A DNA stretch of 64,000 nt from Octopus vulgaris (taxonomy: Eukaryota): NCBI GenBank assembly GCA_951406725.2, contig OX597822.1:92938001-93002000 (forward strand), in the 5' to 3' direction. This document shows, piece after piece, positions 1-64,000 of this stretch. Positions within the stretch are counted from its first letter, which is position 1, and every line of letters begins with the position of its first letter. A program made the position numbers and the translations under genes. The notes under the pieces are model-generated. The model searched no databases. It worked only from the letters and a program-made list of their open reading frames with translations, and was not told the DNA's origin.

Positions 1-452
1 CATGGCCCCTTGGGCACGTGTATTCCACTATAGCCTTGGGCTGACCATAGCCTTGTGAGTGGATTTGGTTGACCAAAGAAGCCCATCATGTATCTGTGTG
101 TCTTTGTGTCTGTGTTTGTACCCCACCACTTGACAACCAGTGTTGGTTTGTTTACGTCCCCGTAAGTTCAGCCAAAGAGGCTGATAAAATAAGTTCTAGG
201 CTTTAAAAAATATGTAATGGGGTTGATTCATTTGATGAAAAATCCCATAGGGCGGTGCTCCTGCGTGGTCGCAGTCTAATGCTTGAAATGAGTAAAAGAT
301 AAAATATGTAGCTCCTGTTCTGCTCTGGCCCTTTCTTTTGAAACTTCCCCCAGCATAAAGTTTCCCTCCCCATTCAGGGTTTGTAGCTTTGCCAACTGTG
401 TTGATGGCACAAAATAAGTACCCAGTCCACTCTGTTAAGTGGTTGGTGTTAG

Positions 453-684
453 GGAGGCGAGCTGGCAGAAACGTTAGCACGACGGGCGAAATGCTTAGCG
501 GTATTTCGTCTGCCGTTACGTTGTGAGTTCAAATTCCACCGAGGTCGACTTTGCCTTTCATCCTTTCGGGGTCGATAAATTTAGTACCAGTTACGCCCTG
601 GGGTCGATGTAATCGACTTAATACCTATGTCTGTCCTTGTTTGTCCCCTCTGTGTTTAGCCCCTTGTCGGTAATAAAGAAATAG
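453..684 (+). mobile_element. tRNA-derived SINE, family B (MetaSINE-like core), near full length, inserted in an RTE 3'UTR fragment
   Basis: Head GGCGAGCTGGCAGAA, B-box GAGTTCAAATTCC, core GTCGACTTTGCCTTTCATCCTTTCGGGGTCGATAAA...AGTACCAG, A-rich tail. Roughly 30 related copies in the window. Confidence 0.85.
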
Positions 685-1050
685 GTATTAGAGAGGTCAC
701 CCAGGGGTAGAAACCTTGCCAAAGCAGACACTGGAGTACGGATGCAGCCTGTGGGCTGCTAGGATCCTGTCAAACTATGCAACCCATTCCAGCATGAAAC
801 ATGGATGGTAAATGACAATGACGATGGTGATGGTGATGATGATGATGATGGTGATGATGATGGTGATGATGATGGTGGTGATGATGGTGATGATGATGAT
901 GATGCAGTTGCAGTAGATGCAGCAGTGACATTGTTTTCAGATTTGTTTCCACAATGAATCCTATTGACTTCTGTCTTTGAGGCTTCCTTAGTTTGGTGTT
1001 GGGGAAAGAGAGGTGTAAGACTAGTGGCTTTCTTTTTGTGTTTCTGTCAG

Positions 1051-1126
1051 AATATCGAGGAATGCGGAAAGGAAAATAAAGGGACTTGCATGTATGAGGC
1101 ACCGGCTGTCTCTACCAAACTTCCTT
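1051..1126 (+). CDS. Candidate upstream exon of the AKAP9/pericentrin-like gene (NIEECGKENKGTCMYEAPAVSTKLP)
   Basis: Acceptor tctttttgtgtttctgtcAG, donor CTT|GTTAGT. 76 nt open in phase 0 and ending phase 1, which matches the phase-1 start of exon 13658. Non-repetitive island; no recognisable homology. Confidence 0.5.
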
Positions 1127-1254
1127 GTTAGTATTGGTGGAGAGGGGGAGGTGGTGAGCTGGCAGAATTGTTAACATACTGGACGAAATACTCAGTGGCA
1201 TTTTGTCTGTCTTTACATTGAGTTCAAATTCCACGATGGTTGACTTTGCCTTTT

Positions 1255-1835
1255 ATCATCATCATCATCATCATTTAACATCTGTTGTCCATACTGGCAT
1301 GGGTTGGATGGTTTGATCAGGCTGGTATGCTGGAAGGCTGCATCAGACTCCAGTCTAATTTGGTATGGTTTCCGTGGCTGGATGCCCTTCCTCTTTGAGA
1401 GTGTAATGGGTACTTCCACATGACACTGGCATGGGTGCCATTTGCACGACACCGGGGTGCCTTTATGTGTCACCGGCATGGGTGCCAATTTGCGTGACAC
1501 CGCTATCTGCCACGACTGTGATTTTGCTCGGCTTGATGGGTTTTCTTCCCTAGCGTGATTTAATGCCATAGGTTTTGGTCATTGCTTCTGTGAGGCCCAA
1601 CACTTGCCACTTTTCCTCCACAAGCCCAATGCTTGAAAGGAACTCAGCCATTTTACCTCCATGAGACCCAATGCTTGAAAGGAACCCATCTACTTTGCCT
1701 CCATGAGGCCCAATGCTCATAAGGAACTCAGCCACTTTGCCTCTGTGAGGCCCAACACTTGAAAGGAACTCAACCACTTTGCCTCCATGAGGCCCAACAC
1801 TTAAAAGGAACTCAGCCACTTTATCTCTATGAGTC
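1255..1835 (-). mobile_element. RTE-clade LINE 3' end with internal 42-bp minisatellite and (GAT)n tail
   Basis: Minus strand encodes LGLTEAMT, as in the RTE ORF end at 3990-4020, followed by the GGAAGGGCATCCAGC 3'UTR and (GAT)n. About 6 tandem 42-bp units at ~1590-1835. Confidence 0.7.
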
Positions 1836-2984
1836 AGTGAAATAAGAACCACTGAAGCACTGCCATCCATTTGCCCCCTCCCCTCAAATTTCAGGCCTTG
1901 AGCCTATAAAAGAAATAATTAGTAAGGTGGTGAGCTCGTTAAACCCTTAGAGCATTGGAAAAAGTGCTTAGTGGTAGTTCTTCTGACTCTTTACATTTGG
2001 CGTTCAAATTCTGCCAAGGCCGACTTAGCTTTCATCCTTTTGGGATTGATAAAACAAGTATGAGTTGAGCACTAGGGGTGATATAATCGACCAGATCCTT
2101 CTTCCAAAATTTCAGGCCTTATGCCTATAGTCATCTTCATCATACATCCACTTTCCATCCTGGCATAGGTTGGATAGTTTGACTGGGGACTGGCAAGCCA
2201 AGAGGCTGCACCAGGCTTTCAATCTGATCTGGCAATGTTTCTACAGCTGGATGCCCTTCCTAGCGCCAACCACTCTGAGAGTGTAGTGGGTGATCTTTGT
2301 AGCAGAGGGCTCTTTGCATCCTGAGTTCAAATACCATTGAGGTCCACTTGGTATTCTTGATATTCGAAATATTGTATATGTTTACCAATGTATGTTTGGG
2401 ATAATTTCAGCTGTTTTTATCTGACATTCCTCTGCCGTAGCCTCATTCGAAGACAATGGTTATGAAAACATCCTGTTTGAATATTTCTACTTTTTTGTAC
2501 TTCTTTCCTTCTTGTAGTAAAAATGGAAAACATATTTTATGTATTTTCACCTGTATAAAGGTCATTTTAATGTTTTAAAATATGATGAAATGTGGGGTGA
2601 GCAGAGGGCAAAGGTCATATATTACAGAACACATTTAGCAATATCTGTATGTATTTATGATCACCTTGTCTCCAAGGCTACTACTGCTGCTGCTGCTGCT
2701 GCTGCTACTATTGCTGCTACTAATACTACTATTGCTGCTGCTACTGCAAGCTGGCAAGGTTGTTATTGTACTGGGCTACATGCTTAGCAGCATTTTTTCC
2801 GACTACACACCCTGAGTTCAAATGTAGCCCGAAGTCAAATTTGCTTTTCTACCTTTTGGGGTCGATGAAATAAGTACCAGTTGAAGATTGGGACTGATGT
2901 AATCGACTTCCCCTACTTCCCCCGAAATTGCTGGCCTTGTGCCAAAATTTGAAATCTTTATTATTCTTCTTCTTCTTATTATTG

Positions 2985-3535
2985 AGTGAGAGAGCAGCAT
3001 ATGCCACCAAAGTGACACTGGGGTAAAAATATACGAAGCCCAGTATACCCATCATGACTACCCATCTGATAAGGGTACACCAGGTATATGCATCACAACC
3101 ACATGTGCGTGACAAGGTGATCTCATATCAAGATAAACAGCACATGGCCCAGTTGGAATTTTCATCAGGTTGAGTAACCAATTTCACTCAAGAGGTCCTT
3201 GAACAAGGATTGTTTAAGAATGTTGAACAAGACACCCATGTTTCCAAAGGTGAATTATTCAAACCCCAAAGAATTCCTCTCAACACATGGCTATGATGCT
3301 CTCCCACTACTTCTGCTTATGATCAGAGATGCACATATTGTCAGCCACTCAGGGACATGCTCAATTAGTTACAGTCAGATAACTGATAATCAAATCTGTG
3401 GTATTCAGCAGAATATTTGCTCTAGCCCATCTTTTTAATACCATGACAAAACGATGTACATGATAACACTTCCAATCAGTTAAGATCAGAAGCCATGGGG
3501 AGCCACTGCTTGGTACTGCATCAGGGCATTTATTT
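2985..3535. repeat. Unclassified interspersed repeat flanked by (TTA)n
   Basis: Mixed-composition 550-bp block sharply bounded by TTA/TTC repeats, no credible ORF. Classification not possible by eye. Confidence 0.4.
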
Positions 3536-3865
3536 TTATTATTATTTGAAGGACATATGGTCTAGTGGTAAGGGTATTGCACTCACGATCATGAGATCGC
3601 GGTTTCAGTTCCTGGACCAGGTGGTGTGTTGTGTTCTTGAGCAAGAAGCTTCATCTCACATTGTTCTCTGAGCATTGTGATGCCTGATATGTGGTACATT
3701 CATCTGTTCAGGCAATGTCGATTTGATGGAAGGACTGAGCTAATGTGCTGCACATACTTTTGGACATTATGAACAAATCGTCTGTGCAGGCTCGTTGGCC
3801 AGAAGCTGCTCATACATCATGTTCAGTGGGAGAGCCCATCATCATCATCATCATCATCATCATCT

Positions 3866-4560
3866 GTGTTGGTATGGTCATGTGATATGTATAGACGAGG
3901 ACAGCTGTGTGAAGAAGTGTCAGTGGAGGGAACCTGTGGAAGAGGTAGACCCAGGAAGACATGGGACGAGGTGATGAAGCATGATGTTTGAATGTTGGGC
4001 CTCACGGAGGCAATGACAAGTGACTGAGACCTTTGGAGATATGCCGTGCTTGAGAAGAGCCATCAAGTGAAGTGAAATCATAGTCGTGGCTGATGTCCGT
4101 GTCGCATAACTGGCACATAAAAAGCACCCTTCAAACGTTGGACGATATGCTGTTCTTGTGAAGACCTTTCGAGCTGAGTGAAATCATAGTTGTGGCCAAT
4201 GCCAATGCCATCTGACTGGCACCTGTGCCGGTGGTATATAAAAATCACCATTCGAGTGTTGGGCCTCATGGAAGCAGTGACAGGTGACCAAGACCCTTGG
4301 TGATATGCTGTGCTTGTGTAGACCTGTCAAGCCAAATGAGACCGTGGTCGTGGTTGATGCCGGTGTCAGGTCAATGGCACGCATGTCAGTGGCATCTAAA
4401 AAAACACCCACTACACTCTGAGTGGTTGGTGTTAGGAAGGGCATTCAGCTGTAGGAAGTTTCCCAAGTCAGATTGGAACCTGGTACAGCTTACCAGTTTT
4501 CAGTCAAACCATCCAACCCATATGAGCATGGAAAGTGAGATGTTAAGTGGTGATGATGAT
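3866..4560 (+). mobile_element. RTE-clade LINE 3' fragment: degenerate ORF C-terminus, 3'UTR and (GAT)n tail
   Basis: Translates with frameshift/stops to WYGHV..DEDSCVKKC..VEGTCGRGRPRKTWDEVMKHD..MLGLTEAMT, the typical RTE C-terminal W.GHV/RGRPR motif. The 3'UTR recurs many times (e.g. 25497-25715, 28503-28770, 44930-45280, 56396-56590, 60005-60333). Confidence 0.85.
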
Positions 4561-7419
4561 AAACTACAAGTTCAATTAGGTCAAAAAGACAATGTATGTG
4601 TATGTAGATGCATGTGTGTGTGTGTGTGTGTGTGTGTTTGTGTGTAAATGGTGCAAATGGGTGGTGGTGGTTAAATTCTCAGAAACTTAATTTTTAGACT
4701 GGTACTTATTTCATTGATCACCTTTGCTGAACCACTAAGTTACGAGGACATAAACACACCAACATTGGTTGTGAAGCAGTGGTGGGAGTCAAACAAGGAC
4801 CATGAACACACACACGCACACGATGGGCTTCACACAGTTTCTGTCTATCAAATTCTCTCTAAAGGGCAGTGGTGGTGTATGTGTGCATGTGTCCTTTGTT
4901 TGACACCACCACCACCACCACCACCACTTCACATCCAGTGTTGGTTTGTTTACATCCTCTGTCAGAAGAGACCGATAGAATAAGTGGCCGAGTTAAAAGA
5001 AATTGAAGAAAGAAAACCACTGAAGTCCATTTGTTTGACTAAAACGCTTCCGGGCGGTGCCCCAGCATGGCCACAGTCCAGTGACTGAAACAAAAGATTA
5101 AAGATCAATCAGGGGTCAAGTTAATTAATGTGTCATAGTTGTGTCATAACGACTCCCTTTCCTGTCATACACAAATCCAAAGACTGAGACCCCCACCCCT
5201 CCACCCGATGAAACTGCAGCATCAGCAGCAACATCAGCAGCTCACCAGCACCCACACCCTCACCCCACCTTCCCACACTGTTCCATCTAGGGGGAAGGGG
5301 AGATTTATTGATGGGGGAAGTGTTTCCTTATTCGCTCACCCCTCACTCCTCATTCCCTCCTGTTCCCTACGTCTCCCTTCCTTTCTCCACACTTTCGCTC
5401 TCTCCTCTTCCTTTCTTTCACTACCCCTCACTCCCTCCTCCATCTCCCCCTCTCCTCTTTTTCCTCTCTTTATTGTCCTCTTCCTTTCTACAGTGATTGC
5501 CAATAACTTTGAAAGAAAAAAAGGGAACAGATTTGGCATAACACTTCCTGACATCAATAAATGGTGGGGGTGGGGGTGGGAGGTGAGGTGGTGGGAAGGG
5601 AAGGTGGTGGAGGTGGTGTTTTGGAGGCTGTGATGGTGGTGGTGATTTTGTCTAGTGGTTGGGTGGGGAGTGTTTCAGGTGGGAAGGTCCTGTTTGGAAT
5701 GAAGATGTTAGTGGTGTTTGAATCTGGGGTAGTAGCTATGCTAGTAGTAGTAATAGTAGCAGCAGTAGTAGTAGTTAGTCAAATGAATCAACCTCACTGC
5801 TTTTTTTTATTGTTTTTAAAAAAAGCCTGCTACTTATTCTGTTGAACTGTTTTGTCGAAGTGCTAAGTTAAGGGGACATAAACACACCAACACCAGTTGT
5901 CATGTGGTGGTCACACACAAACACACACATGTGATGGGCTTCTTTCGGTTTCCATCTCCAAATGCACTCCCAAGACTCGAGTCTATAACGGAAGGCACAT
6001 GCCCAAAGTGTCACGCAGTGGGATTGAACCCAGAACCATGTGGTTGGGAAGCAAGCTCCATACTATACAGCCACTGCTGCACCTATATAGTTCTATATAA
6101 TTTTCACAAACGCCCCAATGGATTATTATTGTTGAATGGGTTGTTGTTGTTATTGTATAACCCCAGGTCTGCTCTGATTGAGCCGATCCATGATCACTGG
6201 CATTTCAGCTATGGTCATTCCATTCTTGTACGATTACGTAATCCACACTGTTCTCTATTTAAGCCAGCAACACAAGATATAGAAAAGATTTGGCTGCTAT
6301 TTCTAGGATATTGGACGACCATGTATAAGCTCTCTCATTGACACAGGGATGGTGGTGGTGGTGGTGGTGTTATATACAAGACCATATGTTTCTTGTTTAA
6401 TTTATTGATTTTTAGTGTTTTTTTCATTGAGATGTGTCACTTGATTATGACAATGACACTGCTCCCCGCACTTGCCCTCCTGTCATCTTTTTTTTTCTAT
6501 TTCTGGAGACTCCCCCCCCACATCCTATCACTTCCTCTCCCTCTCTCCTCCTACTCATCATCATCATCATCATCTGTTCATTGTGTGTGTGTGTGTGTGT
6601 GTGTGAGAGACAGAGGGAAAGTGAATGAGTCTTTCCCTCACCCAGCTTCATATCCTTTTATAAAGTGGGTGTATAAATCTTGCTATTACAGTCTGTGTGT
6701 GTGTGTGTGTGTATACAAAATATATGATTTCAAAATGAAAACACAGGAGGGGCAAGTTTTAGTAAATGTGTCTGGGTGCATGTATATTTATATTATATAT
6801 ATATGTATATACACATACATACACACACACACACCTATACACAGTGGGTGTGTGATTGAAACTGCATCCCTTCCTTAGGAAAGGGATGCCTGCTGAATTC
6901 TTAATGATTACATCTGTGTGTGTGCCTGTGTCCTCTTGCTGCTCCCCATCATTCTAGGCTGCTGCATCACTCACTTTCTCTTCCTCTTCACCCTTTGTGT
7001 TTGTTGTATTGTTGTGTGTCTCTGTCAAGACTTTCTCTTAATTCATATTGTATCTTCCCTTCTTTCTCTCCCTGTCTCTCTCTCTCTCTTGATTCGACTC
7101 TGTAACTCTCTTCAGTACTAATTCTCTACTCTGTCTCTATGACTGCCACACCCTCTTGACTATGCTGACTTTATGAACTCTCTCTCAGTCTGTCTCTGTC
7201 TTTCTCTCTCTCTCTCTCAGCCTGTCCCTGTCCCTCTACCAGGCTGTCCCTTCCACTTCTGCTACTACTACCACTACTACTTCTACTACTACTATTCCTC
7301 CTTCTACAACACAATCTCTGCTCATGCTGGGTTCCTGAGGATAATATCTTTGTTAATGGTAACATTTCTTTTACATTTTTGATGACATTTTCTTCTTTCT
7401 ATCCACTATTGTTGTTGTT

Positions 7420-7640
7420 GTAGTTGTTATTTACAGCCCTGGGTTAGACTTACTCCAGCAGACTTGTGATCAAAGCCATTCCAACACCTGGCCATCCTGT
7501 CCTTTATAAGTGTCTATAAAACAACATTATCTGATTCCAATGTGTCTCTACCTTTTGTTGTAAAAGCCGGCCGGGTGTGTAATTTGGGAGAGATTTGGCT
7601 GCTATTTCTTGCAGCTTGGGCAATCAAGTAGAACAATCTT
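7420..7640 (-). mobile_element. Interspersed repeat family E (SINE-like, (AAC)n tail on minus strand)
   Basis: Shared blocks tttaaccccaggtcag...gatcaaaggcattccag and gagagatttggctgctatttctag. Also at ~6150, 7930, 8310, 11740 (opposite strand), 36740, 49560, 50670, 58480. Confidence 0.65.
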
Positions 7641-8692
7641 CTAATGATGGTGGTGGTGATGGTGTCTCAGTGCTGTTATTGTTGTTGGTGGTGGTGGTCA
7701 TGGTCTTGGTGATGCTGATATCAGTAGCCCTTGTCTTCTGTATGTTAAGATCCTTAAAAAGATAAGGTTTGTTTGGGTTTTTAAGGTTGCAGTGTCCTTA
7801 ATATGTGAGTCCACTTAAAAAATAAAAAGGGATTGGAAGTAGTGTATTAGGGTCCAGTGTCTTTCAGGGAGCAGATAGAAGTTTGTTTACATTGATCAGT
7901 TACGCATGTGTGTGTTGTGTTTATTTGGATTCTTTGTTGCTTAACCCCAGGTCAGAACTGATGGGGACACATTTGACCATCCTGTCATGTTTCTTTCCCT
8001 ACTCCAATCTTACAGTGTCTGATGTGTCCTTCTTTACTTTTGGTTTTAAGATGGTAGGATGTGTTTTGAGGCTGGATTGGCTGCTATTTCTACTGGGTTG
8101 ATTGACTGCATAGAAGCTCCCTTGTTGGACTAGGGCCATTTCAGCCTTGACTACAGAATCTATTCCCATTAAAAAAAAAATTTTTTAAGGATCACATCAA
8201 CTAATGTATTTAAGGGAGATTTGACTGCTATTTCTAGCAGAGATGTGTGTGTTGTGTTGTGTCTGTTTACATTTACAACTGTGTGTGTTTGTAGACATGC
8301 ATGTAACTGTTATTGTTTAACCCCAGGCCAACTCACTTCCAGTACATCTACATCCAAAGACATTCTAACCATGACCACCTCACCTTTCAGATACTCTTTA
8401 TCTCAAATTATGCAATGTTCTTCCTTTCATTTTGCTTTAAAGCAGTTGGGTGTGATTTGAGAGAGACTTAGTTGATATTTTTAGTGAATCAATAACTATG
8501 TAACGATGTATATATACATACATGTCAGCAAGTGTATTTGCGTATGTATGTATGTATGTATATATATATGATATTTTTATAAACAACCCTGAAAGGCTTT
8601 GCAAGTTATGGAGAGAACGCTACTATGGAAGGCTCATAGTATAATAGGAGAATAAATATTATTATGATATGATATAGTTATTATATATAATA

Positions 8693-9019
8693 CTGTATTT
8701 GATGGACCATAAGATGCACGAGTGTATAGGATGTACCTTAGCCTAGGCTATATTTTTGTAAGATAAATTACCACTAAAATAATGTATTAATTCCTCCACT
8801 TACCTGTATAACTTTATTGTTACCGGTAATTATAAGCAATTTATTGCATCCACATTCGATGTAAACATACCATAGGCAATTGTTCACTAATAGATGGCAG
8901 CACATGTTTTGTAAACATACATATCGTTTTGAGCCTACATTGAGTACATTGGATGCAGGGGGATTTTTAAAGTCATTTTTGGGTAAAAAAAGGTGTGTCT
9001 TCTAGACCATAAAATATGG
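8693..9019. mobile_element. pogo/Tc2-type MITE
   Basis: TA flanks and imperfect ~27-bp TIRs: CTGTATTTGATGGACCATAAGATGCAC versus reverse complement CCATATTTTATGGTCTAGAAGACACAC. Confidence 0.7.
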
Positions 9020-9034
9020 TATGTATCTGTGTGT

Positions 9035-9072
<38 letters not shown>

Positions 9073-10552
9073 TTACATACAAGAGACCAAAGTGTCTGTA
9101 CGCCGCCATACGTATATAAAAAGGAATACAATATAGTAGAAGACACTTGCCCAAGGTGTCACACAGAGGGACTGAACCTGTAACCATGTTGTTGGGCAGC
9201 AAGCTTCTTACTACACAGCCATGCCTGCATATATATATATATATATATATATATGGCTGTGATTTTAAGAAGCTTGCTTCCCACCAGTGTGGTCTTAGGT
9301 TCTGGCCCATTATGAGCAAGTGTCCTCTACTATGGCCCCAGGGTGACTAGTGCTTGGTGAGTGAATTTCATAAGCAGAAATTATCTGGAAGCTGGTGCTG
9401 GTTGTTTGACATCCTCAAAACTTAGCAAAAGAGACCAATAGATTAAGTTCAAGTCCTCGACTCCCCAACAAGGTCAACTTTGCATGACATTCTTCCGGGC
9501 TTGGTAAAGTGCCAGACACAATCCTGAAGTGGGTGGGTGGGGTTGATATAATGGATGATGCCTAACCCCTTCCATTCCTAATATTGTCAACAAAGATTGA
9601 GTTTTGGAGTTTGTACTCAAAATTCTGGGAAGTAGAATTTGTTACCCCACCCCTCCTGGGGTAGGGTATTTTTTTTTTTTTTTTACTGTAGTTTGATCTT
9701 GTAGTGTAAGGTGTATATGGAGGAGGGAGGTGGGTGGGTGGGTGAAAACAAATGTCACCCCCACTTTTGCAAAGATTCACATTCTTTTGCTTCTGCTGTC
9801 AACCATGATTTTCATTATCTCTTCCCCTCTCACCTCGTTTAACGACATTATCTTCATCATCATCATCATCATCATCTCATGCTACACACCACCATCTGCT
9901 CATCCCATATCATACCTTACCCTCACTGTTCCCACTGCCATCACCATCACCATATTTCATAATATCCCCAACCCATCATCATCATCATCATCTTTCCTGT
10001 GTCATGCCATCACTTGATCCTCTTCTTGTTCCATATATTCTTCCCTCTTCACCACCACCACCAACACCACTTTCCCACCTCTACTCCTTCACCATCCCTG
10101 CACTTCCTCTGCCCCTCCACCACTACTTCCATCTCCATCATCATTATCACCCCTTCACCATCTTCTCGATTGAGTGAAGAATAAGGGTTAATAGCAGATT
10201 CAAGGGATGCTCTTTATTCCCTGGGGAAATGTCCCCTCTTGAAGAATATTACTGTTCTTTTCCTCACCCACTAATTCCATCATTATCATCATCATCATCA
10301 TCATCGGTTGATTATGTATCTCTCTCAGCACCCACCCTCGTTTATGTTGCCTTCCCTTCCTCCCTTCCTGTCTAGTCGGTTAACCATGGAATTCCAGGAT
10401 TTTCCATGCACATTTGTGTGTGTGTGTGTGCAAGAGAGAGAGAGGGAGAAATAGTTTGAACGTCTTACAAATTCCTTTCCTTGCTGCTTGGGTCATCGTC
10501 AGTTTTCTTTCACATTCCTATTGCAATTACACTTTATGCACATGCATTATGT

Positions 10553-10599
<47 letters not shown>

Positions 10600-10751
10600 A
10601 TGAACACTCCTATAATCTTACCAATAGGAACAAAACTTACTCGCCTGTTTCACACACAACTACATGCATAGCCTCACGTACACACACACACTCTCTCTCT
10701 CATACATATATAAACACATACTATATATATGTGTGTATGTATATATATATA

Positions 10752-10797
<46 letters not shown>

Positions 10798-10801
<4 letters not shown>

Positions 10802-11175
10802 GGCATGTCTGTGTGGTAAGAGGCTTGTTTCCCAACCACATGGTTCTGGGTTCAGCCCCACTGCAGGGCACCTTAGGCAAGTGTGTTCTACTATAGCTTT
10901 GAGCTGACCAAAGCCTTGTGAGTGGATTTTGTCGACGGAAACTGAAAGAAGCCTGTAAATATTTTATGTTTGTGTGTGTGTTTGTGTCCCTCCCCACCAT
11001 CGCTTGACAACCGATGTTAGTGTGTTTATGTCCCTGTAACTTAGTGGTTCAGCAGAAGAGGCTGATAGAATAAACCCCAGGCTTACAAAGAATGTTCAAG
11101 GGTTGATTCCTTCGACTAAAAGGTGCTGCCCCAGCATGGCCTCACTCAACCGAAACAAGTGAAAGAATAAAAGAA
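10798..11175 (+). mobile_element. tRNA-derived SINE, family A (CORE-like CCTTGGGCAAG block)
   Basis: Same head, body and tail as the full copy at 29258-29648. Confidence 0.85.
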
Positions 11176-11342
11176 TATCTGTAGAAACCATGTCAAAACA
11201 GACAGTAGAACTTGGTGTGGCGCCTGACCTGGCCAGATCCCGTCAAACTATCCAACCCATGCTAGCATGGAAAATGGATGTTAAAGGATGATGATACACA
11301 TGCACACACACAGACATCTATATTTATATATATTCATACATA

Positions 11343-11550
11343 CATGGTGTTCATACATTATCTTTACAACTACCACAGTTTGTTTAGATGTGTTGTGTCC
11401 AGCCAAAGAGGCCCACATGGAAATGTTCTGATGTCTCTAATAAAATTTCATTTCTTTGCCTATCTTTTCCAATAGATTTCGCTAAATCATCCTTATTTTC
11501 GATTTGTTTCTGAATTTTTCAAATTGTAAAGGTAATTTACGGACACCTTG
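11343..11550 (+). mobile_element. Tc1/mariner-derived MITE
   Basis: TA flanks, imperfect 27-bp TIRs (CA(T/A)GGTGT...CTTTACAA). Internal remnant LDVLCPAKEAHMEMF* resembles a Tc1/mariner transposase C-terminus. Confidence 0.7.
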
Positions 11551-12243
11551 TATATATTTGCATACATACTTTATGTACATACATGTACACAACACAGACT
11601 CACACAAACAAAACCATATCCGTGTTGATTATTATTAATGTGTTTAATAACAAAGCTTATTTGTTGGGGAAAATGATTTTATGAGATCCTATTTGAGAGG
11701 AAACTGGTTTTATTTACAAATCCTACTTGAGAGAGAGAAAGAGGGGGAGCCTCTATGTGGTTGCTGTGCTTGCTAGAAATAACATCTAACTTAGCTGACT
11801 CTTAAAATAACCCTAACCCTACCTGACTCTTAAAATAGGAAACATAGGATGGGTGACAGCTGGACAGCATTCGGTCATTGGTCTGCTGCACTGTCCTAGA
11901 GTTAAACATTATCAGCAAATACACTTTGGGAAACTATTGAGATGAGGATTAATATATGGTGTGTGTGTTTGTCTGTCTTAATCCTGTTTCTTCACATATA
12001 TCGTTATTGTTGTCATCAGCATCCACGTGTGTATATATATATTCTTTAATTCTTTTATTTGTTTCAGTCATTTGACTGTGGCCATGCTGGAGCACTGCCT
12101 TTAGTCGAGCAAATCGACCCCATGACTTATTCTTTGTAAGCCTAGTACTTATTCTATTGGTATCTTTTGCTGAACCGATAAGCACACAAAGATTGGTTGT
12201 CAAGTGATGGTGGTGGGACAAATACAGACACACAAACATGTAC

Positions 12244-12279
<36 letters not shown>

Positions 12280-12505
12280 ATGTATGTATGTATGTATGTA
12301 TGTATTTGTGTGTCTGTGTTTGTCCCTCCACCATCACTTGACAACTGATGTTGGTGTGTTTAGGTCCTTGTAACATTAGTGCTTCAGCAAAAGAGACCAA
12401 TAAATATAATAAGTCATGGGGTCGATTTGTTCGATTAAAGGTGGTGCTCCAGTATGGCCACAATCAAATGATTGAAACAAATAAAAGAATATATATATAT
12501 ATATA

Positions 12506-12893
12506 GTTGAAAAAAGATTAGAGATCTATACAAATCAAATTTTTTATATATAAAAGATGGAGGTGGAAATAGTACATTTCAATTTAAGAGGGAGTTTAAT
12601 AAAAATGATTTTAAAAAAGTTATTATATAAAGGAAATATCACTGGTTTTGATGAATGTCATTGTATCAAATATCAGTAAAAATTTATAAAAATTTGAAGT
12701 AAAAACAGTTTATCTTCTGTCTAGGGGTCAAGAACATGTCTTTTGCTGACATTTGATAAGATAAGATTCATTGAAACCAGTACTATTCTTCTTTATATAA
12801 AAATTTCTTAAAATCATTTTTATTAAATCCCCTCTTAAATTGAAATGTCTTAGACTTACTTCTGTGCTATTTCTGCCTCCATATTTTATATAT
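12506..12893. mobile_element. Old foldback element in (TA)n with a decayed hammerhead-like motif in both arms
   Basis: Arms ~12546-12683 and ~12741-12893 are inverted repeats, with an unpaired tail at 12506-12545. Arm consensus atat-tTGATAA-gatga.attcatc-GAAA-ccag-TA-atat. Confidence 0.65.
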
Positions 12894-12901
12894 ATATATA
12901 T

Positions 12902-13025
12902 TAATCCCTCAACTATCGCGGGTGTTACGTTTGCAAAAACCTCCCACGATAAGTGAAAATCCGCAAAGTAGAAACAGTACTGTACTGTATATATTTAAAA
13001 TTATTTTTATAATTTGTATATATTT
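12902..13025 (+). mobile_element. Tigger/pogo-like DNA transposon terminal fragment
   Basis: TAATCCCTCAACTATCGCGGGTGTTACGTT...CGATAAGTGAAAATCCGCAAAG resembles Tigger termini; follows a TA run. Confidence 0.55.
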
Positions 13026-13657
13026 ATTTTCACAATTTATGTTCCTAACACTAGCTGAATGATAACTAAGTTATTTTACTAAATTCTTTGTTATATTTAA
13101 ATTAATTGAAAGAAACTCAGAGCATCTCAACAGAAATACAGTAATGAAATGGTTAATGTCTGTTTTGTGTAAAGCAACAAAAAGTAAACAAGAATTATAA
13201 GTAACCTGATAAGTTCTTTGTTGTGTTATTGATCAGAAGTCGAAAGTACTGCGTTGTGAGGTTGGCAAGTACTGTGTTGTGATGTTTACAGCAGTGTCCT
13301 GTTGTAGTGTTGCTGGTGGTCTGGTGTCATGTTGATTTTTGGCAATATTGTTTTGTGATTTAGGTGAGTGCTGGTAAATTTGTGTTTTGATATTGATGGA
13401 TATTGGCAGTATTGTGTGGATATAATGGTATCTCTGTTTCTGTAAAGAATTTTGTGTCTATGGCATTGAAATTATTATGTTGATGTGATGGTTGACAGCT
13501 TCATAGGGTAAGATTCAGTCCCTTGTATCATGGAGTTGACTGTCAGTGATGTTAACATTTACACGTATTATTTTAATTGTTTCATTTGAAGTTTGTCGAA
13601 AGCTTTATGCTAAAACATTTAAAACCTTTGTGACCCTTTGCTCTTCTTGTCCCACAG

Positions 13658-13888
13658 ATACAAGCAACCGTATTCAGACCTCTATCATGCGTCTTCTGGA
13701 GATGATGGAGGAGACAACTCAACAGTTGTTGGACTCCAAGAGCGTCCAACAAGAACTGATGGATACGTTAAACATGAGAGATAGTGAGGCCCAGGACAGG
13801 AGCCAGCGTCTACAAGACTTGACAGAGCAACTGAAACAAGAGATAAATGCCAGGGAGCAACTTGCATTAGAGCTGCACAAATCTCAAG
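13658..13888 (+). CDS. AKAP9: AKAP9/pericentrin-like centrosomal coiled-coil protein, internal exon (TSNRIQTSIMRLLEMMEETTQQL...AREQLALELHKSQ)
   Basis: Acceptor cccacAG, donor CAAG|GTACAG, phase 1-1. Resembles, from memory, human AKAP9 ..LLEAISETSSQLEHAKVTQTELM..RAREQLAVELSKAEG. Confidence 0.9.
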
Positions 13889-13904
13889 GTACAGTGAAGC
13901 TTTG

Positions 13905-14107
13905 TATTCTTTTTTATGAATTTGACTGTGGCCATGCTGGAGCACCACCTTTTGCCAAGCAAATCGACCCCCAGGACCCATTCTTTGTAAACCTAGTACT
14001 TATTTTATCGGTCTCTTTTGCTAAACCGATAAGTTACGGGAACATAAACACACCAGCATCAGTTGTCAAGCGGTATTGGGGGACAAACAGACACACAAAC
14101 ATATACA

Positions 14108-14159
<52 letters not shown>

Positions 14160-14320
14160 TATATCTGACAGGCTTCTTTCAGTTTCCGTCTACCAAATCC
14201 GCTCACAAGGCTTTGGTCGGCCTGAATCTATACTAGAAGACACTTGCCCAAGGTTCCATGCAGTGGGACTGAACCCAGGACTATGTGGTTGGTAAGCAAG
14301 CTACTTACCACACAGCCACT
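13905..14320 (-). mobile_element. SINE family A, antisense, immediately after exon 13658-13888
   Basis: Reverse complement of the 29258-29648 copy. Explains the spurious C-terminal half of ORF 13546-14295. Confidence 0.85.
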
Positions 14321-14532
14321 GTCAGGATTGTTAGCACGCTGGGTGAAATACTTAGCGGTATTTCGTCTGTCTTTATATTCTGAGTTCAAATTCCGCTAAG
14401 GGGCTTTGCCTTTCATCCTTTTGGGGTTGACAAATTGAGTACCAGTGAAACACTGGGGTCGATGTAATTGACTAGCCCTCTCCCGCAAAATGGCTGCCCT
14501 TGCGGAGAAATTTGAAACCATTATTATCATCA

Positions 14533-14587
<55 letters not shown>

Positions 14588-15818
14588 TATTATTGAAGGT
14601 AACCAGCTGGCAGAATCATTAGCCTGCTGGACAAAATGCTTAGTTGCATTTTGCCCATTGCTATGTTCTGAGTTCAAATTCCACCAAGGTCAACTTTGCC
14701 TTTCATCCTTTTGGGGTTGATAAATTAAGTACCAGTGAAACACTGGAGTCGATGAAATCGACTAGTCCCCTCCCCCTAAATTTCAAGCCTTGTGCCTATA
14801 ATAGAAAGGATTATTATTATTAAAAGAGTGATGATGTGTCAGAATTGGTAGGGTGGGGGTACAAAATTCCCTGTGGTATTTATTTTCATCTTTTTACATT
14901 CTAAGTTCAAATCCCAGCAAAGTCTGTTTTGTTTTTCATTCTCCCAGGGTCAAATTAATATTCAGGTATTGGAGTAGATAATGTTTTTAGGGTGCTATGG
15001 CAGATATCTGGATGTTTGTCTGGACTGAGTGTGAGATATAATTAATAAATCCGCTAAAAATAGCAGCCAAACCTTTCTCAAATTTCATAAAAACTGGATG
15101 AGTGTATCATCATCATCATCCTCGTTTTAATGTCCACTTTCTCCTGCTTGCTATAATAGAAGACACTTTCCCAGAGTGACACACACCTTGTGTATTAGTA
15201 GATTTTATAATATCCTAGTATCACCTACCAGATTAGGGTGGGGTGTAGTAGTAGTAGGGTGGGTCAAAGTTTAACAAAAAGCTTATTGTGTTAATCTAGA
15301 ATCTTGTGCTTTCTTGGGAGTTTTTGGCTCATCATTAAAATTTATCTTTGCCATGTCTTTTCTCTAAGTATTTCCATGATCATTGCTGTGATGAACTTTC
15401 TGGTCTTGTACCCCGCATCAAGCCCTTTAAATATGAGACCCACTTCTCTCAGACACATGGTTTCTCTGTTGACCTTCCTTTTATTCTTCTTGCTCCTTCC
15501 CTCGAACAGTTGCCCTCTGCAACTCCCTACAATCGCCTTGTTTTTCACTGGTTGTGATAACCAGTCCTTTAAGCTTTCTGTCAATCAACTTCTCTTGAAT
15601 CTGTAGCTCCATTCTTTCCTTTATAGTTGTCCCTTACACTACAGAGGCCTTCAAGCCTGGTTTTGCACAAGATCATCTAAAAGTTAAAATATTGTTTTGG
15701 TGTTGATGTGTAACAGTGTGAAAGTGAGCGTGTTCATTGGAACCTTGGCTGTTATTTCATTTCTACATTTTTCCTTTCCTTTCTTTTTTTCCCCCCTCTG
15801 TGCGGACACTATTTTCAG

Positions 15819-16031
15819 GATTGGTGGAAGGCTTCACGGAGGAGCGCAAGTCCCTGAGCAGTAAGCTGAAGGACCACGAGGACCGGGAGGCTGTCCTAAT
15901 CATGGAGAACGAGACATTGCGTAACCAGGTGCATGACCTGCAGCTGTCTGAGAGCGAGGTGACGTCACTGCGCAACGAAGTACAACGCCAGCAGAACATC
16001 CTCTACGACAATGCCGGACACGAACAGCAAG
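15819..16031 (+). CDS. AKAP9: AKAP9/pericentrin-like exon (GLVEGFTEERKSL...NAGHEQQ)
   Basis: Acceptor attttcAG, donor CAAG|GTTTCT, phase 1-1, 213 nt. Resembles AKAP9 GVIDGYADEK...EAGPVEQQ. Confidence 0.9.
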
Positions 16032-17059
16032 GTTTCTATCGCCATTTAAAACTTCTCATCCCTTTGGGCTTTTTGACTTTCAGCAGTTTCCTCTTCTGGG
16101 ACAGGATCCATGAGTGGTACAACTTATTTCCTTTTGATGACGAACTCTAACGAACACACTCTGAGGGGTGGGGCAAAGGAGGAAACTGTTACTTTTGTGC
16201 ATGTTTTTTTTTTGTTGTTTGCTGTTTCACCACTTGGGTTGATGTGCATTCATTTGTTTTTTTGTCTATTTATTAATGTCTTTGAACCAATGTGTGTATA
16301 TATGTCTGTCTATTTGTGTCTGTCTTTGTCCATCTGTGTGTGTATGACTCTGTGTATATCTTTCTTCATGTGTGTGTGTGTGTGTGTATTTCCATTCATC
16401 TGTTTTACTCTGTGTGTTTGTGTGTCTGTCTGTCCTGCTGTGCACATGTGATTCTGCATGTGTCTGGTCCATCTCTTTCATGCATGTGGGTCGTCATTAT
16501 AACACATATATGTACATTTCTGTGCATGCCTCTCCAATTATATGTGCACGTGCATGCATATATCTGTTCATTTATCAAAATTTATTTTCAAACTAATTAT
16601 TTATTCATTTATTTACTTGGAATAATTATAACAGTATGAATTTTCCGGAAGTGAGATCTTAGACAATGTCACATGATGTCACATCTAATATTTTCAAGCA
16701 CCTGTTTATTATATCTATATTTATTGTTCTTTTCACTTGTATTTTCAATTTGTTTGTTTACGTAATATTTAAAAACTCAGATTTTCTTTTCAGATAAAAA
16801 AAAAATACTTGCTCCCTTCCTCCTACCTTCCACCCTCTGTCTCCCTCTCATTCTCTCTCTCTCATATTCATATTTACTAATATGAATTTACAAATTGTAT
16901 ATCATTATTTATGATAATTATTTCAGGAAGATTTTTTTTTTAGATTTTTAATTTTTGGAATTTTTAAGGGGTCCTTATTTTACTTGGTTATTTTTTGCTT
17001 TTTCTTTTTCAGTTCTGTAGAATTTAGATTTCATAAAATATTGTGTGCATGTGTGTGCG

Positions 17060-17097
<38 letters not shown>

Positions 17098-17135
17098 GAA
17101 ACAGATGTATGTGTGATAAAAAAAAAAAAAAACTG

Positions 17136-17450
17136 TCAGTTACAGTGACAAGGGTTCAAGTTGGTCCGATCACTGGGCCAAGCCGCTTGTGAAAGTAATT
17201 TGCAAGTGGCCGAGTGCTCCACACGCACCCATACCCTTAATGTAGTCCTTAGGGAGATGGAGTGTGAAACAGAATGTGACAAGGCTGGCCCTTTGAAATA
17301 CAGGTACCACTCATTTTTGCCAGCTGAGTGGATTGGAGCAACATGAAATAAAGTGTCTTGCTCAAGGACACAATGCACCACTGGGAATTGAACTCACAAT
17401 TTTCTGATTGTGAGCCGAACACCCTGACAACTAAGCAACATGTCTTCATG
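17136..17450 (-). mobile_element. tRNA-derived SINE, family D
   Basis: Minus strand: A/B-box head, GTGTCCTTGAGCAAGACACTT core, CAAAGGGCCAGCCTTGTCAC body. Similar copies at 27093-27400 and 63170-63485; partial + copies at 3551, 20060, 59803. Confidence 0.8.
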
Positions 17451-17665
17451 TGTGTATGATATAAAATGTGTTAAACAAATACATATGTTAATGTTAGGTT
17501 TGTTGTTTTAAAGGAATTTGAAGAACAGCAGAACATTTCCTAATGGTGGCAGGGATTCAACAAATACAATAAATAGTCAAATGTTACAGTTTTATATTTA
17601 AGAGATGAGGAATTATGTACACTATTTACATTTAACAGATATTTGTCCTCATCTTGTTTGTTGTT

Positions 17666-17711
17666 AACACAACGTTTCGGCTGATATACCTTCCAGCCCT
17701 CTTCAGGCGTC
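17666..17711 (-). ncRNA. Minimal type-I hammerhead ribozyme motif
   Basis: Minus strand: gacgc-CTGAAGA-g-ggctg(gaaggtatat)cagcc-GAAA-CGTT-gtgtt. Core intact, 5-bp stem II, palindromic AACGTT stem III, stem I gacgc/gtgtt. Confidence 0.75.
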
Positions 17712-17865
17712 TTGGGGAAATTTCGAACCTGGGTCCTCATTCCTAAGGTATTTTTCGATGTTATTATTATTATTATTATTCAGGACACTGCCTGGAATCG
17801 AACTTGGAATCTTCGGTTCTTGGGGTTAGTAGCCTGCACTCTTAACCACTACACCATACGCCCAC

Positions 17866-17935
17866 GGGCATGTGGTGTAGTGGTTAAGAGCATGGGCTGC
17901 TAACCTCAAAATTCATGTTCGGTTCCAGGCAGTGA

Positions 17936-17940
<5 letters not shown>
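17866..17940 (+). promoter_or_regulatory. tRNA-derived Pol III internal promoter head, mirrored on the minus strand at ~17780-17863
   Basis: A-box TGGTGTAGTGG (17873-17883), B-box GTTCGGTTCC (17917-17926; GTTCGATTCC in the mirror arm), anticodon-like loop CTGCTAA/CTACTAA. Confidence 0.7.
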
Positions 17941-17982
<42 letters not shown>

Positions 17983-18030
17983 TTGAAAAATACCTTAGGA
18001 ATGAGGATCCAGGTTTGAAATTTCCCCAAA

Positions 18031-18078
18031 GACACCTGATGAAGGCTGGAGGGTATATCTCAGCTGAAACGTTGTGTT
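18031..18078 (+). ncRNA. Minimal type-I hammerhead ribozyme motif, sense to the host pre-mRNA
   Basis: gacac-CTGATGA-a-ggctg(gagggtatatct)cagct-GAAA-CGTT-gtgtt. Confidence 0.7.
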
Positions 18079-18248
18079 AACAACAAACAAGATGAGGACA
18101 AATATCCGTCAAATGTAAATAGTCAAATGTATCGTATAACACTAGTTTCAACCCAAACTTCAGCTTCTGTTTGTTGACTTTTTCAACTCTGGTTGGATGA
18201 ACCATCAACTGAAACTTGAAGCCTCCTCCAGTCAAAACACAACTTTAA

Positions 18249-18462
18249 CCCTTTCGTTACCAACCCGGCTGAAACCGGCTCTGAGTACAAATGTTTTATT
18301 TTCATAAGTTTTGAATAAAAATCTTCCACCAAACCTTAGTCACAATTGATGTTCCTAACACTAGCTTAATGATAACCAAGTTATTTTACTAAATACTTTG
18401 GTATATTTAAAATAATTGAAAGAAATGCAGAGCATCTCAAAATAAATACAGTAACGAAAGGG
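18249..18462 (+). mobile_element. piggyBac-type MITE, family 1
   Basis: TTAA on both sides, TIR CCCTTTCGTTAC/GTAACGAAAGGG. Confidence 0.85.
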
Positions 18463-18468
18463 TTAAAT

Positions 18469-18499
<31 letters not shown>

Positions 18500-18844
18500 T
18501 ATATATATATATGTGTGTATATTAAGTTATATAAACACACACTCATACACACATATATAGATACATATACATATATGTATATTTAATTATATAAACACAC
18601 GTGTGTGTGTGTATATATTTAGTTATATAAACACACACATATAGATACATATATATGTGTATATTTAATCATATAAACACACACACATATAGATACATAT
18701 ATATATGTGTGTGTGTGTGTATATATTTAGTCATACAAACACATACACACACATATAAGTGTACACATACAACGAATGTGTCAATAAGTTTGTTTTAATT
18801 TAATTTTTATTTCTAAATTAAGTAATTTTTTAAAAAGAGATTCT

Positions 18845-18881
<37 letters not shown>

Positions 18882-19617
18882 TAGTAAATATTTTGATCCC
18901 CTCACTTTTCCATTCTGTTATCATTTACAAGACATCTGTTGGATACGAGGGTATAGTAGTGGTTGTATGGTTGGTCAAAGGTTAACATACCCATACAGGG
19001 ATAATCTAGAAATCTCCCCCTCTTTTATTTTGTTTTTGATATTTTCATTTCATTTGTAAGCTGCACCCCTGATAATCTAAAGATGAAGAAGAAAAAAAAA
19101 AAAGATATTTATGCCCATGTAGTTGTGAGTAGATGTAAACACTTTCTTGGCCCTCAAACCCTTAACACTGATGGTGTAATGCTATTTTGTTTTTTTTTTG
19201 CCTCCCCGCTTCTCCCTAAAGGGAAAATTTTTTTTTAACATATTTATTTGTTTTTGGAAGTGACACTGTCCTTCCTCCTTCCAACTGCGGTCCAATTAAA
19301 CCATTATTAATTATTATGATTGATATTATATTAAACATGGAACTGTTATTATTATCATCATCATCATCATTATTAATGTTATGTTGGAATAGAATGTTAT
19401 TTTAATATGTAATTATGTTGTATTTGGTCTAATAACCCCAGCAAGGTTATACTCAGAGTAGGGCTGTACTCAGAGGTAACTGATTCTCACTGGGTTGGTC
19501 TGACTCCTATTGGGATAAATAAGCTGTAGTGGGGTTACTTAAATCCTGTATTAATGAATATGAATCTAGAAGTAACTGGTTCAGCTGGTTTCTTTGAGTT
19601 AACCCAGGGCTAATTAA

Positions 19618-19826
19618 CCCTTTTGTTACTGTATTTCTGTTGAGATGCTCTGTGTTTCTTTCAATTAATTTAAATATAACAAAGAATTTAGTAAAATAAC
19701 TTAGTTAATATTAAGCTAGTGTTAGGAGCATAAATTGTGACTAAGGTTTGGTGGAAGATTTTAATTCAAACAAGAAATGTGTACTCAGAGCCAGAGGCGA
19801 TTTCAGCTGCGTTGGTAATGAAAGGG
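19618..19826 (-). mobile_element. piggyBac-type MITE, family 1, inverted relative to 18249-18462
   Basis: TTAA flanks, CCCTTT...AAAGGG ends, interior is the reverse complement of the 18249 copy. Partial copy at ~13030-13155. Confidence 0.85.
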
Positions 19827-20722
19827 TTAAATTTTATGGGTATACTAACTGAATTCACAGCAGACTGACTTGTTAGATTTCCTAACTAAGGCAGTGATTC
19901 TCAACCAGTGTCCGAATGATCTTTGGGGGTCCATATAAGAATTTACTGTTAAAATTTAGGTGCAATAAATTGGTTATAATTCTAAGGGTCCCTAAAGTAA
20001 GGGCAAATTGATTGACTGGCTGACTCAGTAGGTTTACCCATTCAGCTCAGTGAAGGCTCGCCTCCTAGTGGTTAGAATATGACGACATGATTACAAAGGT
20101 GTAGGGTTCAATTCTTGAACTGGGTGTTGTGTTGTGTCCTTGAGCAAGGCACTTCCTTTTATAGTGTTCCTCTCAACTCAGCTGCAAATGAGCACCACTT
20201 GACTGCCTGTGCAACCATCTTACCATCCAGCTGTCATATCCTTGATGTTTTGCTGGGGTTAAGGGCACGAGGGCTGAGAAAGTTTCTATGTCTACTCGCA
20301 ACTACATGGGCATACAAATACTTATCAATAAAAGCCTGGCACTTACAACCAAGTCCTCCTCACTTGCGAGTGATAGCTGTGGTCGCTCCTCTCCTTTCGA
20401 TAGCTCAACATTTGCCGAGTTTACTTGCTCAACTCTATGTTCACACTTCGGTCTGGCTCTCTTGTGAAGCCAAGGAAACTGCTGGATTTACCTGGTGACC
20501 CTTAAATCGCAATCAGTGGTGATGTCAAGGGACTGACTCTCACCAGGTATATCAGCAGAACCTGAGACTAACTGATATTTTCTTTGTTCATTTACCAGGC
20601 TATGCTCTGTAACTTTTGTAACGAGGTTATAGATAAAAAAATAACTATACTTTCTATAATTTCCTTATTTATCATATGGTAATGATGATGATAGTAAAAT
20701 ACAATTATTATTAAATAATTAC

Positions 20723-20757
<35 letters not shown>

Positions 20758-20771
20758 TGTAATAATAAAAA

Positions 20772-20950
20772 AGAACTTCTCTATTGGGGACAGCAAGGAT
20801 TTTGAGATTGTTACTTGAGTGTTAAGTATTGTGCAAAGAGACCCTGTGAGACCTTTGACAACAGGTTGCTGTCCCCTCTTATGGAACTAACTGGAACAAA
20901 TAATAACAAGAGATCTGAGAATTAAAATGGAAATAAGTCATAATAATAAT
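20772..20950 (+). mobile_element. R4/Dong-clade LINE 3' end embedded in (TAA)n
   Basis: Encodes RTSLLGTARILRLLLEC*, matching the ALLGTARILR C-terminal motif of R4/Dong elements. (TAA)n on both sides. Confidence 0.7.
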
Positions 20951-23900
20951 CGTCTTTTAATGGCAGTTATAATTAGTAATTTTCTTGCTAAAATATTCTT
21001 TTCAAATCGTAATCTCAGGAAATTAACGAACATAACTATTTCAACTGAAAAGAAAATAGAGAACAACCAAAAATAATCCGTTAAAATAAGATTTAATTGG
21101 AAAACACACACACGCACACATGTGCGAGCAGTGCAAGATAATTATGAAAATTAGTAAATTCAAAAGCAATGACACTCTCTGTCAATATAGCAGCAATTTG
21201 TGAGACAGGCCCCCAAATCAGTTGATTAATGCCTTGTCCATTCCTGAACCCTTCGGCTATTATGTGCTGCTTCTGTAGTTACATTCTTTTGAATTGACCA
21301 TGCATTGCCTTGTAGCTTGATGATTTCAGTAATGTGATAGTTTATTTTTAGGTGTTTGAGGCTGGACCTGGCCATTTTGAACATAAAACCGATAGAATCT
21401 TTGGGCTAAATATGGCCAGTTTAAATCTAAAAGGTTGACGCACTTGGTCAGTTATGAGTACCTTGATTAAACTGGTCACTGACACAGTTCCATAGTTGAC
21501 CCAGTTCAATTTTTTTTTATTGGTAACAGATTTAATTTATTTAAATGACCTCAATTCATGATGTTACTTATCATATTTGACTCTAGAGCAGCGAGTTTCA
21601 ACCTATTTCGATCCACTGTACTTGAATAGTATTCTCAAAGTGTGACATTTTAACATTGATTTCCTAAAAGTTCAATTATTTAAAATTTAAAAAAAACATT
21701 AAAATTATTTAAAATTAAAAAAAAGGGTGCACACCATGCACTTTGTCACAGAGAAATGCACATTACAGTGGTGTAGTGCTTTATAAATGCTGAAGATTTC
21801 TAAATATATGGCATTTTTCGACAAACTTAAAAGTAAATGGCACATTTGCAGAATGGCAAATTGGTAGAAGATGTCTGTCCGAGAGAAAAATGAAATGCAA
21901 AAGCTGAGGTCAACAGGATTTTGACTTGGAACTTAGAGAGGGAGATGACATGAAATAGTATTGAGCATTTAGTTTGACACACCATGGTCCATTGACTTTT
22001 GACAGTGTTGGATGTCACTTTGTGTCTCATAAAGATCACCAAGTAGTTTGTTTAGTTCAAAATATCCTTGAAAGCCTTTTTTTCTAGCTTCACTTACAAT
22101 GGTTGGGTTTATGTTTGAGAGCTTCTCTACCTACTGTATATGGTCAAATTAAAATTTTAATTTACTTTCTACCAAGTCAAAATTTACTTGGTTGAATGAG
22201 GGAAGTGCTTTGTGATCAGTCAACACATGAGAAAGAGCTGCATATTTTCTCTTTCAAACCAGACCTTGTTTAAAAAAAATGGAAGGACTTATTGTATAAT
22301 GTAATTCTAGCTTTAACTGAAAGAACAAATATAAAAAAAGAAAACTCCCAAAAGACAGGATGGCCTAGGCTGGAATGCTTTTGATCATAGTTTGCTAGGT
22401 TAGGATGGGAATAACGAACAAGGTGACCTTGTTGCAGTTATAGCAAAATGGCAACTTTTGATTTGGATACAAATAGATGATGTGAAGGCATTTAGAAAGG
22501 AAGACTGAATCACTGGTTCAATTCACCCTTTATATTCAGAATTAGCTCCCTTGTGCCCTATGCTAGTGTTGTATATTTTTTCATAACTGCTGATTGGCAC
22601 CGAATAGACGGAGGTTACAACTTCCTTTACATATTTTGCCTGTGTGTGTGTGTGTGTGTTTTCTTTCAGATCTTGTCTGCTAATATTTATTGAGCTGACG
22701 ATTTTTGAAGTATGTAGAAAAAAAAAACCCCAGAAAATGGAAAAAGAAAAACCTATATATATTTGAAATAGTTATGTCTACATGTTACGAGGATTGATTT
22801 GGAAATGAAATTAAATTTAAAAAATTATTTTTTCTTTTCGAAATGCAAAGGAATATATCTATATATTTGAATATTTTTATTATAAAATTTTACATACATA
22901 CACATTCTTATGTGTATATTTGCACTATAGAATGAATGCATATATGTATGTATGTAACTATATATATACATATACACATATACACACACACATTCATATA
23001 CACATGTGTGTATATACATAATGTATGTGTGTGCGCGCGCGCCCCATATCAAGTATTATATTACGTTTATAAAAACAAAGACCAACTCCCTAAAAATCGA
23101 TGCGCTACCTAATATAAAGAATATATTTTAAGACTTAACCACAATTCTTTAAACAATGCAAACAGTTTTTTTGATTTTTTCCTTTTGTCCTCTTACTGAG
23201 GAAATTCAGTTGCGTCAAATAAACTTTAACGATTACAAATAAATAATAGATCTGTTATTTAAAAAAAAAAAGAAGAAAAATAAAACCCGAAAACAAACGA
23301 TGAACGATGATTCTCAATTGCGTTTTAATGTGAAGTAAAATAAAGCGAAGAGATAACGTTATTTTGTGACTGTCTCAGATTATTCCGTAAATTTTTTGTG
23401 TTTGTTTTCTTGTTATTGTGAAGACACATTGGTCAGGTATATCTCTCTACCTGTAATTACTCATCTGTAATTGTATTTCTCATTGTGTACTGGAAATCAT
23501 TGAATAATTCTGGAGAAACACATATGTTTTTATAGATCATGTAGTGAGGGGTCAAGAGTTTTGTTAATATAAAGAAGCATTGAATTAATGAAGTTGAGAG
23601 TTTAGGTGTTGGTATGGCTGTATGGGTAAAGAGTATGCTTCCCCAATCATGTGGCTCTGGGTTCAGTCCCTCTGCATGTCACCTTCAGTAAATATATTTT
23701 ACTATATTCCTAGTACATGTGAGCAACTATTGAATGTTGTTATACACTGCTGATCACAATGCCTTTCCAATGTTTTCGTTCCTATCTTGTTGCACATCAT
23801 TCAGCTAAATTGTCTTTGCATTTTCATGGAGGCCTTCTGAGGGGTATTTACTCATCACTTGGATACCACTCAGCAACTGCATAGCCCCCCCCCCCCCCTC

Positions 23901-23967
23901 CCACTGCCTATGAACCTTCTGACATGTTTAGTCCATGGTCAGCATTTCATTAATGTTGATGATGATG

Positions 23968-24058
<91 letters not shown>

Positions 24059-26808
24059 CATACTTTATTTGTGGGTTAACAAGGCTACCAATGGTTTCAT
24101 GTTAAGAGATCTTCACAATTGTTCACCCACAAATAAAAACTATTTATCCACCAATATAGTTTTGAGCACTCACTCTCGATGTTCAATATTAGTGTGTGTG
24201 TGTATGTATGTGTGTGTGTGTGTATATATATACATATATCATTGCCAAACTTCATGATCCATTATAGCAGGAAGTGGCGAGTGCTTTGCTGCCTTGTGCT
24301 TTTGAATAGGTTCCAGTGCATGACCCCTTAAAGGAGTGTCTTCTACTACAGCCCTGGGGAGATAAATGCCTTAGGAATAAGTTAGCTAGATGGAAGCTAA
24401 GCAGAAGCTCATCAAATATGTTTGTGCCTCGTTGCTTAACAACCAATGTTGGTTTCTTTATATCCATGTGACTTAGCAGTTCAGCATAAATGAATGATAG
24501 ACTACATACTGTATTATGATAATAAATACACATTAAGTACTAGATTAGTATAGAATATGTGCCATATTATGCTATCAAATTAATACAATATCAAAATAAA
24601 TCCTGGGGACAATTTAATTGACTAAACTTTCTGAGATGACCAGTTCAGTGACCGAGACCAGTAAAAGATTAAAAGAATTTTGCTAAGACAAAGTCAAGAG
24701 CAAAAAAGTGCATAAAATTGTGCAATTCTGTGCATATATTTTACCACCTTGGGTTCATGTGTATAAAATTTATTCTTGAGAAAATGGTTCTTAAATTGCA
24801 AAATTGTGTTTATTTCTGGGAAAAAAATTTAAAATTTATATATAAGAAAAAATATGTAAATTCTTAAAGAGTTTGCTTCAGTGATTCTTAGAAAATATAT
24901 ATTGAATATTTGCAAGTGAAAGAAAAATGGGGGAAATAAAACCACGTAAAAAGCTTTTGTTAAAAGTAAATTCACATTTATTTCTAGAAAAATATACATT
25001 TGTTGCAAATAAAAATGCTGTTTGTGTAATGTGTCTTGAGAACCAATATACCAAGAGTGAACTATCTCACATTCTCTTGAATGTTTATGAAATTCTTATG
25101 ATGTCATCAATATTAATATTTGGAGAAGTGATTTTGATATTTCTAAAAATTAGAGAAAAAGAAATCCACTATTTCTAGAAGGAAAATACAGTAGTTGCGT
25201 AAGAAATACAAAACATTGTTTCTACAAGTGTGTTGTTTTATCTTTATGTAGCTGAAACTGTCATCCATGTTAGAGATTAAACACAAAAGTTTGTGGTGTG
25301 CGATGCTCAACTTTGAGCCACAGTTTGATCAGCTGGATGGACATGATAACAATTCACAAATTGAATTTAGAGCTTTCACTTGAATTAATGAGACACAACA
25401 AACATATTTTGTACAATAATTCAGCCAGGAAGCTCCAAGCCACAAACTAAATTTTTCTTCCTCTCTATTAGGCTCACTTGAGGTTCGTTTGGCAGTCATC
25501 ATCATCATCGTTTAACGTCCGCTTTCCATGCTGGCATGGGTTGGACAGTCTGACTGAGGACTGGTGAGCCAGAGGGCTGCTCCAATCTGATCTGGCAAAG
25601 TTACTACAGCTGGATGCCCTTCCTAATGACAACCACTCTGAGAGTGTAGTGGGTGTTTTTATGTGCCACCGGCATGAGGGCCAGTCCAGCGGCACTGGCA
25701 ATGACCACGCTCAAATATTGTCTATCATGTGCCAGAAATAAATATAACTACCACGGAAAAGTAGCATCTTCTTCTCACTTTGAACGGTGTTCCTTAATAC
25801 TGACAAATGCCAGCCCAGCCCCTCCCAAAAGGGAAACCCTCACCACCACCTTTTGGTATTGAGAAGACAAAATATTTTGTATTCATAGAATTCTTTTCTT
25901 CTCCTCGTTGATGTTAGACAAGCTTTAAAAGTTTAAAATCATTTCAATTTCCTTATTAAACCTGGCTGTGTGGTTAAGAAGCTCATTTTTCAACCACATA
26001 GTTCCAGGTTCAATCCCACTGCGCAGTACCTTGGGCATTGTCTTGTACTATAACATGTAGGTGATTAGCGTCTTGCAAGTGAATTTGGAAAATAGAGACT
26101 GTGCTGAAGTTTGTCATGTGATATACATATGTGTCTGTGTGTATCTGTGTCACATCACTGCCACATAAATGGTGTTGGTTTGTTTACATCCTGTAATTTA
26201 GTGGTTCAACAAAAGAGTGATAGAATAAGTACCAGACTGAAAAGCTATGGAGTCAGTGTGTTTGATTAAAACCTTTCTAGGTGGTGCTTCAACATGGCCA
26301 CAGTCCAACAACCGAAACAAAAGACAAAAGATGGCAGTTTTCCTCCATTCCCCTCCTGCATCCTATGAGAAACACTTTCTGGTCATTGAACCTGTCCAGT
26401 TTCTTTCCAGTTTGCTAAAAACCTGTCAGTCTAACAATGTCTCTGCCACTCACTGCATTGATCACTGATAGCCATCGCTTGTTCATTTACTGTCCATTCT
26501 CTCATGGTAACTTTGGTCAGTCTGGGGCATCTCTGTGACAGCATTTTATGGTTTGATGCCATTGTTGTCACCAACCCTTGACCTGCTTTTCAAGTAAAGG
26601 ATTTTATATTCAACCAGACTTGGAAATCACAGAACAACCGACCATAATATCTGCAGGAACTGTATCCATTACATAATTGTTTCCCTCAGACAATATCAAG
26701 TCCCAGAATGTCAATATTTGTACATGTGAGTACTTGCACATGTGTGCACATACACACAAAAACATACATATAATATATAAGATGAGCTTCTGTTTCCAAG
26801 CTGTTTCT

Positions 26809-27039
26809 TATTTCTTTATTGCCCACAAGGGGCTAAATATAGAGGGGACAAACAAAGACAGACAAAGTGATTAAGTTGATTACATCAACCCCAGAGCGTA
26901 ACTAGTACTTATTTAATCGACCCCGAAAGGATAAGAGGCAAAGTTGACCTTGGCGGAATTTGAACTCAGAACGTAACAGCAGACGAAATATCGCTAAGCA
27001 TTTCGCCTAGCATGCTAATGTTCCAGCCAGCTCTCCGCC
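26809..27039 (-). mobile_element. SINE family B, full length, with target-site duplication
   Basis: Direct repeat CCAAGCTGTTTCT at 26796-26808 and 27039-27051. Confidence 0.9.
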
Positions 27040-28037
27040 CAAGCTGTTTCTGCCTACCAACTGTGCTCAGAAGGGATGAGTTAATCTGGCTCTTCATCGG
27101 TTAAGATGACAAGGGTCCCAGTTGATCCGATCAACAGAACGGCCTGCTCATGAAATTAATATGCAATTGGCTGAACACTCCACAAACATTCATACCCATA
27201 ATTTAGTTTTTAGGGATATTCAGCATGATGCAGGATGTGACAAGGCTGGCCCCTTTGAATTACAGGTATAATTCATTTTTGGCAACTGATGAGACTGAGG
27301 CATGTGAAGTAAAGTGTCTTGCTCAAGGACACAATGAGCTGCTGGGAATTGGACTCTGGATCCCCTGATTATAAGCTGAATCCTGTAACCACTGAACCAT
27401 GTTCCATCACACTTGGTTAAACTTAGGTAGAGTAGAGGACACTTGCCCAAGGTACCCTGTGGTGAGACCAAACCTGAAACCATGTGATTCAGAAGTGAAC
27501 TTCTTAACCTCACTGCTACGTCTGTATTTATGTATTAAAGTTAAAAAGGAGAAAAATAAAATCCCCTATCACAGAGCAAACACCTAATAATTCTGCTAAA
27601 TTAAGGCCCATTTCCTCCTGCTGAATGTGGCGGAGAAGACAAGAAACAGTTAATACAATTTTAAGTGAAAAATTGAAAAAGGAAAAAATCTTTCCCATCA
27701 GGGATTGAACTTAAGAAGTTACTGTCACACAGATCAGCGTTAATACAATTGTGTTAATAACAAAACTTAGCATAAACCCTCACGACCACGAGTGAAGTCG
27801 CTTATATTTGTCACAAAATTAAAGTATTTATTTCTCATAATTGTGAAAAAAAGATGTGTGGGAGAGTGACAAAGGAATATTCTAAACAATTCACACACAC
27901 ACACACACACGTTCTCTTTATGATTTTTCTATTTTATAACTGCATTCTAGTGCTCACGTTTAGTTTTTTGTTCAAATTTACTGGTTTTGTTTTTCTCACC
28001 AATGTATACATCTCCCTGTGATACACATTGGTAAAAC

Positions 28038-28075
<38 letters not shown>

Positions 28076-29138
28076 CTATCTATCAACCAACCATCCAACC
28101 AATCAATCAATCGAGGGGTAAAATAGCAGAATTGTTAGCATGCTGGGCAAAATGCTTTTCAGCACTTTGTCCATCTTTACGTTCCAAGTTCAAATTCCAC
28201 CAAAGTCGACATTGCCTGTCATTCTTTGGAGGGGGCGGGGGCCAATAAAATGAGTACCAGTCAAGCCCTGGGGTCAACAGCAACATATACACCTATAGGC
28301 ATATACAAACACACTTTAAACTCATATACAAACCAGAGTAATACCTGTACCAGACAGACCCTATGGTGACTGAGATTGGCAGTGTTTACATTTTTTTGCC
28401 TATGCCTCACTTGTATTATTGTTGTTGTTTGAAACTGAAAAAAATATAGTGAAACAAAAACACAAAAATGAATAAGAATAAAAAAAAAGTGTGTGTGTAT
28501 AAATCATCATCACATTTAGTGGCTGTTGTCCATGCCGGCATGGGTTGGGTGGTTTGACCATTGCTGGCAAGGCTGGAAGGCTGCACCAGACTCCAGTTTG
28601 ATCTGGCAAGGTTTGTACAGCTGGATGCCCTTCTTAATGCCAACCACTCGGAGAGTGTAGTGGGTGCTTTTATGTGGCACCAACATGGGTGCCATTTGCG
28701 TGACACCAGTATTTGCTATGACTACAATTTTACTTGGTTTGACGGGTCTTCTTCTGCCAAAGGTCTCACCCATTGCCTCCATGTGACCCAATACACACAC
28801 ACACACACACACACATGTATACATGTATGTATGCATGTAGGATTTCAATTGACAACTGAACCCTGTTTGTTTATTTTTGTTCTAACTTTTATGATGCTGC
28901 CATCTGTCTGGGTGTATGGGTAGGGAGAGAGATGTGTGAGTGTGTGTGTGTGTGGGAGTGGTTATGTGGTCATGTGTGCATGGGTGGGGGAAGGAGGGAT
29001 TGGTACTACAACTGAGAGTGAGTTGGTGAATGTTGTGTACATGATAATGCTGTTGTGTATGGATGCACATATGTGTTTTTATGTGTATGTATGTATGTAT
29101 GGAAGAACTTTGGGGCTACAAGAGTGTTTTACGTTTAA

Positions 29139-29749
29139 CCCTTTAGCATTTAAACCGGCCATATCCGGCCAAAAGTATTCTGCCTGTTTTATGTTCAAAC
29201 TGGCCAGATCTGACTTCTCACACCTACCCTACAATATCGTTTTTAAAATTAACAGTAGGTGCAGGAGTGGCTGTGTGGTAAGTAGCTTGTTTACCAACCA
29301 CATGGTTCCGGGTTCAGTCTCACTGCGTGGCACCTTGGTCAAGTGTCTTCTACTATAGCCTCGGGCTGACCAAAGCCATGTGAGTGTATTTGGTAGACGG
29401 AAACTGAAAAGAAGCCTGTCGTATATATGTATATATATGCATGTGTGTGTTTGTGTGTCTGTGTTTGTCTCCCCAACATTGCTTGACAACTGATGCTGGT
29501 GTGTTTACGTCCCCCGTTACTTAGCAGTTCGGCAAAAGATACCGATAGAATAAGTACTGGGCTTACAAAAGAATAAGTCCCGGGGTCGAGTTGCTCGATT
29601 AAAGGCGGTGAAGTCAAATGACTGAAACAAGTAAAAGAGTAAAGAGTACCTCATCAAAATCTCATAGCTACAAGATAATGCATGATTAGTTCAAAACAAT
29701 GTGGATAAAAAAGGATTCATTTTGACAGAATAATGTGAACACTAAAGGG
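29139..29749 (+). mobile_element. piggyBac-type MITE, family 2, interrupted by a SINE
   Basis: TTAA-CCCTTTAG...CTAAAGGG-TTAA. Related minus-strand copies at ~21250-21436, ~48860-49033 and ~61374-61596. Confidence 0.75.
29258..29648 (+). mobile_element. SINE family A, full-length, low-divergence copy
   Basis: GGTGCAGGAGTGGCTGTGTGGTAAG head, GGGTTCAGTC B-box, CCTTGGTCAAGTGTCTT core, internal TA/TG microsatellite, (AAAGAGT) tail. About 20 copies or fragments in the window. Confidence 0.9.
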
Positions 29750-31488
29750 TTAAAAGAGGAAGTTGAGAGATTAGCACATCATTGTCTGTGTATGGGTTGG
29801 AGGTTGTGTACATATATATTTGTGTTTGTTTGTGTGTGTGTGAAGGTGGGGTGTTGTAGACATGGAATTGCTCTCCCTGGAACTTTCTTCAAATGTAATA
29901 TTTTACTAGCGGTGTGTACATGTATCAGTTGGGTTTGGTAGTAGATGCATGAATATCACAACATCTTGCACAAGAGACATGCAAACTTCTGTATTTGTAT
30001 TGCATTGAAAAACTTTTGTGTTGATGTAAATGTGCCATCCATTGGCCTCAGTTCTTGAGCATCACTTTAGTTTATCGACCCTTGATGAATGACAAAGTTT
30101 GACCTCATCAAGGTTGGAACTCAGAATGTAAAGAACCAAAGCAAATATTGCAAAGCCCTTATTTGACATGCTAACAATTCTGCTAATTCAGCCCCCTACA
30201 ACCTTTTCTTACCAAATTTCTGCTGAAACACATATTTATTTATTTATTTCATTTAATTTTCTACATAATGAAGGATTTAGTGGTTGGATCTAGGAAGGAC
30301 ACCCAGCTGTAGAAACTGTGCTGAAGCAGACAGTGGGACTTGGTACAGTTCTCTGGCTTCCCAGTTCCTGTCAAACCGTCCGACCCATGCAGTCATGGAA
30401 GACGGATGGTAAATGATGATGATGGATGTTGCTGGTACTTAGAAAAATTGATATAAATTTTGAGGGAAGATTTTAATGGAGACCACTTCAAAAGCTAGAA
30501 GTATGTGTTGTAGGCTCATGAGTGCTGTCAGGTGTGTTGGTAAGGAAAGGGTTAATAATCCTTTGCACTTGAGGCACGGGGTGTCAGATTTGTGGGGAGG
30601 GCATTAGTCGATTGCATCGACCTCTAGTGTTTCACTGGTACTTAATTAATCAGCCCTGAAAGGAAGAAAAGCAAAGTGGACCTCAGTGGAATTTGAACCC
30701 AGAACACGAAGACAGATGAAATACTGCTAACAATTCTGCTAGTTTGCTGCCCTTGGGAAGGGTTAATAATAAAAATAATAGTAATGGTTTCAAATTTTGC
30801 CACAAGGCCTGCAATTTTAGCGGGAGAGCATTAGTTGATTACATTGGCCCCTGTGCTCTACTAGTATTTCTTTTATTGATCCCCAAAACGAACTTGGCAG
30901 AATTTGAACTCAGAATGTTGAAAACAAAAGATAAAAACAAACAAAAATAAAAAGATAGGAGAATGTTGCTAAGCATTTTAACCGATGTACTAACAATTTT
31001 GCTGCTGCTGCTGATGATGATGAAGATAATAATGGCTTCAAATTTTGGCACACTGCCAGCAATCTAAAGAGTGTGGGTAAATCAATTACATTGACCTCAG
31101 TGTTCAGCTGGTACTCAATTTTATTGACCCTGTTATCTTACTGCCTTAATGATGATGATGATTATGATGGCTTACATTGGCAAAATGCCCACAAATCCGA
31201 AAAGGAAAAATTTAACTGAAGACCTTCCCCAGCACATAACTGGTACTTAATTATTCTTTATCAACCGTGGAACATTGAAATGCAAAGTCGTACCCACTCC
31301 TCCGTCTCTGTGGGGTTGGACTTGAAATATTGGAAAACCTTCACTAAATACCATTCCAGTTTTGGCACTTGCTTGTTTCTGCCACACCGGTTCTCCTTTA
31401 TTATTGACGGTGATGGTGATGATGATGTTGCTAATCCAAAGAAAGAAATTTCCTGCATGTTTTCAATTCTCAAGTAAAGTTTTTTCAG

Positions 31489-31538
31489 AACAAATTAGGA
31501 CCAGTGAATGCGGGGACCCTTGCGAAATCCTGTTAGAG
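31489..31538 (+). CDS. Candidate alternative (first) coding exon, MRGPLRNPVR from ATG 31508
   Basis: Acceptor tttttcAG, strong donor GAG|GTAAGG. ATG at 31508 gives 10 codons plus G (phase 1), in frame with exons 44691 and 50016. Confidence 0.35.
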
Positions 31539-32187
31539 GTAAGGGGCCAATACCTTCAACATTTGCTATCTGGGTGCTTAACTTTTAATTTTTTTTCTTC
31601 ATCATTTAATTTCATCTCATTTCTCATCTAATATCAATAATAATATTATTATAATTAATATTATTATCATCATTATTATTATTAGTAGTAGCATTATAAA
31701 AATATTAATAGTGTGAATACAAATAATAATAATATTAATAATATTAATAGTGCTAATTATAATAATGATAATAATAATAATAATAATAATAAAATTTTCT
31801 TGTCAGGTCCTTTAAATGATATATATAGGGAAATGTAGTGTGCCCCACCCTCCTCATCTCTCTGGTTGCATGGGGATAATCTGTACTAATTTTGTTTAGC
31901 CCTGACCATTAATCCCTGGTCCACATCCTTTCATTGGTTTGGTGTCTGTTTCAATTCTTGGTGTTGGTTACCCTACAACTGTAGGGGTTTCTTACCTGTT
32001 TATTTATCAGCTCGTGGCCCCTTCTCACAATCATGTGTAAAACTAGTTTTGAAAGGTATTTTCTGGTTTTTGTGTAGCCCTTCTTTATTGCGTATGTATG
32101 TCTTTGTGTGTGTGTATAAATATGTATCTGCATATATACTTATGCATGTGTGTGTATACATTCACTCACACACACACACACACACAC

Positions 32188-32226
<39 letters not shown>

Positions 32227-32759
32227 GATAAAATATTTGATTCATACTCATTAGTCTGACAAAATACATGTTGTTTCACCTATGGGTGTTGAGGAACTAA
32301 AAAACAATATCTATAGGAGCTAATTTTTAAGATATGCCAAGAAGGAAAGAAATAAAAAATTATACATACACATATGTATATATATATGTGTATATACATG
32401 TGTATATATATATATGTATGTATATATATATATATATATTTAGATATACTTGAACCCTCCATGTTTGTTTCCATTTAATTTCCTTGTATGTCTCCACTGT
32501 CCTATTTTTGTTACTCACTTTGACCCTCTGCAAATCCCAAATTTTAGTTTGGTTCACGGGAGCAACTGCCTTCAAAGTCTTATATTGTCATTCAATGCTT
32601 AAAATAAGGAGTAGACAGACAGCCGACAACTGATGAAGGGTCGTTCTTTATGTTACTTGTCTTGTTTTCCATTTGTTTTTCCTGTTCTTTGCGTACCCAA
32701 CCCTATTTTCGTATTTTATCTTGTTTACGCTTTGTGATGTTCTGTACTTGTATATGCAT

Positions 32760-32807
32760 TTCTATATACATATATATATGTATGTACATATATGTATGTG
32801 TATATGC

Positions 32808-32842
<35 letters not shown>

Positions 32843-33322
32843 TGATATATGTATATATATATGAATGATATATGTATATATATATGAATGATATATGTAT
32901 ATATATATGAATGATATATATATATATATGATATATGTATATATATATGTATGTATGTATATATATATATGTATATATGATATATGTATGTATGTATATA
33001 TGTATGTATATATGTATATGTATATATATGATATATATATATATGTATGTATATATATATATGTATGTATATGTGTATATATATATATGTGTATATGTAT
33101 ATATGTGTATATGTATATATATGTGTATGTATATATATGTGTGTATGTATATATATATATGTGTATATGTATATATATGTGTATATGTATATATATGTGT
33201 ATGTATATATATGTGTATGTATATATATGTGTATGTATATATATATGTGTATATGTATATATGTGTGTATGTATATATATGTGTATATGTATATATGTGT
33301 ATATGTATATATATATATATGA

Positions 33323-33367
<45 letters not shown>

Positions 33368-33420
33368 GTGTGTGTATATGTGTAAATATATGTGTATATA
33401 TATGTATGTATATATATATG

Positions 33421-33459
<39 letters not shown>

Positions 33460-33585
33460 ATATATATATACATGTATGTATATATATATACATGTATGTA
33501 TATATGTGTACATGTATGTATATATGTGTATATGTATGTATACATATGTATATGTATGTATATCTATCTATATCTATCTAATATA

Positions 33586-33640
<55 letters not shown>
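32760..33640. repeat. ~880-bp compound (TA)n/(TATG)n/(TATATG)n microsatellite
   Basis: Directly visible; source of the Y/I/M/C-rich spurious ORFs. Confidence 0.98.
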
Positions 33641-33641
<1 letters not shown>

Positions 33642-36600
33642 GAAATTTACTGAAGATTACTGCTGGGAGGAATAAGAATCTAATCTAAAAGCAGAATGCT
33701 TAGCAGTGCTTCATGATGATCCTTAACATTCTGAGTTCAAATCCTTGTTGGGTCAACTTTGCTTCTCATCATAGTGGGGCTGACAAATTAAGAAATGGTT
33801 TTGCTTTAAACTGCTTTTTGCCTTTTTGCTCTAAGTTTGGGGTCTTTTGCCAATAATCTAAGAAATCATTTCATACAAATCACACACAAACACACACACA
33901 CACCACTATCATCATCATCATCGTTGTCATGATTGCCATCATTTAATGTGTGCTTCTCCAGTCTCGCATTGGTCATCTGGAATTTTTTTGATGTAGATTT
34001 TCTACAGCTAGATGCTCTTCCTGTCTACAAACCCTCATCTGATTCCAGGCAGGATGATATCCCCTGATGGTTAGACATGTTTTTCGTGGAAAACTGGAAA
34101 TAAACAACATCGCTTGTATGACAGTGATGCTCATTTACAACTTTCAAGACAAGGGTACTCACACACACCCTTTTATTTATTTGGTTGATAATATGATGTA
34201 TTACTGTGCATCTGACCGATTGGGTCAACATGAAACTTAAAGCAACGAATGATGTCACTTACATAAACATAACTATACTCCACGTCATATATTGAGTACT
34301 TTCTCATCTTTGATATAAACAGTGTGTGTGTGTAGTTGAAACTGAATGAAGGTTATACAATATGTGTGCAGATTTTGATGTCTTTTGTCTTTGACTTGTT
34401 TTGGTCATTGGACTGTGGCCATGCTGGGGCACCACTTTCAACAGTTTAGTCAAGTGAATCTCCACTAGTATATGTATTTTTTTTTCAAGTTTGGTACTTG
34501 TTCTATCTTGTCTCTTTTGCTGAACTGTTCAGTTACAGGGATGTAAACAAACCAGCACCGATTGTCAAGCAATATGGTGGGGGTGGGGTGGGGGGTAGAC
34601 GAACACAGTCACACCCACCCACTCACATATGAATATGTATGTCTACACACACACAAGCACACACACATAATGGGCTTCTGCACCGTTTCTGTTTAGTAAA
34701 TTCACTCACAAAGTACAGGTCTGTTTGAGGCCATAGAAAACATTTTCTGAAGGTGCTGTGCCATAGGATTGAACCTGAAACCATATGGTTGTAATGGGAA
34801 CTTCTTAGCCTCACAGCCATATCTACAATCTGTATGCACTTTGGGGACGAAAGCTGGGGACTGTCTGTAATTTGATAAAACAGTCCTGCGTACAGTGTCT
34901 GAGCATTTTTGACTTGGGTGAGGTGTGTTGAATTTCTGGTGTAGCATGTAGGGTGGAACTGGTTATCTGAATTCAAATTCCGTCGAGGTAGACTTTGCCT
35001 TTCATCTTTTTGGGGTTGATAAATTAAATACAGTTGCATACTGGAGTTGATCTAATCGTCTGGTCCCCCACCTCAAATAAAATTTCAGGCCTTGTACCTA
35101 GAGTAGAAAAGAAAATTGAAAGACATGAAAACAGAAATTTTTCTTTTTGCCCATGCCCTTGTTAACCTCTTTAGGTCCCTCGTGAAAATCTTAGTTTGTG
35201 TGGAGAAAGGGGTGCTGTTCTCTAGTGAACCATGGGTGATAAGTAGCAAGATGGTATACCTAATTGGTTTGAATCTCCATGTGTCACCTGTTTGTATTTT
35301 GTCAACCTAGCAGAGGTGGAAAGCAGAGTAAACTCTGAGCGGGATCTAGGTGGGTGATTAAATACCAGAAGTCATTTTGTTCAGCATTCTTGTAACACTG
35401 CTTCTTCTCAAGTAGTAGTAGTAATTATAATAATGATAATAAATGTTTTCAAATTTTGGCACAAGGCCAGCAATTTTGGAGGAGGGGGTTATGTTGATTA
35501 CATTCACCTCAGTGCTCAACTGGTACCTATTTTGTCGACCCTGAGAGGATGAAAAGCAAAGTGAAATCTGGTGGGATTTGAACTCGGAACATAAAACAGC
35601 TCACTGCTTAGTAATAATAATAATTATAATTATAATAATAATAATCCTTTCTACTAAAGGCACAAGGTTTGAAATTTTGGGAGTGGAGAATAGTTGATTA
35701 CATCAACCTCCAGTGTTTCACTGGTACTTAATTTATTGACCCCGAAAGGATGAAAGGCAAAGTCAACTTTGTTGGGATTTGAACTCTAGAATATAGCGAT
35801 GGGCAAAATGCCGCTAAGCAATTTGCCTGGCATGCTGATGATTCTGCCACCCTAATAGTAATGATGATGATAATAATAATAATAATAAAAGTTGTTTCAA
35901 ATTTTAGCACAAGCCAGCAGTTTTAGGGAAGCAGGCGAGTTGATTACATTAGCCCCAGTATAGAGCTGGTACTTATTTTATTGATCCCTAATAAGATGAA
36001 AGGCAAAGTTGTCCTTGGTGGTATGTGAACCCATTTCATAAAGATCTTGAAGAATAATACTTCTAAGCATTTTATCTGACATTGTAATAGTTCTTTCAAC
36101 TCTCAGCCATGGTTCGTTTATAGCAATGCTTTGTATTATAGACATGAGCCCTGAAATTTAGGGAGCTAGTTGATTTCATGGTCCCTGGTATTCAACTGGT
36201 ACTTAATTTATCGACTCTCAAAGGATGAGAGGCAAAGCTGACCTCAGTGGCATTTGAACACAGAATGTAATAAAGACGGGTGAAAAGTCTCTAAGCATCT
36301 TGTCTGGCATTCTAGCGATTCTGCCAGTTCACCCATTTTATAAAAAACAATGTTATCAGAAGTTAACAGAGAAAATAGAAAGAGACAAAAATAGATTTTT
36401 TTAAAAATGGTATTTAAGCATTTGTTCTAAATTTCTATCAGGATTCTCCAACTTTTGAGAAACTCTCTGTCTTTTAGGGATTGCAAAAAAAATTGTTGTT
36501 CCTCATTTTTCTGGCCCTTCTTCCTTGTTGTTTATTTTACTTATTAAGCAACAGTTACAAGTAGTTGTTAATTAGCCTCCTCCTCTTTTTATTCCTTTGA

Positions 36601-37539
36601 TTAGGTGATGGTGTTTAAATTAATTAATTACAACATATAGATTCTTTATTTCTTTCTCTCTCTCTCTTTACATAGCTTCTTTCTCTCTCTCTCTCTCTTT
36701 ACATGCTGGTGTTGGTGTTGTTTGTGATGATACTTGTTGCTGTTTAATCTCCTGACATGATCCTTGATCTAGCAGACCGATGATCAAAGGCATTCCAGTT
36801 GTGACCATCACTTTCTTTGTTTTTGATAAACTAAAAAGATTGTTTTTCAGACATAGCATATCTAGAACTACATTATCCAATGTGTCCTTCTTTTAGTAAG
36901 ATATTAGGGTGAACATTGAGAAAGATTTGGTTACTATTTCCAGCAGATTGAGTAACCTCATAATCTGTTTGCCTGTCCATCTCCCTTTATTTGTCTATAT
37001 TTCTCTCTGTATGTCTGTCCCTTGTTCTTTATTTTTCTGTCTGTCTCTGTCTGTCTGTTTGTCTCTCTTTGTCAGTCTCTCTCTCTTACTTCTTCTCTTC
37101 TCTCTCCTTCTCTCTCAATGACACTCCTACTGAAGTTAGCAGTGGTAGCACCGTTTTAATTAATATTAGACTTGATTAGAAAATATTTTATAGTTAATCA
37201 ACGTTACCTGTATGCTGCGGGGTGATGCAGGGTGGGGGATTAAAATTACAACATATAAATTCTTTCTTTCTTTCTCTCTCTCTCTAATCTCTCTCTCACC
37301 CTCCTTCTTGAGTATTTAATCTATCTTCTCTCTTGTATATTTTACTATCTTTGTCATGTATTTCACTCTTCCTCTATCCATTTATCCCTCTCTCTTTCTG
37401 TTCATCTCTCTCTCTGTCTCACACACACACATTATATATATATATCATCATCATATATATACCAAAGTAAGCACATAAATGTGTATCACGGTGTGGAAAA
37501 AATAGTACTCGATTACTGGAGGTAGAGTAATATCCATTA

Positions 37540-37888
37540 CTAGCAGTATCGCCTGGCGTTGCTCGGGTTTGTAAGGGAAATAACTATAAAGCATTTTTAG
37601 AGAGTTATAGCCAAAAAATGATGGTAAATTTTTTTTTTTAGTTAAAAAGGTCGAGTTGCGTCCCCTAGACAGTCTGTGGTTTGTGTTTCTGATTCTCGAC
37701 CCCATGTCGAATTTATCGATTTTTTCAGAACTGGGGGAACTTTTCAAAATTTTTGCTGCGTTAGTTTTGAATTATGACATTGGGCTATGTGTGTGTCAAG
37801 TTTAATCAGAATCGGTTGAAAGCCGTGGTCAGGGTGAAGGTACAACCTAACAGACACACAGACAAACTGCCGTTTATATATAGAGAGA
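37540..37888 (-). mobile_element. Non-autonomous Helitron
   Basis: Minus strand: 5' TCTCTCTATATATAAA, subterminal hairpin CCCGAGCAACGCCAGG, 3' CTAG. Inserted at A|T with no TSD; empty site seen at 38111-38132. Confidence 0.9.
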
Positions 37889-37944
37889 TTATTATGAAAG
37901 CTGCAAAAAAAATATATATACATACATGTGTGTGTGCGTGCGTG

Positions 37945-37979
<35 letters not shown>

Positions 37980-37992
37980 TATATATATATAG

Positions 37993-38024
<32 letters not shown>

Positions 38025-38157
38025 CATCATCACATATATACCAAAGTAAGCACATAAATGTGAATCACGGTGTGGAAAAAATTAGTACTCGATTACTGGA
38101 GGTAGAGTAATATCCATTATTATTATGAAAGCTGCAAAAAAAATATATACACATACA

Positions 38158-38212
<55 letters not shown>

Positions 38213-38423
38213 ATATACATAACATGCTTCTCAGAGCTTCACATTTCTGTTCATTGGACAGTTTAACTGAAAACCTAAACAGTTCAGAATGAGAATTGGA
38301 CAGTTTAGATTGAGAAGCTAAACTGTCTCAGGCTAAACTGTCTCGCAAACAGTCATGTGAAACTCTGAGTAGCAGTTTTTTGTGAAAGTTTTGTGATGTT
38401 TTTGTAGCTTTAATAATGATAAA

Positions 38424-38455
<32 letters not shown>

Positions 38456-38461
<6 letters not shown>

Positions 38462-38758
38462 CTGTAAAATAATATGTGACAATTATTTGTAGCTAAGATA
38501 AAACTCTGATTTTCGGATGCTGAGGTGGAAATCCACACCACCATCTCTTCGGTTATTTGGTCATCTGAAAAACGCTTTTTTATTTTCAGATGGCCAGATA
38601 ATCGAAGAGATGGTGGTGTGGATTTCCACCTTGGCATCTGAAACTCAGAGTTTTATCTTGGCTACTGAATAATTGTCACATATTATTTTACAGATAAATT
38701 TCCTCTATTTACATAATATTGAGGTCTCTTTCTTTCTTTTGTTATCTTACCAATTTTA

Positions 38759-38762
<4 letters not shown>
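38456..38762. mobile_element. Foldback element in (TA)n with a hammerhead-like motif in each arm and a 3' tail
   Basis: Arms ~38456-38572 and ~38584-38699, tail to 38762. agataa-(C/T)CGAAGA-gatg...catc(c/t)-GAAA-CTCAGAG-TT-ttatct. Internally deleted copy at 41582-41745. Confidence 0.75.
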
Positions 38763-38801
<39 letters not shown>

Positions 38802-39200
38802 TTAGAGATTGGGAAACCAACCAACTAAGCAATAGTACCTACCTAATATACTGCTGGTACTGTACCCAATTATTCATACCCATGTGCTGGTTATTGCGTG
38901 GCAATTCCACAATTGAGTGTTATATATGGGCGGGAGTAAAAAAGTGGTTTACCCTTAATTTATACAGCAAATAAGAAAATGGAGGGGATACAAAGATGAC
39001 ATACATCAGCCGGTAGACATTTTAGTATGTCTATTTATTCCAAAGTAATAGAATGTATTAGAAGAATACATACACATGTAATACCCATTTGTTGCACTTG
39101 TACTAATATTATAGAAAAGAGCAAATGATCAGATTGCCAGTAGGTGCTAGTTCCTTACAGCCGTTTCTGCCCTATATATGTGTGTGTGTATGTATGTATA

Positions 39201-39238
<38 letters not shown>

Positions 39239-39621
39239 CTAGCAGTATCGCCCGGCGTTGCTCGGGTTTGTAAGGGAAATAACTATAAAGCATTTTTAGA
39301 GAGTTATAGCCAAAAATAGCAAAAAAATGGGAAAAAAAGGATGGTAAATTTTTTTTGATAGTTAAAAAGGTCGAGTTGCGTCCCCTAGACCATCTGTGGT
39401 TTGTGTTTCTGATTGTCGACCCCATGTCGAATTTATCGATCTTTTTCAGAACTGGGGGAACTTTTCAAAATTTTCGCTGCGTTAGTTTTGAATTATGACA
39501 TTGGGCTATGTGTGTGTCAAGTTTCATCAGAATCGGTTGAAAGCCGTGGTCAGAGTGAGGGTACAACCAAACAGACACACAGAAACACACACAGACAAAC
39601 TGCCGTTTATATATAGAGAGA
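39239..39621 (-). mobile_element. Non-autonomous Helitron, second near-identical copy
   Basis: Same termini as 37540-37888; inserted in a (TA)n run. Confidence 0.9.
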
Positions 39622-39915
39622 TATATATATATATATATATATTTTTTTCTCTCTGTCTGACTCTCTTTTTCTCTTTTGTTCTCTTCCCCTTTTCTCTCTC
39701 CCCCTCTCCAATATTCATATTCGTATTTCAGCTTCTTAAATTTCCTGTTTTAACATTAAAAAAAAATTTGCTTTTAGCCGATAACTTTACAGGTTGATGT
39801 TGTTGCTGTTGTTGTTGTTGTTGTTGTTGTTGATGTATTATGTTGTTGTTGTTGTTGTTATATAATGCCATTGTTGTTATTAATATCATTAACACTATGC
39901 CATTGTTATTGTTGC

Positions 39916-39969
<54 letters not shown>

Positions 39970-41508
39970 CCAACCCATCTTGGAAGTTAAATAACGATGA
40001 TAATAATAATATTTGCTTTTGTTTTTTTTTTTACTTTATTTTTTGTCGAGTGATTTGTATTTCTTTTTTGGGGTGTTTTTCTTGCCATATTTTATTTGTG
40101 CTTAATGGCTGGATTGCTTCCATAATGCTTTATAACTTTAATTGCTTTATTTCAATTATTATTATTATTGTTTTTGTTATGGATCACTTTAATGCTTTTC
40201 CTATGGATTGCTTCTGTGCTTTTTTAAAAATCTTTCTTGATGGATGTCATCTCTGTTGCTTTCATAATGGATGGCTTTTTTTTTTTTTTCGTTTTATTTC
40301 AACAGCATTACTCTGTAATAGTTTAATGTCAATAGTATTTAATGTAGAGAACATGGAAAGATAAATAAATAAAATAAATTAAAATAGAAATAATTATGCT
40401 AGGAACGAAAAAAAAAAAGAAAGAAAATGAATGAAAAATATTTAGTCATTTAATTGGCAAGTATGGGAGACAACTCTGCATGTGTTTTAACCTTATTACC
40501 AGCTGATCTTCTCAGCAAACCATATGATTCTCTCTACACAAGTGGATGGTATTGCCCCGCTGGGGCAGTGGAAGGTTCCAAGGGGGCATTGAAGAAAAGG
40601 GGGCGATAATGGGGTAGTGATTTGTGTAAAAAGTGGGGTGATAAGTGGAGCGATAATGAGCTTCATGTAAAAACAACAAGATAATGGGTTCATTAGGTTT
40701 TATTTGTGAAATACAGTTGCTTTGAATTTGCTTCAGAAAGGGGTCTGTGTTTGTGATGGTTTGTTGGGGGTGGGGGCAGTAGGAACATAGTCCGAGTGTC
40801 AAGGGGGTGGCAACCCGAAAAATTTTGGGAACCACTGCTCTACACTGTAAACGTATAAGAATCGTTTCTGACTCAGGGATGCCATCTGCATTGGAAACGA
40901 TACTTAAATTAGCATTAACATGTTTCATGTAGTGTACATTAAGAAAACCTACTTAGAAGTATTTGTATGTTAGATTTCTATATAGTTTGGGTTGTTGTGT
41001 AAGGAACTCCTCTCATGCAGATTGTTTTTAAAATGAGCTTCTTTGAAAATGGATTGCTGTGTAAAGGGTTATACATGTTCTAATGGGACGCCTTCTAACA
41101 AATTGCTTTTCTTATGGATCACTTAGCAAATTGCTCTCTCTCTTTCTTTCTTTGTTTCACTTACTCTCTTGGTATATATTGGCTGAAATGCACAAAAATA
41201 GAAAGCAATTATAAAAATAATGCATATCATGTAAAAAGCACCTGTGCTGGCACCACGTAAAAAGCACTCTGTACACCCTGTAAAGTGGTTGGCACCAGGA
41301 AGGGGCATCCAGCTGTAGAAACCATTCCAAAGCTGGCAGTTGGTGCCTGCTACAATGCTTCAGCCGGCCAGCTCTTGTCAAACCATCAAACCCATGACAT
41401 CATGGAAGAACAGACATTAAATGATGATGATGACAATATTTTATAATACATACTTATATATAGCTATACACACACACAAATTCTAATCTGTGTATATATA
41501 AAACATTT

Positions 41509-41555
<47 letters not shown>

Positions 41556-44454
41556 CTGTAAATGTAATCATCATCATCATCATATGTGACAATTATTCGG
41601 TAGCTATGATAAAACTCCGAGTTTCGGATGCCGAGGTGGAAATCCACGCCGCCATCAGACACATATTACATTTACAGATAAATTCCTCTATTTACATAAT
41701 ATCGAGGTCTCTTTCATTCTTTTGTTGTCTTACCATTTTTATCAATACACACACACACACATACACAATATTTATAGCTCCTGTCTATCTAACTCTCTCT
41801 CATGTGGCAGTGGCCTCCGTGGGGCCATAGCAGAAGTTACTTGACTAAAGTGCCATGCTGTGGGACTGAACCTGAAACTGTTTGGTTGCAAAGTGAATTT
41901 CTTTGTTACACAGTAATATAATGCACACACACACACACACACTCTCATACACACAATTTATTCCCATGTGCACATGTATAAGTATTCACATTGTTATTGC
42001 TGTAGGAAGTTCATATTGACATCATTATATCGGTTGTGCCATTTGCTTTTCCACTTTTTGGAAACATCAGAACATTGCTTCTAGAATCTACCATTCTGCT
42101 ATATAAGTTGTAAGATCTTTCAGCTCTCTGCAAATATAGACACATTTAGGCTCTGTACATATCTACAGGTGGTGGTGGTGATGGTGATGGAGGCCTATAC
42201 ACAGCAAACCCACCTACATTCATACAACCTTGCCATGTGGAGTAGGTGCTTATTCAAATTCTGCTAAATTTATTAAAGAATTCTTTCCTCAAAAACTGGC
42301 TTTTATTTACTAAATGACAGAAAAACAAGGACTCATCTTGTGAGGAACAACCACCAAAATGAAATGACATCAGTTGAGCTATCAATTTGTTTCATTTGTA
42401 CATTTATTTAGTTTTCTATTTTAATTAATTTATTTATTGGTTTATTTCAAAATATCTTAGAAAATGCTTGGTGCTTTAAGCTAGCTATGGCAGAGACAAT
42501 TTTAATATTTTTTTTTAAACTAAAAGAATTTATTGTTGTTATCATTTTTAGAATGATTTAAAAGTGGAGATATTAATAATATGGAGATGGCCTGTGGCTA
42601 ATTGGATGCTGTGTCAGTTGTCATCAGAGTATAAGATTTATTTCCTAAAGAGAAACTATTACAACACCTGAAATGGTTAAACATTAAGAGGAGTGCTCCA
42701 GTAATCTTCTCTTCTTGGAACATGGTCTTGGAAGGGTTTTTGTCCCCCTGTTTGATGCTGTTCGTTAAGGCTTGACAGTTAACCTGAAGGAAAGGAAAAT
42801 ACCCAAGTAAAAAAAAAAACCCCAATATTTTATGCCCATACTGTGAAAATAATCATGATAATAACGATAATCCTTTCTGCCATAGACACAAGACCTGAAA
42901 TTCAGGGGAGTGGGTGGGGGTGGCTAGTCGATTACAACAACCTCAGTACTCAACTGGTACTTAATTTATTGACCCTGAAAGGATGAAAGGTAAAGTCAAC
43001 CTTGGCAGAATTTGAACTCAGGACATAATAACAATCGTTTGCCTGGAATGCTAATGATTCTGCCACTCACTGCCTTAATAATAATTATGATAATACTAAT
43101 AATCCTTTCTACTCTAGGCACAAGGCATGAAATTTGAGGGAGGGCGGATAATTGATTACATTGACCCTAGTGTTTTACTGGTACATAATTTATTCTTTTC
43201 TACTCTAGGCACAATGCCTGAAATTTTTGGGGAGGGGGCCAGTCAATTAGATTGATCCCAGTATGCAACTGGTACTTAGTGTATCAACTCCGAAAGGATG
43301 AAAGGCAAAGTTGACCATGGCGGAATTTGAACTCAGAATGTAAAGACAGACGAAATGCTGCTAAGCATTTTACTCCACATGCTAATGGTTCTGCTAGCTT
43401 TTTGCCATATTAATAGTCATCATAATCTTAACATAGGCACAAGTCAGGAGTAAGGGTCAGGAAATTAAATCAACATCAGCACTTGACTCGTATTCTATTC
43501 TTTCAACCCTGAAAGGATGGAAGTGAAGAAAGTTGACCTGAGTGGGGTTTGAACTCAGAATATGGAGTATTGGAATTAAATGCTAATACACTGCCCTCAT
43601 TTAAACTAAATTAGAATGAGTTGGGAGCATTTTATCTGATGCTCTGATACTTTTTAGTGGAACCCTAGAAATTTCAGGTTTCATTTTTCAATTCTAATGG
43701 GTGAAATACTCACACACACACACGCGCGTGTGTGTATGTATTCATAAATAGTTGTTTTACTTATTTTAGTCACTGGACTGTGGCCATGCTGGAGCACTGC
43801 CTTAAAGGGTTTTAGTTGAGCAATTTGACCCCAGCACTTATGGCTATTTTTTTTTCCTCCCAAAGTCTGGTAGTTTTCTGTCAGTTTCTTTTGTGGAACT
43901 GCTATGTTACTAGGATGTAAACAAACCAACACTGGTTGTCAGGGTGGTGGTGGGGGACAAGCACACTCACACACATATGCTTAAACGCAACAGGCTTCCA
44001 CACAGCATTCTGTCTGCAAAATTAGCTTGCAAGGCTTTGGACTGGTCTGTATGGGGCTAGAATAGAAGACCGTCACCCAAGGTACCCCACAGTGGGGATG
44101 AACCTGAAACTATTTGACTGCAAAGTAATCTCACCCCCCCCCCTTCACCCCAAATGTAATTCTTCAGAACTACTTAAGCAGCATTCTTTTACGTTAAAGA
44201 TTTTGATTAAGTCTTTGATGTCATTCCACTGTTAAGGTTGTTTAAAGTGTAACACTTAAAGAACAAAACAAAAGAACCTTATGACAAGCATAATAAAAAC
44301 AACAACTATCATAATAATAATAATATTTCTTTAATTGAGAAATTGGTAATTTTTTGAAAAAAAAAATATATAATAATAATAATAATATAAATAATGTAAT
44401 ACAAAATATAAATGATGTAATAAATAAATAAATAATGATAATAATAATAGAATA

Positions 44455-44500
<46 letters not shown>

Positions 44501-44690
44501 GTAATTTATGCTCATTTAGTGGTTCCAGATAACTGTATATTTAGGAAGACGATTGAACTCTATTTGACAATGGCATGTTTCTGTAACCCTACGTGTCTCT
44601 CCATTATCTCTCTGACCGTTTGTCTCTCTATATCTATCTGTCTATCTATCTTTCACTTTATTACTTTGCATGGCATTGTTCGACGTCTAG

Positions 44691-44735
44691 ATGTGGCCAT
44701 GGTCACAGATAACGAGGAATGGTTGGAAAAGCAAG
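44691..44735 (+). CDS. 45-nt symmetric microexon of the AKAP9-like gene (DVAMVTDNEEWLEKQ)
   Basis: Acceptor cgtctAG after a long pyrimidine-rich tract, donor CAAG|GTTAGT, phase 1-1, no stop, fits between exons 16031 and 50016. Internal GCCATGG Kozak ATG. Confidence 0.65.
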
Positions 44736-45339
44736 GTTAGTCTTGATATATCTATCTATATATCTATATGACATTTCTGTTCAACTAACACTAACAGTAT
44801 TATTTTTATTATAATTATTTATATTATTATTAACATACTAATTCTTTCTGCTATAGGCATAATACCTGAAACTTGGGATGGGGATGAGGGCTAGTTGACT
44901 AAGTCGGTGTTTGACTGGTTCTGATTTTTGGCACCCGGCAGATGCCAGGACCCCTGGACTGGTGGTACATAAAAAGCACCATCCGAATCGTGGCCGATGC
45001 CAGTGCCGCCTCGACTGGCCTCCGTGCTGGTGGCACGTAAAATGCACCAATCCGACCGTGGCCATTGCCAGCCTTGCCTGGCACCTGTGCAGGTGGCACG
45101 TAAAAAGTACCCACTACACTCACGGAGTGGTTGGCGTTAGGAAGGGCATCCTGCTGTAGAAACATTGCCAGATAAGACTGGAGCCTGGTGCAGCCTTCTG
45201 GCTTCCCAGATCCCCAGTCGAACCGTCCAACCCATGCTAGCATGGAGAACGGATGTTAAACGATGATGATGATGATGATGAAGGGCAAAGTTGGCCTCAA
45301 TTGAATCTGAAGTTGCTGTGTAAAACTGGAAGGAATGCT

Positions 45340-45761
45340 AGAAAGTTACTGTTTTAAAATCTCACAACGAGAGATATTCAGCAACAGTACTTTGGAGTAA
45401 AGATTGTTTGCCAACATAACATGGCAGTCCTGGTTTAGGACTAATGTTGCTGTAATTTATCCCCAGGAAACATTGTCTCCAGCTGGCTGTACGGCACGAT
45501 CTGTGTCCTTATATTTTCGAACAAGGGAATCTAGCACCCCCACTCAGCTCAAAACAATATCTGTGTATTGCAATTTCTGGGTTATTTCCCTCCATCAGCA
45601 TAGAATAATTGTTCGGCAATACACAGATATTGTCTTGAGCTGAGTGGGGGTGCTATATTCCCTTGTCTAAAAATATAAGGACACAGATGTCTCCTGGGGC
45701 TAAATTACAGCATCATTCGTCCTAAACCAGGACTGCCATGTTATGTTGGCAAACAATCTTT
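45340..45761 (-). mobile_element. Foldback element with a central hammerhead-like motif, tail and 15-bp TSD, inserted in a family B SINE
   Basis: Arms 45396-45571 and 45616-45764. Direct repeat ACTGGAAGGA(A/G)TGCT at 45325-45339 and 45762-45776. Minus strand 45561-45603: ctatg-CTGATGG-a-ggg(aaataa)ccc-a-GAAA-TTGCAA-TA-cacag. Confidence 0.75.
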
Positions 45762-46199
45762 ACTGGAAGGAGTGCTGTTAAGTGTTTTGTCTGGTGTGCA
45801 AACGATTCTGCCACCTTGTTGCCATTTTTAATTATTCTGTTTATTATAGGTGCCAGACTTGAAATTTTGTTTCGAGGGTGGGCTGGTTGATTACATTGAC
45901 CTCCACCCCACCACTGGTGTTTACCTTGTTTATTTTATCGACCATGAAAAGATAACAGTCAAAGTTAACTTCAGTAGTGTTTGAACTCAGAATGTAAAAC
46001 CAGAAAAAATGGCACTAAGCACTTTTTCTGGCATGCCAACGAGTTTGCGAGCTCACCACCTTCTATTTAGACTAATTGTTTCTAATTTAAGCACAAGGCA
46101 AGCAATTTTGGCGGTGGTAGTGGTGGTGGTGGTGGGGGGGGGGAATCAATATCATTCCCCTACCCCACTCAAATATTTGACTTGTACTTTATTCTATAA

Positions 46200-46675
46200 A
46201 ACCTGGCAAAGTGGCTGAGTTCCTTCCGAGCATTGGGTCTCACAGAGGCAAGTGGCTGAGTTCCTTCTGAGTGTTGGTCCACACTGAGGCAAAGTGGCTG
46301 AGTTCCTTTTGAGCATTGGGCTTCACAGAAGCAAAGTGGTTGAGTTCCTTCTGAGTGTTGGTCCACACAGAGGCAAAGTGACTGAGTTCCTTCTGAGTGT
46401 TGGTCCACACAGAGGCAAAGAGGTTGAGTTCCTTCTGAGCAATACCTTTGGCATTATGTTGTGGCAGATACTAGTGTCATGCAAATGGCACCCATGCCAA
46501 TGACACAAAAAAGCACCCATTACACTCTCAGAGTGGCTGGCATTAGGTAGGGCATCCAGCTGTAGAAAACCATGCCAAATCAGACTGGAGTCTGGTGCAG
46601 CCTCCCTGTTTGCCAAACCCGATCAAACCGTCCAACCCATGCCAGCATGGGCAATGGACGTTAAATGACGATGAA
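46200..46675 (+). mobile_element. RTE-related 3' fragment with 42-bp minisatellite (~6 units)
   Basis: Units GAGGCAAAGTGGCTGAGTTCCTTCTGAGTGTTGGTCCACACA followed by the RTE 3'UTR. Reverse-orientation relative of 1255-1835. Confidence 0.75.
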
Positions 46676-48640
46676 AGGCAAAGTTAGTCTTGGTGAAATT
46701 TGAGCTCAGAATATAATGAGCTGAAAGAATTACCAGAAAGAATATTCTCCAATGTGCTAATGACTCTGCCAATCTGCTGAGTAATAGCAGGATGTAGCTA
46801 GAAAGATGAAGACATTTTGGAAGACAAAGCTGATAATTATTTCTATGGTTTTAGGTGCATTTGGTTATTTTGCTTGGATAAAAAGCAAAAGTAATGAAAA
46901 TGCAGGACAAAGAATATTGCTGAAATTCTTTGAGAAATATTGGTAACAAGTACTGAGAAATAAGAAATAATTTATTCTACGAGACCTGGAACAAAGCAAT
47001 GTTGACTTTGGCAGAATTTGAACTCTGAATGTAATGATAGAGGAAATGCTGCCAAGCGTTTTGTCCCACATGCTAATGGTTCAACCAGCTCTCTCTGCCA
47101 TAACAATCTTTCTACTTTAGGCTCAAAGCCTGAAATTTCGGGGGAGCAGGGGTGGGGTAAGTTGATTATATTGATCCCAGTGCTTGACTGGTATTAATTT
47201 TATCAAGTTTTGGGCTGATGAAAGGGAAAGTTGACACCAGCGAAATTTGAACTCTGAATGTAAAGACGAATGAAATACTGTTAAACATTTCACCTGGCGT
47301 GCTTAATGATTCTGTCAGCTTGCTACTTTATAAATAACAATAATAGTGATTTCAAATTTTGGCACAAGGCCAGCACTTTCGTGAGATTACATCGACTCCC
47401 AGTGCTTAACTGGTAGCTGTTTCAGCATCCTCGAAAGGATGAAAGGCAAAGTCGACCTCAGGGGAATTTGAACTCAGAACATACAGACTGACAAAATACT
47501 TTTAAGCATTTCACCCGGCATTCTAACAAAAAAAAAAAAAAAAAAACAAAAAAACAAATGTTATTGATTGCTTTATTTTTCAATATTAACCACACAGAAA
47601 ATGAAGTTTATTTTTTATTCTACGCTCTTCTGAATAATTTCAACTTTTTTATATTCTTACTAAGCACTAGTTAAACACAGAGAAAAAGAGAGAGAGACTG
47701 AGAGAGTACGAGCCTGTGTGCATGCGTGTATCTGTGTGTGTGTGTGTGTGTGGCTTGATTTAAGGGTCAGTAGAATTTTGGAATTACAAAGATAAAAGAA
47801 AAGAATAGACACAGATTGAGGTGAATTATGTTTTTTTTTAATTGCGTGTGCAATGGTATGATTGGTTATATTGGCTTATGGGTAGGATAACAAGTTCCTA
47901 CCATTCTACCATTCTAAGTAATACAGACAAAACACCAACACACTGATATACAGATATGTGTGTGTATGTAGAAGGACAAAACGAGAGATCAGAAATGCAC
48001 AGACAGAAACCGAAATCCTAAACAAGGCAAGATGAATTCCTTGTGATTTCTTCATCTGATGCCATGGAAATGGAAACGGTTAATTAGGATCTTTTAGATG
48101 TTGTCCTTCATAATGTAGGTCGGATCACAAGATCTCTGTGTTTGATTCTGCCGGCTGTGGTCTTTGAATATACTGTCATCATCAGGGTACACACATATCT
48201 TTATTTTTTACATTTTGGTTTTTGTATTCATCAATTAAATGGCTTGATATGTGTTAAACCCGAAGTAACCACATCATAGATGAGTCAGTTTCAACAGTTA
48301 AAACACACACAAAAACCTGTCATATTCTGTTTTCATTTATTTTTTGAGGTGTTAAATTTTCTACACATGTCTGTGACCACCTCACTGACTCAGTTCCACT
48401 GCAACTGTTGCTGGTGACCTTTTAAAAGCATCATGCTTTTGTTTTTCATTTTAAATATTTCTCATGATGTAATTTAATATTTTAGTCTAAAGGCTTTGGC
48501 CATAGATGAACTCGTTCAGGATTAACCCGGGGCTAAACACCACCAGCAGTTTGCACACTTCATAAAGACATGACAATAGCCACCAGTTGTCACTCTTATT
48601 TCTTTCTTTGTCTAACAACAAAAACAGCTTCTCTCTTTTA

Positions 48641-48725
48641 TAAACACCTAACAACAACAGATTCTTCTGTTTTCAAACACCTAACAACAACAGATTCTTC
48701 TGTTTTCAAACACCTAACAACAAGT
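48641..48725. repeat. 33-bp tandem repeat, ~2.5 copies
   Basis: AAACACCTAACAACAACAGATTCTTCTGTTTTC repeated. Confidence 0.9.
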
Positions 48726-50015
48726 TGTCACTTTCTACAAACATTTAACAACATTTAACAAAACTGATTTATTAATCTTTATTAAACCAAACTTGATATT
48801 TCTTTATTAATCTTTGGTCTTGTTTTAAGTCAAGTTGTTGCTTCGTCCCTTCTGCATCCAATTTACTCAATCAGATGTAATGCTTATTTCTTCAAAATTT
48901 CATTGATGTGATTGTTTACTTTTTAGAATGACATTGTAGGGTTGGTACAAGAAGCCAGATCTGGACAGTTTGAGCTTAAAACAGGAAGAACATTTGGGGT
49001 CAGATATTGCTAATTTAAATGCTATAAAGGGTTGAGATTTTTTCCCTTCTGTTTTTCCATAACAAATGCAGTGGAGCACCTGTTTAACATTTTGTTGCTG
49101 TTGTTGTTGTTGCAGTTGTTGTTGTTGTAATTGCTGGTGTTGTTGTTATTTGCTGTTGTTGCACATAAAATAAGGCGGCATGTTTTGTTGCATTGATGTG
49201 GAATTGTTGTGGCTGTCCTTCTGGTTTATGCAGCCTACTCATGAAAATGGGTTTTATGAACTCAGAGTATGCTCAGGCACATGAGGCCGAGGTTGGGAAT
49301 GACGGGAGTTAGACTCTCTAAACCCCCATTCATCATGCATTGAACAGTAGTGGAACCCTAGTTTAGTCCAGAGTCAACCATGGCCTAAATTAGTGAAGAA
49401 AATGGCAGGGAGGGGGAGGAGGTGATGACTAAACTAGATTTGCTTTGGCCCAAGGTCAACACATGATAACCAGTCCAGCCAACTCCACCTTATTTTGTAA
49501 CTTGCACACAGGGGACCTAGAATCACAGTGACCAACCTGTTTTTGTTTTTAAATGGTAAAATGCGGTGAGAGAGAGATTTGGCTGTTATTTTCAGCAGGT
49601 TCAGTGACAACATAATGGCTCTGTGAAGTTTTCCATCATTATACCTGGAAATCGTTTATGCATTCCTTGACTGATGTTTGCCTTTTGTTGTGGTTTAGTC
49701 CCTGCTCCATCCAGGTCATCCCTGATGGGGGTAACCTATGATTAAAGGTTTTTCAGCCACGTATGGCTCTGCTCCTTATAAAAATTGATCATCTTTTGGT
49801 TAAAGGAAATCTAAATAAGTATGCTAGTGATGATGATGTTGTTTATTATTATTGAGGTTTGTAATGCTAATATATTGTCATTTTTTCTTTTCTTTTTTTT
49901 TTTGTTTATTCCCTTATTCGTTGCTCTGCTGCCTTGCTGGGTTTCTTTCTTTCACCAATCAAACTTTCACCAATCAAACCTGACCTCCACATCGACCCCT
50001 TCAATGGACAATCAG

Positions 50016-50248
50016 GCCTATTGGATGAGATACGCCAGCTAAACGATGACAAACGGCTTATGTCCCAGCTGATGCAACAAAATCAGGAGAGCTACGAGAA
50101 AAGGATGCATGAACTGCTTAGTTCTGGCGAGGACATAGAACATCGGTACAGTGAGCTTCTGGAGGAGAAGCGCCAGCAGGTGGATGACCTCAAGTTGCAG
50201 CTGGAGGCCGTCGACAGACAGCTGAAGGCCAACAAGCAATTTCTCAAT
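50016..50248 (+). CDS. AKAP9: AKAP9/pericentrin-like exon (GLLDEIRQLNDDK...QLEAVDRQLKANKQFLN)
   Basis: Acceptor caatcAG, donor AAT|GTAAGT, phase 1-0. Resembles AKAP9 LLQETEKLMKEK...QNQALEKQLEKMRKFLD. Confidence 0.92.
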
Positions 50249-50939
50249 GTAAGTTTCTACCTAGTGAAAGACTCATCAGCTTATCTATGTGACTTTCACC
50301 CTCAATCTGGTCTCTGTTCTCGTGTGCGTGCGTACATGTGTGTGTGTTTGTGTGTATGTTTGTTGGTATTGTGTGTATTTGTGGTTGTGTATGCACCATT
50401 AGGTATTGTGTGGATGTGTGTGTACATGCACATGTATGTGTTTATGTATGTGTATATGTGCATCTTTATTGATATTGTGAGGGTGTGGTTATGTGTGCAC
50501 CTTTTTACATGTGTGTATGATTCTCTGTATGTTGTGTGCATTTCTCTGTGCATATCTTTGTACATATGTGCATGTTTGTGTGTGCACGTTTTTTTCAGTG
50601 TGTGTATGTGTGTGTGTGTGTGTATGTGGATCTAAGAATATGATTGCATTATAGTGGCGTGATTAGTTGTTGCTGTTTAACCTAAAGTCAGTCTTGATCA
50701 AACAGACTTATGATCAAAGGCATTCCAGCCATGACCATTCTGCCTTTTCCCTATGTGTAACGAACCCAAGATTACATTATCCAATGTATCCTTTCCTAAG
50801 ATGATATGATGTGATTTGAGAGAGATTTGGTTACTGTTTCTTGCAGGTCAAATGGTTATGTAGAAGCTTCTTTGTTGCTTTGTGGTGTAGACGGTAGCTC
50901 CATCTGGTGTTATGGGTGGGTTGTATCTGATGTGGTGCA

Positions 50940-51135
50940 GTATTTTGATCGAGGTAGGCCAAGAAGAAGGTGGTTTGATAATATCCATAGTTTTGGTCAG
51001 CCATGCTTGGGAATCCAGCTGAAAAGTCTAATGATGGTTGCTTCTGATAGGACCCTAAAGAGGAGGTGCCTGGCGACCTTTCCACCATGACCTTCCCAAC
51101 AGTACGGGGCAGAAAAGATGGATGGATTGATGGAT
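50940..51135 (+). mobile_element. RTE-like LINE 3' remnant, second family
   Basis: DRGRPRRRWFDNI motif and a (GATG)n tail. Confidence 0.6.
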
Positions 51136-51490
51136 AGCTGTTGCTGTCTTGTGCTGTGTTCAGTGTAGTGTAGGCCAAGAAGGTGAATGTGTCAGATACC
51201 CACCTCCCCACCTGTCATCGTGTACCTCACTGCATCATTGACAGGCATAGCTGAGTGGTTATGGATTCAGTCCCACTGCATGACATCTTGGTGTCTTCTA
51301 CTATAGCCGTTTGGCTGACAAATGCCTTGTGAGTGAATTTGGTAGGTAGAAACTGTGTGGAAGCCTGTTGTGTGTGTATATACATGTGTCTTTGTGTTTG
51401 TCCTTCACCACGTGTTGACAACTGGTGTTGGTTTGTTTACATTGCCATAACTTAGAAGTTTGGCAAAAGTGTTATTCACCGTCCATTTGC

Positions 51491-51531
<41 letters not shown>

Positions 51532-51532
51532 C

Positions 51533-51561
<29 letters not shown>

Positions 51562-51563
<2 letters not shown>

Positions 51564-51960
51564 ATAAAAATAAAAGGGTAAAATTAATTAATTAATTAAT
51601 TAATCAATCAATCAATCAATTGATGAATTAATAATTAATAATTTTACCAAGTAGTTTGGTACATTAAAATGACCTTTTTAGGTAAAATTATACAAATATT
51701 CTATAATTATAAACATAATTATAATCAGGGGTCAGCTAAGTACTTCACCACGCACCGAATTTAGAAATAGGAGTTAAATGCCTTTTCTACTATCATAAAG
51801 ATCTCCCAGACAGTAACACACTTTTTGTGTGCTACTGTCTTGGAGATCTTTATGGTAGTAGAAAAGGCAATTAATTCCTTTTTCTAATTTCGGTGTGTGG
51901 TGAAGTAATTAACTGACCCTTGATTATAATTATGTTTATAATTATAGAATATTTGTATAT
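51562..51960. mobile_element. Foldback element in (TA)n with unpaired left tail
   Basis: ~130-bp inverted arms ~51690-51821 and ~51826-51958, centre cacactttttgtgtg. Confidence 0.75.
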
Positions 51961-51979
51961 ATATATATATATGTATATA

Positions 51980-52188
51980 TTTTTTACATACAAAATTTAA
52001 AGGACTGACCACTAAAAATGGACGGTCAATATGCTAGTTATAGATGTCAAAATCGCTAGCATATAGCATCCACTTTTAGTGGTCAATCCTTTAAATTTTG
52101 TATGTAAAAACTATTTTAATCTTCGGATTTTTTTAATATGCTAGGCCACTGGTTTTAATTGATTAATATCAATTTCTACCCTTATTCA

Positions 52189-52195
<7 letters not shown>
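51980..52195. mobile_element. Small foldback element in (TA)n with unpaired right tail
   Basis: TTTTTACATACAAAATTTAAAGGA..GACCACTAAAA.TGGA and its inverted copy ending TATGTAAAAA at ~52109. Confidence 0.7.
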
Positions 52196-52230
<35 letters not shown>

Positions 52231-52243
52231 GTTGTTCATTTAG

Positions 52244-52363
52244 GAGCAAGCCCATGAACGAGAGCAGGAGAGGGAGGAGTATCAGAAGGAGATCAACCAA
52301 TGGAGGACCACTGTCCAGCAGATGGAGCGACAACAGAACACTGAGATTAGACTGAAGAAAGAG
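52244..52363 (+). CDS. AKAP9: AKAP9/pericentrin-like exon (EQAHEREQEREEYQKEINQW...RLKKE); absent from the ORF track
   Basis: Acceptor catttAG, donor GAG|GTTAGT, phase 0-0, 120 nt. Resembles AKAP9 EQAIDREHERDVFQQEI. Confidence 0.92.
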
Positions 52364-53109
52364 GTTAGTGGATATTATGCTTATTAAAGGTTTTTTTTTT
52401 AATATTATATCTGTCTATCAATACACACACACACTCACCCATTCCTACATGGTAAAAATCTACAACAAGAATACAGGGAACTTGCCATAGAAAGTGGAAA
52501 ATCCAATGTTTCAGACAGAATATTCCAGGCCAACCTGTCATCCCCATCTTCAACACAACGAATCATTTCATCACTCACTTATCAATGTGCAGCATCTTCA
52601 AACACCAAAATCTACATACTCAAAGAAACAGAAAGAACCCTGCTTCAGATTTAGACTTGGTATCATATCACCGACAGGTTCAAATGGATGTTTTTTCCCT
52701 CTATTCCTACACCTCATCTTATTTCATCAGACCCTTTCTTACCCTTCAGCTCCCTTTTTATCTCAAGTTTTTCCTTTTCATTCTCACTTTCACATACTTC
52801 TCCTCATTCTATTCCCCTTTCTTTCTACTTCTTTCACTCTGTTTCACTCTCTCCTACTACTTCCTATCCGTATATGAAGCTTCTGTGGTCCTATGTCCCT
52901 CATCAGTTGCAGCCAATCTTTCTACCTTTGAGAATGTAAAATTCTGCTGTCTCCTATCAATGAAGGACTCTGTCTGAAATGTTAGATTTTTCACTTTCTA
53001 CAACAAATTCACTATACTGTGTTGATTTCAGCAAATAATACAAATCTCACTAATGTAGACCAGTACCAGTCACTTTGTAGTATATTTGATCATTCATATA
53101 CCATATATA

Positions 53110-53577
53110 CAAGGTTATTCAAAAAGAATGAACTGATTTCATTACGCAATATTTTAATAAGGAAAAGCAATAAAAAATTCCAGCTAAATCACAATTATTT
53201 ACTCACAGTCAACTTTTATTTCCTGTCTTACAGGTGTTCAATGTGGCCACCACCTGCATCATGGGCAACATCAATGCGATAAGAGAATTCCTCCCAGGGG
53301 CGTATCAGCATATCACAATCCGCTAAGTTGATTGCTGTTGTTATTCAATGTTTAACGTCATTGAGGTTAGTGGGTATGTTGATACGCCTCTGGGAGGAAT
53401 TCTCTTATCACATTGATGTTGACTGTGCTGCAGGTGGTGGCCACATTGAACACTTATAAAACAGGAAATAAAAGTTGATTGTGAGTAAATAATTGTGACT
53501 TAACTGGACTTTTCTATTGCTTTTCCTTATTAAAATATTGCGTAATGAAATCAGTTCATTCTTTTTGAATAACCTTG
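53110..53577. mobile_element. Tc1/mariner MITE formed from two inverted copies of a transposon 3' end
   Basis: TA flanks, ~200-bp TIRs starting CAAGGTTATTCAAAAAGAATG. 53376-53459 encodes MLIRLWEEFSYHIDVDCAAGGGHIEHL*. Confidence 0.85.
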
Positions 53578-55291
53578 TATATATATATCTGTGGTTCCTT
53601 TGGTATGTTTGTTCCCAAACACCATTTATTTTAGTGCTGTTGACACTGCTGAATTGAATGGTACTGCCCAGGTGTCGAAACCATAATGATATCCATGAGG
53701 CAGCTGATGAAGGAGGTATGTTGGATTGTTGGTATGGCTGTTTTTTTATATGTGGATATATATATAAATATATATAAATATATATATGATGATTTGGTGA
53801 TCAACAGTGACATTGGTTATAGGTTTTCAATGATGCTGGTCACAAGTTCACTCCGTTTATGATGATGACTGCAACTTGGCTGGAATAATTCCAGGAAATT
53901 ATTAAGATTATCTTTTGTTCAAATGCAATGGCTTCCTTGTATTTTTGTTATGCATGTGTACATCTTTTTCTGATATACATTTGTGAAAGATGTATCTCTC
54001 TCTCTCTCTTTCTCTCTCTCTCTATTGGCACTGAGGCAAACTACTATTAAAGACATGTAACTTCTACCAAATTTGTTGAGTGCCATTTTCTTTTGTTTGT
54101 CCACTGACACACACACTCTCTCACTCTCTCTAACTCTCTCTCTCTCTTTTACATAGATGTCTCTCTCTCTCTCTCTCTCTTTCTCATAAATATAGACATA
54201 TATATATGTATATATATATACATATGTAAAACCTTTTATTTTTATTATCTTTTCTCTTCTTCTATGGAATCTTTCTACTGGTCTTACTATTCTCCCTGTT
54301 TCCTTTTTGGGGATCACTGCTCTGTTAGATGGTGAGTTTTTATGGGTTTTCTATTGCTCCCACCTTCTCATTTCTGACAACACCCATCTCCCTTCATCTT
54401 TTCCTTCCAATAGTGCCCCACCACCACCACCACACCCTTTCATATCCTACCCGACCACCCAACCGGTTTTAACTCTAATAACTCTTCTACATGTCTCACA
54501 TAGAATACATTGTTGTTGCTCCTGTTGTTGTTGATATAACTGCTGTTTTGTTAAACCTTGTTTTTCTCTCTCCTGGCTTTCTTTCTCTGCAAAAAATCCT
54601 TATTTGTTGTAACTCCAGCCCCAACATCCAACTTTCCTTATCTCCTTCACACACTTACCTCTCTCTCTCTCACGTCTCTCTCCTCTTTCTCTTTGCCCTT
54701 GTTGCTAATAAACGAATTATTATTATTGTTATTGTTCTGACCCTCATTTTCACATCCCCAGTACTGCCACTACCACTACTACTACCCACACAATTATCCT
54801 TAATATTACTACAACAGAACCATTGCCTCTGCTACTGCCGTTTGTGTCTATGACCACCACCACCACCTCTAAAATGTTCCCCTTACTACCACAACCACCA
54901 CAACTGGTACTGTCTCCATCACTACAGTCATCACTACCACCATTACCACAACTGCCACTACCACTGCTGCTCCACCACCATTACTACTGCCACCCCCACC
55001 CCCAGACTATCACCACAACTACCCTAACCCTTACCTCCATAAATGTTATTGTCTCTATGACGACGGCCACCACACTGCACTCACCACCAAAATTATCCCT
55101 CCACCGTCATGACCATCACTCTATTGTCTCTATTCCCCTAACCCTAACCCAACCACTATCACTATCACAACTACCATCACCATTCTTAATACTGCTATCG
55201 TGACTACCACCACCACTACCACCACACCCACCTACCCACCCACTCAAAAAACAAGATGGCTCACTAAATCGTGTGTTAACCCCATTGCCAG

Positions 55292-55477
55292 GTGGAGGAA
55301 CTGTCTGACCAGTTGGAAAGCCGCATCTCTACCCAGAGTCAGATGTTGATGAAGAAAGAACAGCTTGAACGAGACATTCAAGACAAAGATTTGAATGCGT
55401 TGGAACTGAAGCAGTTGGTGGAACAACTAGAACAAGAGTTGGACGAGAAAGTTACCAAAGAGAAGCAACAGGAACAG
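55292..55477 (+). CDS. AKAP9: AKAP9/pericentrin-like exon (VEELSDQLESR...KEKQQEQ)
   Basis: Acceptor ttgccAG, donor CAG|GTAAGA, phase 0-0, coiled-coil composition. Confidence 0.9.
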
Positions 55478-56079
55478 GTAAGAGTCTTTGACTATTCATG
55501 GTGTGTGAGGAATGCTTATTGATACACAGAGGAGAGATAAAGATTGGTAAATAGTACAAGTAAGAATCTTTCTTGTGTCCATAGAAGATTCATGGTTTTG
55601 TTTTTCTTCTGTTAATCTCAAGAGAAAATAGCACCATTTTGCAGTCAACCGTTACTGCACAGGAACCAAATATGTTTGTGCAGCTTCTCTTGAGACTTGG
55701 GGAAACAAGTTAACTTGTTCTGATGGTGCATTACTTGTTTGAACTCTCCACGTTTCATATCATGTGGTAGTGTGCTCATTTTCGTTTTACTGACCAATAG
55801 AAAGAGATTGTGAGAACTTATTTGCATATGATTAGCATATTACAGGAGCCAGTTGGGGTGGTGGGGCTGGCATTGACCACATTTGTATGGTGCTGGGTTT
55901 TGTAACCTGGACACAGTCAGAAAAGACGTGCAAGAGCTTGGTAGTCATAGGAGTATGGTTCCTTAGACAAATTCTGAATATGTTCTGTGACAAACAAAAA
56001 CATATAAAAATAATAAATAAATAAATCACTTCCCTATATCATAAAGTTTTTGGTAATTTTGATGATGCTGTTCTTTCAG

Positions 56080-56280
56080 AGAATTCTCCAGCTTGAACAG
56101 CAGATCACCAAACTACAGGAAATCAACGAAGAATTAAGTGAAGAGATGAAGTTGTCCACAACAGAAGACAAAAAAATCATTGGTAGTCTGGAGACTCAGC
56201 TGGATGATCAGCGACTGGTTTATGAGAAGAAAGCCTTAACGCTGGATGAAGAACTGAAGAAAGCCCGCAGAATTGAAGAG
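56080..56280 (+). CDS. AKAP9: AKAP9/pericentrin-like exon (RILQLEQQITK...KKARRIEE)
   Basis: Acceptor ttctttcAG, donor GAG|GTTCGG, phase 0-0. Confidence 0.88.
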
Positions 56281-57117
56281 GTTCGGCATACATAGATTTT
56301 TTTATTGAGTAAGGGGGTGGGGGTGGGAAAATCTATTAATTCAAGAAAATATTTTGAATTTTTGATCTGGGACCTCTACATCTGTAATGCCCAGATCATC
56401 ATCGTTTAACGTCTACCTTCCATGCTAGCATGGGTGGGACGGTTTGACAAGAGCCAGCCAGGCAGAAGCCTGCACCAGACTTCAGTGACTGTTTCGGCAG
56501 GATTTTTACAGCTGGATCCCCTTCCTAATGCCAACCACTCAGCAGAGTGGACTTAGTGCTTCTTACATGGCACAAGCACAGGTGAGGTCAGTAGAGCTTT
56601 TTATGTGGTACAAGCACAGGTGAGGTCAGTTTTGGCAAGGTTTTTACAGCTGGATGCCCTTCTGGACACCATCCACTTTACAGTGTGGACTGGGTGCTTT
56701 TAAGTGGCACCTGCACTGACAAGGTCACCAAATACTTGCACGGCAAGGCAAGGCAAAAAAAAAAAATCATTCAGGGAGGGGATGAGGCATTGGAGGAGGT
56801 GATCTTGTGTTAGATGATGAAAGATTATAGTGAGAGAGATAGAGGTGTCTTGCTGTAGAGGAAGTACAAGGTTACCAGATATTATAATTAAACTTCTAGT
56901 TTATAATATCAGTGCTTGGTAGTGGTTTTGAAAGGACATTAATCCTTTGTTGCTATATTTCTGTTGAAATTCTCTGACTTTATTTTAATTCATTCTTAAA
57001 ATAATGAAGAATTTGGTAAAATAAGTTTGTCAGTTTTAAACTGGTGTTTGGAACACAAATCAGCACAATATTTCAATGGAAAGTTTAAAATTAGATCACT
57101 TTAAAACAGGGAATTTA

Positions 57118-57577
57118 CATCATTTACATTATTTACATTTGATGGATATTTGTCATCTTGTTTGTTGTTAACACAACGTTTCAGCTGGTATATCCTCCAG
57201 TCTTCATCAGGTGTCTTGGGGGAAATTTCGAACCTGGGTTCTCATTCCTAATGTATTTTTCGATGTTATTATTATTATTCAGATTCACTGCTTGGAATCA
57301 AACTTGGAATCTTGGGGTTAGTAGCCTGCGCTCTTAACCACTACGCCATATACCCATGGGCATATGCAGTGACCTGAATAATATTAATAATAATAATAAT
57401 AACATCGAAAAATACCTTAGGAATGAGAACCCAGGTTTGAAATTTTCCCAAGACACCTGATGAAGGCTGGAGGGTATACCAGCCGAAACATGTAAACAAC
57501 AAACAAGATGAGGAGAAATATCTGTGAAATGTAAATAATGTACATAACTCCTCATCTCTTAAATGTAGAACTGTATT
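57118..57577. mobile_element. Second copy of the tRNA-head/hammerhead foldback element, nested in a piggyBac-type MITE
   Basis: Direct repeat AGGGAATTTA at 57108-57117 and 57578-57587. Hammerhead motifs at 57170-57215 (minus) and 57452-57489 (plus, 3' side damaged). tRNA head mostly deleted in the right arm. Confidence 0.8.
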
Positions 57578-57798
57578 AGGGAATTTATTTCCCAGAATGA
57601 AGGGGCAGTCTTGGTGGTTTGGTGTGAAAAGGGTTAATTATGTGCCTTTACTTTCTGAGTTCAAATGCTGATGAAGTCTTCTTCGCCTTTTATCCTTTCT
57701 GAGGATCAATATAATAAAGTACCAGTCAAATACTGGAGCTGATTTGATCTTATTATATCACCATCATCATTTAACATCTGCTTTTCCCTGTTTCCATG

Positions 57799-58035
57799 GG
57801 GCGGCAAGCTGGCAGAATTGTTAGCACGCCTTGTGAAATGCTTAGCGGTATTTTGTCTACCATTACATTCTGAGTTCAAATTCCACTGAGGTCGACTTTA
57901 CCTTTCATCCTTTTGGGGTCGATTTAAATAAGTACCAGTTACACACTGGTGTCAGTGTAATCAACTTAATCTCTTTGTCTATCCTTGTTTTCCCCCTCTA
58001 TGTTTAGCCCCCTGTGTGCAATAAAGAAATAAATG
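57799..58035 (+). mobile_element. SINE family B, full length, with TSD
   Basis: Direct repeat TTTTCCCTGTT(T/G)CCATGGG at ~57782-57800 and ~58036-58054. Confidence 0.85.
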
Positions 58036-58874
58036 TTTTCCCTGTTGCCATGGGTCAGATAGAATTTGTTGAGGCAGATTTTCTATATCCTGATACCCTT
58101 CCTATTGCCACCCCCACCACCTGTTTCAAAGCAAGGTGATATTTTTCATAGCCACAGAAACCTGATATTGAACAACAAGCTTGTTGACAACCATCACATG
58201 ATGTTGTGGCAAGGCAACACAGACATATACAGATGTATGTATATGATGGTAGCCCATCTACTGAATCCCCTCACAACACTTTAGTTATCTGTTGTAGAAG
58301 ACACTTGTCAAGGTGACCCACTGTGGGACTGAACCCAAGACCGCATACTTAACCACACAACCACTCATGTGCCTATAGCCACCTCTGTGCCTATAGCTAC
58401 CCTTGTGCCTATAGCCATCACCCTGCCTACAGCCAGTGATGGCTATAGGCCTTGTATTATCATCATTTTATATACACTAGAATGATTTGGAGTTAAGTCT
58501 GTTGCCCTTTCTAGTAATCTCATTGACCACATAGAGGCTCCCTTGTTGGTATATAGCTGTTACTGTTACTTAACTCTAAACCAGATTTATTTAAGACATA
58601 TGGTGGAAAGTATTTCAGCCATGCCCATCTCATCTGTTCAGAAGTTGTATTAAAAAAATTGTTGAAGTATAATCAATTCGTGGTTATAAAAAAATCTTAT
58701 ATGGACCCCCCAAGGGCCATAGGGAGCCCCAGTGGCCATAGGGATCCTGGTTGAGATTCATTTACATAAGGGGCTCTCTGATTGGCTTTAATCACCGCTG
58801 TTGCTGCTGCTGCTGTTAATTATATCGTTTGTGGTTAATATGTGTCTGTTTTTTCCATTCAACTCTCCTTGCAG

Positions 58875-59042
58875 GAACTTTCTAGTGAAAAAGCTGCCCT
58901 TGAACAGCATGTTTGTGAAAACCTGCTCCAAATAGCCTCACTGAAGAACCAGCTGGATGAATCCCGCCAGCGTAAAATGTCTCTGGGGATGTTAGAGGAA
59001 CCAGAAGAATCTGCTGTCCAGTTGCAGATTAAAGAGAATGAG
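58875..59042 (+). CDS. AKAP9: AKAP9/pericentrin-like exon (ELSSEKAALEQHVCENLLQIASLKNQLDE...IKENE)
   Basis: Acceptor ccttgcAG, donor GAG|GTAAAG, phase 0-0. Confidence 0.9.
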
Positions 59043-60747
59043 GTAAAGTATCTTGTTGTACATTGCATTGGTGAAAAAGGGTTGAGTAGTCTTGCAGATG
59101 GTGCAAATTAGGGTTTTTACTTAAGTTTAAATGTTTGCTTTTTGGTGTAAGAGTGCATCGGTTTGTTAAGACTTCCATGTGTCATAATTTTAATTGTCTT
59201 ATTATGTCTGTCTTCCATACTGGCATGGGTTTGATGATTGGTAGACCACAGGACTGCATTGAGTGCTAATGTTTGCTTTGGTATAGTTTCTACTGATGGA
59301 CTCAACAACTTTTGTGATCAGTTGGCCTGCCGAGGAAGAAAAAAAAGATGAGGCATGGAAAAGATGGCCAAGAACAACCAAGAAGGCATCTTCCATTTGG
59401 AAGCACCTGTTCCACTTGTGGAAGAAACATCTGAGCAAGAATTGGACTCGTCTGTCACCTCACGATCTATCAATAACTGTATAAAACAAAACAGAAGAAA
59501 AAAAAGACCATCATCCATGACTGTGAGGGGTTGTCATGATTTCTGGATGCCCTTCCTAATGTCAACCACTTTAAAGAGTGTACTCCATGCTTTTTATGTG
59601 GCACCATCAGCAGTGAGGTCACTGACTAACTTGCAGGACGAGGCCGACCCCTCAACTGGTGGGGCGGGAGTAGCATTCGAGGACAGAAAAGGTCTTGCAT
59701 TAGAAGGGAAACTTGGTTACCTCAGGTGGGGAGAGAGAGAGAAGGGAAAAGGTGGTAAAGATGTGACAGGGATTGGGCAGAGGCCATACACTCCAAGTTG
59801 GAAGCATGTGGCTTAGTGGTTAGAGTGTTGGACTCCTGATCACAAGATAGTGGTTTCAATTCCTAGACCGAGCAGTGAGTTGTATTTTTGAGCAAAACAC
59901 TTCATTTCATGTTGCTCCAGTCTACTCATCTGGCAGAAAGGAGTACTCCTGCGAAGGTCTGGTGTCCTGTCCATGTGGAGAATATGTCTGCCATGAAACT
60001 AGGAAATTGGCACGTAAAAAGCACCATTCGAGTGATTGTTGCCGGTGTCGCCTTACTGGCACCTGTGCCAGTGGCATGTGAAAAAGAACATTCAAGCATG
60101 GTTGTTGCCAGTACCACTAGACTAGCTCCTGTGCAGGTGGCACATAAAAAGCACCATTTGAACTTGGTCATTGCCAGAACTACCTGACTGGCCCTTGTGC
60201 AGGTGGCTCGTAAAAGCACCCACTACACTCTCGGAATGATTGGCTTTAGGAAGGGAATCCAGCTGTAGAAACTTTGCCAGATCAGATTGGTCTAACCCAT
60301 GCTAGCATGGAAAGCAGACGTTAAATGATGATGAATATTTCTGAAATTGGCCATTATTTTCGGAACAACCTAATATCTTAATTTTTCTTTTATATTTTCA
60401 ATTTTGTATTTGGCTAGTTTTGTCCTTCATCCTGTCCTCTTCATCCTGCTTCTCTCTAGTTTTTGCTATCTCTGTGTGTGTAGCCATTTCTCTTTTATTT
60501 CTTTCAGTCATTAGACTATGGCCATGATGGGGCATCACCTTGAAAGGTTTAATTGAACAAATCGACTCCAGTACTTACAAGTCTGGTACTTATTTCGTTG
60601 ATCTTTTTTGCTGAACCACAAGGTCCCAACATGGCTGCAGTTCAATGAGTGAGACAAGAAAAAGATTAAAAAACATAAAATGAAGGTTTCTTTTTCCCTC
60701 CTTCACCAGTCTTTACTATTTCATCATTCTTGTATTTGTTGTTGCTG

Positions 60748-60781
<34 letters not shown>

Positions 60782-60818
60782 ATATATAACTGTATTTTTA
60801 TAAATTTTTTGGTCTCAG

Positions 60819-61037
60819 CTGGATGTTCTATCTGACATGGTGGACAAACTTGAATTGGAAGTGGAACGCAAGAACAGTGAACTGGCTGAACTGAAGAAAA
60901 GACTGAATGGTAACCTTGATGATAGCAAGGATGGTAAAGATGAAGATGATGATGATGATCATGATAGTGTTGCTGGTAGTGATGGAGGGAACACCACCAG
61001 AGTTCTTCAGTTGAAAGAAGAGAATGAACGGTTGAAG
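60819..61037 (+). CDS. AKAP9: AKAP9/pericentrin-like exon with acidic tract (LDVLSDMVDKLELEVERK...DEDDDDDHD...ENERLK)
   Basis: Acceptor ggtctcAG, donor AAG|GTATTT, phase 0-0. Confidence 0.88.
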
Positions 61038-61692
61038 GTATTTCCTCTATTATTATTATTATTATTATTATTATTGTCATTGTTGACCCCAACAGATCTG
61101 TGTTTATTGTGTAGACATAGGTTCAAAGATGCTTATCAGAGTTGACGGGGTCTAAAGGGGCTCCCCATCTTTTTTTGTTATAGTTACACACAGATGCAAC
61201 TGTGTGGTTAAGAAATTTTGTCCCCAACTACATGATTTTGGATTCCCACCCATGGCGCCTTAGGTAAGAATCTTCCCAGGCTGACTAAAACATTTAACAT
61301 CCATTTCCAAGCTTGGGAAAAAGTGAGGGATGGTTGAATTAGATACCAGATTATTTGTGACAATCTAGTATCTTAACCTTTTAGCATTCAGATTACTCAG
61401 TTAGATGTGATACTTCTCTATTCACATTGTTTTGGATCAATCATTTATTAACTCAAAGCTTTGAGATTTTGATGATGTGATTGCCTATTTTTAGAATGAT
61501 ATTGTAGGGCAAGTGTGGGAGGCTGGTCCTGACCAATTTGAACATAAAACAGAATATTTGGGTCACATATGGTCAGTTTATATGCTGAAGGCTTAATTTG
61601 ATTTTCTATCTACCTGTCTCCATCTCTCCATTTCTGTCTCTTTCAGTAGCCTAATATCCTCTCTTGAGGTAAATAATAGGGTCCATCTAACT

Positions 61693-61935
61693 CAGTGGTT
61701 CTCAACCACAGTCTCTATGACCCTTGATGGGGTCCTCATAAGATTTTGTTGTTAAGATTATGTGCAATAAAGAGGTTATATTTCTACAATTCATAAAATA
61801 TTTTTACAATTTTTTTTATACAATTCTTAATAATATCTAATCCTAAAATATATAATAGGAGTTTTTGAGGATCTCCTCCCCTGAATAAAATAAGTATCAA
61901 AAGGGTCCATAGGCCCCAAACAATTCAGAACCACT
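61693..61935 (+). mobile_element. hAT (Charlie-like) MITE
   Basis: CAGTGGTTCTCAACC left end and degenerate AGAACCACT right end. Related fragments at ~19892-19990, ~40560-40838 and ~58680-58760. Confidence 0.6.
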
Positions 61936-62067
61936 TATCTCATGTCTCAAAACAGGCGCTAAATCCTACATCACTGGCCCTTTACAGTACACCCCTCTCC
62001 CATAAACTCTCTGCATTTCCTGTGAAGGCATTTTACATTTACAATTCTCATTTTTTGCTTGCAACAG

Positions 62068-62238
62068 TCCCAGGTCAGTTCACTGCAACAACAGCTGACC
62101 ACTGATGGTTTCTCAAGCCTCACCCAGCAGCTACTGGATGAGAAGAACGAACAGATAGACCAGCTACGAAACCAGATCACTGAGCAGACACAGTCAAACC
62201 CATTATTCAATGATTTGTCTTCCGAAAACAGTGAACTG
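62068..62238 (+). CDS. AKAP9: AKAP9/pericentrin-like exon (SQVSSLQQQL...QLLDEKNEQIDQLRNQI...ENSEL)
   Basis: Acceptor gcaacAG (alternative in-frame CAG 6 nt downstream), donor CTG|GTAGGT, phase 0-0. Confidence 0.88.
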
Positions 62239-62766
62239 GTAGGTTCCGAGTTCTTGTACTAGTTTTGCTGTTGACGTTCCTTTCCACTTCTCTTATTTTC
62301 TTTTCTTTGTGTTTCTGTCCTGGCAGAATGGTTAGGGTCTCAACAAAAATACCTTGCACTGTTCGATGTATCTCTTAACATTCTGAGTTCAAATACCAAT
62401 GAATTCAAATTTGCTTTTCCTCCCTCCAGGGTCGATAAACTACTCTTACCCTTACTCAACACAGCATCTCAACCTGTTAGAAATAACAGGGAAATCTCCC
62501 TCAAAGTTCACCCTACTAATATATAAAAGGATATGTTGAATAATCCCTGTCACCTTTCTATGTCCCCATCCTTTCTCTCACATCACCCCCCCCCTTCATC
62601 GTATCTCTCCCCCCATCTCTGTAAGCCACTCTCTCATCTCTCTCACCCATTTTCTCTCTCTCTATTACATTTTCTTTCTCTCTCATATCTCTATCAGCCT
62701 TTCTGTCTGTCTCTCCCTCACATCTCTGTCCCCCTTTTTCACTTTTCTCTTCTTATCATCCACCAG

Positions 62767-62952
62767 AGAGAACAATTGCAGAAGAAAGTTACAGATCTTG
62801 AAGGGAAGGACGCCAAGCTGCACAGTTTGTCGGTGTTGGTCGAAGAACTCCAAAGCCGACCGTATGTCAGTGATGAGAGCTTCATGGGAGATATGTCCCT
62901 GCCATTTGAACGAGGTTCACCTTATATCGGTACCAACTCAATGACTGAACGG
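62767..62952 (+). CDS. AKAP9: AKAP9/pericentrin-like exon (REQLQKKVTDLEGK...NSMTER); gene continues beyond the window
   Basis: Long pyrimidine tract plus caccAG, donor CGG|GTCAGT, phase 0-0. Confidence 0.85.
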
Positions 62953-63869
62953 GTCAGTAATCTTACCTTCTCTAACTTTGTGTTTGTGAGACTGAATTTG
63001 TCTTTGTCTTGCTCAGGGGTCCTCAACCACCAAGTGATGGACCAGGACCAAACTGTGGAACAGTTGCTACTGGGCCAAACTGAAAGAATGAATTTTAAAA
63101 TTCCATATCTATTTTATGGGCTATTACAATCTGCAGGCGTTTTGGCTTTATATATGTCACAGAATCTCAGCACTCTGTCAGTCACAATGACAAGGGTTCT
63201 AGTTCATCTGATCAACAGAACAGCCTGCTCCTGAAATTAACGTGCAAGCGGCTGAGCACTTGACAGACACACATACCCTTAATGTAGTTCTCAGGTGAAT
63301 TCAGTGTAATGCAGATTGCGACAAGACTGGCCCTTTGAAATACAGGTACAGCTCTGTTTTGCCAGCTGAGTGGACTGCACCAATGTGAAATAAAATGTCT
63401 TGCTCAAGGATAAAATGCATTGCTGGGAATCGAACTCACAACCTTATGATTGTGAGCCAAACACCCTAACCATTAAGCCATGTGCAAATCATGCATATAT
63501 GTATTATATGCATAACATTCTTTTATTTGTTTCAGTCATTTGAATGAGGCCATGCTAGAGCACCACCTTTTTAGTCGCACAAATTGACCCCAGGACTTAT
63601 TCTATTGGTCTCTTTTGCCGAACCGCTAAGTTACGGGGATGTAAACACACCAACATCGGTTGTCAAGTGATGGGGTGGGGGACAAATACAGACACGCAAA
63701 TACATAGATATACAGGGCGTGACAGAAGTAACGCCCTTTTGTATTTCAGTTTTCTAGTTCCTAATTGAGTTTTTTTTTTTTTATTTCCTAAAACTTCTGC
63801 AATTTTTTTTTATTAGTTTATTATTTGTTTCTTTGGGTTCAATAAATAATTACTTAATAAACTTTCATA

Positions 63870-64000
63870 GGCGCAGGAGTGGCTGTGTGGTAAGTAGCTT
63901 GCTTGCCAACCACATAGTTCTGGGTTCAGTCTCACTGTGTGGCACCTCAGGCAAGTATCTTCTACTATAGCCTTGGGCCGATCAAAGCCTTGTGAGTGGA
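63870..64000 (+). mobile_element. SINE family A 5' part, cut by the window end
   Basis: GGCGCAGGAGTGGCTGTGTGGTAAGTAGCTTGC head. Confidence 0.9.

Follow-up and report, generated by a model that had tools for sequence, protein, structure and literature searches.

Are the ribozyme-bearing foldback elements of the octopus genome mobile units in their own right, forming a distinct ORF-less class of retroelement, or are they something left behind by another element? The question is raised by six loci in the window, the 64,000-nt stretch of Octopus vulgaris DNA analysed here. Self-alignment gives a head-to-head palindrome with a single tail at five of them: A (12506-12893), B1 (17585-18115), B2 (57118-57577), C1 (38456-38762) and D (45340-45761). 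The arms of these five foldbacks are 86-94% identical to each other, and a 3' extension is present on one side only, with a length of ~40 nt in A, ~44 nt in B1, ~28 nt in B2, ~63 nt in C1 and ~59 nt in D. A preliminary description had taken all six loci for asymmetric palindromes; this holds for these five and fails for 41582-41745 (C2), where the sole self-alignment is a TA run. Its division of the loci into four families without obvious primary-sequence similarity stands, with no mutual similarity between families A, B, C and D among the self-BLAST matches listed for the 64-kb window.

Family B is represented by two insertions with the following features.

17570-17584: left target-site duplication (TSD) of B1, 15 bp, exact with 18116-18130
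17585-17866, minus strand: tail-bearing arm of B1, with tRNA-like head, (AAT)n, ATG frame, hammerhead and tail (A box 17846-17856, B box 17795-17803, intact minimal hammerhead 17666-17711, tail ~17585-17620)
17740, minus strand: start of the B1 ATG frame, 52 codons, open through the hammerhead to the tail end
17865-18115, plus strand: tail-less inverted arm of B1, with the same head from the same 5' point and an intact minimal hammerhead at 18031-18078
18116-18130: right TSD of B1, of which the first 8 bases also match the continuation of the element
57108-57117: left TSD of B2, 10 bp, exact with 57578-57587
57118-57358, minus strand: inverted arm of B2, with tRNA-like head and hammerhead at 57170-57215 (1 defect)
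57355-57577, plus strand: tail-bearing arm of B2, head mostly deleted, hammerhead at 57457 lacking the cleavage triplet (3-nt deletion)
57578-57587: right TSD of B2

Both insertions share one junction point, at the 5' start of the tRNA-like head, and variation of the junction therefore does not speak against a fixed unit in this family. The left arm of B1 contains what we take to be an A box and a B box at the usual spacing, one of two such pairs in the window; the A box is retained in two other B arms. Rfam returned no tRNA match when B1 and B2 were searched singly. Relaxed ARAGORN searches gave 178 and 31 tRNA calls in the window, the latter at the setting under which one B arm is itself called, and were set aside as unspecific. 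Stem III of the B hammerhead is a CG palindrome. An ATG frame running to the tail end, as in B1, arose in 15 of 2000 shuffles, B1 being one of five arms tested. Translations of B-like copies among the protein hits end at query residues 41-44 (15/67) or 50-52 (35/67). Some are head-to-tail repeats of 40-43 codons, tandems of ~43 codons occur in a B-related family, and two translations start with an apparent inverted copy when read by eye. In the search with the B frame, one gene model of Octopus sinensis has its first 34 residues taken from the B repeat. The family B motif had no match in a scan of viral contigs.

Hammerheads were sought with a relaxed descriptor that counts defects, and 12 shuffles of the 64 kb served as control. 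Motifs with no or one defect occur three times in the window, all in family B, against 0.08 expected per shuffled 64 kb. The window copies of A, C and D carry 3-4 defects, a range in which chance gives ~8 and ~34 matches per 64 kb. Because such matches are common in the shuffles, the A, C and D motifs do not rise above chance when the window is taken alone. No hammerhead was found by Rfam among the 150 of 195 window matches listed, nor in B1 or B2 searched alone; the matches listed were microsatellites and hairpin miRNAs only.

Families A and D were followed in contigs of four public sequencing runs, where summed contig depth is not a measure of copy number. Family A has the following layout in the window.

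12506-12543, minus strand: one-sided tail, ~38-40 nt, adjoining (TA)n
12544-12741, minus strand: tail-bearing arm, 5'-truncated at 12741 (self-alignment)
12635-12674, minus strand: decayed hammerhead, 4 defects; the family majority is type I with a U3-A8 core and CCGG in stem III
12742-12893, plus strand: tail-less inverted arm with a decayed hammerhead at 12748-12787

With 774-1080 contigs aligned per run, the majority letters at 12640, 12643, 12649, 12657, 12662 and 12663 (61-96%) yield a defect-free U3-A8 motif in which stem III holds the palindrome CCGG (61-74%). No variant reached 20% at 12669 or 12664 in the contigs of the four runs. In the inverted-arm hammerhead, other copies restore 12772 (0-76%, depending on the run) and 12783 (75-100%). 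Elsewhere the tail is joined to the arm end (12542-12545 to 12889-12895, with a loose end at 12894), and 23-45 contigs per run have a loose end behind 12741, which indicates that family A runs further upstream in other copies. The contigs contain 114 joints and, judged from the 15 listed, the junction differs between copies.

Family D is represented by a single insertion.

45325-45339: left TSD, 14/15 with 45762-45776
45340-45617, minus strand: tail-bearing arm, tail 45340-45398, sole hammerhead-like motif 45560-45604
45616-45761, plus strand: tail-less, core-less inverted arm, starting 6 nt before the predicted cut site and carrying a 27-nt internal deletion
45762-45776: right TSD

Between 6070 and 9213 contigs per run aligned to D. 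Loose ends pile up at 45339 (103-114 contigs per run) and at 45391/45392 (37-44 per site), that is, the outer ends form two clusters ~52 nt apart. There are 185 joints, and the 15 listed all differ. Depth over the hammerhead zone is about a tenth of the summed depth of the D 3' part, so many copies seem to stop short of the hammerhead. The junction zone reaches less than a thousandth of the arms' peak depth, a figure in which contigs fitting both arms may sit on the left one. In the D motif, position 9 is occupied by G, GAAA is preceded by a purine, and stem I is extended and contains an internal loop; stems and GAAA are kept, and no variant at 20% or above was seen at position 9 in the contigs of the four runs. 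Stem III is a 6-nt palindrome in both the copy and the majority sequence. The majority letters make it perfect and leave the core non-canonical; the difference between copy and majority is of CpG type and hence is no proof of covariation.

Family C is known from its window copies alone.

38456-38575, minus strand: inverted arm of C1, in (TA)n, hammerhead-like motif 38497-38557
38576-38762, plus strand: tail-bearing arm of C1, motif 38597-38657 with the core further decayed, tail 38698-38762
41574-41745: C2, an inverted arm piece (41574-41656) joined to a short arm end and tail (41657-41745)

In the inverted arm of C1 the motif has a U4C core, its stem II is long, and GAAA is preceded by an extra base. 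U4C is present in both C1 arms, where stems and GAAA are kept, and stem III is a 7-nt palindrome with an unpaired centre. C1 and C2 have different junctions; the inverted piece of C2 begins at stem II, the first core box is missing and the overlap is almost nil, with the arm orientation present. A scan of metagenome contigs for the family C motif found two loci in near-identical, unrelated DNA without further similarity, which we took as chance. Sequencing runs searched with 38440-45830, the stretch from C to D, included no RNA run among those listed, an outcome that carries no weight as to expression.

A hammerhead had been claimed for each element. Standard or variant motifs do occur in all four families, reading outward from the palindrome centre as described, but several individual arms lack the core or the triplet: the right arm of B2 is without cleavage triplet, the inverted arm of D without core, and C2 begins at stem II. 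The term ‘minimal’ fits A and B, not C with its long stem II or D with its extended stem I. Core box (C3-G8 or U3-A8), GAAA and NUH are present in the window copies of B and, at family level, in A; the standard core is absent from C (U4C) and D (G at position 9). Of the core and GAAA conservation in family consensuses that was proposed as a check, both parts were seen in the A majority, and GAAA without the standard core in that of D. By their sequence, the C and D motifs may be working hammerhead variants; a rewired hammerhead was considered for both and dropped, the parts standing in ordinary type I order. Folding predictions for whole elements place 6-7 of the 7 core bases of A, B and C in pairs; for D the number is 4. 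With two motifs on opposite strands and a mirror arm predicted to pair with the core, the hammerhead in the foldback is probably a passenger.

What, then, is the mobile unit? Because the junctions of A and D differ from copy to copy and the outer ends of D lie at two sites, the palindrome is probably assembled at each insertion, and the mobile unit is probably something else. Two preferred outer ends are seen in B and D and copy-specific junctions in A, C and D. As the preliminary description had noted, three insertions have TSDs of 10-15 bp (exact in B1 and B2); among random flank pairs, at least 10 exact shared bases were found in 1 of 1334 and at least 15 in none. The insertion sites of A and C1 lie within (TA)n. 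Penelope-like elements (PLEs) are reported to insert with an inverted, 5'-truncated copy and a one-sided tail of 30-40 bp (PMC8557442), with 8-10 bp TSDs, palindromes at head-to-head junctions and the ORF start within pLTR and tail (PMC3846280), and to bear minimal hammerheads on opposite strands 100-700 bp apart, with U3-A8 cores among them (PMC4209133). In the lizard element PAc both target strands are cut and extended, two reverse transcription start sites bound the tail, and the hammerhead is dispensable in vitro (PMC11167929). Anatomy, TSDs and tails in the window match this published footprint, in agreement with the retroelement origin and Penelope-like affinity first suggested. Several points count against a PLE assignment. 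A reverse transcriptase or GIY-YIG domain was found neither among the 88 window frames of at least 90 aa nor among 66 phmmer hits of the B frame, and 31 downstream parts of B-like protein hits share no continuation behind the tail. The tail exceeds the published 30-40 bp in C (63 nt) and in D (52-59 nt), and the C and D cores depart from the published consensus. On balance the foldbacks are most likely insertion stumps of PLEs from at least four families, each formed afresh when its element inserted (probability about 0.85).

The stumps might form as follows. A PLE protein with reverse transcriptase and GIY-YIG domains would cut an AT-rich target on both strands, at positions 10-15 bp from each other, as the PAc work (PMC11167929) leads us to infer. 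Reverse transcription would be primed from each cut end at one of two start sites internal to the RNA, one yielding the tail end and the other the tail-less end. The two copies would run toward the RNA 5' end, stopping early in A, C and D and at the RNA start in B, and would then be joined 5' to 5', probably via a few complementary bases. The hammerhead would belong to the parent RNA and act there as a dimer or with protein help.

The nature of that parent is where the strongest alternative lies. The parent RNAs could be short non-coding elements, retrozyme- or SINE-like, that borrow PLE enzymes, B being a tRNA-headed Pol III element and D a very abundant non-coding one. The foldbacks would still be insertion products, and only the parent would differ. 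The A and B boxes of B and the joining of both B insertions at the start of the tRNA-like head favour this. So does the lack of any shared continuation behind the tail in the B-like protein hits, a comparison that omitted P0003 and P0043 as repetitive chance hits. These hits are frames chosen by gene callers, in which open frames are over-represented. In A, C and D no ATG frame reaches the tail end. Schistosome Pol III SINEs with hammerheads are described (PMC6765202), and retrozymes have been proposed as PLE derivatives (bioRxiv 10.64898/2026.07.22.740005). Against it stand the 52-codon frame of B1, open to the tail end like the ORF starts of PAc and Pen2a, and the tRNA searches reported above. 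We think this reading possible, if somewhat doubtful as a general account; it may hold for some families. A more specific version would have PLEs mobilise B as a Pol III unit, made up of tRNA-like head, AAT run, hammerhead and tail, of which every insertion receives two full-length copies. D would be a non-coding PLE passenger present in very many copies, and its core, non-canonical across the family in its G at position 9 and the purine ahead of GAAA, would still cleave. That both should be true strikes us as improbable; our literature search found no description of such a B unit or such a cleaving D core.

A second alternative concerns the inverted arm, which could arise by self-priming on an antisense template or by snap-back of the cDNA instead of priming at both target ends. 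Self-priming has been proposed from palindromes at inverted junctions (PMC3846280), and short palindromes are present at the A and B junctions. However, the arms end at two different fixed points, matching the two measured start sites of PAc, and beyond the tail-less end the target itself matches the next bases of the element, over 8 nt in B1 and 3 nt in D. We consider self-priming unlikely, and keep to priming at both ends.

The reading originally put forward, a new class of ORF-less ribozyme retroelements that move as complete asymmetric palindromes, draws on the recurrence of one design in four sequence-unrelated families and on the junction common to B1 and B2. It does not fit the variable junctions of A, C and D, the scarcity of the D junction zone relative to the arms, or cores that are decayed or missing in many arms and predicted to be buried, and the layout is already published for ordinary PLEs. 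It is largely refuted for A and D, and we judge it very unlikely overall. That the elements are MITEs or foldback DNA transposons with hammerheads by chance is scarcely credible, and refuted for A, B and D: the window copies of A, C and D do score in the chance range, but where fixed short TSDs and symmetric TIRs would be expected, the TSDs measure 10, 15 and 15 bp, tails are present on one side and junctions vary. The majority letters shift toward the hammerhead consensus, and the symmetric foldbacks elsewhere in the window lack tails and long TSDs, their best motifs having 5 or more defects. The preliminary description had been right to set MITEs aside.

The combination of inverted truncated copy, tail, minimal hammerhead and U3-A8 variant is thus mostly ordinary, the already published footprint of endonuclease-bearing PLEs. 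The insertion units described by Craig et al. (2021, PMC8557442) and Arkhipova et al. (2013, PMC3846280) share the inverted, 5'-truncated head-to-head copy, the tail at one end, the junction palindromes and the ORF start inside the repeat (here in B); their TSDs are ~8-10 bp or unreadable in (TA)n. The octopus elements differ in having arms below 300 nt, no ORF body, TSDs of up to 15 bp and tails of 52-63 nt in C and D. The B motif agrees with the consensus that Cervera and de la Pena (2014, PMC4209133) give for metazoan PLE minimal type I hammerheads: A9 is followed by an additional base, G10.1-C11.1 is present, and stem III is CG. The A core is of the U3-A8 type given there, but has no additional base behind A9. 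That paper also describes longer palindromic stems III, as well as hammerhead pairs on opposite strands separated by 100-700 bp; the C core (U4C, extra base before GAAA) and the D core (G9, purine before GAAA, extended stem I) are absent from the part of its alignment that was compared.

For annotation, palindromes that combine a single tail with long TSDs should be classed as Penelope-like stumps rather than MITEs. They also offer cheap genomic support for two-end priming from two reverse transcription start sites, so far known in vitro from one lizard element. Should B prove to be a Pol III unit, a SINE-like passenger would be added to the PLE class; should the D core cleave, the natural hammerhead core would be widened. 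The closest mechanistic counterpart is PAc, the Poseidon element of Anolis carolinensis (Frangieh et al., 2024, PMC11167929), in which a hammerhead lies at the start of the ORF, the tail is flanked by the two start sites, and both strands of AT-rich targets are cut. Unlike the stumps, which are known from sequence, PAc is a complete coding element that has been assayed in vitro; no tRNA-like head is mentioned in the parts of that report consulted. Non-LTR retrozymes and schistosome hammerhead SINEs (bioRxiv 10.64898/2026.07.22.740005; PMC6765202; PMC7229834) resemble the octopus elements in being short, hammerhead-bearing and possibly non-coding and, for B, in having a Pol III promoter before the hammerhead. 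Those elements form head-to-tail tandems, whereas the window copies are head-to-head and end in a PLE-type tail.

The window is AT-rich animal DNA, dense in repeats and with many microsatellites. Four families were compared, in which a foldback is a head-to-head pair of arms and a tail is a one-sided 3' extension.

12506-12893, family A; tail-bearing arm on the left (minus strand)
17585-18115, family B, copy B1; tail-bearing arm on the left (minus strand)
57118-57577, family B, copy B2; tail-bearing arm on the right (plus strand)
38456-38762, family C, copy C1; tail-bearing arm on the right (plus strand)
41574-41745, family C, copy C2
45340-45761, family D; tail-bearing arm on the left (minus strand)

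The preliminary description had read all loci as asymmetric palindromes. Self-alignment bears this out for A, B1, B2, C1 and D, whose head-to-head arms are 86-94% identical to each other and carry the extension on one arm only (∼ 40, 44, 28, 63 and 59 nt respectively). C2 is oriented likewise, but with next to no overlap between its two pieces, and is therefore not a foldback. The three target-site duplications (TSDs) of 10-15 bp also described hold up: 15 bp exact for B1, 10 bp exact for B2 and 14 of 15 positions for D. By chance, at least 10 exact bases were common to 1 of 1334 random flank pairs, and 15 to none of the 1334. A and C1 are surrounded by (TA)n. Two foldbacks outside the original list served as controls (53103-53584 and 51689-51959); both are symmetric and lack a tail and a long TSD, and their best motif has at least five defects under a relaxed hammerhead descriptor. 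The first (482 bp, arms ∼ 91-93% alike, TA at each end, no hammerhead) looks like a TA-targeting MITE. The second and an adjacent symmetric foldback (51981-52110) adjoin (TA)n, lack hammerhead and TSD, and may each be a MITE or a tail-less stump.

Deletions specific to one arm were seen in D (27 nt, 45472-45498, absent from the right arm) and A (17 nt, 12849-12865, absent from the left arm); both segments are present in other copies. Immediately left of family A, 12033-12500 holds two inverted copies of an abundant SINE-like repeat around a microsatellite. Inverted repeats of ∼ 230 bp with TTAA-CCC ends, 1.1 kb apart (18241-18469 and 19611-19834), are presumably a piggyBac-like non-autonomous element. 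A young 350-380-bp repeat, whose two copies flank C1 within TA runs (37538-37890 and 39237-39620), we take to be Helitron/Helentron-like.

Each element had been said to contain a hammerhead ribozyme, which stands for family B. A strict scan of the 64-kb window found three motifs, every one in B, and the relaxed descriptor gave 3 matches with 0-1 defects in B against 0.08 expected (12 shuffles). The motifs of A, C and D have 3-4 defects, levels at which shuffles (n = 12) yield ∼ 8 and ∼ 34 matches per 64 kb, so that these readings do not exceed chance on the window alone. The cleavage triplet is gone from the right arm of B2, the inverted arm of D has no hammerhead core, and C2 begins at stem II. 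In the family C motif, for which both arms of C1 carry U4C, stem II is long and one extra base precedes GAAA; U4C is a natural, weak yet viable change in a viroid (PMC3088659, in excerpt).

Contigs from four public runs were matched at 80% likeness to families A and D. Six majority letters in the left motif of A (61-96% of depth) each shift it closer to a hammerhead: in the majority motif stem II has five pairs and is closed by G-C, GAAA is intact, stem III contains CCGG, the cleavage triplet is of an allowed type and stem I has five pairs. Positions 3 and 8 had zero variants at 20% or above in the four runs, and the U3-A8 core is therefore family-wide; this pair swap is known from schistosome Penelope-like elements (PLEs; PMC4209133, in excerpt) and from other natural hammerheads (PMC3088659, likewise). 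In D, two majority letters (54-90%) make stem III a perfect palindrome of six bases, and it is likewise palindromic in the window copy; both changes are of CpG type and thus give no evidence of covariation. Stem I is extended; position 9 of the core is G and GAAA is preceded by a purine, with no corrective variant in the four runs. The D core may be a hammerhead variant or a dead motif. Upstream of 45617, other D copies carry a GC-rich word ∼ 20-35 nt ahead of the core, presumably resembling a CTCF-type site.

A distinct class with the ORF-less foldback as its unit had been proposed; the junctions in A, C and D speak against it. A has 114 joints and D 185, all 15 of those listed for D being mutually different; both families continue upstream past the junction of the window copy, and the C1 junction differs from that of C2. 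In other A copies the tail is attached to the arm end. D matched 6070-9213 contigs per run, whose summed depth comes to about one million, single contigs having 40-90 in three runs and 6-12 in the fourth (X5); although summed depth gives no copy number, this means very many copies. Its outer ends, among those listed, form two clusters ∼ 52 nt apart, one at 45339 with 103-114 contigs per run, the other at 45391/45392 with 37-44 per site, and depth in the hammerhead zone is about one-tenth of that in the 3' part. Given varied junctions in A, C and D, upstream continuation in A and D and preferred outer ends in D, the foldback was most likely built at insertion out of two independently truncated copies.

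Family B has a tRNA-like head at the element centre.

17783-17940, tRNA-like head of B1
57284-57358, tRNA-like head of B2

Both copies are joined at the first bases of this head. Sequences fitting the usual A- and B-box patterns occur in the left arm of B1; the window has 2 pairs of this kind in all. Rfam gave no tRNA match in B1 or B2; relaxed ARAGORN calls were set aside as unspecific. The B1 main arm holds a 52-codon ATG frame that spans the hammerhead and stays open as far as the end of the tail; shuffling matched it in 15 of 2000 cases, and the arm was one of five put to this test. The B2 main arm keeps the frame with two stops. The ORFs of PAc (Poseidon of Anolis carolinensis) and Pen2a start at the same place (PMC11167929 and PMC3846280, both in excerpt). 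Searching with the frame gave 66 matches, mostly translated related copies, and an RT or GIY-YIG domain in none of these 66; copies occur in proteins assigned by source to Octopus sinensis and O. bimaculoides, which makes an octopus the probable host. With hit P0002 added there are 67, of which 15 stop within residues 41-44 and 35 within 50-52, two ends as in D. Several show head-to-tail repetition with a period of 40-43 codons. In 31 downstream parts, nothing is shared except the repeat itself. B may be the repeat at the end of a coding PLE or a SINE-like passenger. Among the hits, a B-related family (P0005-P0011, P0051 and others) has ∼ 129-nt head-to-tail repeats that begin shortly ahead of the hammerhead and stop where the tail ends, and two such arrays are apparently preceded by an inverted copy. 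P0002 is a cysteine-rich membrane protein gene model of O. sinensis whose first 34 residues come from family B, a probable mis-annotation or exonisation.

An insertion mechanism can be inferred from PMC11167929 (in excerpt), where purified PAc protein, given AT-rich DNA, cuts both strands and extends them, with reverse transcription beginning at two internal sites flanking the tail. By analogy, the two cut ends of the target would prime separate copies, one beginning at the tail end and the other at the tail-less end; these would halt at different points and then be linked 5' to 5'. At the tail-less end, the element sequence carries on into the target for 8 nt in B1 and 3 nt in D, as expected from priming by short complementarity. 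Alternatively, the inverted arm could arise by self-priming on an antisense template (PMC3846280, in excerpt). In a stump joined from two copies the ribozyme would probably be silent, because motifs on opposite strands cannot dimerise in one transcript and folding predicts a paired core, with 6-7 of its 7 bases engaged in A, B and C and 4 in D.

These elements behave, we state with high confidence, like a PLE insertion; formal membership would need an RT/GIY-YIG link, found in 0 of 88 window frames. Families A-D, or the C and D cores, may already be catalogued in repeat databases or paper supplements. PLE inserts, like the foldbacks, have a truncated copy in inverse orientation, a tail at one end and a preference for (TA)n (PMC8557442, in excerpt), and minimal hammerheads on opposite strands 100-700 bp apart are on record (PMC4209133, in excerpt). 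The foldbacks are real but mostly a known pattern, from which B stands out by its tRNA-like head and D by its core.
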